From a virus (Duplodnaviria; Caudoviricetes), in IMG/VR virus record IMGVR_UViG_3300013119_000728, positions 1 to 60,232 of that record: a stretch of DNA of 60,232 nucleotides. One strand, written 5' to 3'. The translations under genes and the position numbers were made by a program. The notes beneath the pieces are model-generated. The model had not been told where the DNA came from. It saw nothing but the letters and a program-made list of their open reading frames with translations, and made no database searches. Shown here in pieces: positions 1 through 60,232 of this stretch. The stretch's first letter is position 1. The number at the start of each line of letters is the position of its first letter.

Positions 1-96
1 GGTTGGTGCAACTAAGCTTGTTAACGAAGAAGCCAAGATTGAACAACCCTCAGAGATGAGCTTTCACGGGATGATGGACGCAATGGGAATTACAGG

Positions 97-300
97 ATGA
101 TCAACTACAGCTTCAAACCGGGTGATCTCGTATTCTATTATGCTGTAGCAACTCTCGACCCGAGAAATAACAAGCCAACATTCCTAATAAGCGAATGGGA
201 AAACGGGTTCGTTGGCTTGATCGACGGGAAGAGGCACTACATAAATAAAAATTGCCTATGGCGAAGTCAATACATCAATAACAAGATTGTGTATAATTGA
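97..300 (+). CDS. small SH3/KOW-like hypothetical protein
   Basis: FKPGDLV start and short beta-rich body. Confidence 0.5.
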   Translation: MINYSFKPGDLVFYYAVATLDPRNNKPTFLISEWENGFVGLIDGKRHYINKNCLWRSQYINNKIVYN

Positions 301-333
301 AACTGTGATATATAATATCTACAGAGGATACAG

Positions 334-582
334 ATGAAGCAAACATTCTTTTTAGACGTTCGAACCCAAGAAGAACATGCCCGAAGCAATATTCCGGGAG
401 ACCTCAACATCAGTTCAATCGAAATCCAGAACCACCTGACTGACCTACCGATGGACAAGACAATCTTGATCTACTGCCGATCCGGAAAACGTGCTGAATA
501 TACAAAGCATATTTTGTTAGCAAAGGGGTTTCAAGCTGAGAACGTTGGAACTGTAGAGGCTGCAAGGAAGTTGCATGACTAA
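334..582 (+). CDS. rhodanese-like (PspE-type) single-domain protein
   Basis: LDVRTxEE...IPG and active-site loop IYCRSGKRA. Confidence 0.85.
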   Translation: MKQTFFLDVRTQEEHARSNIPGDLNISSIEIQNHLTDLPMDKTILIYCRSGKRAEYTKHILLAKGFQAENVGTVEAARKLHD

Positions 583-1321
583 GCTCCTCCTCTTGTCTGA
601 TCTTCACTTCGAATTCCACCGTGACATGCCAGAGTTTGTCGAAGGCCTCGATAACGATGTGGATGTGCTGGTGTTGGCAGGTGATATCACTGTGAATGAC
701 CAGATCGAGGACACTCTGGGCTTGTTCTGTGGCCGGTTCGAAAACGTGGTATTTGTACCAGGCAACCACGAATATTATCACTCAAGCCCACAAGCAATCA
801 GTGATATCAGAGATCGATGCCTCAAACGCCATGCCAATCTTGACTGGCTCAATAATAACGTTGCAGTAATCAATGGACAGCGTTTCCTCGGGAGCACAGG
901 TTGGTTCCGTGATCATCCGACAAACTTCCCTTACGAGCGCAACATGTCAGATTTTAACGTGATCAATGACTTCAAACCGTGGGTATACGAAGAGCAAGCA
1001 AGGTTTGAGCAGTTCCTCGAGGCAAACCTACAAGTTGATGATATCGTTGTGACCCACCACCTGCCGAGTGAGGTATGCATCGATGATTTTTTTAAAGGTT
1101 CGTTTTTGAACCGATTCTTCGCCTGTGACTATTCGAACTTGATTTATAGTCGAGGGCCAAAGCTCTGGATGTATGGTCACACCCATTTCGAACAAGATCA
1201 AACGATTAGTAACACAAGGCTGGTCTGCAATCCTCGGGGATATCCGCACGAAAGAAACGCATTTGATCCCAGCGATAACGGAAAACAAAGCACTTACACA
1301 GGTAAGCTAATTACTGTATAA
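575..1321 (+). CDS. calcineurin-like metallophosphoesterase
   Basis: SDLH, AGD, PGNHE, THH and GHTH motifs. Confidence 0.9.
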   Translation: MTKLLLLSDLHFEFHRDMPEFVEGLDNDVDVLVLAGDITVNDQIEDTLGLFCGRFENVVFVPGNHEYYHSSPQAISDIRDRCLKRHANLDWLNNNVAVINGQRFLGSTGWFRDHPTNFPYERNMSDFNVINDFKPWVYEEQARFEQFLEANLQVDDIVVTHHLPSEVCIDDFFKGSFLNRFFACDYSNLIYSRGPKLWMYGHTHFEQDQTISNTRLVCNPRGYPHERNAFDPSDNGKQSTYTGKLITV

Positions 1322-1339
1322 TATTACTGCAGCAACCAT

Positions 1340-1347
1340 ATATTTAT
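1340..1347 (+). promoter_or_regulatory. putative late promoter motif ATATTTAT
   Basis: Same octamer recurs shortly upstream of genes at 11290, 12998, 28639, 29358, 31449 and 40238. Confidence 0.55.
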
Positions 1348-1374
1348 TTGTAGACACACCCGGGAGGGGTAATA

Positions 1375-1725
1375 ATGGAAATCAAAGCAAACACACTTCG
1401 TCAGATCATTCGTGAAGAGCTATCAAAGCTAAATGAGCAACCAGCAGACGGAGCCAATGAGTTCTATTCTGCCAAGGTAGGATTGCTCACCCAACTTATG
1501 GACAATCTAGACGAAGCACATAGCGCACTTGATGCAGTTGCTGAGTTAGCACAGAGCCTCGCAGCACACGAGCAATCAGCCGCTGCAGAAGACGCTGAGT
1601 TTATGGAGCAAATGCTCAAGCTAGAAGATGACTCTGTAAATCATCGTGACAATTCACTTGACCCTGACCTAAGATATGTCAAGGGCGAGCTTGATGCAGT
1701 TCAGGCAATGTTTCACGGGGAATAA
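1375..1725 (+). CDS. acidic hypothetical protein with LRQIIREE leader (putative virion internal protein)
   Basis: N-terminus MEIKANTLRQIIREELSKLNE; GGAGG RBS. Confidence 0.7.
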   Translation: MEIKANTLRQIIREELSKLNEQPADGANEFYSAKVGLLTQLMDNLDEAHSALDAVAELAQSLAAHEQSAAAEDAEFMEQMLKLEDDSVNHRDNSLDPDLRYVKGELDAVQAMFHGE

Positions 1726-1731
1726 GAGAAA

Positions 1732-2349
1732 GTGAAAACAACACTCAGCAACCTTAGGCAGATCATTCGCGAGGAGCTCACACGAGTTCTGGCTGAAGCT
1801 GATAGTGACGGTGACGGTGAACTTAGCCCTGATGAACTCAGGGACTTGGCAGACAAGCTCGACAACGACACGGTTGATATCGTTGATGTAGAAACCGGCG
1901 AGGTGCTTTACATCGGCGCCGGCACTCAAAGAGGTATACCTGCTGCCAAAGCCGATGAGTTTATCGAAAAGCTTAGGCTGTCCGTCATCGTCGACGACAA
2001 AGACGGAACTGAACGAAGCATCGAGCTGAGCAAGGCCGATTTTGAAAAGCTTGAGGCGCACATCGATGATGTCTATGACAGACCCGAAAGAGAAAAGGCC
2101 GCTGCTGCCCGCAAAGCAGAGGAAGAACGGCTGGATCCCAGAAGGCTCAAAGACGAACTCAGTCGAAGAGCAAAGATCGCCGGCGAAGAATACATGGCGG
2201 ACAATCCAGATGCAAGCCTTGAGGATGTAGCTTTAGATCTGGCTGCCTCGGTTCTATACTCATTTGAACAGGATGAGCAAGAAGAGCTTCGATACGCCTT
2301 TGACGACGACGAATATCAGCTTAACTTGTACGCAGCAGAAAGCATGTAG
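1732..2349 (+). CDS. acidic protein with LRQIIREE leader and EF-hand-like loop
   Basis: MKTTLSNLRQIIREELTRVLAE followed by DSDGDGELSPDE. Confidence 0.7.
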   Translation: MKTTLSNLRQIIREELTRVLAEADSDGDGELSPDELRDLADKLDNDTVDIVDVETGEVLYIGAGTQRGIPAAKADEFIEKLRLSVIVDDKDGTERSIELSKADFEKLEAHIDDVYDRPEREKAAAARKAEEERLDPRRLKDELSRRAKIAGEEYMADNPDASLEDVALDLAASVLYSFEQDEQEELRYAFDDDEYQLNLYAAESM

Positions 2350-2357
2350 AAAATAAC

Positions 2358-2822
2358 ATGAAGATCACAAAAAGCAGACTACAACAGATCATTCAGGAAG
2401 AGCTCAAGAGAGTTTTGACTGAGAGCAGCGACTGGCACAGTGATGAACATGAAACGCTGGCTGATCGTAAATTTGCTGACAGAGATTGGGCACCACCCGA
2501 GGCTGATCTACCCGAAGATATCAAAGATGCCATAAGAAATTCAGCGGCAAATCTTATTCATGATCCTATTCATTCCAGATCAACGCCGGCTGACATAGCT
2601 GTCCAAGCCCTGCTCCATGTCAGGATCCCGCCTGATATGGGTGAGGAAGCCCTAGCTTTCGCTAATGATTTCATTCAAGATAGCTTCGAAGATGAGCCCG
2701 AAGAAGAGATGCACCCAGACGAGATTGCTGCACAAGAATTCGACCGCAAGGCATTCGGCAAGAATTCAGGTAGTGATAAGAAAATTCGATTCACAGCAAA
2801 AGACGTATTCCTCGACAAATAA
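2358..2822 (+). CDS. acidic hypothetical protein with LQQIIQEE leader
   Basis: MKITKSRLQQIIQEELKRVLTE. Confidence 0.7.
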   Translation: MKITKSRLQQIIQEELKRVLTESSDWHSDEHETLADRKFADRDWAPPEADLPEDIKDAIRNSAANLIHDPIHSRSTPADIAVQALLHVRIPPDMGEEALAFANDFIQDSFEDEPEEEMHPDEIAAQEFDRKAFGKNSGSDKKIRFTAKDVFLDK

Positions 2823-2826
2823 TCAG

Positions 2827-2855
2827 GTGTAAACCCCTCGAACCCGCAGTATAAT
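2827..2855 (+). promoter_or_regulatory. early-type promoter GTGTAAA-N16-TATAAT
   Basis: Matches a motif repeated more than 25 times in intergenic positions. Confidence 0.7.
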
Positions 2856-2884
2856 ATTTAAGATACAAAGCTAGGGGATCATCG

Positions 2885-3415
2885 ATGTCTGATAAATATG
2901 AGTTTGAATACACCGAAGATGGTGATACAGTAATCAGATCTGAAGAAGATCTGGACGAGCTCTTTAGGCAAATGCGTGATCAGCCGTGGTATGTGCATCT
3001 GTGGTCGGCGATCCTTCGCAATACAGACGAATATCTTTCTCCCGAAATGATCTACAAGCGATTTGTTAAATGGCCATACCAGCGCCTGACACGCGGCTTC
3101 GATGACCGTGAACTATGGAGTTTGTACAATACTATATCTGAGTTTGTTCTCCCGAGGCTCAAGGCGTATAAGAAGACTACACACTTCTATGGATATCCGG
3201 CCGAACTCGAAGATGGTAATACAAAAAACCCAGACGAAGTGTGGGACAACATGCTGGATGAAATGATCTGGGCTCATGAGTTCGTCGCAGCTAACAACGG
3301 AATGGATATGCCTGATTACCCGTGGGACGATAAAGAACGCCGCGATTCATGGGAAAATCGATACGAGGCAGGCATGGCGCTATACACGAAATATTACAGA
3401 GGGATCTGGCAATAG
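2885..3415 (+). CDS. phage hypothetical protein
   Basis: 176-aa ORF after promoter; W/Y-rich, PRLKAYK...GYP and LDEMIWA motifs. Confidence 0.65.
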   Translation: MSDKYEFEYTEDGDTVIRSEEDLDELFRQMRDQPWYVHLWSAILRNTDEYLSPEMIYKRFVKWPYQRLTRGFDDRELWSLYNTISEFVLPRLKAYKKTTHFYGYPAELEDGNTKNPDEVWDNMLDEMIWAHEFVAANNGMDMPDYPWDDKERRDSWENRYEAGMALYTKYYRGIWQ

Positions 3416-3416
3416 C

Positions 3417-3602
3417 ATGTTCGAACTGGGAGAGCTTGTAAGGGTAAAAGCAGATCCCTTGGGCATGCTTATGAACAGCAAGCTTATCGGCAAGACAGGA
3501 TTGATTGTCAAAAATCAATTTAGTATCTATACGATCCTGATTGACGGAAAGAAGATTGATATGCTAGATATCATGATCGAAAGCATGGTCAAAGAATCAT
3601 GA
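3417..3602 (+). CDS. small SH3/KOW-like protein
   Basis: MFELGELVRVK...GKTGLIV; start moved to ATG 3417. Confidence 0.5.
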   Translation: MFELGELVRVKADPLGMLMNSKLIGKTGLIVKNQFSIYTILIDGKKIDMLDIMIESMVKES

Positions 3603-3865
3603 AAGAAATCCTCATCGCCGGCGACATGGTGTCAGTCTATGACGGCAGAAAGAACCCTGTATGGATTGATAACGGCGTCTGGCTTGGAATGACAAAGAAG
3701 AATGTTCCGAGAGTTATGGGCACGTTCAACAATCAAAGTGATCATCAGACTGAAAAAGTAGATGCACATGATGTACTTGTCAAAGGGAAAAGGGTATTAT
3801 ATGAAGCCAGACGTTGGTACATAAAGAAAGGATGGCCCACACATGACAAAGAAGAGAGACAATGA
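3599..3865 (+). CDS. small SH3-like hypothetical protein
   Basis: LIAGDMVSV; ATGA overlap with the upstream gene. Confidence 0.5.
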   Translation: MKEILIAGDMVSVYDGRKNPVWIDNGVWLGMTKKNVPRVMGTFNNQSDHQTEKVDAHDVLVKGKRVLYEARRWYIKKGWPTHDKEERQ

Positions 3866-4052
3866 AATCAGAGCATACTTGAATATACTTGAAGCAGCAT
3901 GGAGAATCCATCCAGAGCTTCGATTGGGACAACTAATTACCAGCGCATCAGGAGAAATTGATTCATTCTATATTGAAGATGATGTTTTGATGCAAGGACT
4001 AGAAGAATTGTAAACGATACTGCTGTGTGATAGAATATTATATGGAGGTTTA

Positions 4053-4943
4053 ATGACCAAGATTCTGACAAAAGATATGCAATGGCTATATGATCAGGTG
4101 CCCGACGCCGAGGGTGTTCTTGCTCAATTCCAGCCATTTTTTGACCACGGCGCATTTTTAGCAGGAGGCTTTCTTCGTACTGCAATTACAGAGGGGTCTG
4201 CAGTCAAGGCGTTCGATCGGACCCACAGGCCAGGTGACATGGACTTCTTCTTCAGATCACCAGAGCACGCTGAACGCTTTACAAAGAAAATCCGGGATGA
4301 TCGTGTCAATCTTGGGCGAGTTTCACTTCATCCCTATCATACAAAGCAATGGGCTTCCGGGCCGAACTCAATGATGAAGTATGCTTACGATGCTTCATTT
4401 ACCCTTGCCGATCACTCCGGGATGATGCAATTGATCCACAAGTTCGGCGGAACCCCAAGCCAAATCCTCCAGAGCTTTGATATCGCCAACTGCAAGATCG
4501 CCACTGACGGCAAACAGATCTATATCCGCGAAGGCTGGGAGAAGCTAGAAGAAGATAAGCTGATCCACATCGACGACTACCAGGATCTTGTTCCGTGGCG
4601 AGTTATCAAGTACATAAACAAAGGTGCAACGAAAGACAAGCCTTCACCCTACAGTCTCTCAGACGACTCAAAGGTTGGGATCCTCGAGCACGTCATGTCT
4701 AAGATGTCATCAGGTCAGTGGGGCAAGCTAATCAATCCTTTGCAAAGGGTCAAGGCACTCCTTACACACTCAAAGCAGTTAATCAAGACCGAGGACGTCC
4801 TGTTCTTCATGAACAAGCTGGGAACCGTCATGATAAGCGAGGCAGGTCCCGGATCTGACCCGTATGACGTGATTGAGAGAAGGATGAAGACAAAGGACTT
4901 TGCTATTCACACTTATGAGCAACGAAAGAAGAAAGAGAAATGA
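4053..4943 (+). CDS. nucleotidyltransferase-fold protein (polyA polymerase/CCA head-like)
   Basis: FLAGGFLR...GDMDFFF and FDIANCKIA motifs; promoter at 4008-4036. Confidence 0.65.
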   Translation: MTKILTKDMQWLYDQVPDAEGVLAQFQPFFDHGAFLAGGFLRTAITEGSAVKAFDRTHRPGDMDFFFRSPEHAERFTKKIRDDRVNLGRVSLHPYHTKQWASGPNSMMKYAYDASFTLADHSGMMQLIHKFGGTPSQILQSFDIANCKIATDGKQIYIREGWEKLEEDKLIHIDDYQDLVPWRVIKYINKGATKDKPSPYSLSDDSKVGILEHVMSKMSSGQWGKLINPLQRVKALLTHSKQLIKTEDVLFFMNKLGTVMISEAGPGSDPYDVIERRMKTKDFAIHTYEQRKKKEK

Positions 4944-5167
4944 AGCTGTTCAGCGCTGGAACATTGGTCTGGTATTCATCTCTATTCTGGCTCGGCGATG
5001 AGTTGCCTCAAAAAGCCGTGATAACTAAATCCGAGTCAGCCGATCACATAGAGATTCTTGTAAATGAAAAGATTGTCGTATGCATTCAAGACGAGCTAGC
5101 ACCCGTCAATGACAAGAACATAGATGATCACAACTGGATTCATGAGTGGGGCCAACCTGAAGCATGA
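4940..5167 (+). CDS. small SH3-like hypothetical protein
   Basis: FSAGTLVW; translationally coupled. Confidence 0.45.
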   Translation: MKLFSAGTLVWYSSLFWLGDELPQKAVITKSESADHIEILVNEKIVVCIQDELAPVNDKNIDDHNWIHEWGQPEA

Positions 5168-5439
5168 AGAAGGTGTATGTAAAAGATCTGTCAAGAGGTG
5201 AGTGCTATAAATATGTTCCGTATAGCTGGCCCAACAGTCTAGCCAATCTGGTCGAACCGGGCGTTGTCCAGTACGTTGGATCGTATAAGCACGCATACAA
5301 AGACGGAAGCAAGTGGAAGAAGCATAGATTTTTATGGATAAAAAAGCCTGAAAAGTTGCAGCATGGTTACAGCTACGAAGGAAAAGCAACCATCGAACTT
5401 TACGGTGACAATATTCGCGGATGTCTGAGATTCATGTGA
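5164..5439 (+). CDS. hypothetical protein
   Basis: Coupled ORF within the operon. Confidence 0.5.
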   Translation: MKKVYVKDLSRGECYKYVPYSWPNSLANLVEPGVVQYVGSYKHAYKDGSKWKKHRFLWIKKPEKLQHGYSYEGKATIELYGDNIRGCLRFM

Positions 5440-5609
5440 TCAAAAAGGGTGACCTAATCAGAGTCCGCACAGAAATCAGTTCATTCCCTGACGACAAAGG
5501 TATCGTCCTCGCAGTAGACGAAGATGATGCCGGGACACTGCGATACAAAGTTCTTCTTAAGAATGAAATGTGGTGGGTGCATCAAGATGAAATAGAAGCT
5601 ATAGCCTAA
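5436..5609 (+). CDS. small SH3/KOW-like protein
   Basis: IKKGDLIRV...GIVL...YKVLL; GTG start assumed. Confidence 0.5.
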   Translation: MIKKGDLIRVRTEISSFPDDKGIVLAVDEDDAGTLRYKVLLKNEMWWVHQDEIEAIA

Positions 5610-5818
5610 TGATTGCTGTGAATCCAAAAGTAGCTTTTAAAGAAGGTATGATGATCAAGATCGTCGGAAGCATATTCAAAAACTCTGTAGGCCTTGTTCT
5701 CGAAACACCAAAGTCATTTGATACATTTCTCTGGGTATTCGTTGACAATGAGCCTCAATGGATTCATATTAATGATTGCGAAGCAGCCGAGGAAGACAAT
5801 GGTAAAGCCTACATATGA
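5609..5818 (+). CDS. small KOW-like protein
   Basis: FKEGMMIKIVGSIFKNSVGLV. Confidence 0.5.
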   Translation: MIAVNPKVAFKEGMMIKIVGSIFKNSVGLVLETPKSFDTFLWVFVDNEPQWIHINDCEAAEEDNGKAYI

Positions 5819-6071
5819 TCATCACTCGTGGATAAAAGAAGCTATGCCCGAGTATGATCCTGACAGAGAGTTGAACTTGAAGCCCGGAGATCTGGTGATA
5901 GGAACTGGAACGTCATACCGTATGACAAAAAACCTCAAGGGGTTCATAATTAGAAAGACGCAAGCAAGACGTCCGCACAGAACTGATGTATATCTCGTCA
6001 GGTTCCAGAACGAAGAACCGAAAGAAGTAGATGAGCGATGGCTTCAAAGGATAGAAAATGAAGAAGGGTGA
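5799..6071 (+). CDS. small SH3-like protein
   Basis: LKPGDLVIG...YLVRF; start moved to ATG 5799. Confidence 0.45.
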   Translation: MVKPTYDHHSWIKEAMPEYDPDRELNLKPGDLVIGTGTSYRMTKNLKGFIIRKTQARRPHRTDVYLVRFQNEEPKEVDERWLQRIENEEG

Positions 6072-6255
6072 CATGGTCCGGTTCCGAACTGTAATCAATC
6101 ACCGCGCTGAGGAGCTGTCTGAGTGGAAATACGGTGTTGTCGTCAAGGAGTATGAATCCTGGGAGAAGATCGTTTCTATTCTCCACGCCGGCACAGTCGT
6201 AAGAATCAAGGCAGCTCATGTTCAAATCCACCAGCGTGGCCCGGAAAAAAGGTAG
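6058..6255 (+). CDS. small SH3-like protein
   Basis: MKKGDMVRF...GVVV. Confidence 0.5.
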   Translation: MKKGDMVRFRTVINHRAEELSEWKYGVVVKEYESWEKIVSILHAGTVVRIKAAHVQIHQRGPEKR

Positions 6256-6290
6256 CTCTGTCTAATATATATTATTATTAGGGGCAGATC

Positions 6291-6503
6291 ATGATTAAAA
6301 TAACTGCAAAACAACTCCGCGAGCTAATAAGAGAAGTTGCTAAACGTCGACCCGATGGTTGGTTGCCTTCAACTGCTAAGAACCTTCACTTAGACAAGAA
6401 GTTTAAGTCCGCCGGCGGATGGCCTGAAGGTGAGTATGACCCGCCTGTCAATGTCAGAATCAGCAACTATCTCAAGTCCCTCGGCCTTTTAGACGAAGAT
6501 TAA
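6291..6503 (+). CDS. small protein with LRELIRE leader
   Basis: MIKITAKQLRELIREV; AT-rich late-like motif upstream. Confidence 0.65.
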   Translation: MIKITAKQLRELIREVAKRRPDGWLPSTAKNLHLDKKFKSAGGWPEGEYDPPVNVRISNYLKSLGLLDED

Positions 6504-6735
6504 AAATATAGAGCTCTGCATAGTTATACTATACACGGAGGTAATATATGAAGAGTGATGATGTCACAAAGATACAAGAAGTACATGATAAAAGATTAAG
6601 TAGATTTGCAAAGATCAAAGGGGAGCTTACGCTGCTTATGATCTTGTGTCGCAAGTTAATCACATTTAAAATGCCGTGGCAATACTATTTTCTCGGTGCA
6701 ATGCTATGGGCTGACGGAATGTTGGCAGGCTGGTT

Positions 6736-7161
6736 ATGCTCAAACCCTTTTTAATAACGGGGGTAGGTATTCTACTGGCTGCTTGTATTTTTGCAGCGTC
6801 TAGACAACAAACACACCAGTTCAAGGCTGTAATTACCGGACATGATAATACATGGGTCAATAATTACGCACATGCTAGAATCTCTATGATCCCGGAAAAG
6901 GGTTGGTTCATTAAGCCCGAAGCACCAGTAAAGATATCCATCAAACACACTCAGAATATTGAGCTTAGCCAGACAGAACTTACGATCAAAGACGTGCGCT
7001 GGGGTAAAAAAGTAAAGTCAGCAAACTTTGACATACTAATCAAAGGTAAGAAGGTTGGCATAGCAGAGATTGATGCTGATCTCGTATTCTCTACATGCAA
7101 TAAAAGTGTCTGTATAGAAAATACCGGGCGCCTAACGAAGACCATAATAGTAAAGCCATGA
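6736..7161 (+). CDS. secreted beta-sandwich protein with C-terminal CxxxxC (DsbD-N-like)
   Basis: Signal-like N-terminus, GW..KPEAPVKI, FSTCNKSVC. Confidence 0.5.
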   Translation: MLKPFLITGVGILLAACIFAASRQQTHQFKAVITGHDNTWVNNYAHARISMIPEKGWFIKPEAPVKISIKHTQNIELSQTELTIKDVRWGKKVKSANFDILIKGKKVGIAEIDADLVFSTCNKSVCIENTGRLTKTIIVKP

Positions 7162-7382
7162 AATACAATCCCGGCGACATGGTTATAATAAAAGAATGTT
7201 CAGACTATACAGCAAGTTCAAAAAGCTGGACGTGGAAAGATAAGTCTGGAATTGTTATTAACTGCTTAGATCCACTTGTAATGGCAATTGCTGATGCAGG
7301 AACTGGCGGATACGACTACCAGATCTTCCTCGCCGGAGAACTTGTTTATTTCCACGAGGATGAATTAATCAGGGTAGGATAG
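7158..7382 (+). CDS. small SH3-like protein
   Basis: YNPGDMVIIK...FHEDEL. Confidence 0.5.
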   Translation: MKYNPGDMVIIKECSDYTASSKSWTWKDKSGIVINCLDPLVMAIADAGTGGYDYQIFLAGELVYFHEDELIRVG

Positions 7383-7388
7383 TATTAC

Positions 7389-8405
7389 GTGAAGAACTAT
7401 TACGATATCTTGGGTGTAAAGAAAGATGCTACTCAAGCACAAATCAAAAAGTCATATAGAAACCTGGCTAAGAGATATCACCCAGACACTTCAAAAGAGA
7501 CAAACGCAGAAGAGCTGTTCAAAGAAGTCGCTGAAGCATACACAGTCTTAGGCGATAAGGACAAAAGAAAATCATACGATAATCCTGCACCAAAAGGGTT
7601 CCCGCCTCCAGGTCCAGGCTTCGGTGATTTCTTTAGCCAGTTTACGGGCGGGTTTGAAGATTTATTCACAAGTCGCCGAGGCTACAAGCAGAACCCAAAG
7701 CCTACAAATCTTCGCTATCGACTTAATATCGATTTCTTCGCAGCAGCGATAGGAAAAGTAATCGATCTAAAGGTTGAGCGTATGGTGCCATGCAAGACAT
7801 GCGATGGGTCAGGAAGCACAGACAAGACTGTCAAGGCTGTATGCAAGAAGTGTCACGGGCAAGGTAACACTACTTTTTTGCAAGGCTTCTTCCAGATGAC
7901 ACGAACATGTGAGGAATGCAATGGTAAAGGCACAAATATAACGAATCCATGCAATTCATGTCTGGGCAAGGGCTTGAAAAACACACACGAGTCTATCAAG
8001 GTCAACATCCCAGCAGGAGTCGAAAATAACAACGTAATCAAAGTCAAGGGATACGGACATCAAAATGTAAAAGGCTCACCTCCTGGCGATCTTTTTCTAG
8101 AAGTAAGAGTAGGTGAGCATGGTAACTTCAAGCGGGTGGGAAACGATATTCATACCAGCGTTGTTATTTCTATACCTGAATCAATATTGGGTTGCCGAAG
8201 AGAGATTGAAACGGTCGCCGGCCCGGCCAAGCGATTAGTAATTCCTGACTGCACCAAGCCCGGAGACACGATTCGTCTCAAAGGTGAAGGTGTCAACGGC
8301 GGCGATCACGTTGTCACAATAAGGGTAACATTTCCCAGAACCCTTAGCAAAGAATTAGAAGACGCTTACGAGCAAGTTTATGAAGTTACTCACCCGAAAG
8401 GATAA
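7389..8405 (+). CDS. dnaJ: molecular chaperone DnaJ
   Basis: J domain with HPD, G/F-rich linker, four CxxCxGxG zinc-finger repeats, C-terminal domain. Confidence 0.95.
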   Translation: MKNYYDILGVKKDATQAQIKKSYRNLAKRYHPDTSKETNAEELFKEVAEAYTVLGDKDKRKSYDNPAPKGFPPPGPGFGDFFSQFTGGFEDLFTSRRGYKQNPKPTNLRYRLNIDFFAAAIGKVIDLKVERMVPCKTCDGSGSTDKTVKAVCKKCHGQGNTTFLQGFFQMTRTCEECNGKGTNITNPCNSCLGKGLKNTHESIKVNIPAGVENNNVIKVKGYGHQNVKGSPPGDLFLEVRVGEHGNFKRVGNDIHTSVVISIPESILGCRREIETVAGPAKRLVIPDCTKPGDTIRLKGEGVNGGDHVVTIRVTFPRTLSKELEDAYEQVYEVTHPKG

Positions 8406-8413
8406 TTATTAAT

Positions 8414-9223
8414 ATGTTAACATTCGTCGGTATTATTACATTCGTCGTATTTGTTCATGAATTTGGACATTACCTTGCTGCAAAGTCAGTAGGGATCCCA
8501 GTCAAGACATTCTCCCTCGGCTTCGGCCCCAAACTCCTCAGCTTCAATGCACGAGGAACTGAGTGGAGATTATCGCTTATACCTCTCGGCGGATACGTTC
8601 GCCTGGAAGGTGACGATGATTATGAGAACCTTGCAGAGGATCCTAATTCATTCTGGGGATGTAAACCTTGGAAGCGGATTCTAATTGCAGTGGCGGGTCC
8701 CGTGGTAAACCTAGCACTACCTCTGGCACTATTCTTTGGCTATTACTATGGTCAAAAGGTTGAAGTTGAGCATCAAACCCCGGCCGGAGTCATGGTAAAA
8801 GTTCACGAGGTAGATGCAAAGGTTGCAGCTCAAGCGTCCTATAGGATGACGAAAGACATGTATGCATCAATCGGTCGCGCAGTTAGTCACCTCAAGCAAA
8901 GCGGGGTCAAGAAAGAAGATCTCGGCGGGCCAGTAGCAATATATAATGAGACGCAAAGAGCTGTAAGGAAATCTGAGGAGACTAAAGACTGGGGATTCCT
9001 AATTCAGTGGATCGCTTTCTTCTCAATCAATCTGGGCGCCATGAATCTACTACCTATACCACTATTGGACGGCGGGCATATTATGCTGTCTACCTATGAA
9101 TGGATCACTCGCAAGCGCATATCAATGTCAGTCCGAGGCAAGCTTCATTTCGTAGGATTGTTATTTGTCTGTGCACTAATGGGCTTGGCAATCTATACCG
9201 ATGTAGCTAGACTAATTGGCTAA
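8414..9223 (+). CDS. rseP: site-2 intramembrane metalloprotease (M50, RseP-like), apparently without PDZ domains
   Basis: HEFGH, FSLGFGP, IPLGGYV, AGPVVN and NLLPIPLLDGGH motifs. Confidence 0.9.
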   Translation: MLTFVGIITFVVFVHEFGHYLAAKSVGIPVKTFSLGFGPKLLSFNARGTEWRLSLIPLGGYVRLEGDDDYENLAEDPNSFWGCKPWKRILIAVAGPVVNLALPLALFFGYYYGQKVEVEHQTPAGVMVKVHEVDAKVAAQASYRMTKDMYASIGRAVSHLKQSGVKKEDLGGPVAIYNETQRAVRKSEETKDWGFLIQWIAFFSINLGAMNLLPIPLLDGGHIMLSTYEWITRKRISMSVRGKLHFVGLLFVCALMGLAIYTDVARLIG

Positions 9224-10482
9224 CCACCGGTGCAGATATTGAGGAAGATCCTGCGCAAGGATTCAAATACCTCATTGGTTGTAGGATGATCACCAAGCGG
9301 GTGGAAGTTGTCTCGAACCCTAAAGATATCATCAAAGCTATCATAGAATCCATTGTCTGAATATACGTGCACGATGAATGGTGAGTTTGCCACAATGGCT
9401 CCTACTTCTGCTTCTCTGTGTTGAGGGATTGCTAGATCATGTGTCTGGCCTTCTTCATCTGTCATGAGAATGATAACCTTGTTTGACCCAGGCCGAAATG
9501 ATAATCTAAAGGTGTTCTCAACGACATAGCGAATAGCATCCCACGATGGCTCATCACCGCCTCCACGACTTCTTGCCATCTCTAGCGCAGTCTCAAGATG
9601 TTGCAAGAACTCATCTCGTGGCACAAAGTCTGTAATCAATCTCATCTTGCCATCGAGGTAGTTGGCACCCGGAATAGAATGAGAGCCAATCACAACGAGA
9701 CTGAACTTAAAGTTGCGTGTAAGATCGTCTTCGAGCAGAGGAGCAATACCGTAAATGGTTCGTTCAATCTCATCGTCAAAGGATCCGGACACATCAATGA
9801 TAAACGTAAGGTCAACACTGCCCGTGTCAAAGCCTTCGTCAATCTCACCATCACAATCATTGTCTTTGCCATCGCAAAGTTCCGGGGAAGGCAAAACCAT
9901 GCCAACGCAATCAGACTCCATTGATCCGTCAACACAATATCTAATACCCGGCTTGCATTCACCTACAAGAATCGTCTCCTGCGGACCGTCATAGCAGACT
10001 TCCATCGTAGTGTTGGGAAGCTGATCATCAACTACACCGTTACAATCATTGTCAATGCTGTCGCAAACCTCAGGGCTCGGACCAGCATGACCATCGCACC
10101 TCAGGTATCCGTCATAGCACATCCAGACACCGGGACTGCATATGCCCACACCGTATTCGATATCATCTTGCATACCGCAAAGCTGTGCTTGCTCTGGATA
10201 GTCTTCGTCAATTGCGCCATCACAATCATTGTCAAGGCCGTCACAAACTTCTGCTGTCGGGTCGGTGACACCTTCACATTCTGACCACCCAGCGTATGAG
10301 CATGTCTGCTTGCCCCACGAGCATATTCCGGTTCTGACTTTTTTATCTTCCCACGTCCGGCCAGCACCGTCACAATATAGAATACTGCCAGGTGTGCAGT
10401 CAAGCGCGATAAGCTTATCATCTTCACATGCCCCTGCAAGAAGCAATGCCACTGAGATGGAAACGACCGCAGCCCATTTCAT
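9220..10482 (-). CDS. lipoprotein with Cys/Asp-rich (MopE-related) repeats and C-terminal vWA domain
   Basis: Lipobox LAGAC; three ExCDxxDNDCxGxxD repeats; MIDAS DVSGS and MTDE. Confidence 0.8.
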   Translation of the reverse strand: MKWAAVVSISVALLLAGACEDDKLIALDCTPGSILYCDGAGRTWEDKKVRTGICSWGKQTCSYAGWSECEGVTDPTAEVCDGLDNDCDGAIDEDYPEQAQLCGMQDDIEYGVGICSPGVWMCYDGYLRCDGHAGPSPEVCDSIDNDCNGVVDDQLPNTTMEVCYDGPQETILVGECKPGIRYCVDGSMESDCVGMVLPSPELCDGKDNDCDGEIDEGFDTGSVDLTFIIDVSGSFDDEIERTIYGIAPLLEDDLTRNFKFSLVVIGSHSIPGANYLDGKMRLITDFVPRDEFLQHLETALEMARSRGGGDEPSWDAIRYVVENTFRLSFRPGSNKVIILMTDEEGQTHDLAIPQHREAEVGAIVANSPFIVHVYSDNGFYDSFDDIFRVRDNFHPLGDHPTTNEVFESLRRIFLNICTGG

Positions 10483-10943
10483 TTTAGCTCCTCCATGCCT
10501 TTAATACATGATTCCCGGGAGCTATAAAAAGGAATTGTAAGGACTGAGCTCTTAAGCCATCTAAACCTAATGCTTTTGATCGGGGTGTCTTTGCCCCCTA
10601 GATTACCCATCATAACAACTGGCAAAGCTTTTTGCTGGGAAGTTAAATTATATGAGAGGACTGCAATGTCACCGTGAACCTCAAGCACGCCAACAATAGA
10701 TCCTCGAACCTCAGCTTTGGGTATGCCGATGAAGACACGTGAGAAGCTACCGCGTTCCCGAGTAACATCGTTCTCAATGTACCCAACCCAGTCACAAAGA
10801 CCGTTCTTACCCGGGATGTAGTATGTGGTCTCAGCGGCAAAGATGATCTCAGGCTTTTGGTCAGCTGAGATGATGTAAGTGAATCCGGCTATTATTAATA
10901 GACCGAGTAGAATTGAAAGTCTTGAAAACTTTTCCCGTATCAT
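10479..10943 (-). CDS. membrane-anchored hypothetical protein
   Basis: N-terminal hydrophobic helix; coupled to both neighbours. Confidence 0.55.
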   Translation of the reverse strand: MIREKFSRLSILLGLLIIAGFTYIISADQKPEIIFAAETTYYIPGKNGLCDWVGYIENDVTRERGSFSRVFIGIPKAEVRGSIVGVLEVHGDIAVLSYNLTSQQKALPVVMMGNLGGKDTPIKSIRFRWLKSSVLTIPFYSSRESCIKGMEELK

Positions 10944-11224
10944 TCACCCTCGCTTGACTGACGCTCCACTGTAATAAAAGGCATCTTTATCAATTGTGCT
11001 TTGACTTCTGTGTTAGATGCATTGAAACCTGCAGCAGTAAAAAAGACTTGGTGCTTCATCTTTGGCTTCTGATTTGCTACTGCCCACTCACCTTTAACTA
11101 CATGCCACATCTGTGGAATCTTAGTAATTTTTGGCTGGGTATCAATATCATTTGCCATTGCCGAGAGGCTGGTAGAAAGAACAACTGACCCCATCAAAAG
11201 GACTCTTGTTAAATTCGCAAACAT
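10940..11224 (-). CDS. secreted hypothetical protein
   Basis: Signal peptide ending AMA; ATATTTAT on the minus strand at 11259-11266. Confidence 0.55.
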   Translation of the reverse strand: MFANLTRVLLMGSVVLSTSLSAMANDIDTQPKITKIPQMWHVVKGEWAVANQKPKMKHQVFFTAAGFNASNTEVKAQLIKMPFITVERQSSEGE

Positions 11225-11302
11225 GTTTTGTGCTCCTGTTGCTTCATACGCGCCATTTATAAATATGGACTTATAAGCTAAATTCGTCTATATTTATACT
11301 TG

Positions 11303-12151
11303 ATGGATATAAAAAACCTTAAAAAGTATATAATTTTATGCATAATCATGATTGTGACTTCTTCATGTGCGTCATCTTATTGCGCTGTTAAAGATCTTTC
11401 AAGGACCGTAGAAGAAAAACTACCCAGACAATCTTTTGCATTGATACAAAATTCTTTAGACCTCAAGGCATGCAAATCAATCGGAACTAATCTTCTCTCT
11501 GCATGTCAAACTGCAACGCTCGGATCCGCGTCCTCGGGTATGTTCGTAGGCAGAAGCAAGATCGACAGCACAGTAGGCTACGTTTTGACTGCAGGTCATA
11601 GCTGTGATGCGCAAGGCTTCAAGAAAAGATATGATAAGCCAGACGTCATCATCACAGTCGAGGCGCAAAGAATGAATATTGTTACGTATCATGGGCAATC
11701 ATACCCGGCAACAATCGTCAAGATGAATCATCAATATGATATGTGCTTGCTACAGGTTCACGGCATCGGAGATCATCCAGCTCCAGTTCGCGTATCAGAG
11801 ACCCCCCCGGTCCGCACACAAAAATCATACAACATCGCCGCTCCGCTCGGAATATTTAATACGAAGATGGTGTTCATGTTCAAGGGCTTGTTCTCAGGAT
11901 ACAACAAGCAAGGTTACGCACTATATACACTGCCTACAAAGCCTGGATCAAGCGGATCATCAATCTTAAATGCTGATGGTGAGATTATAGGCATGATCTT
12001 TGCAGGCTACCGCGGAATTGAAAGCATTGCTATCTCCTCACCGCATCATGCGCTTAAGGCGTTTATTGAGGATAATATAAAAATGGGTGAGCTAGCATTG
12101 CACACCCGCCAAAAAATGCTTGAAGCAAGAATCCTTGATCTTATAAGATAA
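11303..12151 (+). CDS. exported trypsin-like serine protease
   Basis: Triad motifs LTAGH, YDMCLL, PGSSGS; lipoprotein-like signal. Confidence 0.85.
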   Translation: MDIKNLKKYIILCIIMIVTSSCASSYCAVKDLSRTVEEKLPRQSFALIQNSLDLKACKSIGTNLLSACQTATLGSASSGMFVGRSKIDSTVGYVLTAGHSCDAQGFKKRYDKPDVIITVEAQRMNIVTYHGQSYPATIVKMNHQYDMCLLQVHGIGDHPAPVRVSETPPVRTQKSYNIAAPLGIFNTKMVFMFKGLFSGYNKQGYALYTLPTKPGSSGSSILNADGEIIGMIFAGYRGIESIAISSPHHALKAFIEDNIKMGELALHTRQKMLEARILDLIR

Positions 12152-12232
12152 ACATTCCCACAGCTCAAATTATAATCTATCATACTAACAGACGGGTTAT
12201 ATGAAATTCAATCTACAGACAAAGGCATCCGA

Positions 12233-12442
12233 TTGAGATCACCAAAAGCTGGCGATCTAGTCGAGGTTCTTGTATACGAGCTTGATATCTCCGGAGCCAA
12301 AGAACCTGTATGGAAGAACGGCGTCTTGCTCAATCTTCCTGCATCCGTTCCGTTCGATGAATTGCTGTGGGTAGAAGTATTAATTAGCGGACAGAAGATA
12401 ATGACAACGCCTGACAAGGTAGAAATAATGAAAAGGAGCTAA
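12233..12442 (+). CDS. small SH3-like protein
   Basis: PKAGDLVEV...WVEVLISG. Confidence 0.45.
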   Translation: MRSPKAGDLVEVLVYELDISGAKEPVWKNGVLLNLPASVPFDELLWVEVLISGQKIMTTPDKVEIMKRS

Positions 12443-12443
12443 C

Positions 12444-12671
12444 ATGTCAGAGGCACTGAAAAGTGAGATCAATGAGTTCATGAGTCGGCTTATGAACATC
12501 GAGGGAGAGATAGAGACGCTCAAGGAGGATCGAAAGATTCTGTTCAATGAGTTCAAGGACAAGCTCGACACCAAGGCACTCAAAGCAGCACTCAGTATCT
12601 ATAAGATTCGATTGAAAAACATTGACTCTTCAAGCACAATCGAGACAATGATTGATATCCTCGAGGCATAA
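12444..12671 (+). CDS. GapR/DUF2312-like DNA-binding protein
   Basis: EFMSRLMNIEGEIETLKEDRK...LDTKALKAAL pattern. Confidence 0.6.
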   Translation: MSEALKSEINEFMSRLMNIEGEIETLKEDRKILFNEFKDKLDTKALKAALSIYKIRLKNIDSSSTIETMIDILEA

Positions 12672-12983
12672 ATGAAGAAATATGACAAGCTTGTCCGCGA
12701 TAACATCCCGAAGATCATTCGAAGGTCAGGACAAAAGTGCAAGACCCGGAAGGTCAAAGACAAAGAGCTAACGTCATACCTCAGGAAGAAAGTGCTTGAG
12801 GAAGTGAATGAGCTCTTCGAGGATCCGTGTGCAGAGGAATTTGCCGACGTTATTGAGATCCTCGAAGAGTTCCGCCGACACATGGGGATCACAATCGAAG
12901 ATGTTCTCGAGGAGAAGTCCACCAAACATGATAGTCGAGGCGGCTTTAAAAAAGGCATAGTATTGCTCGAGATTAGTGATTAA
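12672..12983 (+). CDS. MazG-like nucleoside triphosphate pyrophosphohydrolase
   Basis: YDKLVRDNIP, EEVNE, EEFADVIE and RGGF motifs. Confidence 0.85.
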   Translation: MKKYDKLVRDNIPKIIRRSGQKCKTRKVKDKELTSYLRKKVLEEVNELFEDPCAEEFADVIEILEEFRRHMGITIEDVLEEKSTKHDSRGGFKKGIVLLEISD

Positions 12984-13025
12984 ATCCCTGTATACGAATA
13001 TTTATCTTAGCAAGGATTGTCATAC

Positions 13026-15281
13026 ATGAAAATCAAAATAAATAATGAGCTCGAGCATATTACAGATCGGACTGGTCTTCTCCAAGACTTCATTGTCTTC
13101 ACGTGCAAAGATTTGCAATGCATGCCCTGTGACGTTGATATTGTTAATGGGCGAGATGAAGCTGGTTTAAAGACAACTGCACAATACGATCCGAACAGTC
13201 AGTATATCACAGTGAATGGCAAGAATCGTCACTTCGGTGATGTGCTTAGATCAATTGCACACGAGCTGGTTCATCATAAGCAAAATGTAAACGGCGAACT
13301 TGAAGCAGTTGTCCAAGATGTTGGCGGTGATATCGAGGATGAGGCAAATGCAAGAGCAGGTGCAATGCTTAAATCCTTTGCATACAATGTGGGCCCTGAG
13401 CGGATTTATGAGGGACGTTCACTTATAAGCGAAAAAGAAGAGTCTGCAAGCAAAAAGCTAGAATCTCAATTAAGCACCTTCCTTAAAAATATCAAAGCAG
13501 ATGTTTCATCTAGCGAAGACGAAGATGAGGAAGAAGAATCTGACTCATTGAGCGTGAAAAAATTTTCTAATAATAGGCTACCTCACGCAGCTGAAAAACA
13601 AAAATCGCTTGAAATTTTAGCAATGTCAAGGTATGAAAAGAAGCCATTCGAACCAATCTTAGGAATGCCTGCCCCAAGCCTGTCAGATGATACAAAAAAA
13701 ATATATAAGATTGAAGGTCACGGAGTACCGGTACATGCAATCTTTTCTGGTTTTGTTCTTAAAATAGGAAATGAAAAAGAAAAAGGAAATTTCATAGAAA
13801 TTCTTAGCAATGTTCAAAGCAAAGATAAAAAAACAATATCTCAATACATTACTGATTATATGCACTTAGGCGAAAAAACAAACAAAATCAAGCCGGGGGA
13901 GAATATAAGACAAGGAGAAATTATTGGATATACATCTCCCGATATAAAAGATGACAAAGATGATAATAATTTTTCAAATGATTATTTTGAAATAAGAATA
14001 GTACATATATCAAATATTGAAGTAAACGATCCAGAAGATCCAAATGATGATAAGCGAACACGCGCCAAAGATCAAATCAAAGATCTCGAGACATTTACAA
14101 TTAATGAGGCAGCTAACAATCTTCTTTCTCTTAAAAATCAATTTATTAAAAAAGTTTTCAAAGTAGTTCCTCCTGCTAAAAAAATGGAGATATCGTCACC
14201 GTACGGTTCAAGAACAACTACAATTGTTGGCGAAGACGGAAAGCCAAAAGAGATTAATAATACGCACCGAGGCATCGATATAAGAACAGATCCTCTAGGT
14301 GAATCTGGAAAAACGACAGTTTATTCTTCTGTATATGGAGTTGTTGCTGATATACGTGATGGTAAAAAATCTTATAATTTAAAAACAGATAAGTGCCCAC
14401 CCGGCACTGCAGCCGGAAATTATATAAAAATCAAACCAATCTATTCGGTTGGAGATCAAAATTTAACACTATTTTTTGCACACCTTCATGAAGGTTCAAT
14501 TTTTCCGGAAGTAGGTGACCTTGTTGAGCCCGGAAAAGCAATTGGTTTAATGGGTATGTCTGGTTGCACTACAGGTCCCCATCTTCACTTTGAAATAAGA
14601 AAAGGTGGAAAAAATTGGAATTTAGCACACAAACATAGTAATACTACAGGTCGCCTAAAATCATATGAAAGCTTAAAAGATGAAATTACTTCTGTTGCTG
14701 ATAAATTTAAAAGTGTAATAAGCGATGATGAAAAGTTTTTAAAGCTTTTTGAAGCAACAATACCAGAACAATTTAGAAAACCCGAGAAAAGCATGTCAGA
14801 ATCTAAAGTCCCAGGCACCAATATTATTAAGCAATATATTAATGAAGTTGTGTCAGCATATGGTGTAGGAAGAATTGATCCTACACAAGGTGGTGTGGGC
14901 CAAATGTTTAGGATGGGTGTTGATTATAAGAATGCAAGCACAAATATCCCACATGCTGCTGCGGGATATGTTGATCGAACTCGATCATTGCCATATGAAA
15001 TTTCAATACGCTCTGATCGAGATGCAAAGAAGCTTTATGAAACATTTTTCAAAGGTGGGTTTGTTGATGATAAAATAGTGATCCAGCCTGATGATGTTCA
15101 TTATACTACTGACGGCTTTAAAATGGATTGCCATGTATCAACCGGCTCAAATGCAGGAAATGATCGAGATGTTAACCTTATACAGCGACAACTCTATTCA
15201 TCAATGCTAGGAATTCCGAGCATGCCCAAGAATGCTTCGATCATCATTGATGTTATTCCAAAAGAAACAAAGATAAAATAA
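13026..15281 (+). CDS. multidomain protein: HExxH zincin-like domain plus two M23 peptidase domains
   Basis: AHELVHHKQ...EDEANA; YMHL..GEIIG (degenerate M23); HRGIDI...AHL...GPHLHFEIR. Confidence 0.75.
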   Translation: MKIKINNELEHITDRTGLLQDFIVFTCKDLQCMPCDVDIVNGRDEAGLKTTAQYDPNSQYITVNGKNRHFGDVLRSIAHELVHHKQNVNGELEAVVQDVGGDIEDEANARAGAMLKSFAYNVGPERIYEGRSLISEKEESASKKLESQLSTFLKNIKADVSSSEDEDEEEESDSLSVKKFSNNRLPHAAEKQKSLEILAMSRYEKKPFEPILGMPAPSLSDDTKKIYKIEGHGVPVHAIFSGFVLKIGNEKEKGNFIEILSNVQSKDKKTISQYITDYMHLGEKTNKIKPGENIRQGEIIGYTSPDIKDDKDDNNFSNDYFEIRIVHISNIEVNDPEDPNDDKRTRAKDQIKDLETFTINEAANNLLSLKNQFIKKVFKVVPPAKKMEISSPYGSRTTTIVGEDGKPKEINNTHRGIDIRTDPLGESGKTTVYSSVYGVVADIRDGKKSYNLKTDKCPPGTAAGNYIKIKPIYSVGDQNLTLFFAHLHEGSIFPEVGDLVEPGKAIGLMGMSGCTTGPHLHFEIRKGGKNWNLAHKHSNTTGRLKSYESLKDEITSVADKFKSVISDDEKFLKLFEATIPEQFRKPEKSMSESKVPGTNIIKQYINEVVSAYGVGRIDPTQGGVGQMFRMGVDYKNASTNIPHAAAGYVDRTRSLPYEISIRSDRDAKKLYETFFKGGFVDDKIVIQPDDVHYTTDGFKMDCHVSTGSNAGNDRDVNLIQRQLYSSMLGIPSMPKNASIIIDVIPKETKIK

Positions 15282-15340
15282 CAATTAAAGTATAAAGAAA
15301 TATATAATATTGTCACAAGACAAAAGGAGTACAATCTTAA

Positions 15341-16123
15341 ATGAGTAATAATAATGATAATCGCTGGCTAAAGATGGCAGGAGTTTTAAACGAAGCTAAA
15401 GATCCATCTGAAAACCAAGAGGTCAAAACAGTCTTAGCTGAGCAAAAAGTTCGACGAATCATAAGAACACAAATTAAAAAGATTCTTACTGAGGCACGCA
15501 ATCCAACTCGCGAGGATGTTGTAACACTGCAAGCTACGCTAAATACATTAAAGCCAAACTCAGCTAAGCCTGACGGAATTTACGGCAAAGAGACTGCAAA
15601 TGCTATTGCACAATTTCAAAAAGATGCTAATCTTACCGTTGATGGTGTTGCAGGTCCTGAAACTTACGCAGCACTTGCATCTGCACTTGAGGCTGAAGAG
15701 TGGCCGTCAGAAGATGTTATGGGCGCTCTATTGACAGATGGACCGATTATTGGGCGCAAAGGTGTAGCAGATTTATCTCCTGCAGAGGTCGAAATGCCCA
15801 CAATTAACTTAGTTGCCGGCGATAAAGAAAGCGATGCTGCAGTAGCTGATGCTTTACGTATGATAATCGGAGATACCAAAGTTGATGTAGGTATCACAGA
15901 AGAAGATCGTTTGGCCGTCGCCCGCGCAATGGGTCAAGGTGATGATGCAGAAATAGTAAAATCCAGCCCCGAAGAAGTCGAAGTCAAAGTTGGCGGTAAG
16001 CAAGGTCTCGAACCAGTGATAATTAAAATTCATGACAGATCTGGCGCTAGCCTTGATATTGAAGAGCCAACACAATTGTCAGACAAGTTTATGTCTGGTG
16101 ATCTTATGATCAAAATGCCGTAA
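15341..16123 (+). CDS. peptidoglycan-binding domain protein
   Basis: DVVTLQATLN...DGIYGKETANAIAQFQ...LTVDGVAGPET; internal tag VRRIIRTQIKKILTE. Confidence 0.8.
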   Translation: MSNNNDNRWLKMAGVLNEAKDPSENQEVKTVLAEQKVRRIIRTQIKKILTEARNPTREDVVTLQATLNTLKPNSAKPDGIYGKETANAIAQFQKDANLTVDGVAGPETYAALASALEAEEWPSEDVMGALLTDGPIIGRKGVADLSPAEVEMPTINLVAGDKESDAAVADALRMIIGDTKVDVGITEEDRLAVARAMGQGDDAEIVKSSPEEVEVKVGGKQGLEPVIIKIHDRSGASLDIEEPTQLSDKFMSGDLMIKMP

Positions 16124-16131
16124 TCAATATT

Positions 16132-16425
16132 ATGAAAAACACTATTAGGAAAAATTCATTCATATACTTGATTGCAGCTTTGCTAACTATCTTATTTTTT
16201 AGCACGATCTCTGATGCAAAAGCCTCCGATGTCAAAAGAGAAGAAGATAAAATTTCATATCGAAAGAAAACATCAATCGATTTTTCAGATATCAACATCA
16301 CCGGTGAGTTAGTTAAACCCGAAGGTGCATATGTGGGAGTTAGAAAGAACATAAGGTTTAAGAACTTTATTAAAGTAAGATCAAATTTTAGGCACGAACT
16401 ATTTGATTCAGAAGACAATATATGA
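16132..16425 (+). CDS. cglF: adventurous gliding motility protein CglF/GltF homolog
   Basis: Signal peptide, then KKTSIDFSDINITGELVKPEGAYV...FIKVRSNFRHEL, recognised from memory as the CglF family signature. Confidence 0.75.
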   Translation: MKNTIRKNSFIYLIAALLTILFFSTISDAKASDVKREEDKISYRKKTSIDFSDINITGELVKPEGAYVGVRKNIRFKNFIKVRSNFRHELFDSEDNI

Positions 16426-16712
16426 TCGCAGCGTTAGCATCCATGATATCAATGGATACGTGGCCGCTTTATGATGACGAAAGAAAAAAAGCGCTTCTTA
16501 AGCTTCGGCATTGGTATAAAGCGACGCTTGACTGGGCAAAGATTTACGAGGATGACAATCATTCACTTCGAACTCGAAACCTCCTGGAAGACATAGAGAG
16601 AGTTGCCAGAGATATCGGCGAAGAAGACTCAGGTTGGCAATGGTATGATGACTGGGATGATGAGATGAATGCAATTTGGGCAACAATGAAACGAATGGGT
16701 GTCATAGAATGA
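16422..16712 (+). CDS. hypothetical protein
   Basis: Coupled ORF, W/D-rich. Confidence 0.55.
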   Translation: MIAALASMISMDTWPLYDDERKKALLKLRHWYKATLDWAKIYEDDNHSLRTRNLLEDIERVARDIGEEDSGWQWYDDWDDEMNAIWATMKRMGVIE

Positions 16713-17134
16713 AAATCACTCTGGGTAGCTTGAAAAAGATAATTAAAGAGCATGCTCAGCCCGCATTACTTTCACATCAAATTATCACTGTCGAAGGTCA
16801 TAAGATTGATTGCGAGATTGCAAATACTGACGCAGCAAGAATGCAAGGCCTCATGCATCGAACTGATCTTCCGCAAGACACGGGTATGCTCTTCGTATTC
16901 CCATGGGCAGACCAGCAATCATTTTGGATGCGGGACACACACATTCCTCTCGACGTAGCATTTGCTGACATCCATGGCAAGATACTGAATATTGAGACAG
17001 GAAACCCGCTGTCTGAGAAGAAGATGCTATCACAAGGCCCGGCCATGTATGTGCTTGAAGCACCCAAAGGGTGGTTTAGTCTTCACGATCTCGGAGAAGG
17101 ATCTGTAATAGACTTAAATAGCATTAACATTTAA
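16709..17134 (+). CDS. DUF192 domain protein with LKKIIKE leader
   Basis: GLMHR...GMLFVF...FWMRDTHIPLDVAF...YVLE; ATG 16709 gives MKITLGSLKKIIKE. Confidence 0.85.
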   Translation: MKITLGSLKKIIKEHAQPALLSHQIITVEGHKIDCEIANTDAARMQGLMHRTDLPQDTGMLFVFPWADQQSFWMRDTHIPLDVAFADIHGKILNIETGNPLSEKKMLSQGPAMYVLEAPKGWFSLHDLGEGSVIDLNSINI

Positions 17135-17183
17135 TAGTCAAAGCGATATATATTATAGACAATATTGTCAAGGGGGCTAAATC

Positions 17184-17591
17184 ATGTTAGAGCTACTACA
17201 ATCATTATGGGGCCTAGTATCCCTCGTCGCAATCGCAGCTTGGTCACTAGGCCTCGCATTACTAGCAGGAGCCTGGGATCTATTGATGGTTCTTCACGTT
17301 GATGCACCTCGTCTTGAAGGCCTGTTGGTCGGAATTGCACTTGCATGGCTGCTAGCACGCAGAGACAAACATCCGCTCCTCAGAGCAGCATCAGCACCCC
17401 TCAAGCTTGTATTGGATATCCTTGACCTTGCATGGGATCAGGTTGTCGAATCAGCATCAGACGTTTGCGACGCAGGTTGCGGAGCAGTTCGCTGGTCATG
17501 GAATAAGAAGGTTAGCTGGGTCAAGGCTGGCTGGTCATGGTGCATGAGTCGCCTTGTAGCGCTCAAAGAAAAACTTAGCCACAAGGAATAA
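17184..17591 (+). CDS. membrane protein
   Basis: Two hydrophobic W/L-rich helices. Confidence 0.6.
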   Translation: MLELLQSLWGLVSLVAIAAWSLGLALLAGAWDLLMVLHVDAPRLEGLLVGIALAWLLARRDKHPLLRAASAPLKLVLDILDLAWDQVVESASDVCDAGCGAVRWSWNKKVSWVKAGWSWCMSRLVALKEKLSHKE

Positions 17592-17602
17592 GGAAAAATC
17601 AA

Positions 17603-18529
17603 ATGAAAATGTCAGGCAAGATCTTAAGAAAGATTATTAACGAAGAGATCCAGCTCCTTAGTGAGGCAAAATATAATCCTACACATGACGATGTCAAAAC
17701 TTTACAGTCTGCAATTAATTTTATTGTCGATGTTGATAATGACGAAGACATAGATCTAGATAATCTAGAAAAAGATTTAAAAGACGTGCTCAATGTTGAT
17801 GGAATCTTTGGAAGAAATACAGATAGAGAGCTTAGAAAAGCGCAAAGTCAATTAGGAGTAAAGCCCGACGGTTTGGCCGGCCCAAAGACAATGATAAAAA
17901 TGTCAGAAGCTATTAATGAGTTTATTCTTGAAATTGAGAATGAAGCTGCTGGAGATTTCGCAGAAGAGGAATTCGGGCCGATCGCAGATGATTTGAAGCG
18001 CTTAATAGATTTACGAGCAGTAATGGGAATGTCAAGAGGCAAGCCCAAAAAGAAAAAATCTAAACCTGAACCAGAAGAAAAAGAAATGTCTGTCGGGGGT
18101 AAAGATAGCGAAGCAGAATCTAGCGTGAATGCACGAGGCTATGATATCAGCAAAGGCCCAATTAAAAGAAATAGTAAACAAAGTCACGTAGACTATCTCA
18201 ATAAAGAAGGAATCAAAAAAGCAGTTCTTGATGGAATCAATTATTTGTTTTTAAACAATAAAATAAAAAACAAAGACATGGCAATGCATGTTTTGTCAAC
18301 ACTTCCGAAAAAGTCAAAAAAAGAAGGAAGAATATCTGAGCTCCATGCGACACTTCTAGATGTTGCTGAAGCCCGCGGAATCAAGCTTATAAATCACTAT
18401 AATCGACTTCTTAAAGGCTATAAAGGAATTCTCCAGCGAACTAATAAAGACAATAGAGATAACATGAAAGCGAAGCTCGAGAAAAGAATTGGCGCCGGAG
18501 CAAAAGAATTTAAAAAAGCCTTAAGCTAG
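17603..18529 (+). CDS. peptidoglycan-binding domain protein with LRKIINEE leader
   Basis: VDGIFGRNT...LGVKPDGLAGPKT; N-terminus MKMSGKILRKIINEEIQLLSE. Confidence 0.75.
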   Translation: MKMSGKILRKIINEEIQLLSEAKYNPTHDDVKTLQSAINFIVDVDNDEDIDLDNLEKDLKDVLNVDGIFGRNTDRELRKAQSQLGVKPDGLAGPKTMIKMSEAINEFILEIENEAAGDFAEEEFGPIADDLKRLIDLRAVMGMSRGKPKKKKSKPEPEEKEMSVGGKDSEAESSVNARGYDISKGPIKRNSKQSHVDYLNKEGIKKAVLDGINYLFLNNKIKNKDMAMHVLSTLPKKSKKEGRISELHATLLDVAEARGIKLINHYNRLLKGYKGILQRTNKDNRDNMKAKLEKRIGAGAKEFKKALS

Positions 18530-18540
18530 CAGGCAAGTAA

Positions 18541-20013
18541 ATGAATACAACACTTCGAAACATAGTTCAAAATGAAATTAAACAATTGCTGTCAGAACAA
18601 GATGAGAAATCTGTATCAAAAAAACGAAAGCTAAAATCTGAAGATTCCCGCATTATGTCTGCCGATCGCGGCCCATTTCGTGACAAGATGAAAGGTGACC
18701 CGTTTGAATATACAATTGTCGGAGATCCATGCGATGATCCCGAGGGTATAAAGTTTAAAGTAACGGGATTTTCTAAGCTCGCAAAAAGAAAGTTTCGCAA
18801 TAAGTGGAAGAAGATAACCGCCGGCCAAAGACAAAGAACACTAGAAAAAGATAAATACATCTGGAAAAGAGGAAAGCTCAAAGGGCAAGATTCCTGGGAG
18901 ATTCTTCGAAAGACACTCGGCGGTGCAGATTTAATTTGCCAGCGGGTAACTGAAGCTGAGAAGAAGCATGAGAAGAAATCTAAGCTAGACTTTACAGATC
19001 AAGAGCCGATGCAAGACCCAACAATTAGAGGTAAGAAGAAGGCCAAAAAAGACGGAATAGGCGGTAAAGATCAAAAGATTGATAACACGTTTCCTCGAGG
19101 ATCACTTCGATACTATATTAAAAATAATACCACGGGAATTGACCCGAAGGTTAAAAAATATATAAAGAGCTTCGCTGAAAACGATGATACAAAGTCGCTG
19201 TTTAGAGATGCAGTTAAAAAAATCATATCAAAACAATATGACAAAGAAATCTACAAGCCGATCAATATGGGCTATAGCTTTATGCAGTTATCTGATGATC
19301 CCATTTCGGGAGCGTCAGCTCGTCTGGATGCAGCACTAAAACTAATTTTTAATAAATCTCTTCCTCGAGAAATTCAAATGCGGGCTCTAGACTTATCTGA
19401 AAGAATATATGATAAGCTAGGCTCATGGGAAAAGGTCGATGATCTAGCAAAGAAAGAATCAGATATATTGGCATCTGAGCTTAAGATGCCGTATTTCGGA
19501 ACTGTATCAGATGCTAAGACTAAAAAAGAAGAAGAACCCGAAGTTGTTAAAAAAGAAAAAGAGATAGCTAAAGAGCCCGCAGCAAAGAAGAAATTAAAAT
19601 ATCCGCAAGGCAATCTCATGAATAAAGAGTTTGATATTGAGGGTATGAAAATGAAAGTTACTGAAGATCGATTAATTCTAGACGGAAAGCCTTACAAGGC
19701 CACAGTATTCGGATCTAATATGAGCTTTAATAATATGAGCTTTAAAAAAATCGTTGGTAAACCAGACTCTATTGAAATAACCGGTTCTGCTTTGTTTAAA
19801 ACAGTCACAACAAATATTACATGGGCCGACCTCATACAGAATGCCAAAGATCTCAGAGGTAAAAACAAAACAACTATATCGACCCCGGGAAATCCTGACA
19901 TAAAAATTACACCCGCTTCTTCTGCTGTTAGTGAATCCCGCCAAGTTACACCAGCCCAGCTAAACCAAATAATACTCAGAGAAATGAAAAGAATCCAAAA
20001 TGAAAATAGATGA
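18541..20013 (+). CDS. Lys-rich protein tagged at both termini (putative virion protein)
   Basis: MNTTLRNIVQNEIKQLLSE and C-terminal VSESRQVTPAQLNQIILREM. Confidence 0.65.
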   Translation: MNTTLRNIVQNEIKQLLSEQDEKSVSKKRKLKSEDSRIMSADRGPFRDKMKGDPFEYTIVGDPCDDPEGIKFKVTGFSKLAKRKFRNKWKKITAGQRQRTLEKDKYIWKRGKLKGQDSWEILRKTLGGADLICQRVTEAEKKHEKKSKLDFTDQEPMQDPTIRGKKKAKKDGIGGKDQKIDNTFPRGSLRYYIKNNTTGIDPKVKKYIKSFAENDDTKSLFRDAVKKIISKQYDKEIYKPINMGYSFMQLSDDPISGASARLDAALKLIFNKSLPREIQMRALDLSERIYDKLGSWEKVDDLAKKESDILASELKMPYFGTVSDAKTKKEEEPEVVKKEKEIAKEPAAKKKLKYPQGNLMNKEFDIEGMKMKVTEDRLILDGKPYKATVFGSNMSFNNMSFKKIVGKPDSIEITGSALFKTVTTNITWADLIQNAKDLRGKNKTTISTPGNPDIKITPASSAVSESRQVTPAQLNQIILREMKRIQNENR

Positions 20014-20164
20014 AAAACTAAGGCAGGCAATAATCGCAGAGGTCACAAAGAAGGTCCAAGAGATCCTACCCGTAATCATCAAAGAGATTGTGCAAAAGCA
20101 GGTCGATGACACAGTAGATGATCACTATGCACTGCACTTCGACGACGGTAACGATTATTATTAA
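20000..20164 (+). CDS. 54-aa protein with tag-like N-terminus (below the ORF-track cutoff)
   Basis: MKIDEKLRQAIIAEVTKKVQE... Confidence 0.5.
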   Translation: MKIDEKLRQAIIAEVTKKVQEILPVIIKEIVQKQVDDTVDDHYALHFDDGNDYY

Positions 20165-20219
20165 TCGGTAATCAAATCATCTATTTGTGTTATAATCTTC
20201 TGTAAAACAAGGAAGATAT

Positions 20220-20714
20220 ATGATAAATTTCAAAAGCTTAATTAGAGAAGTTAATGATTGGCCCAAGCCCGGCGTAGGATTTAAAGATATCACATCAATA
20301 CTGGGGACAGATAAGTTTCCTGAGCTAATTGATGCAATGGCCGAGCAGCTCGTTGATATTGACACCATCGATGCTTTCGTAGGTATTGAATCACGAGGAT
20401 ATATCTTTGCGTCAGCATTGGCATACAAGCTTGGCAAGGGAGTAATATTAGCAAGAAAGCCCGGAAAACTTCCGCCGCCCGTAAAGTCAGTTGAGTATTC
20501 ATTGGAGTATGGCACAGATAGCTTAGAAATGCAAGCCGGCTCCGGTCGCGTCGTAATTGTTGATGATGTAGTTGCTACTGGCGGAACCCTGACTGCTGCA
20601 GAACAACTTGCAAAGGATTGCGGGTATGACGTTGTTGATTCACTTTGCTTTATTGACTTGAGGTTTATTCATGATAGAAGCCTTGACACGAAATGTGTAG
20701 TAACGTATGACTGA
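20220..20714 (+). CDS. apt: adenine phosphoribosyltransferase
   Basis: DWPKPGVGFKDIT, GIESRGY, ARKPGKLP, LEYGTD, VVIVDDVVATGGT. Confidence 0.95.
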   Translation: MINFKSLIREVNDWPKPGVGFKDITSILGTDKFPELIDAMAEQLVDIDTIDAFVGIESRGYIFASALAYKLGKGVILARKPGKLPPPVKSVEYSLEYGTDSLEMQAGSGRVVIVDDVVATGGTLTAAEQLAKDCGYDVVDSLCFIDLRFIHDRSLDTKCVVTYD

Positions 20715-21279
20715 TATCATAATGATCAGCGCTCTAAGAGATGAAACACAAGATCTTTTTGATGATGTTCTTCCAGTGATTTATAGCGGAGTAGGTAAGG
20801 TTAATGCTGCTCTCACCACTGCAAAGGCCATTGAGCAATACAAGCCTAAACTCATCATCAACTTTGGCACCGCCGGAAGTCACAGTATCAAACCACATAC
20901 ATTAGTTGATTGTAATAAATTTATTCAAAGAGACATGCATATTGATGCACTTGGATTTGGCTACGGCATTACACCTTTCGAAGAAGACATACCCAGAGTC
21001 ATAGAGTTTTCCTCGAGTGGTAATATGAATATGGTGTGTGGAACCGGAGATAACTTCGTGGCTGCGTCAGATAAACTAGAATGCGACGTAGTAGACATGG
21101 AAGCATATGCCATAGCAAAATCATGCCATCTATCTAGCGTCGATTTCGTATCATACAAATATATCACAGATGGCGCAGATGAAAATGCAGCTAATCAATG
21201 GAAAGAGAATTGCGCAAAGGGCGCCATAAAGTTTTACGATATTTTGAAAAGTGTCATACAAGACTATAATAAATCTTAA
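20707..21279 (+). CDS. mtnN: 5'-methylthioadenosine/SAH nucleosidase (PNP/UDP family)
   Basis: SGVGKVNAA, INFGTAG, TGDNF, VDMEAYAIA, KYITD. Confidence 0.8.
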   Translation: MTDIIMISALRDETQDLFDDVLPVIYSGVGKVNAALTTAKAIEQYKPKLIINFGTAGSHSIKPHTLVDCNKFIQRDMHIDALGFGYGITPFEEDIPRVIEFSSSGNMNMVCGTGDNFVAASDKLECDVVDMEAYAIAKSCHLSSVDFVSYKYITDGADENAANQWKENCAKGAIKFYDILKSVIQDYNKS

Positions 21280-21316
21280 TAATTAAAAGAAAACTTCAGC
21301 CAGAAAGGTTTTTCAA

Positions 21317-21727
21317 TTGACAACCAGACTAACAATCTTATTTTTAATAGCATCTTGCACGCCTGCAATCCCAGAGGTGGAAGCAAAAACTTCAGCAAAT
21401 ATTGACACTATATCCGGTATAACTTTATCTGAAAGAGGAAAGGCAATTTTTTATGGCGACGGAACAGTAAATTGTTCAACATGTCATACTGCAGGCATGC
21501 ATAATGCACCGCATTTAATTGGGTTCTCTCATAGAAAGACAATTGCAGGAACACTGCCAAACACGCCTGACAATCTGAGAAAGTGGCTAACAGATCCACA
21601 ATCAGTCAAGCCGTCAACAGAGATGGCAACACACATACTTCCAATTCACCCAGATCCTATAAAGAAATTTATAAAGATTCCTGATGCAGAAATAACAGCC
21701 CTAATTGCATACCTCCAAACTTTATAA
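21317..21727 (+). CDS. c-type cytochrome lipoprotein
   Basis: Lipobox LIASC; CSTCH heme motif; LPNTPDNLRKWLTDPQSVKPSTEM with distal Met; ALIAYLQTL. Confidence 0.85.
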   Translation: MTTRLTILFLIASCTPAIPEVEAKTSANIDTISGITLSERGKAIFYGDGTVNCSTCHTAGMHNAPHLIGFSHRKTIAGTLPNTPDNLRKWLTDPQSVKPSTEMATHILPIHPDPIKKFIKIPDAEITALIAYLQTL

Positions 21728-21735
21728 TTACCTGC

Positions 21736-22146
21736 ATGACTAATAAAGAAATCAAGGCTGAGCTAGAAAAGCAACTCGACACTGGCAAGATCCGCGTCAT
21801 CATCGACACTGGGCATCGAGGTGTCAAAGTCCCAGTATCATTCATGAACGTGGGCCCAACGGTCTTCATCCTTGCGTGGGATTATCCGGGAATTGATATC
21901 GAGATAAACACACGTTCAGTCAAAGCAACACTCAGATTCAAAGGCACACCATTCAGGTGCACATTCCCGATCAAGTCAATCAAGAGCATCATCTCAATGA
22001 ACTCGGCGCAAACTCCGCCCGAGCCTACAAAGAAGAAGCTGAAGGATCCCAGAGACCAGAGCGCAGGTCCAGGTCTCAAGATCATTGAAAAGGAATTCCC
22101 GATCACCGGCCTGGGTCACAAAGGCACATTAACCCAGCTGAAGTAA
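21736..22146 (+). CDS. SspB-like ClpXP adaptor
   Basis: GVKVP...VKATLRFKGTPFRCTFPIKSI, resembling SspB. Confidence 0.65.
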   Translation: MTNKEIKAELEKQLDTGKIRVIIDTGHRGVKVPVSFMNVGPTVFILAWDYPGIDIEINTRSVKATLRFKGTPFRCTFPIKSIKSIISMNSAQTPPEPTKKKLKDPRDQSAGPGLKIIEKEFPITGLGHKGTLTQLK

Positions 22147-22148
22147 TT

Positions 22149-22177
22149 GTGTAAACTTCGCATCCCTGTGTTATAAT
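22149..22177 (+). promoter_or_regulatory. early-type promoter
   Basis: GTGTAAA-N16-TATAAT. Confidence 0.7.
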
Positions 22178-22196
22178 ACAATCACACGGAGATATA

Positions 22197-23486
22197 ATGA
22201 GCTTCCTCAGAACCCAAGACTTTATGACATCGATGGCGGAAACGTCATCTGTCCTTGATAAGATCGCGATCCTGGAGTCAGTCGATTTCACAACTCGACG
22301 AGTTCTCTACTGGACATATAATAAATACAAGCAATTCCACGTTGGGCCTGACAATGTCAGGAAACGCAAGGATTTGTGTGCTGAGACATGCGACTACCTC
22401 GATCTGTTCGATCTGCTTGAGGATCTGAATGCACGTGAGATCACAGGCCACGACGCTATCTCGCAGGTCAATGCATATATCCGCGACAACCCGGAGAACG
22501 AGGAGCTGGTCTATCTAATCCTTGACCGCAACCTCAAGATCCGTGCGTCAGAGAAGCTGATCAACCGTGCGTGCGATAACCTGATTCCGACGTTTGATGT
22601 TGCTCTTGCAGGATCTTACGATGAGAAGACAGCAAAGAAGGTTGACTTCGAACGCCAGCAGTGGATGGTATCACGAAAGCTGGATGGTGTTCGTTGTCTG
22701 GTGATCGTCGATGAGAACGGTCGAGCAACCTCATGGGCACGCTCCGGCAAGCAGTTCCAAACTTTGCGGAAGGTCGAAGAAGAGATCGAAGCACTAAACA
22801 TGAAGAACGTGGTCTTTGACGGCGAGATGTGCATCATCGATGAAAACGGTGACGAAGATTTCCAGAACTGCATGAAGCAGATCCGGCGCAAGGATCACAC
22901 GATCACAAACGGTCTGTATCAAGCATTCGACCTGATCGATCTGCTCGACTTCCAGCAAGGAACCTCAGGCGACACATTCTTTACGCGACTCGGCCGACTA
23001 CGTTCTGTGATCGGCGACGATGCAAAGATGCTCTCGGTCCTTCATCAAGAGCAGATCACTGGCGACAATCACTTCCAGGAGTGGCGACAGGATTCACAGG
23101 ATGCTGGATGGGAAGGTTTAATGCTCCGCCTCGATGTTCCATATAAGGGCAAACGCTCAAAGGACATCCTGAAGGTCAAGACAATGCATGACGCTGAATA
23201 TCGTGTGAAGGATATCGCCACCGGACCCTTCCGCTACGTGGTCGACGGCCGAGAGGTCGAAGAAGAAATGCTGTCAGCAGTAATGATCGAGCACAAAGGA
23301 AACACGGTCAGGGTCGGAAGCGGATTCACCATCGAACAGCGCAAAGAATTTTACCACCGGCCGTCAAATATTTTGGGAAAACTCGTATGCGTACAGTACT
23401 TCGAAGAATCAGTATCAAAACAAGGGACATATAGTCTTCGATTTCCTGTACTTAAGCACATTTATGCCGGCAAAAGAGATACTTGA
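22197..23486 (+). CDS. ATP-dependent DNA ligase
   Basis: KLDGVR adenylation motif, FDGE, AFD, EGLMLR, LKVK, GSGF, LRFP. Confidence 0.95.
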   Translation: MSFLRTQDFMTSMAETSSVLDKIAILESVDFTTRRVLYWTYNKYKQFHVGPDNVRKRKDLCAETCDYLDLFDLLEDLNAREITGHDAISQVNAYIRDNPENEELVYLILDRNLKIRASEKLINRACDNLIPTFDVALAGSYDEKTAKKVDFERQQWMVSRKLDGVRCLVIVDENGRATSWARSGKQFQTLRKVEEEIEALNMKNVVFDGEMCIIDENGDEDFQNCMKQIRRKDHTITNGLYQAFDLIDLLDFQQGTSGDTFFTRLGRLRSVIGDDAKMLSVLHQEQITGDNHFQEWRQDSQDAGWEGLMLRLDVPYKGKRSKDILKVKTMHDAEYRVKDIATGPFRYVVDGREVEEEMLSAVMIEHKGNTVRVGSGFTIEQRKEFYHRPSNILGKLVCVQYFEESVSKQGTYSLRFPVLKHIYAGKRDT

Positions 23487-23534
23487 TATTTTGAAGAGAC
23501 ATAATCTCACATAGTTCCTATATATTAATAGGCG

Positions 23535-24347
23535 GTGCTTATGTTTTATGTTTATTTTTATAGAGACCCAATAACAAAAAATATCGTTTATATCGGAAAA
23601 GGAAAGAACAAAAGAGATATATCACATTGGGAAAAAAGAAACGACGACCACGGTAGCAATATATGGTTCAAAAGATATCTGAGAAAACTTGATAGATGCG
23701 GTCAAAAACCCATCATAGAAAGATATCAAGAAAATCTAACTAATGTTGATGCATATATGATTGAACACGATCTGATCAAAGAGCATGGAAGAAAAGGCGT
23801 AGATGACGAAGGAAGCCTTTATAATAGATCTATAGGGTTTGAGCATTTCAATGTAAGCAAGCTTGATAGAGATTCGATTTCTAAGTATCTGGATGAATTC
23901 ACACACTTTAATTTCATTCCGGTCTATGATAATATAAAGAAAGAAATTTGTAAGGATTATGTAAAAAATCATATGGGCCTCGTTGCATTGTCAAGAAAGT
24001 TTTCAATAGGTTCCGGAAAGATAAAAAATGTTTTATTAGAGATGGGCATAGAAATAAAAACTCGCGGCGCCCAGCCTGGAGTCTTGAACGGCATGGCAGG
24101 AAAGAAAAGAGGACCAAACAATTATTTTAAAGGAAGAAAACACACAGATGAAACAAAAAAGAAAATATCTGAATCGATTAAACAAAAAGCAAGGGGCATA
24201 AGAGTAAGAGTGAATGATCAAGAATTTTATTCTCTTAAAGCTGCAGCCACATATGTAGAAGTATCTCCCTCGACAATAGCCAGATATTCAAAGTCAGGAA
24301 AGAAATTGATAAAAAATGGTAATAAATTTTCAATCTCTGTTGTATAG
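23535..24347 (+). mobile_element. GIY-YIG homing endonuclease with NUMOD3-like motif
   Basis: YVYFY...YIGKG...R; FKGRKHTDETKKKISES; C-terminal HTH; AT-rich. Confidence 0.8.
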
Positions 24348-24696
24348 TCTATAGAGCCAAAATCAAAACGGCACATTCAGCCTGAGATTCCCGGTAGTCA
24401 AAGTAATTCACGGAGACAAGAGAACATGCTAGGAAGTAACAAGTGAGACAGTTGAAGTTTAAGTTAATAGGTGATTTCGCATTGTCAATCAATGATGAGC
24501 CGTGGAATGAAGATGACCCCCGAGGACCGGGCGGCCAGTATGTATTCAATTGCAATGCCATCGCCGGCGGAGACATTTATGCATGCCGCCACTTTACATA
24601 CTCAGGTGATCCAGAAGATGAACATGCAGTTATGAAGCTTGGACAGGCTGAGAATGCATACAATGAAACCCTTCGAATGATCGAGAGTAACATTCT

Positions 24697-25032
24697 GTGA
24701 AACTTTACGGCCTAGCTCTGACACTGATAATGGGATGCAGCCATGCTGCAGTCGATCGATGTCGTCCGAGCTCTGGAAATGCGCCCGTTGATATCTGCGG
24801 AAATGATCCATCACACGCAGCCAGCTCCGACTTAAAAGGGCTTGACGTAGGCAAAAATGACAAACAGTATGTTACAGAGATAAAAGAAGCTGTAATCATC
24901 AATCGTCTAAAACAGTTCGAAAGACTTTGTATCTCATTAGAAAGGTACAGTAAGATTATAATCTCGGGAGAGGCAGCAAAGCAAATCAAGTCCGGGTTGT
25001 CAGATTGCTACTGGGTGTTTGAAGCAAAGTAA
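24697..25032 (+). CDS. putative lipoprotein
   Basis: Lipobox-like LIMGC. Confidence 0.45.
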   Translation: MKLYGLALTLIMGCSHAAVDRCRPSSGNAPVDICGNDPSHAASSDLKGLDVGKNDKQYVTEIKEAVIINRLKQFERLCISLERYSKIIISGEAAKQIKSGLSDCYWVFEAK

Positions 25033-25042
25033 GATGAGATCA

Positions 25043-25118
25043 GGGGCGGTATCCCAACGGCAGAGGACCTCGACTTAAAATCGACTCAGTGTGGGTTCGA
25101 ATCCCACTCGCCCTACCA
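25043..25118 (+). tRNA. tRNA-Leu(TAA), short variable arm
   Basis: Cloverleaf, anticodon loop CTTAAAA, GTTCGAATC, encoded CCA. Confidence 0.85.
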
Positions 25119-25153
25119 GAAACTTAAACGCCGAGAGGCAAAAGGAGAATAAG

Positions 25154-25363
25154 ATGAACGTAGATCAACACTTAAAGGTTGCCCAGTGGCATATGGAACA
25201 AGCACGACTTCATGCAACATCAAAGCATAGTTGCGGTTGCCCAGCAAATGAGCACGATCAAAAGGCTATCGATGCAATTGAAGCAATGCTATCAGCACTC
25301 GAGCAGACAGGCAATGAGATTACTGAAGATCAAGAGGCAGCATGCTCAATCACAGGTGAGTAA
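25154..25363 (+). CDS. small hypothetical protein
   Basis: AAGGAG RBS then MNVDQHLK. Confidence 0.55.
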   Translation: MNVDQHLKVAQWHMEQARLHATSKHSCGCPANEHDQKAIDAIEAMLSALEQTGNEITEDQEAACSITGE

Positions 25364-25463
25364 TGTCAAACCTTATGTTTGAAAATCTTGAAACAACAAT
25401 CGATATCATCCTTGCTATCGGAGGTCTATTAGTGACTATCCTAAGCATAGTGGGAGGCCCATA

Positions 25464-25958
25464 ATGAACATAATACCTGCATCAATCTTCAATCCAAACT
25501 CAGAAAATACCAATATGGGATTTGTATTCGAACGGCGAGTCATGAGAGATCTTGAGAAAGCAGGCCTTCACCCTGTGCTGGTGTCTGACTGGCTCGAGCG
25601 TCAATTCCCAGATATCAATCAGGTCGGCTTGAATGCCACTGCAAAGATGATGGGCGATATTATGGTTGTATCTCCAAAGACAGGAGCCCCGGTATTTATT
25701 GAATGTTGTTCAATGAACCCGCCGCCAGGGAAAACTAGGTTTACCACGTCCAAGCCTGAAAACTTTAATGGCCTATGTCGATGGTATGCTCTGGGATATC
25801 CGAGAGCTGAAAATGTTACATACATAAGATCATCAACATGGAATAAGTATGTTCGCAAGACAGACCTGAACGGTGCATATTACGTGTTCCCAACGAAGTA
25901 TATCAACAGCCTCAGCTCAGCAATCCGGAGTTCTCTATCATTCGCCGCGAGCGTCTAA
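25464..25958 (+). CDS. possible PD-(D/E)xK nuclease-like protein
   Basis: GFVFERRV...GDIMVV...VFIEC pattern. Confidence 0.4.
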   Translation: MNIIPASIFNPNSENTNMGFVFERRVMRDLEKAGLHPVLVSDWLERQFPDINQVGLNATAKMMGDIMVVSPKTGAPVFIECCSMNPPPGKTRFTTSKPENFNGLCRWYALGYPRAENVTYIRSSTWNKYVRKTDLNGAYYVFPTKYINSLSSAIRSSLSFAASV

Positions 25959-26380
25959 CCATGGATAGCAAAGAAGTAATCGTGGCACACCTCAATCGTC
26001 TCCGGGATGAAATACCAACCTCAGGCACAATCATGGACGCTGAGGTGACGCGGTGGTTGGACAGAGTCGGTGAGGTGCTAGAAGAATATTACATGTGCAT
26101 TGCGGAGGAGGAAGATGTTTGAAGAACCAAAGCCGCACAAGACAATAAACGAGATCAGGCCCTGGGAAACTATCAGTCTTGTTGTCGGTAACTGCTTGAT
26201 AATTGCATACATTGTTTTCAAGACTACAGGTAATTAAAATGTGTAAATCCAAATCAGCTAAGTTATAATGTCTACGTAATAAAGATCATAACCTCCCTGA
26301 GGAAATGGCTTGGATGTTATTTGATATATGAATACAAGATGAATCGCGCTCGTTATGGGTATTTTCACGCTGCTAATTGT

Positions 26381-26456
26381 GGGTGTGTAGCTTAGCGGCC
26401 AAAGCATCTCACTTTTAATGAGTTGATCGTGAGTTCGAGTCTCACCACACCTACCA
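26381..26456 (+). tRNA. tRNA-Lys(TTT)
   Basis: Cloverleaf, loop CTTTTAA, CCA. Confidence 0.9.
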
Positions 26457-26504
26457 TAGAGTGCGATTCTAGCATAGGATTGATCCACCTCAACGGATCA
26501 CTAT

Positions 26505-26579
26505 GGCCCTGTCGTCTATCGGTTAGGACATCAGGTTTTCATCCTGGTAAGCGGGGTTCGATTCCCCGCAGGGTCACCA
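26505..26579 (+). tRNA. tRNA-Glu(TTC)
   Basis: Cloverleaf, loop TTTTCAT, CCA. Confidence 0.92.
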
Positions 26580-26742
26580 AAGAAAAAGGAGAAATAAGAT
26601 GTCAACAGCAGGCTTATTAAAAGAAATCAATCGTCTTGCAAGTATAAACGAAAAGCTTGCGGCTGAAAACAAGAAGCTGCTAGCATTAAACAAATCACTT
26701 TCAGCACAATTATATAGTAAACATCAAACAGGAGTAGAATAA

Positions 26743-27114
26743 ATGAGTTACAAAACAATGGCAGCAGTAATGAACGCGTATGGTAGTGATCATGCCGGAG
26801 CACAAATGTCAGTCCTAAAGCACAAAAAATCAGGAGAGGCATTCTGGTTTCCTAAGATTAGCAATCCAAGCCCTGGGTGGAAAAATACATATAGAGGAAA
26901 TGTAATTCAAGAGACCGGTCTAACGACAGACAATAAGCAGAGATTGCTTGCTGTTCTAAATCAAAAGCAAAACAGCGATATCCCAGTCAGTCGGAGACAT
27001 TTCCGCAAGGCATTCGGAAAAATCAATGGATCTTATTCGTATTTGGGAGACTTTGAGCTAGATGTAGAAAGCTCAACCAAGTCAGGAACTCTTATTTGGC
27101 GAAAGGTATCATAG
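26743..27114 (+). CDS. hypothetical protein
   Basis: 123-aa ORF with AGGAG RBS between tRNAs. Confidence 0.6.
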   Translation: MSYKTMAAVMNAYGSDHAGAQMSVLKHKKSGEAFWFPKISNPSPGWKNTYRGNVIQETGLTTDNKQRLLAVLNQKQNSDIPVSRRHFRKAFGKINGSYSYLGDFELDVESSTKSGTLIWRKVS

Positions 27115-27121
27115 AATAAAT

Positions 27122-27198
27122 TGGCTCATAGCTCAGCTGGTTAGAGCTTTCGCCTGATAAGCGAGAGGTGGGAGGTTCGAATCCTCCTGGGCCAACCA
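27122..27198 (+). tRNA. tRNA-Ile(GAT)
   Basis: Cloverleaf, loop CTGATAA, CCA. Confidence 0.92.
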
Positions 27199-27269
27199 TG
27201 ATACATTTACCGGGAACGGTATAGAATAGAGAAGTTCAAATCATCTACAACACAAAGAAGGAGAATTAG

Positions 27270-27701
27270 ATGAGCACAGTAGAGACAGGAAACACAGTCA
27301 ACGTCCACTATCGAGGCACTCTTGACGACGGATCAGAGTTTGATAGTTCACACGACCGCGGAGAGACACTAACATTCGAGGTCGGCGCCGGACAAATGAT
27401 CCCGGGTTTCGATGCAGCATTGCCAGGAATGGAAGTTGGCGAGACCAAGAGCATCACAATTAGCGCTGAGCAAGCATATGGTGAGTCAAATCCTGAGGCA
27501 GTTGCTGATGTTCCAAAGGCTAGCTTCCCTGAGAACTATGAGTTCGAAGTTGATGCAATGGTTCAAGGACAAAATGACTCAGGTGAATCAGTCGTTGGAA
27601 TTATCAACGAAGTAAATGATGAGTTTGTAACAATTAATTTCAATCATCCTCTCGCTGGCAAGTCACTGAACTTTGAGATTGAGCTAGTAAGCATCGATTA
27701 G
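27270..27701 (+). CDS. slyD: FKBP-type peptidyl-prolyl isomerase (SlyD/SlpA-like)
   Basis: VHYRGTLDDGSEFDSS, GQMIPGFD, AYG, NFNHPLAGKSLNF. Confidence 0.9.
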   Translation: MSTVETGNTVNVHYRGTLDDGSEFDSSHDRGETLTFEVGAGQMIPGFDAALPGMEVGETKSITISAEQAYGESNPEAVADVPKASFPENYEFEVDAMVQGQNDSGESVVGIINEVNDEFVTINFNHPLAGKSLNFEIELVSID

Positions 27702-27987
27702 GATTAAAGATGACAGTTGACAAAGAAAGACTAAAGCGCTCAAGATACGTGATCATATCAGATGAAGAGCGTCTGAGGTTGAATGATATCGAGGGCGTAG
27801 AATCTCCGATGGATTATCCACCCGAGTTCATGTCATCACCCATCTTTTATAACAACTTGCCCGTTGGGTCCGTAAGTAGAAGCAATAGAAACGTGATTAC
27901 AAATATTGCTTTCGCACTTAAACACCTTAAGAACGTTGAGTATTATTACGGTGACGTTGATCCAGATAGAAAAAGCAAAGGACCTTA

Positions 27988-28605
27988 ATGTTCAAGACAG
28001 TTCTAATTGATCCGCCCTGGAAGAAGACAACAGGTGGAGTAGGACACAAGACACTGGCACCATCAACACATTACGACGTTCAGAATCGTCATCAAGTTCT
28101 GGCAACGCTTGAAGGTTGGTTTGACAAACATGAAGTTGCACCCGAGGCACACCTTTACCTGTGGACGATCAACTCATTCACAGCGGGAAAAGATCAGGGT
28201 ATCATTCCGGGAATGGAGCTTTGCAAGAAGCTTGGCTTCACCCCGGTAACCTTGATTCCGTGGGTCAAGAACGGCGCAGGAAGTCCCACGCCATATGGCA
28301 TGAGGCATACTGAGATGTGCATCTTCGGTGTCAGGTATCGAAAAGGCATGGGTAAAAACACACGCTACAGTGGCACTGAGGATCCTGAGAATGTTGTTAA
28401 CGGGAAAGGATTATGCTCATCTCGAGATTACATCATTGAACCACGTCGCGAGCATTCTCGTAAGCCTGATGCATTCTATGAGTATGTTGAGAAGAGAAGT
28501 GCTGGTCCCTATCTTGAGCTCTATTCACGAACCTCCCGGCCCGGGTGGGTTGCAGAAGGAAATCAAACGGGCACGTGGGGTCCTAAAAAAGATTTAAACA
28601 AATAA
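27988..28605 (+). CDS. MT-A70 family adenine methyltransferase
   Basis: IDPPW, HLYLWT, REHSRKPD, LELYSR...GW..GNQ. Confidence 0.88.
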   Translation: MFKTVLIDPPWKKTTGGVGHKTLAPSTHYDVQNRHQVLATLEGWFDKHEVAPEAHLYLWTINSFTAGKDQGIIPGMELCKKLGFTPVTLIPWVKNGAGSPTPYGMRHTEMCIFGVRYRKGMGKNTRYSGTEDPENVVNGKGLCSSRDYIIEPRREHSRKPDAFYEYVEKRSAGPYLELYSRTSRPGWVAEGNQTGTWGPKKDLNK

Positions 28606-28650
28606 TGGCAGCATAATATAATTTATGCATATTGAGTAATATTTATGTTG

Positions 28651-28801
28651 GACCCCTGGCATTCATATTACGCCTCCAAGGGAGTTTTGGTGGGACCGCC
28701 ATCCTATCATGCTTCCTGATCCTGGCGGGGATCGAAACACTATTAGTTAAATGCTGGGTTACTACTTAACCAGCTTAAAAACCAAGTAGAACCCAGGGGT
28801 C
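28651..28801 (+). ncRNA. candidate structured ncRNA of unknown class
   Basis: 9-bp closing helix GACCCCTGG/CCAGGGGTC enclosing four hairpins; ATATTTAT just upstream. Confidence 0.55.
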
Positions 28802-28806
28802 ATTTT

Positions 28807-28882
28807 GCCGGTTTAGCTCAGTTGGAAGAGCATCTGATTTGTAACCAGAAGGCCGGGGGCTCGATTCCTCCAACCGGCACCA
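28807..28882 (+). tRNA. tRNA-Thr(TGT)
   Basis: Cloverleaf, loop TTTGTAA, CCA. Confidence 0.88.
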
Positions 28883-28903
28883 AAAATTGATTGTGTGAAT
28901 ATC

Positions 28904-29233
28904 ATGTATGAATATAGTGCAAAAGTTACAAAGGTCTATGATGGAGACACGATCACGGTTGACTTCGATTTAGGTTTTGGTATCGTTCTGAGAAAACAAA
29001 AGATTCGATTGCTTGGGATCAACACACCCGAAGTCAGGGGAAAATCCCGTGAGCAGGGTCTGATATCAAGGGACCGGCTTCGCGAGAGGATCATGGGAGA
29101 AAATGTCATCATCAAGACGACCAAAGACCGCAAGGGAAAGTATGGTCGTTGGCTCGGCGAGGTGTTTATAAAAGATGAGAATATAAATCAGTGGCTTTTA
29201 AACGAAGGCTTGGCTGAGAAGTATAATAAGTAG
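28904..29233 (+). CDS. thermonuclease (SNase) family protein
   Basis: VYDGDTI, IRLLGINTPE, GKYGRWLG, NEGLA. Confidence 0.92.
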   Translation: MYEYSAKVTKVYDGDTITVDFDLGFGIVLRKQKIRLLGINTPEVRGKSREQGLISRDRLRERIMGENVIIKTTKDRKGKYGRWLGEVFIKDENINQWLLNEGLAEKYNK

Positions 29234-29243
29234 AAAGGAATAG

Positions 29244-29319
29244 GCGGCCATAACTCAATTGGTAGAGTACCAGTTTTCCAAACTGGATGTTGTGGGATCA
29301 TGCCCCACTGGCCGCTCCA
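29244..29319 (+). tRNA. tRNA-Gly(TCC) with atypical T-loop
   Basis: Cloverleaf, loop TTTCCAA, T-loop ATCATGC, TCCA end. Confidence 0.85.
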
Positions 29320-29377
29320 GAAGTTAAAATATATAGGGTTAATTGCTCTACCAAACGATATTTATTATTAGAGGTAG

Positions 29378-30088
29378 GTGATTATGATAAGTGAAAAAAG
29401 TCAACTAAGAATAAAAGAAGAATGGAAAAACAAAGACGGTCTATATGATTGTCCGTATTGTGAAAAATCGTATGTAAAACGCGGAATCAGTACACATATT
29501 TGGCGTAATCATTCTGCTCAAGGTCAGGAATTTAACAAAAACTCAATCAACAATCAGGGCTATGCAAACGGAACAAGAACAGCCTGGAATAAAGGACTAA
29601 CAAAAGAAATGCACCCAAGCCTCAAGAAGGCCGGAGAAACGTATAAAAAGAAAATTGCTTCTGGTGAAATAATTGTAAAAAGCATTCCGCTATCTGAGTT
29701 ACATAAAGAGAAAATATCAAATGGAATGAAATCTGCTCATGCAGAAGGCAGGGCCTGGAACATAGGAAGATCTAGATGGAATAATGAACCAAGCTGGCCA
29801 GAAAAATTCTTTAAACAAGTTATCGAGAATGAGTTTGATAACAAAAAGTTTAAGATGGAATATCCAGTATCTATTTATTCTTGCGATTTTGCGTGGCCAG
29901 AGATTAAAAAATGCATAGAAATTGACGGCGCTCAACATCAGCGGTTCGATGAAGTAAAAGAGAGAGACAAAAGGAAAGATGAATGTTTAAAAGAAAATGG
30001 ATGGGAAGTTCTAAGAATACCTTGGAAAGATTTTTATAAAAACACAAAGAAGTGGATAAAATTAAGTAACGAATTTATTGGAGAGTAA
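29378..30088 (+). mobile_element. putative homing endonuclease (C2H2 finger, NUMOD3-like motif, DUF559/Vsr-like domain)
   Basis: CPYC..H..H, AWNKGLTK, YSCDFA...IEIDGAQH...GWEVLRI. Confidence 0.75.
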
Positions 30089-30153
30089 CTCAATGGAAGA
30101 GTGCGAAGCTGTTAACTTTGTGGTTGTGGGTTCGAGCCCCTCCTCTCCAGCCA
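30079..30153 (+). tRNA. tRNA-Asn(GTT)
   Basis: Cloverleaf, loop CTGTTAA, GCCA end. Confidence 0.85.
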
Positions 30154-30182
30154 AAAGTTAGGTTTCTTTAAAAAACCATAGT

Positions 30183-30270
30183 GGAAAGTTGGCCGAGCGG
30201 TCGAAGGCGATGGATTTGAAATCCATTGAGGTGCAAGTCTCCGAGGGTTCGAATCCCTCACTTTCCTCCA
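30183..30270 (+). tRNA. tRNA-Ser(TGA)
   Basis: Long variable arm, loop TTTGAAA, CCA. Confidence 0.9.
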
Positions 30271-30272
30271 CT

Positions 30273-30348
30273 GGGGATATAGCTCATCTGGTAGAGCACC
30301 TGCTTTGCACGCAGGATGTGATCGGTTCGATCCCGATTATCTCCACCA
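30273..30348 (+). tRNA. tRNA-Ala(TGC)
   Basis: G3:U70 pair, loop TTTGCAC, CCA. Confidence 0.93.
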
Positions 30349-30374
30349 TAGACCGAAATGTCTGTAAACTACGT

Positions 30375-30451
<77 letters not shown>

Positions 30452-30466
30452 ACCTTGAGGAGATAC

Positions 30467-30940
30467 ATGAAGAACGTAGATAATAAGACAAATTGGGGCA
30501 AGGCGGCAGCATGGACCGCATTCGTTGCTGCAATTACATGTGCAATCTTTGTGGCAATCATTGTATTTGCAGTCCAGACGACAGGCTACCTAGACAAAGA
30601 ATCTGATGCTGACAAGATATCACGTCAAGTTACAGCAAAGATAACAGTATTAACGTCAGAAGTTAGATCTCTTCGAGAGCAAGGAGAGAAGATTCGCAAG
30701 TACCTCGAGCTATGGACACCGATGAAATGCAGGAAGGAGCTTAGCATAAAAGAGGAGTGGGTTTTACCTGGCTACGGAGTTCCAAAGATTGTTCCGAGGT
30801 CATATATATACGTAGAGCAAGAGGATATACTTGAATGTAGCCCCGCGGGAGAGTTCTATGCAAATGATAAGCATGGCGCAGTCGACAAGATACGAGATGT
30901 ATCGACTCCTCAGAAGGGTCCGAGATCTAGAAAAAACTGA
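30467..30940 (+). CDS. single-pass membrane protein
   Basis: GAGGAG RBS, N-terminal TM helix, coiled coil. Confidence 0.55.
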   Translation: MKNVDNKTNWGKAAAWTAFVAAITCAIFVAIIVFAVQTTGYLDKESDADKISRQVTAKITVLTSEVRSLREQGEKIRKYLELWTPMKCRKELSIKEEWVLPGYGVPKIVPRSYIYVEQEDILECSPAGEFYANDKHGAVDKIRDVSTPQKGPRSRKN

Positions 30941-31118
30941 TCCTGCATTTCAGAATTCCAGAGTCAAAAATCTCAAGCAAGATATTCGACAATTTCAAAG
31001 AGATCTAAGGCAATTATCAAAGGCTGATGTCGAGGCAACGTGGCCACCCGGAATGTTCCAAGCATACACAGATATTTATGAAACAGTAAAGCGACTTGGA
31101 ATCTCTCTCGATGTCTAG
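30831..31118 (+). CDS. DP...N.R.KNL..DI paralog 1 (start uncertain)
   Basis: Shares motif with 31134 and 31962. Confidence 0.55.
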   Translation: MNVAPRESSMQMISMAQSTRYEMYRLLRRVRDLEKTDPAFQNSRVKNLKQDIRQFQRDLRQLSKADVEATWPPGMFQAYTDIYETVKRLGISLDV

Positions 31119-31133
31119 CCTACGTATATTGCT

Positions 31134-31430
31134 ATGTCTATAATAATAAAAGATTATCCAGAACATCCGTCATTGCTTTTTATTAAAGGCTTGCTTAACG
31201 GGATTGATATGCAAATTAAGAAAGATCCAACAATTATGAATCCAAGAATTAAAAACTTGTTAGACGATATTATTGATTTAGATTGTGACATTTTAGCGCA
31301 GACATTTCACAAGCCCAATATATTACTCCCGTCAAATCTTAAAGCTAGGTTGACAGATGTAATCCAGACTTCGCGCCGTCTTGGCATATACCCAGATTTT
31401 TTAACGCCAAAAATACCACAAAAATTCTGA
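31134..31430 (+). CDS. DP...NPRIKNL..DI paralog 2
   Basis: Shared motif and RLGI near the C-terminus. Confidence 0.6.
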   Translation: MSIIIKDYPEHPSLLFIKGLLNGIDMQIKKDPTIMNPRIKNLLDDIIDLDCDILAQTFHKPNILLPSNLKARLTDVIQTSRRLGIYPDFLTPKIPQKF

Positions 31431-31462
31431 CTTAACGCTGAATAAGCAATATTTATAAACGA

Positions 31463-31948
31463 ATGGCTGATATGGAAAAAGAATACTTAGAAAATTATCT
31501 CATCAATTACGTTGGATCACTGCGTGCAATCCAGCTATGGTTCCATTCTGCACATATTTTGACTAAAGGCGCAGGATTTGCAGGTGATCATGTCAATATT
31601 TATGGCCGAATCTATGATGAGGTTACACATGATATCGATGCAGCAATAGAAAAATCAGTAGGTATAACTAATAATGAGTCAATGGGATGCCCAAGAATAA
31701 TCACGTACAAAGCGATGGAAGTATTGATGGATTATCCTGTTCCGACGAATGCTGCGCCTTTAAAGATTGCACTGAGCGCATTAGCTTTGGTTAAATCGTA
31801 CCTTTCATTTGTTGATCATATGTTTGAAGTGCTGGAAGATCATAATGTAATGACGCTCGGACTAAATGATTTTCTTTCACAGTCAGCAAATACATTTGAA
31901 GGTTATGTATATCAACTACAGCAACGAGTAAAACAGACTACAGAATAG
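31463..31948 (+). CDS. ferritin/Dps-like four-helix bundle protein
   Basis: FHSAHILTKGAGFAGDH...IYD...D..IEK, resembling the Dps ferroxidase region. Confidence 0.7.
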   Translation: MADMEKEYLENYLINYVGSLRAIQLWFHSAHILTKGAGFAGDHVNIYGRIYDEVTHDIDAAIEKSVGITNNESMGCPRIITYKAMEVLMDYPVPTNAAPLKIALSALALVKSYLSFVDHMFEVLEDHNVMTLGLNDFLSQSANTFEGYVYQLQQRVKQTTE

Positions 31949-31961
31949 ATATGGGTATTTA

Positions 31962-32255
31962 GTGATGCCGCCAATTATTACAAGAAGACATATTCGTTAC
32001 AAGGGAACGAAGACATTCAAAGAATCAGCTCAAAGACAGCTGTCTAGGTTTAGAGATAAAATTAATGAAGCGTGTAAAGACGATCCTTCATTCTGGAATC
32101 CTCGTATTAAGAATCTAATGGAAGATATTGATGATCTTAATTGGGATGTAGACAAACTAAGCGATACAGAATTATGGCCATCAGATTTCACTGAAAGATT
32201 CAAAAATATTAATGATACTATAAAAAGACTGGGAATTAACGTAGGCTTAATATAG
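31962..32255 (+). CDS. DP...NPRIKNL..DI paralog 3
   Basis: Shared motif and TIKRLGI end. Confidence 0.6.
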   Translation: MMPPIITRRHIRYKGTKTFKESAQRQLSRFRDKINEACKDDPSFWNPRIKNLMEDIDDLNWDVDKLSDTELWPSDFTERFKNINDTIKRLGINVGLI

Positions 32256-32305
32256 TTATAATTTTTTTGTGCAAATCTGATTTTTAGATCTATAATATCA
32301 CTGTT

Positions 32306-32872
32306 ATGAATACTACAATTATTTTATTATCCGCACTTTGCTTTAGCCCGATATCTCCCAATGAAGGGGTTGTATCTTCTCATTTTGGTTATCGCGTTTA
32401 TCCTGGAAGCACTAAAAAGACTTTACATGTAGGCGTTGATATTGCTGCAATGCATGGTGAACCAATTCACTCAGTTACTGAAGGCGTTGTAATATTCGCA
32501 GGTGTTGATCCTGATGGCGGAGGCCTTATTGTTGAAATCTTAACAAAGCACCGAGGACGCCTAAAGATTATTCGATATTTTCATATGAGTCGTATATTTG
32601 CCAAGTCCGGGTGGAAAGTAAGGCGAGATCAAATCATAGGAAGAGTTGGATCAACAGGTAGATCTACAGGGCCACATGTGCATATTGAGATCGCAATAGT
32701 CAGAAATGGTCAAAAGCCAGAATATGAAGATCCTGCCAAGTTTCTCTGTGAGTACAAAGAGGATATTAAAATTCCGCACTTTGACATCGATCATAAATTT
32801 ACCTTAAAGAAAGATAAAAGAATCTATTTGAGAAATCTAAATCAGATCGCATTACGACATGTTCATCATTAA
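32306..32872 (+). CDS. exported M23 family peptidase
   Basis: HVGVDIA, YFHMS, GSTGRSTGPHVH. Confidence 0.9.
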   Translation: MNTTIILLSALCFSPISPNEGVVSSHFGYRVYPGSTKKTLHVGVDIAAMHGEPIHSVTEGVVIFAGVDPDGGGLIVEILTKHRGRLKIIRYFHMSRIFAKSGWKVRRDQIIGRVGSTGRSTGPHVHIEIAIVRNGQKPEYEDPAKFLCEYKEDIKIPHFDIDHKFTLKKDKRIYLRNLNQIALRHVHH

Positions 32873-32998
32873 TACAGATTAAAATGAAATAAATGTGTAA
32901 ATTTTGCAATCACGCGTTATAATCAAAGAGGTAAAACAATATGTCTTAAATATCGTTTTGAAAAGCTAGTTAATAATTTTAGGAAAGGATCAATATAA

Positions 32999-33250
32999 AT
33001 GAAGGAGGATCCAGTGAAAAAGATAAGTGAGCTTGCTATTAAGAGAACGTCTGATGCTGAGTTGAAAAATACTGCTCGACGTCTTGAGGCTAAGATTGGA
33101 AAGCTAAACAGGGAGCGCAAAAATGCAAGATCTTTTGAGGAAGAGGTGTGCTACATTCAGAGAGAGCTAGAACTTCGGAAAAAGTTTGGGCATTTTCAAA
33201 TTATTGATGATGCAAATAGTGAAAATCTTTTAGAATTTGATAAAGTATAA
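32999..33250 (+). CDS. coiled-coil hypothetical protein
   Basis: First ORF of the sigma operon, after promoter 32895-32923. Confidence 0.55.
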   Translation: MKEDPVKKISELAIKRTSDAELKNTARRLEAKIGKLNRERKNARSFEEEVCYIQRELELRKKFGHFQIIDDANSENLLEFDKV

Positions 33251-33268
33251 ATAGACTAAGGAGTTAAT

Positions 33269-34042
33269 GTGGCTATCGCAGCAAAATCAAACGCCTCAGG
33301 CTTGGGTCGATACCTAAAAGAAATTGGAAAAGACCGCCTCCTTACAAGGAGTGAAGAGGTTGATCTTTCAATTCAATCTCGAAAGGGTGATAAGAGAGCT
33401 CGAGATATCTTGATTCAACGAAATCTACGACTCGCAGTATCTGTTGCCAAGAAAATGCAGAAAAAAGGCACAGATCTTGAAGATCTAATCCAAGAAGCAA
33501 ACATCGGATTGATGCGCGCAGTTGAGCGATTTGACCCTACAAAGGGATTTAGATTTTCAACCTATGCACACTGGTGGATTCGTCAAGCAGTAGGCCGCCA
33601 TATCCAAATGCACAGTCGCAGTATTCGAATTCCATCTCATGCCCAAGGCTTATCTGCAAAGATTCATGTTGCTAGTAAAGAGTTTGAAAAAGAGTTTGGG
33701 TGTTTGCCGACTGCCGATGAGATCGCAGATATTCTGGGGGCTACAAAGTCCTCAGTTGAGGCAGCAATGAGTGCTCCAGCGTTTACGCTTTCTCTTGACG
33801 CTCCCAAGTATCGTAATGATTCTGGTGATGGAACACTAGGCAGCTCAATTGAAGATATCTGGTCTGAAAATGCAGAAGATAAGATTGCTAGAGATGAAAT
33901 GAGAAGAATTGTGCTAGCGTCTACGAGCAAACTTTCTCCTCGAGAGCAGGCAGTAATTCGCCTAAGGTTCGGCATCTCAGATCCGGATGATACACAGAAT
34001 TATCATATCGATCTTGATGATCATAAGTATCTAAAGGCTTAA
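33269..34042 (+). CDS. sigma70-family RNA polymerase sigma factor lacking region 4.2
   Basis: Regions 1.2 (YLKEIG), 2 (NLRLAVSVAK, DLIQEANIGLMRAVERFDPTKGFRFSTYAHWWIRQ), 3 (SLDAP) and 4.1 (LSPREQAVIRLRFG), then stop. Confidence 0.92.
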   Translation: MAIAAKSNASGLGRYLKEIGKDRLLTRSEEVDLSIQSRKGDKRARDILIQRNLRLAVSVAKKMQKKGTDLEDLIQEANIGLMRAVERFDPTKGFRFSTYAHWWIRQAVGRHIQMHSRSIRIPSHAQGLSAKIHVASKEFEKEFGCLPTADEIADILGATKSSVEAAMSAPAFTLSLDAPKYRNDSGDGTLGSSIEDIWSENAEDKIARDEMRRIVLASTSKLSPREQAVIRLRFGISDPDDTQNYHIDLDDHKYLKA

Positions 34043-34044
34043 TA

Positions 34045-34509
34045 ATGATTACACCGCCAACAAGATATCGATTAATTACACCCAATCTTACGATTAGTGC
34101 TCCACTGCTAGAAGATAACATCGAGTTTCTTCATAATTCTGGTTGCCGAAAAATTATGACAATTTCTGGCGGCTTCGTAAATGCAGATGTTGTTGTTAAT
34201 CTTAAAAAGAAAGCAATGGAAGTAACACACTTTCCTTTAGACGTAGTTTCTTCAAAGCTGACAGTTGACGAAAAGGTTTCAAGAATTATTGACAAGTCTG
34301 TTGAGCAACTTCATCGAGGGTCAAAGATGCATATTGTGTGTGGAGCAGAAATGATCGAAGTAGCAGCTATTACTGGAATCTTAAGAAGAATTATTTGTGA
34401 CTGGGATTTATCAAGTGCGCTATCTGAGTCACTAGATATTTGCAGGTTCATGGATTCTGAAGTTGTAACATCAATAATTCTAAACACTGACATTAGTCGC
34501 TGGAAATAA
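34045..34509 (+). CDS. degenerate tyrosine/dual-specificity phosphatase-like protein (Siw14-like)
   Basis: PP.RY..I.PNL..S, FL...G.RKI, HIVC.....E, GILRR...WDLSSALSE. Confidence 0.5.
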   Translation: MITPPTRYRLITPNLTISAPLLEDNIEFLHNSGCRKIMTISGGFVNADVVVNLKKKAMEVTHFPLDVVSSKLTVDEKVSRIIDKSVEQLHRGSKMHIVCGAEMIEVAAITGILRRIICDWDLSSALSESLDICRFMDSEVVTSIILNTDISRWK

Positions 34510-34530
34510 TAAAACAAAGGAGAAAAAAGA

Positions 34531-34824
34531 ATGGCTATGCCAAAGGGTCACAAGATGAGTCAAGGATATGTAACTGTAGCTGAAGGTCTAGATTATAGAA
34601 CTATTTCTGAGATCATGTCTGAGAATGGTTTTAAGATGAATCATGCAACAGCCCGCAATGTGCTGTTAAGTGCTATGAGATCTCTTGCTACTGATGTATT
34701 GAAAGCACACGGAGAAGATCTTGATCTAGATAAGGTAGATTCAATTGCCAGGTCTCCACAATTTCAAACTGGAATTGCAAGCATGATGTCAGACTTGTAT
34801 ACAATGGGAGTTTTGTCTGCTTGA
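34531..34824 (+). CDS. HTH protein resembling sigma region 4.2
   Basis: GLDYRTISEIM...HATARNVLLSAMRSL. Confidence 0.55.
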   Translation: MAMPKGHKMSQGYVTVAEGLDYRTISEIMSENGFKMNHATARNVLLSAMRSLATDVLKAHGEDLDLDKVDSIARSPQFQTGIASMMSDLYTMGVLSA

Positions 34825-35231
34825 TGGGTTTTAAAGAAGACTGGCTATTTATAGTGCAATCTAAGCTAAGAATGCCTTTGCACGATTGGCTTAAAAAACG
34901 AAAGATAGTATCCTATGAAGAAGCAGTTAATGCCCTTAAGAGATCTGGCTTACCAGTGGGAACGCGTGATGAGGTGGTTGCGCAGCTTCCCGTCTCTCCC
35001 AAGAAGAACGCTTCTGATTCTGATTCTGATTCCTCTACCCGTTCTAGTTCTGTGGTACGCAATAAAAAAAGTTCTGTCACAAAAAAGCGCGCCCCAGTGG
35101 AAGACAGCAAAGAGCCGAAGTCGCCTGCAGAAAAAGCAGCTGACGCCATTACAAAAAGCGTTGCTGTTAAGGCGCCTAAGGCAAAAACAGCAAGAAAGCG
35201 ACGAACTAAAAAGTCGCCAACAAAAAAATAA
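34821..35231 (+). CDS. hypothetical protein with basic low-complexity tail
   Basis: Coupled ORF; K/A/S-rich C-terminus. Confidence 0.55.
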   Translation: MMGFKEDWLFIVQSKLRMPLHDWLKKRKIVSYEEAVNALKRSGLPVGTRDEVVAQLPVSPKKNASDSDSDSSTRSSSVVRNKKSSVTKKRAPVEDSKEPKSPAEKAADAITKSVAVKAPKAKTARKRRTKKSPTKK

Positions 35232-35508
35232 TCCAGAAAAGGAAGACAAGACTTGACCGTCGCAGATTTAATTAAGAAGCTACAGGAGCTAGATCAAACA
35301 GCGCCTATCCTTATTTCCAATCAAATTGACTTTGTTGAAATAGATACTGTCATGGAAACAGAAAATATGTTCCAGGCATTCAAAGGTTCTCGAACCTGGA
35401 TGGATGGTGAAATCGGAGACGGTGGCAGAACCTGCTTTGTTTTGAGATAGATTAAAATTTGTGCAATTTCCAGCTGCTGCTGTATAATAGTAGTGAATAG
35501 GAGGAAAC

Positions 35509-36012
35509 ATGGATCATATCTATCCAGGCGACCCACAATACTTCAGGATGCTTAATGCCCCCGAGGATATTGAGGCAGCATTTGAAAAGATCATTTCGTA
35601 TCTTGACGAAGTCGAAGAGATGTCAAACGTTCGAAGCTACAATCATCTGGCAAAAGTAATTCGCGCTGTTAACTCCCTATCCAGAAATCACCTGAACAAG
35701 ACACATGAGTGGTCTAACCAGATCTACTATGAGAAAAAGGCTGCAACACAGAAGGCTAAAATTGATCGAATCAAAGGTTTCGAGATCGGACAGCTAGTTA
35801 AGTTCCGCCCGAAGGGAGATCATCATTACAAAGATGGTCACTCCCCCTATTTGATTGCGCATGTGATTGGCAAGGTAGTTCGTCGAAACCGACACACTGT
35901 CTCAGTAGTTGAAGTCTCTCGCCGTCGAATGTCCTCCGAAGCCGAAGACACACGCTCCTCCGGCGCTCGCTGGCGCATGTCCCCCCAAGCTGATACGATC
36001 ATTGGAGAATAA
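35509..36012 (+). CDS. hypothetical protein with C-terminal SH3-like domain
   Basis: FEIGQLVKF; promoter at 35461-35488. Confidence 0.6.
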   Translation: MDHIYPGDPQYFRMLNAPEDIEAAFEKIISYLDEVEEMSNVRSYNHLAKVIRAVNSLSRNHLNKTHEWSNQIYYEKKAATQKAKIDRIKGFEIGQLVKFRPKGDHHYKDGHSPYLIAHVIGKVVRRNRHTVSVVEVSRRRMSSEAEDTRSSGARWRMSPQADTIIGE

Positions 36013-36013
36013 G

Positions 36014-36259
36014 ATGACAAAGCTTACAAACGTAGCAGGAACTGAGTTCGATAAACGCCCAGAGGAATGCCCGCATTGCAAGTCAGGTCTCCGGAGTCAC
36101 GTAAGACTAAATGAATCCGAGTGGCCTAACTTTTGCGTAACTCCTGAGAACCCCTATCTTTACAGCACAACAGAGGTCTGGAATACAACGACAGACAAGA
36201 GATCCGGATGGCTATGCGGATTCTGCAACAAACGGTTCAAAGACGGAGAAGAGCAATGA
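36014..36259 (+). CDS. zinc-ribbon protein
   Basis: CPHC...CGFC. Confidence 0.6.
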   Translation: MTKLTNVAGTEFDKRPEECPHCKSGLRSHVRLNESEWPNFCVTPENPYLYSTTEVWNTTTDKRSGWLCGFCNKRFKDGEEQ

Positions 36260-36604
36260 AAGTTAAAGATCTAATCAAGCAACTCAATCATTTCGATCCC
36301 AATGAGGATATCGTCCTCAAAGAAAAGGATGGTCGAGAAACCCCGATCAACCTCAACCTCCGCGTTTACAAGTGGGAAGGCCGCACGATTATCGACGGAT
36401 ACAACCGGGAGAGAAAAGATTGATCTGGCGTCTGCAACTTTTGTTCAGTGTAATTCTTATGAAGCTTGGTAGAATGATTATGAATAATTTCAAAAGCATC
36501 ATTGGCTACGGGTTTCACAACATCGGCATGCATCATGCAATTCAGGCCGGCATCAAACGAATCCGCTATGAAAAGAAACTAAAAGAGAAGCAAAAGAATA
36601 AAAA

Positions 36605-37081
36605 ATGAGATATCAAGGCGGAAAGAATGGATACATTGTTATGGGTGAACATGTCTATAAGGATGAAATTCAAGATGGTGATATCAACATTATTAAAAAT
36701 TTTCTAGACTTTGGTGACAAGCATATTAATAATCTTCTTGGGCAAGAGGTCGACTTCTATGGTGCTGAGTCACAAGCATTCAAAGTTAATGACATGGTGA
36801 TCGAGGTTCTTGAAGACGAAGACGATGGCTATCGATCATATCTCGGTGGATATCTTGCAACTGATGAAAGCAAATACAACTTCTATTCTCAGCCTTTCGC
36901 TAAGGTAAAGCTAGAAGAATATAATGAAGACAGAGAAATTAACGATTATGAGAGACATGAGTTCACAGGATTCCGATTAGTTGATGTTGACGATGGTCAT
37001 GTCTGGCTGATGTTTGGCACAGATAGATCAAGTGATTATTATCCTCGATTTGTTTTTAGCTGTTCTCCAAAAATGAAATAG
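36605..37081 (+). CDS. acidic phage hypothetical protein
   Basis: EDEDDGYRSY...FGTD..DYYP motifs. Confidence 0.65.
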   Translation: MRYQGGKNGYIVMGEHVYKDEIQDGDINIIKNFLDFGDKHINNLLGQEVDFYGAESQAFKVNDMVIEVLEDEDDGYRSYLGGYLATDESKYNFYSQPFAKVKLEEYNEDREINDYERHEFTGFRLVDVDDGHVWLMFGTDRSSDYYPRFVFSCSPKMK

Positions 37082-37415
37082 TTATGATCAGGAGATAAAA
37101 ACATGTATGACAACTATGACGAAGACACAGTTGAGATAATCATTGGCAGGATGTCACAAAAAATTGAAATACTCGAGGTTCAAATTGAGCAGCTTACAAG
37201 AATCATTGAGCTTCAAGCAACGGCACACAGCGGAATATGCGAGCTTCTTTATGAGGCACAATTGCCTGACGACGGAAACCCAAACATTGACCCATCAAAG
37301 ATTCCAACGATTGTAAACTCACCGAAGAAGCCCGTGAAACCGCCGAGTCATTTATAAGTGTAAGATATACTTATAGACGTATAATAAATTACATCATCAA
37401 CAAAAAGAGGATATT

Positions 37416-37799
37416 ATGCAAACAACAAACAAGCAATTACGTCAGATCATTCGTGAAGAGATCGAAAAGGTAATCAACGAAGACAATCAGGCGGGTGTTC
37501 AAGTATTCCCGTTCAATAGTCCTATCGAAATGGTAAAACTTATAACAGACCTTGTCCACAATCAGGGTCTTGAGGCAAGAACCTCGCCACAAATGAATGG
37601 CACAAATGTTGTTGTCATCGCATCAAGTGATTCAAAATTGCTAGATGATTATGTAGCTCGTGCATCTGCTCTTCGTGCAGAGAAGACACCGCCTCGCCCA
37701 GAGCATCAACCTGCTCCTGTGGCACCAGATGAACACTGGGTAGATCGTGAAAATCGCAAAGCTCGCCAACGTGGCAAAAACGTATCAGCTTGGTCTTGA
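37416..37799 (+). CDS. protein with LRQIIREE leader
   Basis: MQTTNKQLRQIIREEIEKVINE; ATACTTAT upstream. Confidence 0.7.
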   Translation: MQTTNKQLRQIIREEIEKVINEDNQAGVQVFPFNSPIEMVKLITDLVHNQGLEARTSPQMNGTNVVVIASSDSKLLDDYVARASALRAEKTPPRPEHQPAPVAPDEHWVDRENRKARQRGKNVSAWS

Positions 37800-37832
37800 T
37801 ACATTCACGAAGCTTTAGATAAGATAAAACTA

Positions 37833-37980
37833 GAAAAGGAAAGATTGCGATAGATGGACGAGCTTTTGATTTCTAGTACACTGCGATAATGCAGTGGGTC
37901 AAGAGCGGGAAATAACATACATGTACACCAGGTGAACGGGAAACTTGTTTTCTATCTCAACCCCAAGTAACCTCCTTTTC
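37833..37980 (+). ncRNA. candidate rod-like structured RNA
   Basis: Nested complementary segments across the whole intergenic gap. Confidence 0.4.
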
Positions 37981-38009
37981 GCTTTCTTTCCTTTCTTATC
38001 GAGGTGTGA

Positions 38010-38420
38010 ATGAGCTTTACTAAGCGCAAGCTATTGATCGAACTTGAATATATGAATCGAGGATTGATTCCGCGTAATGTCAAGTCAACAGATGTAACTT
38101 CCGACTGGACACCCACCGCACTAAAAACATATCACCGAAAATTCCGCAAGGTATTTAGAAGAGCTCTCAAATGGGAGTCGAAGAACCTGATATCTGTTGT
38201 GTCAAGAGGCCGAGCTAACCCTAAAGAAATCATACGAAAATATCTCGACGAAAACTACTATGCTAGCTGGTCCTATCCCACAAGCGAAAAAGGTCACAAG
38301 GCAGCGTCCCGTCGGTACATGATGGCTTCCCGACGACGATTGGTACATCGTTACATCTGCTGGCTAGTTGATTGCAAACAAACGAACCTGATGAAGAAGA
38401 AGTCAAATCCTTCTTATTAG
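38010..38420 (+). CDS. basic hypothetical protein
   Basis: GAGG RBS, 136 aa. Confidence 0.55.
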   Translation: MSFTKRKLLIELEYMNRGLIPRNVKSTDVTSDWTPTALKTYHRKFRKVFRRALKWESKNLISVVSRGRANPKEIIRKYLDENYYASWSYPTSEKGHKAASRRYMMASRRRLVHRYICWLVDCKQTNLMKKKSNPSY

Positions 38421-39041
38421 ACCTTCAAGATAATCTTGACCCAGTACTTTATGTGCTTCAACATGACAATCTACACATAAAAGAATCCCATTATCAACAT
38501 CAAACCGCATGCTAGGAAATTGCTTTTTTGGTTTGATGTGATGTGCATGAAGCTTGTCATTAGCAGCATTGCAATTTTCACATTTATAGTTTGCACGATC
38601 TCTTACTAAGAACCCCCATAGTTTTTCCTCTTTTCTTTCGTGCGGCAGATTTTTAAACTCTTCTGATTCCCATCTTCTCTTTTGACTTTTAGACATTGCT
38701 ATTTTTGTTTTATCGGAGTGCTTCTTTCCAAACATTCCGTTCTTTTTTCCGAGCTTGGCTTTTGATATATTTTTACACATTTCTTGTGAAAATTCTTTTC
38801 CAAGCCAGCAGCCTTTTCTTCCCATGTTCGATTTGCTTATTTTTCTCTTATGTTCTTCTGAAAGTTTTTTGCCCTTGTTTTTCTTAGACAGATTATCTCT
38901 TGTATCCTGATTTGACATTACTTTTTTCTGGCTACACGAGAGGCAATGAGAATTATTTTGATTGGCTCGTTTGACACTATGTTTGTTTGCATAGTGAAGC
39001 TCTTTGTTGCATCCTGGACATAATCTTGTGATAGTCTTCAT
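38403..39041 (-). mobile_element. HNH homing endonuclease with NUMOD3 repeats
   Basis: KGKKLSEEHKRKIS, MFGKKHSDKTK, CENC...HAHHIKP...DVDNGILLCVDCH. Confidence 0.88.
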
Positions 39042-39127
39042 GTTTGATTATACCAAAATGTGTTGTAAATTTAAACTACAATTGAGTATTATTACTTGTT
39101 ATCATCTTGCATAGCAGAAGGAGAGGC

Positions 39128-39643
39128 ATGAGATGGGCGCAGACATCCACGGGTTTCTGGGAAGTGAAGCAACCATCTGGAAAGTGGGTTGCTTTCCGTG
39201 ATATCCCAACCAACCGAGACTACACGTGGTTCCGCATTATTGCAGGTGTCAGAGGTTACGGAGACAATACGTTTCATCACCACCGCGGCATGCCAGCGGA
39301 TTCGTCTGATTGCTGGAAGGACTACGTTGGAAATGATGATCTCCACTCGCACACATGGCTAACCCCGGATGAGGTACTAGATTGCTTTGAGGAATGGCTA
39401 GAAGCTGTCAAACGCGATTATAATGAGTTGCCAGATGATGCCCCGAAATCTCGATCAAAGATGTGTGTCTTCCCGGAGGAGCCCATTAAACGCCTCCTCT
39501 TCAGGTATTTCTGGGATGACACAGTCGGCCAGTGGGGTGATCGTGCTTACAAATCAATTCCGTGGGTAGGCACATTAAAAGACCTGATAGGGGATCAAGA
39601 TTTTGAACAGTCAGTCCGCATGGTGATTGCGTTTGATAGCTAG
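39128..39643 (+). CDS. phage hypothetical protein (MGxDIH-type family; N-terminus out of frame)
   Basis: RDYTWF..IAGVRG, RGMPAD, HSHTWLT, RMVIAFDS. Confidence 0.7.
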   Translation: MRWAQTSTGFWEVKQPSGKWVAFRDIPTNRDYTWFRIIAGVRGYGDNTFHHHRGMPADSSDCWKDYVGNDDLHSHTWLTPDEVLDCFEEWLEAVKRDYNELPDDAPKSRSKMCVFPEEPIKRLLFRYFWDDTVGQWGDRAYKSIPWVGTLKDLIGDQDFEQSVRMVIAFDS

Positions 39644-39851
39644 ATGACCAAGAAGAAATTCAAAGAGGGCGACCTCATTACGATGGAATCCAAGTGGCTA
39701 CCAAAGTCGGGTGTCATTATATCATTTGCCCACTATGCTCCACTAGCAAGGGCTCACGCGCAAGGAAACAGAACACCCTGCTGGAATGTCTTGTGTGACA
39801 CCGGAAACAAGTTTATAGTCGGAGAAGCATATATGAGATTGGTGCAGAGAA

Positions 39852-40217
39852 ATGAAACAATTAATTAGTCTAGCATTGCTATTATGCGCATGCCCTGAAG
39901 AAGTAGCACATGTGACACCAGATCAATCATATTCAGGTCAATGGCTGCAGCTTGATCAATACTTCCCGGAGAGCTGCTTCATTCTTGACGAGGATACAAA
40001 AACGGTATGGGTATTTGACGATGGGGATGAAGAACAAGAACACAAGGATGATTGGCTTTGGGAGTTCAACCAGCAAGATCGCTATACATTTGATGACAGC
40101 ATCGATCTATACGTAGCTGAGACTGAGAATGACTGCTGGCGAATGTCTATCTGGGGAGTCGATGTCAATGCATGCCCGTGCTCATATGCAATCCCTCCGC
40201 AACCACCCGAAGAATAA
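39852..40217 (+). CDS. putative lipoprotein
   Basis: LLLCAC lipobox-like signal. Confidence 0.5.
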   Translation: MKQLISLALLLCACPEEVAHVTPDQSYSGQWLQLDQYFPESCFILDEDTKTVWVFDDGDEEQEHKDDWLWEFNQQDRYTFDDSIDLYVAETENDCWRMSIWGVDVNACPCSYAIPPQPPEE

Positions 40218-40267
40218 GATAAATCTCACGAATAAATATATTTATAACGTAAGCTTGGATAGACTAT

Positions 40268-41608
40268 ATGAACCACAGCAGAATACTTGAAGTAGCTGAG
40301 CAAATTGTTCTCTTGCAAGAGGGCGGCAATGCCAAAGCAATTGATATCGAGACTGGAGAAGTAAAGCAATTCAATGGCCGGCCGGCCAATGCTGAGCAGA
40401 TTCCATTGCGCAAGATTGACATTGCAAAGTTCACTGCTACATTCCGCAAACTCTTCTTCAGGCTTGATGATATGTTCATGTCACGGTTTGATCGTGGCCT
40501 CTGGCCAGAACGTAAGGCTTTCGAAGACGGCATGAATTCTGGTTCGTGGTTCTCGGGCTCGTCATCTGTAATGTTCGACCCGAAGGTAAAAGGTAAAGAC
40601 ATATCTGACGTCAAAGAAGAAGCAGGCGACATTGACGTTCAAATGCCACTCACCAACATTCCCGACCTGTTTGTATTCCTTCACGAGATTGAAGGGCAAG
40701 AGATCCTGCCGGGAGTCACATACATCGGAAACAATGACAAGACCGCTCAGGCAGCAGCCGATCAGATTCATGGAGTCTTTGCTTATGACGCAGGGTTAGA
40801 AAATCCAATCTTCGTCCAGATTGATTTTGAAGGCGTTGATTTTGAGGATGACCAACCAGAGGAGTTCGTCCAGTTTGGCCGATCGTCATCATTCTCAGAT
40901 ATGAAGCAGGGCCTAAAAGGTGTTGCGCACAAGTTCTTGCTCATGAACCTTGCTCGTGCATCGTCACAGCGCCCAGGAATGAAGGTTGCAAAGGGCTCTG
41001 CGACAATTGAAAAGCTATCACAAAACCTCGAGAAGCAACTATCAAAATCAAAGAAGTATAAAAGCCCATCAACATTGGCATTCTCAGTTCGCAAAGGAAT
41101 GAGAGACAAGTTTGAAAAGTTTGCCACAATCGGTGAAGAAGAGATCTATAAGGCACTGACATCGGCAAACTCAACATACACAACCGCAGTGGCTGCCATC
41201 TTTGAGAGATTCTTCGGCAAGCAACCAACTGAACAAGAATTTGATATGTTCTGGTCGTATACAGGCGCACTTAAGCTCATTAATGATATCCTCGGCCCGC
41301 AGGTATTAAAAGATACAATGAAGCTCATGATCGACAAGAGCTTGTATGGCCCATTCGAATCACAGATGCTATACAACAACGACCGTGAACGTGACGAGAA
41401 GACAAAGATGCGCATGATTACTGCTGCTGTAGAACTATTTCCGCATCTAAGTGAGGTTGTTGCTGACCTCGATGAGAAGAAAGAAGCATATTATGACAGA
41501 AAGATTGAGAAGGATGAGCCCGAAGAAGAGCTCAAGACATTCGAACCTGTAGCAGAATCCACCCAGCTTCTCCGCAAGCTCATAAAAGAAATGATAATCA
41601 ACCGATAG
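40268..41608 (+). CDS. nucleotidyltransferase-fold protein with C-terminal tag
   Basis: FSGSS...GDIDV...VQIDFE; ends VAESTQLLRKLIKEMII; ATATTTAT at 40238. Confidence 0.65.
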   Translation: MNHSRILEVAEQIVLLQEGGNAKAIDIETGEVKQFNGRPANAEQIPLRKIDIAKFTATFRKLFFRLDDMFMSRFDRGLWPERKAFEDGMNSGSWFSGSSSVMFDPKVKGKDISDVKEEAGDIDVQMPLTNIPDLFVFLHEIEGQEILPGVTYIGNNDKTAQAAADQIHGVFAYDAGLENPIFVQIDFEGVDFEDDQPEEFVQFGRSSSFSDMKQGLKGVAHKFLLMNLARASSQRPGMKVAKGSATIEKLSQNLEKQLSKSKKYKSPSTLAFSVRKGMRDKFEKFATIGEEEIYKALTSANSTYTTAVAAIFERFFGKQPTEQEFDMFWSYTGALKLINDILGPQVLKDTMKLMIDKSLYGPFESQMLYNNDRERDEKTKMRMITAAVELFPHLSEVVADLDEKKEAYYDRKIEKDEPEEELKTFEPVAESTQLLRKLIKEMIINR

Positions 41609-41658
41609 TTGTGTAAACCGAATATGCATGCTGTATAATATGCATGAGGAAAAGCGCA

Positions 41659-42171
41659 ATGAAGTTCGACAATCCAGCAAGAGTGTTCTTTGTCAGTGAC
41701 ACACATTTCTTTCATAAGAACATAATCAAATATTGCCACCGACCATTTGCAGATGCAGATGAGATGAATCAGCACATGATCGACCAATGGAACTCAACCG
41801 TCGCCCCGGATGATATCGTGATCCACGTCGGAGATGTGTTCATGGGTAGGTTCGATAGCATTCTCAAGTCTGGACTGATCAAATCACTCAACGGCCAGAA
41901 GATCCTAATCAAAGGAAATCACGACAGATCCTCAGGTTATATGAAGCAGCTTGGCTTCGATGAGGTTTACAAGTCAGTCATCCTCGATCTGCCCAATGGT
42001 AAGACAGCACTGCTCAAGCACATCCCGCAAGATGACCTCGAAGGTTGCGACTATCAATTTCACGGTCACACTCATTCACGGCTAAGAATGGTAGGCCAGC
42101 ACGTGAACTTCACAGTCGAAGCATGGGATTACAAACCTGTCTCGCTGCAAGATGTGATGGAGTTTATTTAG
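41659..42171 (+). CDS. metallophosphoesterase
   Basis: SDTHFFH, HVGD, KGNHD, HGHTH. Confidence 0.9.
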   Translation: MKFDNPARVFFVSDTHFFHKNIIKYCHRPFADADEMNQHMIDQWNSTVAPDDIVIHVGDVFMGRFDSILKSGLIKSLNGQKILIKGNHDRSSGYMKQLGFDEVYKSVILDLPNGKTALLKHIPQDDLEGCDYQFHGHTHSRLRMVGQHVNFTVEAWDYKPVSLQDVMEFI

Positions 42172-42414
42172 ATTATGGCTCCCGGAGATCTGATTCAAGT
42201 ATTGTCTCGCCCTTTATTGCTTATGCGCAAAGGCACGATTCTAAAAGTGATCGGATCCGATGATCGCTATTCTAAAGTTAAGATAATGTGGCACGAGCAT
42301 GATGAAATGCCAACCGAGATATCAACTCACATGGCATCGATGATTGCCTCACACTGCACGATCTTGTGCAAAACCGAGAAGTTATAACTATAATAGTTTA
42401 GACAAGGAGATAAT

Positions 42415-42726
42415 ATGTCATACACAATCTACAAGCAAAGATACGAAGACCTATACTACAGCTCCGGCAAGAAGAAAGACCGCCGCAAGGAAAGCCGCGA
42501 GTATCTAAAGCAACTCAACGTTCAGGTAGGTGACAAGTTTACCAAGATGTTTCGAGGCAAGTACCAGCAAGCCGCAATCGGCGAGATCATGATAATTCAG
42601 GATTCATTTGAACACGGTGTCAAGATCAAAGTTAACTGGACCACACTCTCAGGCCGCCACCGATATCCGTCGTGGATGTCAATTCTATCTCTAAAGCCGA
42701 CGATGCTTGGCAGAGATTCTGTGTAG
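42415..42726 (+). CDS. early hypothetical protein
   Basis: Promoter 42366-42394, AAGGAG RBS. Confidence 0.6.
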   Translation: MSYTIYKQRYEDLYYSSGKKKDRRKESREYLKQLNVQVGDKFTKMFRGKYQQAAIGEIMIIQDSFEHGVKIKVNWTTLSGRHRYPSWMSILSLKPTMLGRDSV

Positions 42727-42791
42727 ATCCTCGAGTAACAACGAGTGCAAATCGCAGGGAGCACCTTATAATAAAACATAAGGAAAACAAG

Positions 42792-43109
42792 ATGATCAAT
42801 AACACTGGTCTACTCAAGACGATCGAAAATGTAATGTATGCTGGAACTATGGGCGGAACTTATATGTTCGACATTGACAACATTGATTTGCGAGATTATA
42901 AAGGCCTCAGATCCCAAATCAAAGAGAATCTCAAACCAAACATTGACGCCCTATCCGAGATGGACGACGAAATGTGTGCCTCACTTGGAACTCTGCTGGC
43001 AAAGAACTGCAATCAGACTTACAGTTGGGACATGAATGGCTACGAAAACGATACAGAAGAGGTTCGCAATATGATTATTGACCTCGATGAAGCTTGTGAC
43101 TTTGTGTAA
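42792..43109 (+). CDS. early acidic hypothetical protein
   Basis: Promoter 42745-42772, start moved to ATG 42792. Confidence 0.6.
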   Translation: MINNTGLLKTIENVMYAGTMGGTYMFDIDNIDLRDYKGLRSQIKENLKPNIDALSEMDDEMCASLGTLLAKNCNQTYSWDMNGYENDTEEVRNMIIDLDEACDFV

Positions 43110-43600
43110 AACCCACAGAGCTCTTTGCTAACGCATTGATTTGTGCAAACAAATTATAATGCGGTATAATAAAAACATAAATCCAAACTAACAAGGAGAA
43201 ATTAAATGGATACGCAATATCACATCGATAAAATCCTAAATGCTACCGGCGTCAACGCTGCATTGGCATGGCATGCATTTTCAACCGAAGCAAGCGACGC
43301 CCACTCGGTAATTATTGAAGTTCACCACGTTGTCTCTGCACACCTTAAGCGTGAGTTGAAGGCTGCCCAAAAAACTAAACCGATCGTATTGTGGATTAGT
43401 GACGATGGAAAAAAGAGGGTTGATGGATATCCCATGGGAAATAATAAAATCGGGTTAACTGTTAAGACATGGCCCGCGGCATGGGACAGAACAGATGCAC
43501 TGCACCTCCTAGGAGGTGCAGCAGGTTCCAGCGATGTTGTCAAAACTTCGGAAATTTCTGCATGGATCGATGCTAATGTGTAAAACCCACAGAGCTCTTT
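43103..43600 (+). repeat. 24-bp direct repeat TGTGTAAAACCCACAGAGCTCTTT flanking one gene cassette
   Basis: Exact copies at 43103-43126 and 43577-43600. Confidence 0.9.
43206..43583 (+). CDS. early hypothetical protein inside the direct repeats
   Basis: Own promoter 43143-43170 and AAGGAG RBS. Confidence 0.65.
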   Translation: MDTQYHIDKILNATGVNAALAWHAFSTEASDAHSVIIEVHHVVSAHLKRELKAAQKTKPIVLWISDDGKKRVDGYPMGNNKIGLTVKTWPAAWDRTDALHLLGGAAGSSDVVKTSEISAWIDANV

Positions 43601-43643
43601 ATAATAAAAGCACAATCCTAACAATCACCCCCAAGGAGGAACA

Positions 43644-44690
43644 ATGGATTTCAAAACCTTTAATCTCGTAACCCAGGCTTTGCCTAAAGAGATTGCTGTA
43701 CTCACTCGAGGCCCACACGGTATCGGTAAGTCCCAAGCGGTTCGCCAGCTGGCCGATCACTTTGACATGCCCATGATCGATCTCCGGCTCGGCCAAACCA
43801 CCGAAGGCGACCTGATCGGCATCCTGGATGATGATGACACTGTCGTTAACGGCTTCAAGTCGGTGGCATTCCGTCGACCGAAGTGGTTGTTGGGTTGTGT
43901 TGAAACGCCTACGCTCATTCACTTCGACGAGATCAACCGTGGCTCTCCGGAGGTTTTGCAAGCTGTATTCCAGCTCATCCTCGATCGTGAGATCTGGGGT
44001 TTGAAGATCCACCCGGACTGCCGAATCTTTGCATCAATCAATGCATCAGCTGAATATCAGGTGAACGAGATGGATCCGGCTCTCCGAGATCGCTTCTTCA
44101 TCGTGGATCTTGAGCCTACCACCGAGGACTGGTTGGACTGGGCAGCAGGAAAGATCGACTCTGGTTTGATCGACTTCGTCCGGCAGAATCCGCAGCATCT
44201 CGAATGCAAAGAGAATGTTGAGGCAGATCGAATCACTCCTTCTCGTCGATCTTGGGAACGTGTCAATCATGCTCTCACTAATGCGGGGGTTGTTGATAAG
44301 CCTACTGATCAACTCTTCTACCCGCTCTGCATGGGCTTGATCGGTCCGGAGGCTTCGATCGCTCTCACCGAGTTCATCAAGAAGTATGACCGCCAGATCT
44401 CGGCCGAGGACATCCTAGATAAATGGAGCATGAAGGTCAAGAAGAAGGTAAAGGAAGCACCGCAGGAGCAACTCAACGGTGTGGTCGAGAAGGTTTGCGA
44501 TCACGCAGACAAGGGTGAGTGGAACCAGAAGCAGGTTGATAATGCCTTCAAGTTCATGAAGGTGCTTCCCGGCGAACTGGTTATCGCATTCTGGACCAAG
44601 ATCACTGATCGGAACTTCAAGAACGCGCAGAAGCTTCACAAGCAATGCTCTCAGCTTCTACTCGAGGTGATTGGTGAGACGAATGCCTGA
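43644..44690 (+). CDS. MoxR-like AAA+ ATPase
   Basis: GPHGIGKS, HFDEINR, ASIN, MDPALRDRF, SRRSW. Confidence 0.9.
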   Translation: MDFKTFNLVTQALPKEIAVLTRGPHGIGKSQAVRQLADHFDMPMIDLRLGQTTEGDLIGILDDDDTVVNGFKSVAFRRPKWLLGCVETPTLIHFDEINRGSPEVLQAVFQLILDREIWGLKIHPDCRIFASINASAEYQVNEMDPALRDRFFIVDLEPTTEDWLDWAAGKIDSGLIDFVRQNPQHLECKENVEADRITPSRRSWERVNHALTNAGVVDKPTDQLFYPLCMGLIGPEASIALTEFIKKYDRQISAEDILDKWSMKVKKKVKEAPQEQLNGVVEKVCDHADKGEWNQKQVDNAFKFMKVLPGELVIAFWTKITDRNFKNAQKLHKQCSQLLLEVIGETNA

Positions 44691-45242
44691 TTCAATTAAG
44701 GCAGGTGGCGAGGCCGGGGCAAAAGCTCCGGTCTCTCCGTTTGTGCCTGGGGATCTGGTTGAAGAAAAATCCACAGGCAAACAAGGCACGATCACTCGAA
44801 CGCCATCAAACTACTATTCAGAGGTTCATATGGATGGCATTAGGAGAATGATTCCCAACGAATGGTTGGTTGTGTGCAACTTATTAGAAGACCCAGTATA
44901 ATAAGCACAGGAGGAGCGATGAACATCGGAGACATGATCAAGCCGCGTCGAACACTCGAGCTTTTCAACGGAAAGCTCTATCCCTACTATAGTGCCGAAG
45001 GCACCGATTTTGAAATTTGCAATGCGAAAACGGGAGAAACTTATTCTGCCGCAATGATTATCGGACAAGAACGGGTTAAACGCCCATCGCGACGCAGGCG
45101 CGGCACTCCGACAATGTCAGTTTTGGTTCGGGTTTTGATCGCAGGGCAAAAGGTATTGATGTCAAAGAATGAATTAAATGCCCTGTTTGAAGCTGTGTAA
45201 GTTTCAAATGTATGTATACAATAAGGGCACAAGGAGAAAGTA

Positions 45243-46754
45243 ATGAGTAAAGACAAAGGCACTGCATCACTTCCAAAAGGCATTCAGGATCGCTTGAATG
45301 AGATCAGGAAGGATGCGAAAGCATATGCAAAGAAGGTTGAGGATGCGAAGGGATTTGAAATTGGTCCGCATCTGGTCTCCCTCATGTGGGATGAGCCTTT
45401 CTATTCTGCAGTGTCCCGCCGGATCACGAAGTCAAGAGTCCTTGACGTCCCGACCGCCGGAGTTTATGTTCAAGATGGTTCACCCACTCTGCTGTGGAAC
45501 CCGGTCTTCTTCAATGAGATGCCCAAAGAACATATCCGCGGAGTCCTAATCCACGAGTTCATGCATCTAGTCTATGATCACGTCACCTCCCGCCGTCGAG
45601 AGCCACACATGCTCTGGAATCTGGCTACCGATGCAGCGATCAACAGCATGATCCCCCGTAAAAACCTCCCCGACAATCTAGTCTTACCTGGAGAGAAAAA
45701 CGAACACGCCAAAGCTGACGACCCAATTTGGAATCTGATCGCTTCCTGGCCCAGAGAGAAATCATCTGACTGGTACATGAGCCAGCTGCTTAATGACGAC
45801 GACGTTCAAAAGCAACTACAGCAACAACAGCAATGCCCAGTGCACGGCGAAGATGCTGAGGATGACGATGACAACAGCAATGGCAGCCAGGCCTCGCCAG
45901 ACAGTGATGGCGATGATTCCGATGACGGAGATGGTGGCAACCAAGACGGCGAATCCGGAGATGATGGCGATCAACCTGGTGATGGCCACGGCCACGGCAA
46001 TAGTGACAAGGAATGCTCTTGCTCACACGGCAGCCCCGGATCTGGCATGGGCGATCACGAAGGATGGGGCGACATGTCCGATGCTGAACGTGAGCTGGTT
46101 AATGGCAAGATCCGCGAGATCCTCCGAGATGCTGTGAAAGAAGCAGACTCCCGCAATGGCTGGGGATCTGTCCCGTCCAACATGCGCGAAGAGCTCCGGC
46201 AAATGGTGTCAAACCAAGTCGACTGGAAAGCAATTCTCCGGCAGACAATCGGTCTTGCCCTAAGCTCCACCAAAACCTCCACCCGCAAAAAGCGGAATCG
46301 CAAATATAAATTCATCCATCCCGGCATCAAGCGGAAGCGTCAAGCCCGGGTATTCTGTGCGGTTGATGGATCCGGATCGGTCGGCAACGAAGACATTGAG
46401 CTTCTCTTCGGCGAACTCTCCGGCCTCGCAAAGCGAGTGGATATCGACGTCGGATTCTTCGACACCCGCATTGATGAGGAGTCAATCTTTACCTGGAAGC
46501 GAGGAACTCGAGTTGCCCCAACCCGACCTGTTTGCGGCGGCACAGACTTCAACGCACCCACTGAGTTTATCAACAAGCAGGTCAAAGGCCGCTACGATCT
46601 ATTGGTTATCTTGACCGACGGAGAAGCACCCGCCCCAATTCCCTGCAATGTCCGCAGAGCCTGGGTGATCTGCCCTGACCGGAAGCTGATGTTCGAGACC
46701 AAAGAAACTGTAATTCAAATGGATCGGAAAGATGAGAAAAAGAATGTTGCATGA
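45243..46754 (+). CDS. DUF2201-type HExxH plus vWA domain protein
   Basis: HEFMH, WNLATDAAIN, acidic linker, VDGSGS, GGTDF, LTDG. Confidence 0.88.
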   Translation: MSKDKGTASLPKGIQDRLNEIRKDAKAYAKKVEDAKGFEIGPHLVSLMWDEPFYSAVSRRITKSRVLDVPTAGVYVQDGSPTLLWNPVFFNEMPKEHIRGVLIHEFMHLVYDHVTSRRREPHMLWNLATDAAINSMIPRKNLPDNLVLPGEKNEHAKADDPIWNLIASWPREKSSDWYMSQLLNDDDVQKQLQQQQQCPVHGEDAEDDDDNSNGSQASPDSDGDDSDDGDGGNQDGESGDDGDQPGDGHGHGNSDKECSCSHGSPGSGMGDHEGWGDMSDAERELVNGKIREILRDAVKEADSRNGWGSVPSNMREELRQMVSNQVDWKAILRQTIGLALSSTKTSTRKKRNRKYKFIHPGIKRKRQARVFCAVDGSGSVGNEDIELLFGELSGLAKRVDIDVGFFDTRIDEESIFTWKRGTRVAPTRPVCGGTDFNAPTEFINKQVKGRYDLLVILTDGEAPAPIPCNVRRAWVICPDRKLMFETKETVIQMDRKDEKKNVA

Positions 46755-47406
46755 TATGAAAGATGTGGCAGTGAACGTCACGACCATTGCAGCCACAGCC
46801 TTGATTAGCGTCGCATTCCTCGGCGCAATCGGATTGATCGTAACCCGCGAAGCTTACCTAGACTGGAGAAATAAATGATTGCTGAATACACAATGAACTT
46901 TGCCCTGATTGTCGCCTTTCTTATGGGGTGCACAGGCTTTATCGCATGCGCACTCTTTGGGTGGCCGGAGACAAAAGATGATTCAAATGACGCTTAACAC
47001 ACTAATAATCGGCCTTGTCTTATGGCTAGTTGTCTCAATTCTGGTAATTGTATATCGTGCTTATAAGCAGACCCAGCTATCTGATAGAGTTAATCAAATG
47101 ATTTATATTAAATCGATGCGTGAAAGTAGTTCAACTTCCAGTCTTGTCTCAAAAGCATCGCAACGCTCAATTGATATTATGACACTGGAAAAGATGGATT
47201 ATGCTGCACGAACTGAGGCACTTGTATATTCATGGACTCTTCTTCGATTCTTTTCCAGCACACGCAAGAAGCCGCATGACCCTCTGGTACGCCTTAATAG
47301 CGACTATAGGAAAGAAATTGAATCACGTCTCAACAAACTCAAATAAAAAGTGCAAATCGTCTAGGTTGCCCTAGAATAATATCAACAACTTATAAAGGAA
47401 ACTTAT

Positions 47407-48270
47407 ATGCCAAAATTTGAAATCGCCGATCGGATCAAGATCGATCGTAAAGAGTTGTTCGAAGGGGAAGAGACCGACTTTACCCCTTGGCTTTCACAGA
47501 ATCTGCATCGACTTCATGATGTGCTTGGCTTTGAGCTTGAGCTGGTGGATGTTGAGGCACGTGCTGGGTCGCGAGAGTGCGATATTCTCGCACGGGATCC
47601 CAACACTGGGGAGCTGGTCGCCATCGAGAATCAATACGGCAAGTCTGATCCCTCGCATGCCTGGCGGTTGCTGGAGTACTGGACGTTGCTTGACTGTACC
47701 AAGTGCATCCTGGTCGCTGAGTCTATTCATGACGGCACCCTGGCAACCTATCGGAAGCTTAACTCACTGGGAATGCAATGCTTTCTGGTTGAATTCTCAT
47801 GCTTCCGTACTGGAGATGAGATGTCCGTCGACTTTGATGTGAAGTTGCAGCCGTCTGAGTTTGAATGTGCCGGAGAAAAGAAGAAGGCCGCGATTCGCAA
47901 GAATTCTACTCGTCCGAAGTTCGATCTGACTCTCGATAACGATATGATTGCTGGGACTACGGCAGGTTCGATCGTCAAGAATACTGCGATTCTCCTGTCC
48001 CGAAACACCGAGACGGCTGACATTGTTAACACACTCAAAAACCTCAGTATCGAGGTGGGCTCTCGCGAGCTGCCCTTCGCTATCAGTGAATCAGATCGCA
48101 AGTGCTATGATACGCGGGGAGGTAAAAACATTTACACTGCTGCTCAAACTATTAACGGACAAAGCTTGGCGTTTCTGAATGCATTTGGTTATAATAATGC
48201 TGATCGCTTGGTGTCTATTCTTCGAGCAGATTTGAGCTCAATTTGTAACTTTGATATCGTGAAGGTGTAA
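47407..48270 (+). CDS. PD-(D/E)xK endonuclease-like protein (NucS/DUF91-like N-terminus)
   Basis: ETDFTPWL, CDILARD, VAIENQYG. Confidence 0.7.
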   Translation: MPKFEIADRIKIDRKELFEGEETDFTPWLSQNLHRLHDVLGFELELVDVEARAGSRECDILARDPNTGELVAIENQYGKSDPSHAWRLLEYWTLLDCTKCILVAESIHDGTLATYRKLNSLGMQCFLVEFSCFRTGDEMSVDFDVKLQPSEFECAGEKKKAAIRKNSTRPKFDLTLDNDMIAGTTAGSIVKNTAILLSRNTETADIVNTLKNLSIEVGSRELPFAISESDRKCYDTRGGKNIYTAAQTINGQSLAFLNAFGYNNADRLVSILRADLSSICNFDIVKV

Positions 48271-48595
48271 TATATGAATGCGAAAAGAGGAAGCCTATAA
48301 TGGGACGTCAATATCCGGCAGCACTTGGAATTCGAGATTATAAAAAACTAATGGAGCAATCTGGCGAAACTCTGTCATGCCCATGGGATCGTCCCTGGGG
48401 ATCTGCCAGTGCTAGCACACCTTGGCATGTATATCAAGTTGGATGTTACGGGGGTGAAAAGCCCCATCGCATCTGGTCAATGAAGACGAGGCAGTCTGCA
48501 TACAATCAGGCAAAGGATGTTATCATGACATGGCGAAAGTCCGGGGGATACGCGATGGTTTTCAACTACCTAACCAATGAAACATTCACAGTCAA

Positions 48596-49210
48596 ATGAT
48601 CAAGCTCCTCGGCAATATTCCGCGAAAGTGCTACATCGCACTCAGTGGCGGCCCAGATTCAATGGCATTGTTGGACTTCTTGTCGAGGTCAAAGCGGGAG
48701 ATCGTTCTTTTGCACTTCGATCACGGGACAGTGCATGGTCATGAAGCAAGATATCATGTCATGCAACAGGCAATCAAATACGGATATAAGCCTGAGATTG
48801 GTAGCGTCACCCGAGAACGTGATGTCAACGAGTCAATGGAAGAATACTGGCGTAACGAACGATACAAGTTCTTCGACCAGTTCAAAGATGCACCAATCTT
48901 GACAGGACACAATCTCTCAGATGCAGTCGAATGGTGGGTCTTCTCGTCACTTCACGGCGAGAGCAAGCTAATTCCATATCGACGTGATAATGTGATCCGA
49001 CCTCTGCTTCTTACACCTAAGAAAGAGTTGCAGAAGTGGTGCCAGGATCACGACGTTGACTTCTGCATTGATCCGGGAAACCAAGACGATAGTTATATGA
49101 GGACAATCATTCGCCATCAAATATTGCCTCTGGCGGAGAGAGTAAATCCGGGAATTGAGAAGGTTGTCAAGAAAAAATTGATCAAAGCACACGGGGAAAA
49201 TGGAAAATGA
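48596..49210 (+). CDS. tilS: tRNA(Ile)-lysidine synthetase, catalytic domain only
   Basis: ALSGGPDSMALL, HFDHG, RNERY, TGHNLSDAVE, IRPLL, DPGN, R.IIRH.ILP. Confidence 0.88.
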   Translation: MIKLLGNIPRKCYIALSGGPDSMALLDFLSRSKREIVLLHFDHGTVHGHEARYHVMQQAIKYGYKPEIGSVTRERDVNESMEEYWRNERYKFFDQFKDAPILTGHNLSDAVEWWVFSSLHGESKLIPYRRDNVIRPLLLTPKKELQKWCQDHDVDFCIDPGNQDDSYMRTIIRHQILPLAERVNPGIEKVVKKKLIKAHGENGK

Positions 49211-50211
49211 CAAATGAGATTATATTTGATTTAGTGTCTGATCTAACACCTTTTGTGGGATCGTTGTTCTTATTTTATTATTATGCTAACTCTACTAGCA
49301 GGATTCTTGATCGGATTGAGGCACAACTAGAGTTTTCAAATCGTGCGATTGAGACGCTTCGATATCATGCTAGAAACACTGCGGAGGGTGTTAACTTGGT
49401 ACGTCACGAAAGTGCAGAAAACATTGCTGACGCGACTAGACAAATTGAGGCGCAGCTAGCACGTTCAAATCAGTTGTTCGAGGGATTACGATATCAAGTC
49501 AAAGATATCGAAGAGTGCGTCGCCAGCATTCGCGATCGGGAAGAAGGGTTGCAGTGATGCTTAACAAGAAATTCAAACTGTCATGCCGAGGATATAAGCA
49601 CTATCTGATTCCGCGATATTTTTACTTTGGGCGAGGACCGAGAAGCTTATGGAAAAAATGTGTAACTTCCAGGAAGTAGATTATAATAATCACATAAGGA
49701 GATAACAATGTTTTTCGTTATTGATGCAAATACGTCTGAGGTTCTTGATGGCTTTGTAAGTTACGATGAAGCTGCTACATTTATTGATACTAACGGATAC
49801 TTTGAGATCCTAGGGCCAAGCGATATTGATGCTGACAAGACTGCTATTTATGCTGATACTGGAGAAGAACAATGATTAGATTTATCAAGTTTAGTAAAGA
49901 CGTAACAGACCTAGATGATGATTTCTATGTTAATCCAAACAACGTCTTGGGCGTTAAACAATTCCCGAATCCAGATAGGTGCGAAATTTATATGATTAGT
50001 GATGTTGTGTATCATAAAAACAGGATTTCTGTAGACATGTCTGCAAAAAGAGTATTAACCTTGCTCCAAATTGGGTCTGATCCGGATATTGATAATTAAT
50101 TTGTGTAAATATCGAAAGAGCAGGTTATAATAACTACATAATCAAGGATACAGGAAGACATAATCCTGCTTTTGTTAGAAAGGAATTTGATAAATTCGTT
50201 GAGCACATTGG

Positions 50212-50289
50212 GGACCTCTATCATAATCTGGTTAATGAACCCGCCTCATAAGCGTGCCTATGTAGGTTCGAGTCCTACGGGGTCTACCA
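50212..50289 (+). tRNA. tRNA-Ile2(CAT), lysidine type
   Basis: Loop CTCATAA; acceptor GGACCTC with C4:G69 and C5:G68; no initiator features. Confidence 0.8.
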
Positions 50290-50328
50290 AGAAGTTAGCT
50301 GATCTTCTTGATTCAAAATCAGCCTTAA

Positions 50329-50405
<77 letters not shown>

Positions 50406-50411
50406 AGTGGG

Positions 50412-50493
50412 GAGTGCAGGGCAGAAAGATAGCTGGTAAGGCTTGCGAGCAATAAAGCTATCTTGTGTTTGCGTAAGCGTTTAGGCTGCACTT
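50412..50493 (+). ncRNA. candidate structured RNA between two tRNAs
   Basis: GAGTGCAG/CTGCACTT and AAGATAGCT/AGCTATCTT helices plus hairpins. Confidence 0.45.
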
Positions 50494-50522
50494 AGATGAG
50501 GAAGATGGGAACCTTGTCGTCT

Positions 50523-50604
50523 GGTCGGGTGGTGGAATTGGTAGACACGCTAGATTTAGGTTCTAGTGCCTTAAGGTGTGAGAGTTCGAGTCTCTCCCCG
50601 ACTA
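50523..50604 (+). tRNA. tRNA-Leu(TAG)
   Basis: GGTGGAATTGGTAGACAC D-arm, loop TTTAGGT, variable arm; CCA not encoded. Confidence 0.9.
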
Positions 50605-50951
50605 CAAAATAAACGGGTTGAATCAGGTCACTTTGCTATATTTACAAACGTGGTTTGATGTACGCGGAGGAGAAAGGTTTGGCTTCCTTTAAGCATGATA
50701 TAAAAAGTCTTCGTCAGCGCCCCCGTCACGCCACACTTTCATTGGAGGAATGCAGATGATTAAGTCTAAGATCACAATGAATGACCTAGAAAAAACCATA
50801 AAAGCATATCGGGATATGGCAGACGAAGCCAAGTCTGCCGGCAATAACCTTGCCAGCTGCCAGTGCATAGCAATTGCTGATGAGTTGGCAAAATGTGCAA
50901 AATACACCCACGATTATTATAATAGTGATGCAAATAGCGACGGAGTCAACG

Positions 50952-51776
50952 ATGAGAACACTCAAGGAAATCGAAGTTGAGTCTGGAAAGATTAGAACAA
51001 ACCTGTCAGACATCCTAATCAAGATTCAAAAAGATGCAGCTGATAATTTTAATTCCTCTGGTGGGTGTAATCGATGTCGTGGTCGTGGGTGGGTCGTAAC
51101 CTGGGACACGATGGATTACGTTCTCGGCGATGCAGCCGAGTTTGGCGCATGTCCATCACCGGGTTGCACGGATGAAACCCGACAAGCTTCTGGGATCAGT
51201 CCAGTCAATACAAAATATGATCTTCGTCACGGAACTACTTGGACCGCGGAGACGTCAGCAACTAAGTTCGATATTGCACGAATCAATCGACTTAAAACCC
51301 GACAACAAGAGTTGGACCTAGAACACTTCGAAGCATACGAGTTCAACAACCCGACGCGTGGCAAGCTGGTCGAGGTCGTAAAGAAATCTCGGTCTCGTAA
51401 CTCGGCCGAAGTCGGACTCGTTGGGAAAATCATTTGGACTGGAGTTAATTCTTACGGCACCCCCAAAGTCGGGATCCTCGACAAAGACGGAAACAAGCAC
51501 TGGACCACCAACGCTGCGATCAAAGTCCTTGCTGTCGACGCAGGGAAGGACTATCAAGAGAAGCATGACGATCAATACCCACTTCTTTGCAAAGTCGAGA
51601 AAGTCCGGGATAACTCGCTATTCGTGCATGGAATGAATGACAAGCATGGCACGTGGCTTCCGAAGTCACAGATTCTGAATATGGATCAAGTTAGCGAGCA
51701 GCTAGAGAATGGAAAAACAATCACAGCAATGTTACCTGTCTGGCTTGCGAAGAAAAAAGGTTACTTGAAATCGTAG
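50952..51776 (+). CDS. hypothetical protein with CxxC finger and SH3-like domain
   Basis: CNRCRGRG; RGKLVEVVK...VGKIIW; GGAG RBS before ATG 50952. Confidence 0.6.
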   Translation: MRTLKEIEVESGKIRTNLSDILIKIQKDAADNFNSSGGCNRCRGRGWVVTWDTMDYVLGDAAEFGACPSPGCTDETRQASGISPVNTKYDLRHGTTWTAETSATKFDIARINRLKTRQQELDLEHFEAYEFNNPTRGKLVEVVKKSRSRNSAEVGLVGKIIWTGVNSYGTPKVGILDKDGNKHWTTNAAIKVLAVDAGKDYQEKHDDQYPLLCKVEKVRDNSLFVHGMNDKHGTWLPKSQILNMDQVSEQLENGKTITAMLPVWLAKKKGYLKS

Positions 51777-52319
51777 GTTTGTGCAGCAACTATCGGAAAT
51801 GATTGGTTTGCTATTCACTGGCAAGATGGTGTTGTAAGTATTAATCGGGAATGCAAGCAAGATGTTTGAAATTGTCACTACATTAATACGACTAGCCATT
51901 GTAGCCGTATCTGTATATGGAATTTTTTGGCTATATACAAGTCCAATCAACCGGGGCGAGTGGTTTCTTAAGCTGCTAGGTACATGCTTCTATCTGTGGA
52001 TGATTTATTCCTTAGGGATATCTGCTACATTTCGGCAGTATCATCGACACTTTAGCGACTTGAGCTGGGAGGAGACAACTTGTTGCGTTGAGGAATATTG
52101 TGGTGAAGATCGGCACGGATCGCTGCGTTGTGAATGTGCAGAGGAAGTTGAATGCTTGCAAGAAGCTGTTATGGTAAAAGAGCTATATTGCTTTAGTATT
52201 TTAAAAGCTGACTGCCACTGGCTTGATAAGCCCTTGTTTGTCGGTACTGGTCAGGCCAAAGAGATACCGGGTACAAATTCACATAAAAGAATGACAAGGT
52301 TGGGATATGAGGTGGTTCA

Positions 52320-52616
52320 ATGACTAACTTTACTTACAAGCTCCCGCGAAAACCGATCACCTGCAAAGACGGATTCAAGATCAGCGTCCAAGCGGGTCAA
52401 ACAATGTACTCAGATCCCAAAAATGACGAAGGACCATATACCCACGTTGAATGTGGGTTCCCATCAGAGGCTGAGATCTTGTTGATCCCGTTTGCTGAAT
52501 CGTGTGAATCGCTAACTAAATCTGTATACCCTTATGTACCATCCGCGGTAATTGATAAAGTGATCAGGTTACACGGCGGCGTGGCTTCAGGTGAACTTCC
52601 CGAGCTAATTGTGTAA
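52320..52616 (+). CDS. phage hypothetical protein
   Basis: ITCKDGFKISVQA...VECGFPS...VYPYVP. Confidence 0.7.
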   Translation: MTNFTYKLPRKPITCKDGFKISVQAGQTMYSDPKNDEGPYTHVECGFPSEAEILLIPFAESCESLTKSVYPYVPSAVIDKVIRLHGGVASGELPELIV

Positions 52617-52673
52617 AACTCCGAGAACGCTTTATAATAAAGGCGTAATCAATCAAGGTTCAAGGAGATCACA

Positions 52674-52985
52674 ATGGCTTTTGTAGCAGATTCAACCATC
52701 GACGTCAACGGTATGTCGCTTCAAGGCTATGTTAAACACGCCTCGATGCAAGCAATTCTGGATAAGTTTCCAGAAGGTCGCCTAGAAGGATATAACGATC
52801 CGGAACGCGGATATGATATGGACGAAGTTCTTTTCAAAGACACTGTTACGGGTCATACGTTCTATGTTTATGATCGATGGGGATCGGTAAGGATCGGAGC
52901 TAGATCAACAGTTCCTCAGTCTGCGGTAAAGAACCTCGAGCTATTCATTCAGGCTTCATTGCCAAAACTTGGGAGGGTGTCGTAA
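52674..52985 (+). CDS. early hypothetical protein
   Basis: GMSLQGYV...FYVYDR; promoter 52611-52638. Confidence 0.6.
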   Translation: MAFVADSTIDVNGMSLQGYVKHASMQAILDKFPEGRLEGYNDPERGYDMDEVLFKDTVTGHTFYVYDRWGSVRIGARSTVPQSAVKNLELFIQASLPKLGRVS

Positions 52986-53296
52986 TGAGCGGCGGATTCT
53001 TTGAATACAAGCAATTTCAGATTCAACAAATCATTGAATCACTTGAAGATATCGTTGAGGGCCACACAAAATCTTCGCAGTTTATTCATGGTCAATGGGT
53101 CGACAATCTCCCAGAGATCGATGGATATTCAAAAGATACTAAAGATGAGTTTTTAAAAGGTCTTGAACTCTTGGAGAAAGCCCAAATCTATGCTCAGCGA
53201 ATCGACTGGCTTTTAAGCGGAGATGACGGCGAAGAATCATTCCATCGCCGGCTTCGACAGGACTTAGAAGAACTTAACGCGGAGGAACAATCATGA
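52985..53296 (+). CDS. phage hypothetical protein
   Basis: MSGGFFEY...RIDWLLSGDDGEESF. Confidence 0.7.
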   Translation: MSGGFFEYKQFQIQQIIESLEDIVEGHTKSSQFIHGQWVDNLPEIDGYSKDTKDEFLKGLELLEKAQIYAQRIDWLLSGDDGEESFHRRLRQDLEELNAEEQS

Positions 53297-54552
53297 TCTT
53301 GTCACTTATTCTTTTAATGGCACCTCCCGGGCTTTCCGTCGAGGATACTGATGTTCTCAATCAAAGCCACCCCGGATCAAAGATCACTTGCCCAGTATTC
53401 TATACCAATGCTGAGATCTTCGCTATGCACTCTGGCGAGATGCTCAGGGTCAAGCAGACAAGTGCTGGTCGGCTGATCAAGAAGATCCATTGTTACAAGA
53501 ACACAGTCATCCCTTTGACTAAGCGGTGCATTCAAGATGATCATTCTCCGAGGCTTTGCAAGCTTCGTGCTAGAAACTGGTGGAAGTATACGAGGAATGT
53601 GCAAACAGCTCTCCGCTAGGTTATAATAAATACACAACAACCAAGGGAGAGAAAAGATGTTAATCGGTATGGACGGTGAAGTTCGCAAGGAATACACACT
53701 CAGCATCACACGCCTGATGCGCAAGATCGATGAAGGCATTGACGAACTCGAGGATCACGACGCAGTTGACTTTGTCTCGCCCACAATCCGGGCAGCGCTG
53801 AGTATGCAACTTACACAGATGATCGACCAGCACTTCATTCAAGATCTTCTGCCTAGCGTCTACCTTGAGGATGATCCGCTTCGGGACAATTCTGTTATTG
53901 GTAGCTCCCCGATTACGAAAGAAGATCTGAACCTTTTTGCCTTCATGAGCGAGGAGGATTGCCCCGATGAGCTATAATAAAAGCACACATAGGTTCGAAG
54001 TATCATTCACATTCAAAGACAAATCCGGAGCTGATAGAACGGCTCACGCAATCTGGGATATTCTGTCTGACACTGCCGAAAATGCCGGGGTTGAAGTGAA
54101 GAATATGTTAGAAAACTATTGCGGGGGCGAGATAGTAAAGCGCATTAATGATTGACTACAAAAAACAAAAAGCAGTGATCATCCCCCAGTGGGTTCTAGA
54201 CATGATAATTGATCAGCTCGATATTCAGCTCGATTCTTTGCTTCAAGAATATGAATGGAATGCTAGAACGGGCGCAGAAATGAAAGAAATCACCAAAGAG
54301 GTGGGTCTCTACGAAGAAGCGCTAGCACAGCTTTCCAGTCAATGCTAAGCAATCCTTAAGGACATAAATCGGACAATCGCAGCGACCAACGCAGAACCTC
54401 TGGCAGCTGTTATAAACATGCTTCCCAGGATGTGTATAATATTTTGGGAGTTTAGAACAAATGATTCCGCCAGTGTTCAGTTTAGTAATTGCAAAAATGC
54501 ACGATCGCTTAGAAGAAGATCATCAAAAGCTTAATAAAAATCGAGGAAAATA

Positions 54553-55341
54553 ATGTCGTATACAGGATTTGTAGGGATCATGACGCAATATTGCTCTAAT
54601 TTAAAATCACCAACAGTTTTAGAAATCGGGGTAGATAAAGGGCAAACAACACTACCGCTAATTCATAATCTTATGCTTTATAATCCTGACTTTAAATATG
54701 TCGGCGTTGATATTCGAATGGATCACTTATTGATTGAGCAAATGGCGCAAATGAAGGGGATCAAGTCGATTGTAGCAAAATCTGATATTGACTCTTTGTC
54801 TAGCTATTTCTCTAATCCTTCGTGGGAGGATGACACTAGCTGGAACTCGATGTATATTGAGCAAAATAGTCTTGCATTTCTTCCAATGCTGGCAGAGTCC
54901 GGGGCCAAGTTTGATCTTGTCTTAATTGATGGAGATCATAACTACCCAACAGTCAAACAAGAACTTAAGTATCTGAAAGATATTACTCATCCTTCGAGCT
55001 TGGTAATTTGCGATGACTACAACAGCAAGAGACATTCCGGAAAAGATAGTTTCTATAGAGACACTGAATCTCACAAACATATCAAAGACAGCATTGATGT
55101 TATTCAAGCCGTTGATGGAAAATCTGGGGCGGATCAAGCCATCAATGAGTGGATTGAGCAAAACGAAGACTGGAATGTTAGTTTCACTGAAGACCTGGAA
55201 CCGGCGATTTTATCATCAAAATACTTGAAATACAGCATTGAAAACATGAATATGCTTTATAAAGCCATGGCAACGTTTGGCGTCACACCCGAAGGTGCAC
55301 ATAGATTCAAGATAGATAACGCACGTCGACAGATATCGTGA
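54553..55341 (+). CDS. class I SAM-dependent methyltransferase (Methyltransf_24-like)
   Basis: VLEIGVDKGQT, GVD, FDLVLIDGDHNY, ICDDY. Confidence 0.85.
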   Translation: MSYTGFVGIMTQYCSNLKSPTVLEIGVDKGQTTLPLIHNLMLYNPDFKYVGVDIRMDHLLIEQMAQMKGIKSIVAKSDIDSLSSYFSNPSWEDDTSWNSMYIEQNSLAFLPMLAESGAKFDLVLIDGDHNYPTVKQELKYLKDITHPSSLVICDDYNSKRHSGKDSFYRDTESHKHIKDSIDVIQAVDGKSGADQAINEWIEQNEDWNVSFTEDLEPAILSSKYLKYSIENMNMLYKAMATFGVTPEGAHRFKIDNARRQIS

Positions 55342-55678
55342 ATTCATCTTTCCGGGAAGTCATAACAGAAACAACATAACTAGTTAGTCTATAGAGTAGA
55401 GACGCTAAAGAGTCTAGATAGCGTAGTAGCCACCCGCGTGCTAAGTCTCATACTACCTCAGCGCTCTGATTGCTAGTCATATGCTGTATCTTGTGTATGT
55501 CAGCGTCTTCTCTGCGTGGCAGTGGATATTTGTCCCGCCCAGCTGGGTCATCGAGGGGCAGTGGATACGGGTCTACTGTTTATGGTAAATTCTGCGTCTG
55601 CTAGGATAGGGTGAAAAATGCTGGTGGTCGGTGAGGAGGCTGTAACTAGGGCCCCGCGCGCACCCTCCCGATATCTCG

Positions 55679-55726
55679 TTGTCTTAATTTGTCTCATATT
55701 GTCTAGCATTGTATCTAGATCTAGAT
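55679..55726. repeat. 10-bp-phased TTGTCT repeats and ATCTAGATCTAGAT palindrome
   Basis: TTGTCT at 55679, 55689 and 55699; TTGTAT at 55709. Confidence 0.7.
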
Positions 55727-55853
55727 TACAGTCTCAATTGAATTGCGTATAACATTATACATCTCTCATTCGTAGCGCTGATACTAGTCAGCTAGCATTT
55801 AAGCCAGTGCACGTTATTCATTTGGGCCGGGCGGGGTATAATAATATAGGTAG

Positions 55854-56015
55854 TTTTAGTCGACGCAGTTTTAGTCAACGAAAAGAAAAGCTCTGTCCCG
55901 GCGCAACTAAATTGTGGCGAGCATAGAGTTCAATTTTAGTCGACGATTAGGGCTAGCGATTTAAGCCAAGAAGGGCAGCACGGTCGATGACAGGCAGCAC
56001 TGATTTTAGTCGACG
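55854..56015 (+). repeat. four TTTTAGTCGACG direct repeats
   Basis: Copies at 55854, 55869 (one mismatch), 55934 and 56004. Confidence 0.85.
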
Positions 56016-56239
56016 CGTTTAAGCGAGGAAATTATGACAAAAAACCTTACATCAAAAGAAGTTGAATTAATTCTCAGAAACAGTGCGATCGGCCAGATAA
56101 TGCTGTATGATACAATTGAGATGCCGGTGGTCCACTACTATAAAAACGATAAAGACGAGTTGAGATTCATTACACTGTGGCGACATAATTGGGTGTAAAA
56201 TCTTCCGACTAAGTGTATAATGATATCATAGGAGATTAC

Positions 56240-56554
56240 ATGAGCTCACAAGATTCTATCACTTACTTCACAGTTATCGGACCGGGGTCGCGATCTCTCG
56301 CAAATTTTAGACTCGAGTCCGATGCACTCGAATTCAAAGAGCGTGTCGTCAATGCTCGGCTAGCTCAACTCGATCGGATCAAAGATCGACTCACTAGTGG
56401 TGAGCTCAGGGGCGAGCTTAACTTCAGGCGCAACGGCATTCGTATCGAGCAACAGACAATCGAGTTCATGTCCCAGAGCGAGTCACGCGATATCTCAGAC
56501 GAGAACTTGGTCGATGGCAGGTTCCTGATTCCAGTCGGCCGGCGCTCAATATGA
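56240..56554 (+). CDS. early hypothetical protein
   Basis: Promoter near 56193, AGGAG RBS. Confidence 0.6.
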   Translation: MSSQDSITYFTVIGPGSRSLANFRLESDALEFKERVVNARLAQLDRIKDRLTSGELRGELNFRRNGIRIEQQTIEFMSQSESRDISDENLVDGRFLIPVGRRSI

Positions 56555-56703
56555 TCCGGTAAACAATGTGCAATATTGGCGCTCGAGCTTATACTCTAAG
56601 GGAGAGGTGGGCGGGGTAGGTCATTGTTTGGCTAGCGGCCATGTGCAACTCTCGGCATGATGTATATAATAATATCACAACCGCCGGCTAAGGAGCCAAA
56701 ACA

Positions 56704-56922
56704 ATGGACTGCCACTACATCGACAAAGCTAATGGTCGCATCACCCTCTTCACGTTCAACTTCACTGATGAAGGCTTTAATCAGGTCTATGCCCGTGATG
56801 CAGAGGACGCATACGATATCGCAACCAGGGCCTTCGGTAGTAAACTCAAGGTTGACAAACGCACAATTCGCGAAGTCACCGACCGTGATGCATACTACAA
56901 CAACTTCCCACTGATGGATTGA
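56704..56922 (+). CDS. early hypothetical protein
   Basis: Promoter and CACAACC...AAGGAG leader. Confidence 0.65.
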   Translation: MDCHYIDKANGRITLFTFNFTDEGFNQVYARDAEDAYDIATRAFGSKLKVDKRTIREVTDRDAYYNNFPLMD

Positions 56923-57018
56923 TTGTGCAAATCCGGCAGAGCACTTTACAACTGCAAGTGTGCAGGTTGCCCAGCTAGCCGTATAATATAAACACAACCA
57001 CCGGCTAAGGAGCCAACC

Positions 57019-57366
57019 ATGTCTAATATCGATTCCCAACTTAATGATGCTATCCTCGATGCAGTCGGCCGCTATGCTGGTGAGATGCAAGACCGCTTTG
57101 ACACTGACGGCGATCCGAGCTTGACTAACCGCCCTCTCTGGAATGCTCAGGTTGCAGCTGCTACTAACATGCTTGAGAGCGAGCTCCGGCTTGAGATTGA
57201 GCAGGCTTTCCAACGTGTTAACGATTTGCTCGATGACGGTGACTTTATGGCTAGCGGCGAGGTTGTTATAACGCAGGCTTTTCTCCGGAAGCGGGAACTA
57301 GAGGCCAACACTCCCGGCATCGTCCCGCTTGAGGAATTGTGTAAAGTTCCCAACAACGTATTATAA
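57019..57366 (+). CDS. early protein, tandem paralog A
   Basis: MSNIDSQLNDAI...LESELRLEIEQAFQRVNDLLD. Confidence 0.7.
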   Translation: MSNIDSQLNDAILDAVGRYAGEMQDRFDTDGDPSLTNRPLWNAQVAAATNMLESELRLEIEQAFQRVNDLLDDGDFMASGEVVITQAFLRKRELEANTPGIVPLEELCKVPNNVL

Positions 57367-57394
57367 TAAATCTATACCAACCAAGGAGAACATA

Positions 57395-57715
57395 ATGTCT
57401 AATATCGATTCCCAACTTAATGATGCTATCCGATACGCAGCCCGCCGCTATGCTCGTGAGATGCAAGAACGCCTTAAAGCCAGCTTCGATCTGGGCTCGC
57501 GTGCCCACTTTCCCGGGATTGGTCAGGTTATAGCTGCTTCTAACATTCTTGAGAACGAGCTCCGGCTTAAGTTTGAACAAGACATGCTTGAGAACGAGCT
57601 CCGGCTTAAGTTTGAACAAGTCTTCCAGCGAGTTAACGATCTACTCGACAACGGTGACTTCATGGCCCACGTTGAGGTCAAGATACGTCAGGCTTGGCTC
57701 CGGGAGCGGAACTAA
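57395..57715 (+). CDS. early protein, tandem paralog B
   Basis: MSNIDSQLNDAI; internal 39-nt-period duplication. Confidence 0.7.
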   Translation: MSNIDSQLNDAIRYAARRYAREMQERLKASFDLGSRAHFPGIGQVIAASNILENELRLKFEQDMLENELRLKFEQVFQRVNDLLDNGDFMAHVEVKIRQAWLRERN

Positions 57716-57812
57716 GAGGCCGATACTTCCGTGCCCAACCTGAGTAATTGTGTAAAGTTCCCAACAACGTATTATAATAATCATATAACCCAATCAACCA
57801 AAGGAGTCCACC

Positions 57813-58034
57813 ATGACTAAGTTTATTCTCGATACTCAAAACGTTGCATCAAAATCTACTGAGGTTGATATTAATGTTGAAGGTGACACTGCGCTGATTC
57901 AGTTTGGACATAGCTTTACCCTTCGTCTTGATGAGCTCAATATCGATATTCTTCGTGATCAACTTTTCGATGCTTCCCGGGAACTTGCTCGAAGCCGTTG
58001 CAACAAGGATGTGTGGGCTCGCGATGCTAGTTAA
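57813..58034 (+). CDS. early hypothetical protein
   Basis: Promoter 57750-57778, AAGGAG RBS. Confidence 0.6.
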   Translation: MTKFILDTQNVASKSTEVDINVEGDTALIQFGHSFTLRLDELNIDILRDQLFDASRELARSRCNKDVWARDAS

Positions 58035-58272
58035 GAATGCGATTACCAAAGCGATCAAAGCTGGTATGGTACCAGACGTTCGGGAACGAATGATCGAGAT
58101 CACCAATCCAGTTAACGGTCAGCGTTGCAGTTGCCGTCGTCAACAACTTGATCCGAACGAAACTGTTGGTCAATGGAAGGTTCATGGCTCTCAACCAGAT
58201 CAACCTCAGTTCGACAACTTCTATTCAACCTATGTTGACAATCTTACACAAGCACTGAGGTTGATTAAATAA
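58024..58272 (+). CDS. early hypothetical protein
   Basis: MLVKNAITKA..., overlaps the upstream stop. Confidence 0.55.
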   Translation: MLVKNAITKAIKAGMVPDVRERMIEITNPVNGQRCSCRRQQLDPNETVGQWKVHGSQPDQPQFDNFYSTYVDNLTQALRLIK

Positions 58273-58298
58273 TACATTCTCTGTGAGTTACACAATCT

Positions 58299-58375
58299 GG
58301 GCTTGTATCTCAATTGGTTAGAGAACCCGCCTCATAAGCGGTTGGTTGAAAGTTCGAGTCTTTCCAGGCCTACCA
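58299..58375 (+). tRNA. tRNA-Ile2(CAT)-like, second copy
   Basis: Loop CTCATAA, Ile-like acceptor GGGCTTG, ACCA end. Confidence 0.8.
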
Positions 58376-58978
58376 AATAATGTGTAAAACGCAGAGAATG
58401 CTTTACAATATAATCACAACCACAACGCCGGGAGGCAATAATGACCTTTGCTATTTACAACACTAACACCGGCGAGATTCTTGATGAGATCGCTGACCCA
58501 CGGGATGCTTGGGATCGTATGATCGATATCGAAGAAGAGACCGGACAGGATTGTGCACTTCGTGAGATGGAGGAAAGCAAATGAGCAATAACCTACACAA
58601 GCTGATCGCTGGATGCAAGAGGCAAATCCAAGAAGTAGAGGAAGAGATCTGTTACGCTAGGATCTCTGGTGCAAAGACTGTGGATCTTGAGGATCACCGC
58701 CGTCAATTGTGCAACCGTCTAGCCGAGTTTGAAAAAAGGCTATTTGACTAATATTGTGTAATACACACAGAACATAATATAATAAACATAGAAAACCAAC
58801 ACAGGAAATATAAAATGACAAACGCTTTCATCGAAATGTACTTCGTAGCATGCAACGCAATCATCATCTACTATCTATATCAATTCAACAAGGATATCAG
58901 CGAATTCATCAATCATCGTGAGGTGCAAAACACCAAGAAGGACGTATAATATAATCACAACCAACCAAGGAGATATTA

Positions 58979-59722
58979 ATGCAGCTCAATACCCAACTTA
59001 AAGACTTTGCGCAAGGCACCAACATTCTCAGCATCGACATTCCACGACAGCTGGAAGAGACTGCTAAGACAGGCATCAGTTATATTGATCACGCCTTCGG
59101 TGGCCAGGGTATGACTCCTTCGGTTGCGACACTAATGACAGGCACCCCGGGTGCCGGCAAGACGACGCTGATGTTGCAATTGGCAGACAGTCTTACGCGT
59201 CAAGGGCACGCGGTTCTCTTCAACACAGCTGAGGAGAGCTTGTTCCAGGTTCGTAGGACGGTTAAGCGTCTCGGTCTTCGCAACGGCTTCTATGCAGGTC
59301 AGGACACTCACGTCCCTACCATCCTCAAGCACTGTGACAAGATCCGCGAAGAGAACCCAGGCAAGCAGTTCTTCGTCATTGTTGATAGCCTTCAAACGCT
59401 AGACGATGGCCACTTCAACTCCGGACGTATTACGACAGCGACGGCGGAGAGGTCATTGCAGCAGATTACTGATTACTGCAAAGAGAATTGGGCAATTGCA
59501 CTAGTGATTGGGCAGGTGAATAAAGCGGGCAAGTTTAGCGGAAGCTCCAAGCTTAAGCATATGGTCGATGCACACTGTCACCTCTTCGTTGACACAGATC
59601 AGAAGTCAGACAACTTTGGCTACCGGATCTTCGAGGTGCAAAAGAATCGGTTCGGCGGAGCAGGTCACGGGTATATCCTCGATATGACTCGATCTGGGCT
59701 TAAAGAATACGGCTCATTGTAA
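58979..59722 (+). CDS. RadA/Sms-like ATPase (ATPase domain only)
   Basis: GTPGAGKTT, AEESLFQV, IVDSLQT, LKHMVDAH, KNRFG. Confidence 0.85.
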   Translation: MQLNTQLKDFAQGTNILSIDIPRQLEETAKTGISYIDHAFGGQGMTPSVATLMTGTPGAGKTTLMLQLADSLTRQGHAVLFNTAEESLFQVRRTVKRLGLRNGFYAGQDTHVPTILKHCDKIREENPGKQFFVIVDSLQTLDDGHFNSGRITTATAERSLQQITDYCKENWAIALVIGQVNKAGKFSGSSKLKHMVDAHCHLFVDTDQKSDNFGYRIFEVQKNRFGGAGHGYILDMTRSGLKEYGSL

Positions 59723-59731
59723 GAGATAGGT

Positions 59732-59827
59732 TAAGAACGCTGTGGTTGGTCGTTCTTACTCCTTGGGTGGGGGACAGGTTGAGCTAAGTAGGATCGTGGT
59801 TGGTCCCTATGGTGCTCCCTGTCTCCC
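59732..59827 (+). ncRNA. candidate structured RNA with two GTGGTTGGTC motifs and an anti-SD segment
   Basis: Hairpins TAAGAACG/CGTTCTTA and GGGGGACAGG/CCTGTCTCCC. Confidence 0.5.
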
Positions 59828-59901
59828 GTAATCCCTAAAATGCATTATGTGCAATAATCCAGCCAACAAGCTATAATATAAACACAACCAAGGAACTAAT
59901 C

Positions 59902-60099
59902 ATGGCAACCGGATACAGCATTCAAAACCCCGACGGATCCTACCCAAAGTCTGCCTCTGCCGGTACGCCGATCTGGTGGAGTTCATATGATGCCGCCTGG
60001 AAGGGGTGGCAAAACGGCTACGGCGCATCAGCAGCCAATGTAGTCAAGGTCAATCTTCGACCATCACCCTTCGGCTACAATGGATACTCGATCGTTTGA
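59902..60099 (+). CDS. early hypothetical protein
   Basis: Promoter plus CACAACCAAGGA leader. Confidence 0.6.
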   Translation: MATGYSIQNPDGSYPKSASAGTPIWWSSYDAAWKGWQNGYGASAANVVKVNLRPSPFGYNGYSIV

Positions 60100-60159
60100 T
60101 TGTGCAATAATCAGAGAACCTTTTATAATAACTACGTAACCAACCAAAGGAACTAAACT

Positions 60160-60232
60160 ATGTCCACTCGATCCACTATCGGCTATCAAGATTCAGACGG
60201 CAACTTCATCGGCGTTTACTGCCACTTCGACG
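60160..60232 (+). CDS. phage hypothetical protein, partial (MSTRSxIG...YCHxD family)
   Basis: MSTRSTIGY...GVYCHFD runs off the window end. Confidence 0.6.
   Translation, partial: MSTRSTIGYQDSDGNFIGVYCHFD

What the first reader, a model, noticed from the sequence alone, without database searches (positions are those of the whole stretch)
1375..41608. Portable LRxIIxEE...(L/I)xE peptide tag on about 11 unrelated proteins: candidate capsid-targeting/maturation signal
Seen: the same amphipathic peptide starts otherwise unrelated proteins at 1375 (TLRQIIREELSKLNE), 1732 (NLRQIIREELTRVLAE), 2358 (RLQQIIQEELKRVLTE), 6291 (QLRELIREV), 16709 (SLKKIIKE), 17603 (ILRKIINEEIQLLSE), 18541 (TLRNIVQNEIKQLLSE), 20000 (KLRQAIIAEV) and 37416 (QLRQIIREEIEKVINE). 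It also sits internally in 15341 (VLAEQKVRRIIRTQIKKILTE) and at the C-termini of 18541 (VSE..AQLNQIILREM) and 40268 (VAESTQLLRKLIKEM). In most cases an (L/I/V)xE site separates tag from cargo. Cargoes include PG-binding domains, DUF192, a nucleotidyltransferase and an EF-hand. Established: T4 internal proteins carry a short capsid-targeting sequence removed by prohead protease gp21 after (L/I)xE. Inference: this is a position-independent addressing tag that loads cargo into the head for ejection.
Basis: partly seen in the sequence, partly recalled or inferred. Interest (0 to 1): 0.88.

Follow-up and report, generated by a model that had tools for sequence, protein, structure and literature searches.

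The report
Shared N-terminal tag on phage proteins
A fragment of a very large uncultured phage puts the same roughly 20-residue helical peptide at the start of several unrelated proteins, and related phages place genes with this tag beside their T4-type head protease, so it probably loads proteins into the assembling head.

Summary
A profile built only from other viral contigs finds five window proteins well above chance (starts 1375, 1732, 2358, 17603, 37416). One is borderline (6291) and one suggestive (18541). The other four are not separable from chance: 16709, 20000, the internal copy in 15341, and both C-terminal copies.

The tag is widespread. At least 2,447 protein clusters in a 1.84-billion-protein library carry it, about 90% within the first residues. 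Its core L-R-Q-I-I-R-E-E always holds an I-x-E, and a second (L/I/V)-x-E usually ends it. Cargoes are almost all unknown and unrelated.

The window has no head genes; CheckV rates it 17% complete. All six near-complete genomes with canonical tags encode a T4 gp21-type protease. In 8 of 18 protease-bearing records a tagged gene starts within 1 kb of that gene (0.63 expected).

Best reading (about 0.6): a new sequence class of T4-style capsid-targeting propeptide in a clade related to Flavobacterium phage immuto and Rhodothermus phage RM378 (here: the immuto/RM378 clade). Position independence is not supported. Packaging, cleavage and ejection are untested.

The parts
1375..1725 (+). 116-aa protein. 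Canonical tag in residues 1-21 (nt 1375-1437): 7-residue leader, LRQIIREE core, closing LNE. Cargo has no known family.
   Evidence: Window-independent profiles: E 1.2e-11, i-E 2e-8, E 1.6e-7.
1732..2349 (+). 205-aa protein with a GTG start. Canonical tag in residues 1-22 (nt 1732-1797), closing LAE. An acidic cargo with a weak EF-hand-like loop follows directly.
   Evidence: Profile i-E 3e-6. EF-hand_1 20.9 bits against a cut-off of 25.4.
2358..2822 (+). 154-aa protein. Tag in residues 1-22 (nt 2358-2423): MKIT leader, LQQIIQEE core, closing LTE. Third gene of the 1375-2822 tagged array, whose genes are separated by 6-8 nt.
   Evidence: Profile i-E 5e-6. No Pfam or PHROG family.
6291..6503 (+). 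70-aa protein with a shortened tag-like start (nt 6291-6344, LRELIRE). It has no second (L/I/V)xE.
   Evidence: Borderline profile i-E 0.011.
15341..16123 (+). 260-aa PG_binding_1 protein. A degenerate tag (VRRIIRTQIKKILTE, nt 15431-15493) lies behind a ~30-residue N-terminal extension. Paralog of 17603.
   Evidence: PG_binding_1 2e-18. Cargo matches 17603 at E 1e-6. Not detected by the tag profile.
16709..17134 (+). 141-aa DUF192 protein that starts MKIT...LKKIIKE. It has the leader and the first half of the core only.
   Evidence: DUF192 4.5e-29. Profile i-E 3.4, within noise.
17603..18529 (+). 308-aa protein. Tag in residues 1-21 (nt 17603-17665, LRKIINEE, closing LSE), then a PG_binding_1 domain and a lysine-rich tail.
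   Evidence: Profile i-E 1.2e-3. PG_binding_1 5.8e-7.
18541..20013 (+). 490-aa lysine-rich protein. Divergent tag-like start (nt 18541-18597, LRNIVQNE, closing LSE). A tag-like C-terminal stretch (QLNQIILREM, nt 19957-19986) follows VSE.
   Evidence: N-terminal i-E 0.18, a value reached by 3 of 20 shuffles. The C-terminal copy is not detected.
20000..20164 (+). 54-aa ORF that overlaps the end of 18541 and starts MKIDEKLRQAIIAE. The resemblance is weak.
   Evidence: Loose regex only. Not detected by the profile.
37416..37799 (+). 127-aa protein. Canonical tag in residues 1-22 (nt 37416-37481): LRQIIREE core, closing INE. Cargo unknown.
   Evidence: E 8e-11, 1.7e-10, i-E 2e-7. A single-sequence AlphaFold2 model (AF2) puts residues 5-26 in a helix but is low-confidence (pLDDT 57.6).
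40268..41608 (+). 446-aa protein with a nucleotidyltransferase-type GSS...GDID motif. After a disordered linker that holds VAE, it ends in an amphipathic helix (QLLRKLIKEMIINR, nt 41564-41605). Its homolog lies directly downstream of the major capsid gene in the distant relatives G001 and G002.
   Evidence: AF2 pLDDT 80.6, residues 414-430 disordered, helix 428-445. Fold match to DNA polymerase lambda is weak. Tag-profile i-E 0.83, not significant.

Best explanation
The tag is a short N-terminal propeptide that works like the capsid-targeting sequence (CTS) of phage T4 internal proteins, in a different sequence class.

Anatomy. The tag has three parts:
- a 5- or 7-residue leader (MKKSE or MKITxxQ);
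- an amphipathic helix with the core L-R-Q-I-I-R-E-E;
- usually a closing (L/I/V)-x-E.

Proposed mechanism:
1. The helix docks the protein onto the scaffolding core while the prohead assembles. This step is inferred.
2. A T4 gp21-type prohead protease (Pfam Peptidase_S77, here S77) cuts after the glutamate of I-(R/K)-E and/or the closing (L/I/V)-x-E, which frees the cargo inside the head. This step is inferred from motif and context.
3. At least some cargo then leaves with the DNA at infection. This step is inferred by analogy only.

Where the window fits. The window is about one sixth of a roughly 350-kb phage and carries such genes in two arrays plus singletons. The tagged peptidoglycan-binding proteins beside an M23 peptidase would suit ejected cell-wall-acting proteins.

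Shown: the tag is real and selected at the protein level. It is N-terminal, sits on unrelated cargo, is widespread, and is genomically tied to the T4-type head module.

Not shown: packaging, cleavage and ejection.
For: 1. Protein-level module.
- Among 111 distinct exact copies, all 6 Leu codons, all 6 Arg codons and all 3 Ile codons are used.
- Cargoes fall into 119 clusters with no shared sequence. Each of the 6 Pfam families found matches only 1 of the 119.

2. Fixed N-terminal register.
- In 182 of 230 distinct copies a Met lies exactly 5 or 7 residues before the core.
- 226 of 250 profile hits are N-terminal.
- 136 of the best 150 of 2,447 library hits begin at residue 13 or earlier.

3. 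Cleavage-type motifs.
- I-(R/K)-E is in the core in 229 of 230 copies.
- A second [LIV]xE ends at core position 14 or 15 in 121 of 230 and at position 12 in 25 of 230.
- Any single later position carries it in only 1-9 of 230.
- Conservation stops at that point.

4. Protease co-occurrence.
- S77 (PF03420) is present in 18 of 43 tag-bearing records of 30 kb or more.
- It is present in all six near-complete genomes with canonical tags: G003, G004, G005, G020, G039, G040.

5. Adjacency.
- In 8 of 18 S77 records a profile-significant tag starts within 1 kb of the protease gene on the same strand. Chance expects 0.63 (Poisson P 3.5e-7).
- G020, G037, G038 and G041 have whole arrays flanking the protease gene.
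- G040 has two tagged genes between protease and scaffold.
- The 484-kb phage LR756508.1 has six or seven tandem genes with tag-type starts 8-10 kb upstream of gp22/gp23; two of them reach the profile threshold.
- G003 has three tagged genes directly before the large terminase gene.

6. Protease specificity is likely kept. The site that aligns with T4 gp23's LTE cleavage site reads VSE, VVE, LRE or ISE in six capsid proteins of the clade.

7. Possible polyprotein. A 941-aa ORF beside the protease in G020 holds 11 [LIVM]NE where 0.86 is expected, plus two internal tag copies.

8. Link to the window.
- G001 and G002 are distant relatives. They share 7 proteins with the window at 23-45% identity and are about half complete at 152-172 kb.
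- Both carry the same kind of tag arrays and a full large terminase/portal/S77/gp22/gp23 head module.

9. Established background, read as passages.
- T4 internal proteins have 10-19-residue N-terminal CTS propeptides, removed by gp21, that suffice to package foreign proteins (PMC9026906).
- Diverse T-even internal proteins share only a conserved CTS (PMC3012670).
- T4's own ip genes lie among tRNA and non-structural genes. The window's non-structural neighbourhood is therefore no argument against this reading.
Against: - No direct evidence of virion presence or processing exists for any tagged protein. No cultured phage with the tag has a published virion proteome that my searches found (for phage immuto).
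- The window has no S77 match and no head gene. The link runs through relatives that are only 23-45% identical.
- There is no sequence similarity to the T4 CTS. The profile finds 0 matches in the T4 genome and none in IPI, IPII or IPIII.
- Tag-like N-termini also occur in complete 34-64-kb genomes without S77 (G017, G021, G019, G023). One such family is an 80-aa protein with a C-terminal transmembrane helix next to lysis genes. That does not suit an internal head protein.
- In complete genomes many tags lie far from the head module: 30-75 kb away in G039, and about 100 kb away in G001 and G002.
- In the window the same TATAATA promoter-like element precedes tagged genes and the ligase and ATPase genes, so there is no sign of late-specific expression.
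- Two huge phages with related capsid or ATPase genes (LR756504.1, LR756511.1) and Microcystis phage Mel-JY01 have no profile match.
Confidence: 0.6

Rival explanations
1. The tag is a general-purpose N-terminal amphipathic helix unrelated to the capsid. It might serve oligomerisation, or docking onto a membrane, a chaperone or a host target. It would mark a pool of small host-takeover or accessory proteins. Its nearness to head genes in some phages would reflect where such hypervariable gene arrays tend to accumulate.
For: - Tag-like starts occur in small complete phages without S77, including a membrane-anchored protein in a lysis cassette.
- Many tags lie far from the head module.
- The window's tagged genes share a promoter-like element with the ligase and ATPase genes.
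- Cargoes are dark matter, as early or accessory genes typically are.
Against: - Adjacency to the prohead protease gene in 8 of 18 records against 0.63 expected.
- All six near-complete genomes with canonical tags have S77.
- The sharp end of conservation at an (L/I/V)xE is not needed for a plain oligomerisation helix.
- The strict distance from the initiator Met suggests a free N-terminus is recognised or removed.
Confidence: 0.22
2. The tagged proteins are structural parts of the prohead core itself, scaffold-like proteins degraded at maturation as T4 gp67, gp68 and gp22 are. They would not be cargo kept in the head for delivery. The tag would be a core co-assembly helix and the variable parts mere filler.
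For: - Tagged or tag-like small proteins occupy the gp67/gp68 positions between portal, protease and scaffold in G040, G020, G005, G003, G001 and G002.
- The 941-aa ORF rich in [LIVM]NE looks made to be cut into pieces.
Against: - Cargoes with folded domains (PG_binding_1, DUF192, an NTase-motif protein) and 119 unrelated cargo clusters are hard to see as filler.
- Arrays far from the head module resemble T-even internal-protein loci more than core genes.
Confidence: 0.1
3. The shared start is only the slowly decaying remnant of tandem gene duplication. In this view the tag is one fast-evolving paralog family whose N-terminus is conserved for no targeting reason, or else a nucleic-acid element such as a translation-initiation region.
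For: - Tagged genes are often tandem (window 1375-2822; seven in a row in L046; eight in G002).
- In multi-tag library proteins the internal copies mostly keep their own Met, as expected if adjacent tagged genes were called as one.
Against: - Synonymous codons vary freely while the residues stay fixed, so the constraint is on the peptide.
- The same 8-residue core is kept across phages whose capsid proteins are only 37-59% identical. Meanwhile everything after core position 15 is unalignable.
Confidence: 0.05

Closest known systems
Capsid-targeting sequence (CTS) of phage T4 internal proteins IPI, IPII, IPIII and Alt, removed by the prohead protease gp21
   Same: - A short N-terminal leader on otherwise unrelated proteins.
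- It starts MK and ends in I/L-x-E. T4 IPII and IPIII read MK....IAE over 10 residues. The tag reads MKKSE-LRQIIRE over 12 residues, often with a second LxE by about residue 20.
- It is found only with a gp21-type protease in near-complete genomes with canonical tags.
- The genes sit in variable arrays that can lie among tRNA and non-structural genes.
   Different: - No detectable sequence similarity: 0 profile matches in T4.
- About twice as long.
- Predicted to be a regular amphipathic helix.
- Found in the immuto/RM378 clade, whose capsid proteins are only about 26% identical to those of classical T4-type phages. The clade includes genomes of 150-480 kb.
- Function is untested here.
Variable internal-protein loci of T-even phages: diverse defence-countering proteins that share only a CTS (PMC3012670, passages; PMC9026906, passages)
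   Same: Tandem arrays of small, mutually unrelated ORFs that each open with the same leader (window 1375-2822; L046, G002, G020, LR756508.1).
   Different: - The scale is far larger: at least 2,447 clusters at 50% identity.
- No cargo has a demonstrated anti-restriction role.
Long N-terminal propeptides of head and ejection proteins in phiKZ/SPN3US-type giant phages, cut at (A/S/G)-x-E (PMC5694885, passages)
   Same: - A gp21-related protease cuts after Glu.
- The propeptides are proposed to target proteins into the prohead.
- Paralogs have conserved N-termini.
   Different: - Those propeptides are mostly over 100 residues and are not one portable consensus.
- The residue two places before the cut is small there, not L/I/V.
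Encapsulin cargo-loading peptides and the capsid-targeting signals of phage P1 Dar proteins (P1: search listing only; encapsulins: recalled, apart from one abstract line)
   Same: A short terminal peptide is enough to address unrelated cargo to the inside of an HK97-fold shell.
   Different: - Different sequences.
- Encapsulin peptides are usually C-terminal and are not removed.
- No protease link.

Membership tests
T4-type capsid-targeting propeptide (CTS) | Short N-terminal leader shared by otherwise unrelated proteins of one phage | tested here: met
   - Five window proteins pass a window-independent profile.
- Their cargoes are unrelated except the 15341/17603 pair.
- 226 of 250 hits elsewhere are N-terminal.
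T4-type capsid-targeting propeptide (CTS) | Leader ends at the protease's cleavage motif (L/I-x-E, cut after Glu) | tested here: met
   - I-(R/K)-E is in 229 of 230 copies.
- A second [LIV]xE ends at core position 12, 14 or 15 in 146 of 230.
- It is present in 7 of the 11 listed window proteins.
- This shows the motif only; no cleavage was observed.
T4-type capsid-targeting propeptide (CTS) | The same genome encodes a gp21-type prohead protease (Peptidase_S77) | tested here: inconclusive
   - 0 matches in the window, which is 17% complete.
- Present in the distant relatives G001 and G002.
- Present in all six near-complete genomes with canonical tags.
- Absent from six complete small genomes that hold single tag-like matches.
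T4-type capsid-targeting propeptide (CTS) | Sequence similarity to the T4 CTS | tested here: not met
   - The profile finds 0 matches in NC_000866 at E <= 0.01.
- It finds none at the N-termini of IPI, IPII or IPIII.
- It finds none of note in gp67, gp68, gp21, gp22 or gp23.
T4-type capsid-targeting propeptide (CTS) | The leader is necessary and sufficient for packaging into the prohead and is removed during maturation | not testable with these tools
   This needs virion proteomics and fusion experiments. The in-silico docking attempt gave no verdict (see Tried and rejected).
Immuto/RM378 clade of T4-related phages (the lineage proposed for the window's phage) | A gp23-type capsid protein, gp20-type portal, gp21-type protease and gp22-type scaffold in one module | tested here: inconclusive
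   - None of these lies in the window.
- The window shares 7 proteins at 23-45% identity, and local gene order, with G001 and G002, which have the module.
- The capsid proteins of tag-bearing genomes are 37-59% identical to each other and to phage immuto, and about 26% identical to classical T4-type phages.

The most novel reading that the evidence does not exclude
The LRQIIREE tag is a sequence-defined address label for the packaged, and probably ejected, proteome of a whole clade of mostly uncultured aquatic T4-related phages, including genomes of 350-480 kb. If so, thousands of dark-matter proteins (at least 2,447 clusters) can be read directly from sequence as head-internal cargo. A second label, the scaffold's own C-terminal RMQKLAGI motif reused at the N-terminus of small proteins, would show that these phages address cargo by copying short terminal motifs of their core proteins.
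Probability: 0.45. Interest if true: 0.8.

Novelty: new variant of a known kind. Interest (0 to 1): 0.68.

Why it matters
T4's capsid-targeting sequence is the only well-worked example of a short peptide that loads arbitrary proteins into a phage head, and it is known from a narrow group of coliphages.

A second, unrelated and much more widespread consensus would have several uses:
- It would give a sequence handle for listing the proteins that uncultured phages, huge phages included, carry into the cell with their DNA. That is where anti-defence and early takeover functions are expected.
- It would offer a new packaging tag for phage engineering in Bacteroidota-type hosts.
- It would make the question 'what does the CTS bind?' comparative, because the tag also sits on conserved head-module proteins.

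I found no paper that prints the motif or links a CTS to uncultured phages.

Tried and rejected
- Close relatives of the window. Megablast of 25 kb against the phage collection found nothing. A pattern search for relatives of the 446-aa protein in IMG/VR found nothing. Only distant relatives (G001, G002) came from the tag scan.
- tblastn of a 27-aa tag piece against phage isolates found nothing. At that length even a perfect match could not pass the E-value limit, so this says nothing.
- tblastn of the 80-aa head-module tagged protein of G040 found nothing.
- A word-index search with residues 1-40 of the 37416 protein returned only the protein itself. The index needs several shared 5-mers, so this is uninformative.
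- PHROG scans of ten head-module proteins of G039 and G040 gave no family.
- T4-type late promoter TATAAATA: 3 hits on the + strand and 4 on the - strand of the window, none before a tagged gene. The recurrent TATAATA element does not separate tagged genes from replication genes. G001 shows no shared upstream motif. Expression timing stays open.
- Tag-like segments inside the gp22 scaffolds gave only weak hits. The idea that the tag copies a gp22 segment is not supported. A different motif, RMQKLAGI, is shared with the scaffold's C-terminus.
- In-silico docking of the G040 tagged 80-aa protein against its gp22 scaffold (collected) returned 'no answer' (score 0.00, mark 0.32; the controls were not run). 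It counts neither for nor against binding.
- The single-sequence fold of the 37416 protein was low-confidence (pLDDT 57.6). It shows only a nominal helix over residues 5-26.

Full report
THE WINDOW. The 60,232-bp window is the whole held assembly. It is almost entirely + strand coding. It holds:
- 14 tRNA genes;
- a sigma-70-type factor, an ATP-dependent DNA ligase and a methyltransferase;
- an M23 peptidase, a trypsin-like protease and purine-salvage enzymes.

It has no recognisable virion gene. CheckV's estimate, as shown by the tool, is 17% complete. That implies a genome of about 350 kb. No near relative exists among deposited phages. The best protein hit of its AAA ATPase is a 636-kb uncultured phage at 27% identity.

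THE OBSERVATION. A strict pattern for the core finds five copies in the six-frame translation. All five are on the + strand and lie 6-14 residues after a start codon. A loose pattern adds four more and nothing in any wrong frame.

To judge chance without circularity I took the tag from elsewhere. From those stretches I built a profile and iterated it with the window left out. Against the window's 868 six-frame pieces it gives these i-E values:
- 1375: 2e-8
- 37416: 2e-7
- 1732: 3e-6
- 2358: 5e-6
- 17603: 1e-3
- 6291: 0.011
- 18541: 0.18
- C-terminus of 40268: 0.83
- first unrelated hit: 1.5
- 16709: 3.4

The start of 20000, the internal element of 15341 and the C-terminus of 18541 are not detected. 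The best hit on reversed sequences is 9.7. None of 20 shuffles falls below 0.01, and 3 of 20 fall below 0.35. An independent 40-sequence alignment (A1) run through the genome-search tool again finds four window copies.

So five copies are certain, one or two are likely, and the rest are resemblances. The element in 15341 is a decayed tag by paralogy with 17603. With tags cut off, only those two proteins resemble each other. 'Unrelated cargo' therefore holds.

Cargo names:
- PG_binding_1 (15341, 17603) and DUF192 (16709) are solid.
- The EF-hand in 1732 is below Pfam's cut-offs.
- The 446-aa protein has an invariant GSS...GDID nucleotidyltransferase-type motif. Its fold match to DNA polymerase lambda is only weak.

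ANATOMY OF THE TAG. The following counts come from 230 distinct copies outside the window.
- A Met lies exactly 5 residues (112 copies) or 7 residues (70 copies) before the first Leu. The two leader types are MKKSE and MKITxxQ; the window uses the 7-residue type.
- The core is L(96%) R(90%) Q(75%) I(83%) I(97%) R/K(97%) E(99%) E(97%). Next come a hydrophobic residue, two variable ones and two hydrophobic ones, then Glu at position 14 or 15.
- After position 15 the composition is that of unrelated sequence.
- I-(R/K)-E is therefore built into 229 of 230 copies.
- A second [LIV]xE ends at position 14 or 15 in 121 copies and at position 12 in 25. Any single later position carries it in only 1-9 copies.

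All synonymous codons of Leu, Arg and Ile are used among 111 exact copies. The constraint is therefore on the peptide, not the nucleic acid.

Of 250 distinct profile hits, 226 are N-terminal, 22 are scored internal and 2 are C-terminal. Several of the 'internal' ones are merely 8-10 residues from the Met. The tag is therefore not position-independent.

A profile search of 1.84 billion cluster representatives gives 2,447 proteins at E <= 0.001. Of the best 150, 136 start at residue 13 or earlier. In the seven multi-tag proteins I fetched, most internal copies keep their own Met, so they look like adjacent tagged genes called as one.

Among tagged ORFs of 90 aa or more, I counted 119 cargo clusters with no shared sequence. 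Pfam recognises six families, each in one member only.

WHERE THE TAG LIVES. Pfam Peptidase_S77, the T4 gp21 prohead protease family (S77), is found in 5 of 5 large tag-bearing contigs. It is found in 13 of 38 further records of 30 kb or more.

The records that lack it fall into two groups. Seventeen are fragments rated 2-54% complete. Eight are records rated 80% complete or more:
- Three hold an 80-aa membrane-protein family next to lysis genes: G009, G017, G021.
- Two are proviruses sharing one family: G023, G042.
- Two hold internal matches that may be chance: G014, G024.
- One is G019.

All six near-complete genomes with canonical tags have S77 (G003, G004, G005, G020, G039, G040). Where I checked, they also have a gp23-type capsid protein and a gp20-type portal.

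Their capsid proteins are 37-59% identical to each other and to three other sequences: Flavobacterium phage immuto, Microcystis phage Mel-JY01 and the 484-kb uncultured phage LR756508.1. They are about 40% identical to Rhodothermus phage RM378 and about 26% identical to classical T4-type phages. The tag is thus a trait of this clade. It is not universal within it:
- immuto has 3 profile matches;
- LR756508.1 has 8;
- Mel-JY01 has 0;
- LR756511.1 and LR756504.1 have 0;
- T4 has 0.

LINK TO THE HEAD. In 8 of the 18 S77-bearing records, a profile-significant tag starts within 1 kb of the protease gene on the same strand. The distances are 76-906 bp in G004, G012, G020, G031, G037, G038, G040 and G041. 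Given contig lengths and the number of loci held, chance expects 0.63 (Poisson P 3.5e-7). Short contigs can only show near pairs. G004, G040 and G031 are 140-221 kb, so the result does not rest on short contigs alone.

Examples:
- G040 runs portal, a 289-aa conserved protein, a 247-aa protein with a tag-like start, S77, a tagged 80-aa protein, a 215-aa protein, a tagged 246-aa protein, two small ORFs, gp22, gp23.
- G020 has a tagged gene before S77. After S77 come a 941-aa ORF with two internal tag copies and eight tagged ORFs in a row.
- G041 has tagged genes on both sides of S77.
- LR756508.1 has six or seven tandem genes with tag-type starts 8-10 kb before gp22/gp23.
- G003 has three tagged genes directly before the large terminase gene.

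Against this, many tags lie 17-100 kb from the module. T4's own ip genes also lie far from its head genes, among tRNA genes and beside the lysozyme gene.

DOES THE PROTEASE CUT AT SUCH SITES? T4 gp23 is cut at an LTE. At the aligned position, the six clade capsid proteins in the alignment have VSE, VVE, LRE or ISE. The 941-aa ORF beside S77 in G020 carries 11 [LIVM]NE against 0.86 expected. These mostly occur as ES(V/I)NE at what look like module boundaries. The clade's gp22 scaffolds carry 18-28 [LIVM]xE each. This fits a retained (L/I/V)-x-E specificity. No cleavage was observed.

BACK TO THE WINDOW. G001 (172 kb, 51% complete) and G002 (152 kb, 45% complete) share seven proteins with the window at 23-45% identity.
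- The homologs of the window's 4053, 11300, 13017 and 28895 genes lie in the same 30-kb stretch as their tag arrays.
- Both have the large terminase gene, portal, S77, gp22 and gp23.
- In both, the homolog of the window's 446-aa protein sits directly downstream of gp23.

The 446-aa protein's C-terminal amphipathic helix is kept in the close homologs and in G001 and G002, but not in two other homologs. It follows a disordered linker that holds V/A-x-E. T4 Alt is reported to lose a C-terminal propeptide to gp21 (PMC9026906, passage). A C-terminal version is therefore conceivable, but the profile does not support it here.

MECHANISM AND ODDS. Taken together, the best reading is a CTS-like propeptide:
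- the helix attaches the protein to the assembling core;
- the gp21-type protease releases the cargo by cutting after the tag's Glu;
- the cargo stays in the head.

I put this at about 0.6. Delivery into the host is a further inference by analogy with T4 (PMC9026906, PMC3012670, PMC5694885; passages read). The tagged peptidoglycan-binding proteins next to the M23 peptidase would fit that step well.

The main rival, at about 0.22, is a general amphipathic helix on accessory proteins with no capsid role. It is kept alive by the small phages without S77, the membrane-protein family and the lack of any late-expression signal. A purely structural, degraded-core role (0.1) and a duplication remnant or nucleic-acid element (0.05) are less likely.

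COMPARISON WITH THE KNOWN. The tag works like the T4 CTS in length class, position, MK start, I/L-x-E end, protease partner and arrays of unrelated cargo. It fails the one testable sequence criterion of membership: there is no similarity to the CTS of T4 IPI, IPII or IPIII. I therefore file it as a new variant of a known kind.

No paper in the searchable library prints the motif or ties a CTS to uncultured or marine phages. The library lacks most subscription journals, and supplements were closed.

Noticed in passing
L141 (G040) 15895-17082 and the gp22 genes of G039, G001, G002, G003, G005, LR756508.1, immuto and Mel-JY01; also L067 and L118 (G005): There is a second shared terminal motif. 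All nine gp22 scaffolds of the clade end in (R/K)(M/W)x(K/R/I)LA(G/N/D)(I/L), which T4 gp22 lacks. Several small ORFs of G005 begin with M-x(6-8)-RMQQLAGI followed by ITE or NE (7 N-terminal among 12 regex hits). The motif is absent from the window. It may be a second addressing label copied from the scaffold tail.
   Followed up: partly
L047 (G020) 4536-7361: A 941-aa ORF just downstream of the prohead protease gene carries 11 [LIVM]NE (0.86 expected), mostly as ES(V/I)NE, and two internal copies of the tag. It looks like a polyprotein made to be cut by the protease.
   Followed up: partly
G037 and G038 (loci L094, L097): The S77 protease genes hold 1 and 3 in-frame TGA codons. Neighbouring ORFs are chopped under table 11. 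This suggests TGA is read as a residue in these tag-bearing phages.
   Followed up: no
window, e.g. 311, 1317, 2850, 15303, 22172, 37380, 41634, 43600, 58945: A promoter-like TATAATA(T/A) element lies 10-58 nt upstream of at least 16 + strand genes. It precedes both tagged genes and the ligase and ATPase genes. It may be the target of the window's own sigma factor (33269-34042), but this was not tested.
   Followed up: partly
G017 10958-11203 and G021 14727-14981 (loci L122, L124): Complete 34-kb and 61-kb phages without an S77 protease encode an 80-aa protein. It has a tag-like N-terminus and a C-terminal transmembrane helix, and sits just upstream of holin-like and lysozyme genes. About 20 of the 116 pattern loci belong to this family.
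   Followed up: partly
window 30831-32255: Three tandem small paralogs (95, 98 and 97 aa) share an (N/W)-P/S-R-(I/V)-K-N-L...D-I motif and an RLGI C-terminal end. They lie just after a cluster of tRNA genes.
   Followed up: no
window 57019-57715: Two adjacent paralogs (115 and 128 aa) both carry MSNIDSQLNDAI near their start. The second holds an internal tandem duplication (ENELRLKFEQ twice).
   Followed up: no
window 7389-10482: An unusual auxiliary set: a full-length DnaJ-like protein with a zinc-finger region (7389-8405), a membrane protein (8414-9223) I read as an M50/site-2-type protease from its sequence only, and on the - strand a secreted protein with MopE-type metal-binding repeats plus a VWA domain (9220-10482).
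   Followed up: no

Follow-up and report, generated by a model that had tools for sequence, protein, structure and literature searches.

The gene at positions 16132–16425 of a viral DNA fragment is very probably gltF (= cglF) of host origin in the genome of a large marine phage. The fragment, referred to here as the window, is the whole stretch of 60,232 nucleotides that was analyzed, and it makes up an entire, linear IMG/VR virus record. The best overall explanation, to which we give a probability of about 0.6, is that the product is a host-derived GltF adaptor that engages the Glt complex of the host. The finding is larger than first stated because related phages keep the gene: gltF holds as a conserved feature of a marine phage family and is not a one-off. 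The gene and the parts of its product are as follows.

16132–16425, plus strand: gltF/cglF homolog, 97 amino acids including the signal peptide, ATG start, stop codon at 16423–16425
16132–16224, plus strand: predicted Sec (Type I) signal peptide, residues 1–31, from inspection of the translation, with a putative cleavage site at its end
16261–16326, plus strand: conserved core, residues 44–65, from a 60-sequence alignment (A2)
16378–16422, plus strand: C-terminal segment, residues 83–97, with a predicted helix (87–96) and invariant R83 and S93, from the AlphaFold2 model and alignment A2

The sequence-only reading had described a signal peptide and quoted two peptide stretches; all are present in the 97-amino-acid translation of this open reading frame (ORF). 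By inspection, the N-terminus has basic residues followed by a hydrophobic run and an A-x-A type site at about residue 31, with no cysteine or lipobox, and it aligns with the A-x-A-Q-D end of the signal peptides of host GltF. Inspection and alignment thus describe a small secreted protein with a Type I signal, no lipobox and no transmembrane segment in its mature part. The AlphaFold2 model (mean pLDDT 63) places a helix at 3–30, a coil, and a second helix at 87–96. The core carries 9 of the 12 family-invariant residues (T47, D50, F51, G58, E59, L60, K62, P63 and G65). The gene is a member of a tight same-strand gene run: 8 nucleotides separate it from the stop codon of the upstream gene, and it overlaps the following ORF by 4 nucleotides (ATGA). 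An antisense ORF (16110–16418, minus strand) was set aside as a shadow frame. The match to a protein family described below, relatives with 61–80% identity and purifying selection confirm that the ORF is more than a chance frame.

In an NCBIfam search the product matched a single family, NF033764 'adventurous gliding motility protein CglF' (an equivalog; E = 1.4e-18, 66.7 bits), with residues 13–96 aligned to profile positions 5–87 of 88. The score is below the curated 90-bit equivalog cut-off of the family. Orthologs from marine Myxococcota with gltE/gltG context, including those in genomes G004 and G005, are below it as well, at 70.1–76.2 bits (71.1 for the homolog at locus L004). Because these syntenic cellular orthologs also fall short, the low score is a property of a lineage distant from the seed sequences and does not set the phage copy apart. 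The window protein keeps all 12 invariant and 11 near-invariant columns of alignment A2. Searches of it against Pfam (nothing at E ≤ 10) and PHROGs gave no match. The identity proposed from the sequence, CglF/GltF, was therefore borne out by a significant profile match and by the synteny of its cellular orthologs with gltE/gltG; the absence of a CglF hit had been named in advance as the result that would speak against it.

GltF and CglF are two names for one protein (PMC4488436), which has a Type I signal sequence (PMC4488436, PMC3325183). In Myxococcus xanthus, gltF (MXAN_4868) encodes 89 amino acids with a signal peptide and without a Pfam domain; gliding and GltD clusters both require GltF, which localizes to focal adhesions (PMC3169522). 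Its distribution is given there as Myxococcota (and Bdellovibrionota) only. A modeling paper of 2025 presents GltF as small, periplasmic and largely disordered, with a C-terminal helix in a crevice of GltC and a strand paired to GltG at its TonB-like C-terminal domain, and hence as a bridge between GltC on the outer-membrane side and GltG in the inner membrane (PMC11761067). The coil and C-terminal helix of our AlphaFold2 model resemble this description. According to that paper, the periplasmic Glt complex had seen no biochemistry, and the role of GltF came from genetics and the structural model (PMC11761067).

The nearest cellular copies are in one marine order of Myxococcota. A word-index protein search returned 34 candidates, 32 of which matched at E ≤ 0.001 with 61–80% identity to the window protein; a protein identical to it was found on 14 contigs, the longest of 91,680 bases. 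One cluster of relatives was labeled by NCBI only as 'hypothetical protein' of a Myxococcota metagenome-assembled genome (MAG). Single-sequence scans of genome and viral collections for loci found nothing, but alignment-based scans did. Among species genomes the latter found eight loci: five in marine Myxococcota MAGs (L002–L006; genomes G004, G005, G015, G025 and G040) with 66–80% identity, two with 42–52%, and one with a match of 25 residues only. At L004, an 87-amino-acid homolog lies between a gene for a GltE-like TPR lipoprotein and a GltG-like gene, with CglE next; on the upstream side are genes for GltC, a long TPR protein in the GltD position and an outer-membrane barrel protein. All 27 cellular loci examined, 7 earlier loci and 20 regions picked from the best matches in a scan of 301 genomes, have a GltG-type gene with the C-terminal domain immediately after gltF.

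In that Myxococcota sample, 267 of the 301 genomes had a match at E ≤ 0.001 (including G199, flagged as unpublished), and none of 14 control genomes had a match that reached the cut-off. The five best genomes (G015, G005, G025, G004 and G040), at 67–82% identity, are set apart, since the next best reached at most 58%. All five are among the six genomes of the order that contains G005; no match was found in the sixth, G048 (2.0 Mb). Genomes in this order are of 2–3.9 Mb. To copies in Myxococcota genomes of 9–10 Mb, the window protein is 52–54% identical over residues 27–97. Because the cellular distribution is so restricted, these comparisons support a transfer from the marine Myxococcota order to the phage. 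They also lend indirect support to the proposal of the sequence-only reading that the host is a myxobacterium or similar bacterium. The link to this putative host is through homology only: when all six genomes of the order were searched with the full window by BLAST, the matches were at the level of genes and tRNAs, with no spacer-like near-identical short match.

Two kinds of more distant sequence were seen in cellular genomes. In an ORF of about 352 amino acids at L009 (a Myxococcia MAG; match at 10001–10075), the GltF core motif lies close to the N-terminus and precedes a long unrelated stretch; this ORF, possibly a fusion or an unrelated form, was excluded from the trees. Both host-order MAGs that were searched carry a second, distant gene of the CglF family (L018 on G004:C107 and L019 on G005:C15; 67.9–68.1 bits). 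The L018 copy is 34% identical to the window protein, the L019 copy gave no tblastn hit, and adjoining L018 there is only a weak GltE-like match. These copies may belong to a paralogous Glt-like system.

We considered whether the gene is a phage gene at all. The window and its relatives could represent cellular islands or plasmids, host DNA could have been mis-binned, or gltF could be a neutral passenger. We regard this as very improbable. In its favor, no capsid, portal, terminase or tail gene was recognized among the 30 window ORFs scanned, so that the viral label rests on the IMG/VR record, tRNAs and non-structural phage families. This is the main weakness of the label 'phage'. In addition, searches of IMG/VR for window-like phages gave one weak hit with the M23 peptidase protein encoded upstream of gltF and none with its N-terminal domain, and the window has cellular-looking genes (an M50 protease, a cytochrome c and a nucleoside phosphorylase). 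Against it, IMG/VR classifies the DNA as viral, and CheckV gives 17% completeness, which implies a genome of several hundred kb. Fourteen tRNA genes lie in three groups (25043–30447, 50212–50605 and 58299–58375), interleaved with HNH/homing endonuclease ORFs (for example, 23535–24347 and 29378–30088), and almost all long ORFs are on one strand. PHROG matches (E ≤ 0.001) were found for 19 of the 30 ORFs scanned, on both sides of gltF, and include a DNA ligase (5.6e-71), an ATPase, a methyltransferase and several HNH/homing endonucleases. The GC content of the window is 43.4% and that of gltF 31.6%, compared with 55–61% for the loci of host MAGs; the window is thus 12–17 points under host loci. 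A viral contig that also carries a member of the family (L011) has genes for a DNA polymerase, a head maturation protease and an endolysin. Finally, the dN/dS of about 0.05 reported below excludes a neutral passenger.

Several other genes of the window were noted. In a comparison confined to the six genomes of the putative host order, the tRNA-Asp and tRNA-Arg were 93–97% identical to tRNAs found there, a similarity that is not counted as a host link. A DnaJ-like chaperone (7389–8405, plus strand) matched phrog_14336 (E = 1.7e-89), with 31–36% identity to its best GenBank phage matches, and a sigma factor (33269–34042, plus strand) matched phrog_351 (E = 2.2e-58). The product of 8414–9223 (plus strand, 269 amino acids) is an M50/RseP-type site-2 protease (TIGR00054, 196.9 bits, above the cut-off of 147.55; PF02163, E = 2e-57), that is, an intramembrane protease of the envelope-stress pathway borne by a phage. 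A run of cellular-type genes (20220–22146, plus strand) encodes a phosphoribosyltransferase, a nucleoside phosphorylase (PNP_UDP_1) and a cytochrome c. A contig of 10 kb in MAG G004 carries an ORF with 67% identity to the phosphorylase and is otherwise without similarity to the window; only 3 of the 301 Myxococcota genomes matched the phosphorylase at E ≤ 1e-25.

A host–phage chimera at this point, which the sequence-only reading had named as another way for its proposal to fail, is not what was found. When eight cellular loci were compared with the window by tblastx, gltF was the only gene in common; no other glt gene of the host loci was on the window. The window copy is solitary among phage genes and away from the gltE–gltG cluster position, a loss of context that is expected for a captured gene. 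Marine or seawater metagenomes of two studies contain DNA nearly identical to the 13.0–18.6 kb region: at least half of the sampled words occur in five runs, two of which are possibly the source of the window. In runs that could not be its source, one contig spans 14057–18600 with one differing letter and another spans 15931–17945, and each bridges both ends of gltF. Because independent marine assemblies bridge both ends, the window is not a chimera here, and diverged relatives keep the gene in its place. The gene thus stands in a viral genome with viral flanks on both sides, on a 60-kb fragment in which no virion gene was recognized.

A scan of metagenome contigs gave 37 loci with gltF, 5 with host-type and 32 with phage-like flanks. 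The host-type loci have GltD/E/G/CglE neighbors and a flank GC of 52–62%, compared with 43–52% for the phage-like flanks. With gltF masked (tblastx, E ≤ 1e-8), the 32 phage-like loci fall into 24 window-like and 8 L010-like ones, none with a Glt neighbor. L010 is one of three further IMG/VR contigs with family members, at 70% identity and 76.6 bits against NF033764; the others, L011 and L012, are at 31–33% identity and 45.3 and 43.6 bits. No GltF match was found in 50,697 GenBank phage records at E ≤ 0.01.

All six long window-like loci that were inspected are colinear with the window, with neighbor identities of 36–84%, in a set of relatives recovered entirely through gltF itself. The common order is the HExxH–M23 protein, gltF, a 96-amino-acid ORF and a DUF192 protein. 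The genes around gltF in the window are as follows.

9220–12151, both strands: upstream envelope-directed block of the VWA/MopE gene, two small ORFs (minus strand) and a trypsin-like protease (Pfam; conserved)
9220–10482, minus strand: VWA and MopE-repeat protein, 420 amino acids, with MopE-type cysteine-rich repeats (Pfam)
11300–12151, plus strand: trypsin-like protease (Pfam), colinear in L075 and L082
13017–15281, plus strand: 754-amino-acid protein with an N-terminal HExxH domain and an M23 peptidase (PF01551, E = 1.8e-23), colinear in 6 of 6 long loci
15341–16123, plus strand: peptidoglycan-binding protein directly upstream of gltF (PF01471, E = 2e-18)
16422–16712, plus strand: 96-amino-acid ORF whose start overlaps the gltF stop, no family match, 36–44% identity at the same place in 6 of 6 long loci
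16676–17134, plus strand: DUF192 protein (PF02643, E = 5.4e-29), 68–70% identical in 6 of 6 long loci
17184–17591, plus strand: 135-amino-acid hydrophobic ORF, probably a membrane protein, no family, about 63% identical in 5 of 6 long loci (L071 stops short)

In L075 the colinear stretch extends upstream to include the trypsin-like protease and the VWA protein. The peptidoglycan-binding gene was matched in L082 and L085, with no match in L070, L075, L077 and L071. The N-terminal HExxH domain (13026–13427, plus strand) is the best-conserved piece of the block, with 75–84% identity in six related loci and a mean column identity of 90%, and it has no assigned family. The repeat region of the VWA/MopE protein is 39–53% identical to parts of ORFs of 465–1202 amino acids in all five host-order genomes searched, and the best of these matches are to ORFs of 1065–1202 amino acids. 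A role of the VWA/MopE protein as an adhesin of the CglB/CglD type is not supported: it matched no NCBIfam family at E ≤ 0.01, and only its repeat region matches the MAG ORFs.

These neighborhoods bear on another reading, namely that phage GltF helps at the envelope or in lysis, for instance during periplasmic or outer-membrane steps of release or entry, as a re-used GltF fold that works with the neighboring peptidoglycan enzymes and has nothing to do with gliding. In the window group, gltF lies 1–2 genes from the M23 peptidase and peptidoglycan-binding proteins, an arrangement that is conserved, and in L011 the family member is one ORF past an Amidase_2/PG_binding_1 endolysin. In the L010 group, however, 0 of 8 neighboring ORFs had a Pfam hit, and the adjacency therefore holds in two of three groups. 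The protein has no extra domain. Its 66–80% identity to host GltF and its retention of every family-invariant residue point to the same partners as in the host. We consider this reading improbable.

L011 is surrounded by genes for a DNA polymerase, a dUTPase, a head maturation protease, an amidase endolysin and GroEL. In both L011 (10001–11837) and L012 (9965–11855), the distant GltF-like gene is directly followed by GroEL (phrog_5725, E = 6.8e-144), and in this group the Amidase_2 endolysin lies one ORF upstream of it.

The phage copies are close relatives of those of the marine order. In a 66-row tree, a clade with 99% SH-aLRT support joined 30 metagenome proteins, 4 MAG copies, the window protein and L010. 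When context was used to label a 52-row tree, 9 host and 34 phage copies were joined (99% SH-aLRT) against 9 copies from other Myxococcota; the 24 window-like copies formed one group (97) and 8 of 9 L010-like copies another (96). The window's own copy lies on a long branch at the base of the clade. The 66-row tree was made by a quick method, and the alignment has only about 92 columns. A single clade of all 34 window-like and L010-like phage copies was not rejected (p-AU 0.589). The free tree placed L011 and L012 beside a low-GC genome (L045), apart from the window clade. Independent capture by these phages was considered and is not established, as forcing them into the window clade was not rejected either (p-AU 0.598). 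With neither constraint rejected, the trees do not fix the number of captures.

The median dN/dS was 0.044 in the window-like group (234 pairs), 0.05 in the L010 group (29 pairs) and 0.021 among host copies (19 pairs), as estimated by NG86 on the last 62 codons after dropping identical pairs and those with dS outside 0.05–5. Phage gltF copies are under strong purifying selection, and the gene is kept under such selection in at least two unrelated phage backbones. It is an old, constrained gene and not a recent accident. The window copy shows an oddity. Its dS is saturated against every other sequence, with a dN of 0.13–0.24, and its dN to host copies (0.13–0.19) is no larger than that to syntenic phage copies (0.15–0.22). 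Simple vertical descent among these phages does not account for this pattern.

How might the phage use this protein? We infer that GltF made in the infected cell would probably be exported by the Sec pathway, cleaved at about residue 31 and docked on GltG and GltC of the host as host GltF is. Docking may involve the conserved core (residues 44–65) for GltG and the C-terminal segment (83–97) for GltC; counting from the C-terminus, the core would correspond to the published GltG-pairing strand and the segment to the GltC-crevice helix. A prediction limited to two chains, phage GltF (34–97) and the C-terminal 140 amino acids of GltG from L003, and run without controls, gave no answer (scores 0.03 and 0.01 against a mark of 0.32) and is counted neither for nor against docking. 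Docking would give the phage a handle on the Agl-Glt trans-envelope machine. Its purpose could be substitution or supplementation, which we put at somewhat below an even chance: the phage would supply a short, probably labile adaptor while host expression fails, and the machine would run until lysis. We know of no benefit of gliding to a phage.

The same docking could also jam the machine. An excess of the adaptor would saturate GltG and GltC separately and uncouple the bridge, so that gliding stops or a Glt-dependent entry route is shut to superinfecting phages. Several phages block a host motility organelle that serves as their receptor, and TonB-box peptides inhibit TonB-dependent uptake. 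GltF is a two-ended bridge in the published model: it contacts the TonB-like domain of GltG through a strand and GltC through a helix (PMC11761067). Both contact segments are conserved in the phage copies, and gltF lies within an envelope-directed block (M23 peptidase, peptidoglycan-binding proteins, trypsin-like protease and VWA protein). We nevertheless regard jamming as rather unlikely. No receptor is known for these phages, phage blockers of motility are so far known as novel proteins and not as captured host subunits, and the contact segments show no phage-specific change, since their variable positions vary in cellular lineages too.

Sustaining and jamming fit the data equally well, since either would keep both presumed contact segments conserved. 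We would prefer, narrowly, that the phage copy sustains the machine, because captured host genes generally keep their host function. More tentatively, the phages may use GltF as a TonB-box-like handle on GltG and so seize the PMF-driven Agl-Glt machine, either to close an entry route against rivals or to couple it to envelope-directed enzymes of their own.

The window protein is like M. xanthus GltF in size class (97 versus 89 amino acids), in its signal peptide, in the lack of a transmembrane segment and of a Pfam domain, and in matching nearly the whole CglF profile. It differs in being on a phage contig without adjoining gltE/gltG and in scoring below the equivalog cut-off, and it is known here from its sequence. 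With GltF of the marine order it shares a clade (99% SH-aLRT), length and motifs, but the host copies lie in a gltC/D/E/F/G–cglE cluster with 55–61% GC, whereas the window copy has 31.6% GC and saturated synonymous sites. The photosystem genes of cyanophages are host-derived, encode a short-lived or limiting component, and are under purifying selection in several phage lineages. Phage gltF likewise is a phage-encoded host component under purifying selection in several lineages; however, GltF is a structural adaptor of a motility/envelope motor and not a metabolic enzyme or photosystem subunit. Phage proteins that block motility organelles for superinfection exclusion are also small and directed against a surface-motility machine. 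The known examples are novel proteins that act on the ATPases of type IV pili in the cytoplasm, whereas the window GltF is a captured periplasmic subunit. A literature search on CglF or gliding motility with phage or viral terms found no report of a viral gltF, and the main text of a preprint on CRISPR-linked myxophages (10.64898/2026.09.14.751636) does not contain 'glt' or 'cglf'.

If phage GltF is indeed a handle on the motor, these phages, in two to three lineages, would be the first known case of viruses with a structural component of a bacterial gliding motor. GltF is among the least understood parts of the Agl-Glt machine. Its phage variants, kept under purifying selection, would serve as a map of the important residues, and the phage protein could be a complementing or dominant-negative reagent for the bridge between GltG and GltC. 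The gene may also be a host marker for uncultured large marine phages and for the small-genome marine order of Myxococcota, for which we know of no isolates or phages. Phage-captured host functions would extend from metabolism to an adaptor of an envelope-spanning motor, and phages with gltF probably tamper with the envelope motor of their host.

Follow-up and report, generated by a model that had tools for sequence, protein, structure and literature searches.

Genomic setting

The window, meaning the whole stretch of DNA analysed here, is a linear viral metagenome record of 60,232 bp with an estimated completeness of ~17%. It is probably a fragment of a phage genome of roughly 350 kb, and the phage is an uncultured giant phage from the sea, presumably lytic. 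The phage carries at least 14 tRNA genes, the number found in the window, which also encodes DnaJ, an ATP-dependent ligase, MoxR/VWA proteins and an M23 peptidase. Nearly all genes are on the + strand. Searches returned no close cultured phage, the best identity for the ATP-dependent ligase being not above 39%, and the DNA at 59400–60232 had no relatives in the phage collection.

Near the 3′ end of the window, a radA-like gene is followed by a structured element of ~115 nt, which ends just before the promoter of the next gene (Table 1). The radA-like protein matches phrog_26214 (3e-21) as well as ATPase, DnaB-like and UvsX-like PHROG families, and is 24–34% identical to annotated RadA proteins by tblastn. 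Close relatives of the protein were absent from the viral contigs searched. A metagenome scan with the protein recovered four contigs, L037–L040, that encode a protein 87% identical to it, and one distant match. Genes near the element form an array of small genes with one promoter apiece, and no U-tract terminators were seen across the array.

Table 1. Features around the structured element (positions in the window)
Feature	Position	Strand	Basis
radA-like promoter-like cassette: GTGCAA, 16-nt spacer, TATAAT	58923..58950	+	sequence; putative promoter
Predicted radA-like 5′ leader ACAACCAACCAAGGAGAUAUUA, with ACCAACCA word and SD AAGGAG	58957..58978	+	start predicted from -10
radA-like / RecA-fold ATPase gene, P0001, 247 aa	58979..59722	+	PHROG and tblastn
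Whole conserved structured element, model R1, AUAGG to CCCUAAAAU	59726..59842	+	sharp conservation boundaries, covariance model, fold
Hairpin 1: P1 of 8 bp and apex CUG-UGGU-UGG; GTGGTTGGTC at 59742–59751	59732..59758	+	fold
Linker CUCCUUGGGUGG / CTCCTTGGGTGG: anti-SD and anti-CCA(A)CC	59759..59770	+	leader complementarity
Hairpin 2: P2–P6, apex with GTGGTTGGTC at 59796–59805	59765..59835	+	fold
Next promoter-like cassette, TGTGCAATAAT ... TATAAT	59848..59877	+	sequence
Next gene's predicted leader ACAACCAAGGAACUAAUC	59884..59901	+	before ORF 59902–60099
ORF after element	59902–60099	+	preceded by own predicted leader

Promoter–leader cassettes

One cassette recurs throughout the clade. It consists of TGTG(T/C)AA, about 15 nt, TATAAT, 7–9 nt, AACCAACCA, an SD and ATG, and the layout TGTG(T/C)AA-N-TATAAT-N7-9-AACCAACC precedes many genes in the relatives. 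There are 11 copies in L039 (8.7 kb), 10 in L040 (6.5 kb), 4–5 in L037 and L038, and seven in the window at 53.6–60.2 kb. The four shared leaders quoted in an earlier note on this DNA are present, at 53638, 57376, 58959 and 60138. Judged from the -10 position, the leader word would fall at about +3 to +11 of the transcripts. The -35 part of the radA-like cassette is atypical, so a simple sigma-70 scan misses it. The TGTGCAATAAT sequence of the next cassette recurs at 60101. Cassette gaps are typically 35–67 nt, and the gap after the radA-like gene is 179–196 nt because the element sits there too.

Structure of the element

The earlier note had described two hairpins with a motif at each apex and a linker between them, and the hairpins, motifs and linker are all in the sequence where it placed them. 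Folding with RNAfold, which the note had suggested as a check, gave an MFE of -50.0 kcal/mol for the + strand of 59723–59840 (z -4.87), and none of 200 shuffles folded as well. The - strand reached -36.5 kcal/mol (z -4.2, RNAfold), 13.5 kcal/mol worse than the + strand. The note had also held that G:U pairs favour the plus strand, which agrees both with these energies and with wobble changes compatible with one strand. The wobble pattern and the energy gap together favour the + strand as the structured one.

Both hairpins exist, though the fold is richer than the earlier note proposed. Its 5′ part comprises P0 (AGG/CCU), P1 of 8 bp, the apex CUG-UGGU-UGG and the linker; its 3′ part comprises P2 (GGG/CCC), P3 of 11 bp, P4 (GAGC/GCUC), P5 of 5 bp and P6 (AUCG-UGGU-UGGU). 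The arms of hairpin 1 are TAAGAACG (59732–59739) and CGTTCTTA (59751–59758), and those of hairpin 2 are GGGGGACAGG (59769–59778) and CCTGTCTCCC (59818–59827). The linker overlaps P0 (CCU), P2 (GGG) and the start of P3. The 60,232-bp window holds just two copies of GTGGTTGGTC, those that start at 59742 and 59796. Among 20,000 order-1 Markov samples of the element, two or more copies of TGGTTGGT arose in four and any repeated 10-mer in 527. In the predicted fold, each GUGGUUGGU is a UGGU tetraloop on weak G-U pairs and not a fully open 10-nt loop.

The two apexes together hold four UGGU units. The T-box bulge and RNase P L15 pair with the ACCA-3′ ends of tRNAs, and the UGGU tetraloops could conceivably do the same in a phage with 14 tRNA genes in the window alone and, in the more distant record G002, a tRNA-Leu-like sequence after the radA-like homologue. 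That reading is pure analogy and extremely improbable: pairing of a 4-nt tetraloop would be weak, and the linker is left unexplained. A G-quadruplex between GGUUGG units was rejected because L037–L039 carry GGUUAG.

A coding role was rejected on the grounds that indels between alleles are not multiples of three and that neither strand holds an ORF of at least 30 aa. A promoter belonging to the element was also rejected, only ATAGG being conserved upstream, as was TAGAAT of L037–L039 in that role, from which the start would fall inside P0/P1. Scans found neither a separate promoter nor a U-tract terminator for a discrete small RNA at the element; the intrinsic-terminator scan gave no site there, and the sequence after hairpin 2 is GUAAUCCCUAAAAUG. 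The antisense RNA of the earlier note thus survives as a conserved structured element but, having no promoter or terminator of its own, it looks like the 3′ UTR of the radA-like mRNA. Very probably it is a genuine, conserved, structured non-coding element, and most simply an RNA.

The same features bear on a role at the DNA level, either as ssDNA hairpins that form an origin or priming signal beside a RecA/DnaB-fold gene or as inverted copies of a protein-binding box, ACCAACCAC. In the promoters this box is found downstream of the -10, and its distance from TATAAT is constant across all cassettes; among the PHROG matches of the neighbouring protein are weak DnaB-like and primase/helicase ones. 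The hairpins, however, contain many G-U (G-T in DNA) pairs, which change to G-C or A-U on the + strand only; the - strand fold is the weaker one by the margin given above; and the two boxes lie 54 nt apart in one case and 51 nt in another. A DNA-level role is therefore very improbable.

Conservation

The element lies directly after the radA-like gene in all four close metagenome relatives. Covariance model R1 finds one copy per contig in five of five contigs, which fall into two alleles, A in the window and L037–L039 (143–146 bits) and B in L040 (94.5 bits). Three independent lineages of R1 stand behind the statements on conservation made here. The alleles differ by 12 substitutions and by 7 deleted and 2 inserted positions (18% of the element changed). 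Allele B folds independently into the architecture of allele A (-47.9 kcal/mol, z -2.97); only 7 of 1000 random mutants of allele A with an equal load of changes fold as well.

In L040, both partners of one P1 pair have changed, from A-U to G-C; P3 has lost 2 bp and P5 1 bp, each time with compensation on both strands; and P3, P5 and P6 have G-U to G-C or U-G to C-G changes. Two inter-allele changes do not keep the structure: P1 has a deletion on one side only, and a terminal U-G pair is lost. Within allele A there are three helix differences, all G-U to A-U at paired positions, including U-G to U-A in the apex of hairpin 1 in L037–L039; the few other differences are confined to the unpaired 3′ tail. 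In an alignment fitted to the R1 model, which leans towards structure, 99% of pair cells hold standard pairs (46–56% with partners slid), and double changes occur at three pairs, a number reached by 1 of 500 shuffles. The earlier note had looked to covariation in relatives for confirmation, and the three double-change pairs in this model-fitted alignment and the compensated deletions are in line with it.

Alleles A and B agree exactly in both GUGGUUGGU apexes and in the CUCCUUGG(G)U linker, although their stems have drifted. The linker core UCCUUGGGU is invariant, in the form (C/U)UCCUUGGGU(U)GG across the alleles. Conservation of the motifs, as expected by the earlier note, is complete for the linker core and holds for the apexes between the alleles, but apex 1 carries a G to A change in L037–L039.

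Element and gene identities disagree. Between the window and L037–L039 the element is 98% identical and the adjacent gene 79% (third codon positions 51–54%), and between L040 and L037–L039 the element is 81–82% identical and the genes 91–93%. Strong constraint on the element, its exchange as a module, or a combination of the two would account for this. The window and the relatives also have different genes 3′ of the element.

This pattern recalls the PeSL cassettes of T4-type phages, described as a stem-loop upstream of an early promoter (PMC2839356, PMC4122927). By analogy, they are the closest precedent for the genomic context. A stop codon, a G-run/C-run stem-loop, an A/T-rich stretch, an early-type -35/-10 promoter, an SD and ATG follow one another here too, with the stem-loop directly before the promoter (element end 59842, promoter-like site 59848–59877), and the surroundings consist of small ORFan genes in array, with separate promoters and signs of modular exchange. 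In a PeSL-like cassette, the stem-loops would serve as transcription attenuator or insulator and as 3′-end stabiliser before an early promoter, and complementarity to leaders would have arisen incidentally, for instance through recombination among repeated promoter–leader cassettes. The conflict between element tree and gene tree (window–L037 98% vs 79%; L040 82% vs 93%) fits such an origin, and the differing gene after the element fits cassette-mediated shuffling. Three of the four full copies of a second element described below, family D, also lie just upstream of a promoter.

In PeSL the composite is the repeated unit, whereas here only the promoter–leader part is repeated, 10–11 times per relative, and R1 is found once per contig; the other gaps are the 35–67 nt given above. 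Since only 1 of ~10–11 cassettes has the element, it is not the repeated stem-loop half of a PeSL. The element differs from PeSL stem-loops in being a single-copy, sequence-conserved structure of ~115 nt with two domains. It also lacks a U-tract, and a terminator needs neither 115 nt at 98% identity nor invariant words amid drifting stems. A PeSL-like cassette is rather unlikely on balance.

Complementarity to leaders

Three segments of the element are complementary to the leader/SD: 8 nt of apex 1, 8 nt of apex 2 and 8–12 nt of the linker. With p-values inflated by overlapping k-mers, 8-mers complementary to local leaders number four in the window element (0.155 expected, Poisson 2e-5) and six in the L040 element (0.22 expected, 1e-7), and their enrichment is weak in the L037–L039 elements (p 0.03–0.22). 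The leader complementarity reported by the earlier note is accordingly beyond chance in the window and L040 but weak in L037–L039. On the minus strand of L037–L040 (22.5 kb), ACCAACCA is found only inside the element (5/5 matches). A minus-strand promoter/leader reading of the motifs was rejected, there being no TATAAT at cassette spacing.

The 8-bp duplex of an apex with the leader ACCAACCA has a predicted energy of -11.0 kcal/mol. Against its own radA leader, CCAACCAAGGAG, the window linker forms 11 of 12 pairs (-16.3 kcal/mol), and in allele B an inserted U brings the linker to a 12/13 fit to CCAACCAAAGGAA, as read from the sequences. The anti-SD CUCCUU (UUCCUU in L040) lies 37 nt past the stop codon and is conserved in all five copies. 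Mimicry of the 16S rRNA 3′ end was dropped as an explanation, for the word order is equal but the leader would probably be unable to pair contiguously with 16S rRNA.

The UGGU tetraloop helices are supported by the U-G to C-G change of P6 and the U-G to U-A change of apex 1, so the seeds are partly sequestered. Opening an 8-nt site costs 3.3–5.7 kcal/mol, and about -7 kcal/mol is then left for seed pairing. In dimer ensembles the element binds less strongly (-3.5 to -5.9 kcal/mol) than shuffled RNAs do (-7.1 to -9.7 kcal/mol), a result limited by the cofold method, which forbids loop-target pairing.

The G to A change in apex 1 of L037–L039 (three of five copies, one lineage) keeps or strengthens the helix. 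It weakens the ACCAACCA duplex from -11.0 to -4.4 kcal/mol, with the leaders there unchanged. Preservation of the helix would suit a protein-binding RNA, in which the near-identical YG-UGGU-UGG apexes are sites for a phage or host protein and the complementarity to leaders is irrelevant; candidate partners are a translational repressor, a processing enzyme or the target of a decoy. So would the display, on helices, of two like apexes whose sequence is invariant between alleles while the stems drift. Protein binding leaves unexplained the 11/12 to 12/13 complementarity of the linker to leader and SD, and likewise the contiguous anti-leader word of family D, and is improbable.

Predicted pairing in cis

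The whole predicted radA-like mRNA, ~890 nt from its presumed start to the end of the element, was folded. In the MFE structures, the mRNA's own SD region pairs with the linker in four of four homologues, with a pairing probability of 0.97–1.0 in the window and 0.3–0.9 in the relatives; long-range RNAfold pairings of this kind are unreliable. The SD is unpaired with a probability of 0.00–0.20 when the element is included and 0.48–0.91 when it is left out. In a read-through fold of the window, the next leader takes over as partner of the linker and apex 1 (P 0.86), and the corresponding pairing is weak in L039 and L040 (0.01–0.07).

For comparison, 23 transcription units were folded, three radA-like and 20 controls. 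Of the SD pairing in each unit, the fraction made with the last 130 nt is 0.79, 0.46 and 0.57 for the radA-like units and <0.4 for 17 of the 20 controls. The exceptions are short transcripts (L039 5239, 0.94; L040 2737, 0.93; L040 4606, 0.46). Pairing in cis with the mRNA's own leader, which the earlier note had offered as an alternative to an antisense RNA, is thus predicted in all four homologues; as 2–3 of the 20 controls behave likewise, the result is suggestive and not decisive.

A second element in more distant relatives

Viral records G002 and G003 have the same cassette and radA-like homologues 51–56% identical to the window protein. R1 searches found no copy of R1 in either record. 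Their radA-like homologues are followed by other hairpins or a tRNA, and in G002 the tRNA-Leu-like sequence comes right after the gene. Just past stop codons, the gene strand of both records carries (A)ACUCCGUGGUUGGU(G/A)(U/G)UU, which is a contiguous complement of leader and SD. A scan for this word also found it in G009 and G010; five other matches lie in coding sequence of an unrelated group and were set aside.

The elements in G002, G003, G009 and G010 are called family D. There is one full copy per record, with an invariant 5′ start, ACUCCGUGGUUGGUGUU, and G003 has two extra partial copies. The 5′ half consists of the invariant word, a variable hairpin and an invariant GGAG(A/G)GAGAGCUGGUUACUCUCGGG; the 3′ half consists of GGG-N3-GGG(U/C)GGG and a leader-like 3′ strand. 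A helix between the 3′ strand and the 5′ word is predicted, and variation in the 3′ strand is of wobble-compatible kinds only. The loop within GGAG(A/G)GAGAGCUGGUUACUCUCGGG, CUGGUUAC, is complementary to GUAACCA. Family D has no Rfam match.

R1 and family D share the exact 10-mer CGUGGUUGGU and an ACUCC-G/U-rich junction. Run on the family D loci with filters off, the R1 model gave noise only (E 0.8–9), with the best matches at D sites. No significant alignment joins the two, and as scaffolds they look unrelated. Recurrence of the anti-leader word in two different scaffolds is the strongest hint of a function for the complementarity. Family D, however, is predicted to hold this word in a cis helix, so the word may instead be a helix-building block and not a free seed.

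Searches of known families

Rfam 15 covers C4 antisense RNA, phage and marine-metagenome motifs, ribozymes, 6S and tRNA-like RNAs. Searched with the whole window at the gathering threshold, it returned 14 tRNAs only. At E<=10, the region 59600–59950 gave only a 14-bit chance match outside the element, and at E<=1, L037–L040 gave no matches. ARAGORN detected no tRNA or tmRNA at 59726–59842 or in L037–L041.

Three element-specific pattern scans of viral contigs had no matches. A pattern scan of prokaryote genomes gave four, a number compatible with chance, none of which fits R1; a cassette-pattern scan gave 61 loci, most of them probably chance matches, none with R1. An R1 search of eight whole viral records found no copies. 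A pair of GTGGTTGGTC motifs occurs at 34 viral-contig loci, which were rejected as homologues because their blastn match covers only the 11–13-nt motif; at many of them the motif stands in tandem repeats at multiples of 3 nt. A search for RNA runs that contain the element listed none, and four runs gave 0 contigs, which weighs neither for nor against its transcription. Literature searches of main texts returned unrelated or general phage-transcriptome papers and nothing on the leader word or the element. Judged from its sequence, the element is a new RNA family with structural support, sharp bounds, two diverged alleles and signs of modular exchange.

Known systems and proposed function

In Staphylococcus aureus, icaR mRNA has a conserved long 3′ UTR with an anti-SD motif that pairs with its own SD, and this 5′–3′ UTR pairing is described as blocking initiation and creating an RNase III substrate (PMC3868564). 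The element resembles it in having an anti-SD in a conserved 3′ UTR, in five of five copies, that is predicted to pair with the SD of its own mRNA. By analogy, icaR is the closest mechanistic precedent, and an hbs 5′/3′-UTR case is reportedly related to it. The differences are that the target here is a leader common to many mRNAs, that the element is phage-encoded and has three complementary segments on a compact two-domain fold, and that its pairing is a prediction from sequence and folds.

Among phage RNAs, c4 has two short complementary segments and is cut by RNase P from the same transcript. The element is likewise a small structured phage RNA with a target in its own transcription unit and short, discontinuous complementarity that covers the ribosome-binding site (RBS). 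It has at least two short RBS-complementary segments in the same transcription unit, the defining feature of the c4 type. The c4 antisense RNA of phages P1 and P7 (Citron and Schuster 1990, cited in PMC8198154) is, again by analogy, the closest phage precedent. It differs in that c4 controls one operon, in the immunity of temperate phages, whereas the element could address at least 10 leaders in a presumably lytic phage and matches no Rfam family in sequence or structure. By the membership criteria applied, the element belongs to none of the icaR, c4 and PeSL types.

The reading we tentatively prefer, from complementarity and modelled folds, is that of a 3′-UTR anti-leader riboregulator whose targets are the leader and SD of its own cassette or of others. 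The linker, aided by the apexes, would pair with the leader/SD of its own mRNA in a 5′–3′ UTR interaction. Other possible targets are the next leader in read-through transcripts and other cassette mRNAs in trans. Such duplexes would cover the ribosome-binding site and might offer RNase III a double-stranded substrate, so that accumulation of the element would dampen the translation or stability of cassette genes.

In phage T4, the RegA and RegB proteins shut down early messages post-transcriptionally through a shared feature of the ribosome-binding region. One structured RNA per genome could gate the leader-bearing regulon in a similar way, in cis and in trans, as an RNA counterpart of RegA/RegB; the T4 effectors are proteins and the one proposed here is RNA. 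Dozens of small-gene mRNAs would begin with (G)UAACCAACCA and an SD, and a single-copy scaffold, R1 or family D, would display the exact complement, CGUGGUUGGU and CUCC. All leader-bearing messages would then be shut off or processed, and the scaffold would be free to evolve while the seed co-persists with the leader. We infer both the "early regulon" and the "shut-off", and a single gate of this reach is unlikely.

To our knowledge, phage-encoded regulatory RNAs are few, and the known ones target one operon or host genes. If the riboregulator reading is true, an RNA that recognises a leader common to many early-type messages of the same phage would add a new means of timing viral gene expression. 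The short seed/leader pair would also be a testable handle on gene control in giant marine phages still beyond cultivation. The promoter–leader cassette marks a putative regulon that can be recognised in metagenomes.

The conserved structured non-coding RNA element that follows the radA-like gene has a similarity pattern at odds with that of the adjacent gene in the window and four closely related metagenome contigs (L037–L040). Between the window and L037 the element is 98% identical and the adjacent gene 79%; between L040 and L037 the values are 82% and 93%. The gene downstream of the element in the window is unlike that of the relatives. On these comparisons, the conflict and the differing downstream gene point to modular exchange or allele replacement. 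In three relatives, the leader of the gene that follows the element contains a mini-hairpin, AUCCUUGAAAGGAU. The Shine-Dalgarno (SD) sequence of this leader, AAGGA, lies immediately 3′ of AACCAACCAA, and the mini-hairpin would hide it.

Promoter-leader cassettes are found clade-wide, in the order TGTG(T/C)AA, ~15 nt, TATAAT, 7–9 nt, AACCAACCA, SD, and ATG. They precede the majority of small genes, with 10–11 copies per 6.5–8.7 kb in the relatives. The cassettes were undetected by a simple sigma-70 scan because their −35-like part differs from TTGACA.

Four more distant viral records (G002, G003, G009, and G010) each carry one full copy of another structured intergenic element, termed family D, and G003 has two more partial copies. 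The invariant words of family D are ACUCCGUGGUUGGUGUU and GGAG(A/G)GAGAGCUGGUUACUCUCGGG, and its internal hairpin is variable. Its closing helix, formed with a strand that resembles the leader, shows wobble covariation. Family D has no match in Rfam.

Feature coordinates (L102–L104, L120, L124, and L125 are stretches of the G-records)
Feature	Record	Position
Structured RNA element	window	59726-59842
Mini-hairpin AUCCUUGAAAGGAU	L037	1395-1430
	L039	4911-4945
	L040	2737-2770
Promoter-leader cassettes	window	53600-60232
	L037-L040; L118-L120	
Family D, full	G003 (L125 8135)	57169-57300
	G002 (L120 2869)	34868-34970
	G009 (L124 4309)	194595-194740
	G010 (L102 1158)	1158-1260
Family D, partial	G003	54776; 69018
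Small terminator-like hairpin, two direct repeats of GC-rich unit (UGUAUCUCGCGCUACGC...)	L103 (G003)	2254-2420
tRNA-Leu-like sequence, then hairpin	L104 (G002)	2254-2450
radA-like paralogues	G003	63390; 44116
Hairpin CCUAUCUCCUU/AAGGAGAUAGG	L049	7290-7350
	L069	4000-4060
	L098	9540-9600
tRNA gene groups	window	25043-30447; 50212-50605; 58299-58375
Full-length DnaJ	window	7389-8405
ATP-dependent DNA ligase	window	22197-23486
MoxR-type AAA ATPase	window	43644-46754 (with the adjoining DUF2201 protein)

Other non-coding features fill the position after distant radA-like homologues in G002 and G003, the latter encoding two radA-like paralogues. The same G/U word, CCGUGGUUGGUUGGUG, is found in a different context in three nearly identical viral contigs, within the loop of a hairpin followed 3′ by a U-run.

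The window encodes 14 tRNAs in three groups, including one tRNA-Met that lies within the cassette array and precedes the radA-like gene by 0.6 kb. The MoxR-type AAA ATPase gene adjoins a gene for a DUF2201 VWA/metallopeptidase-like protein.
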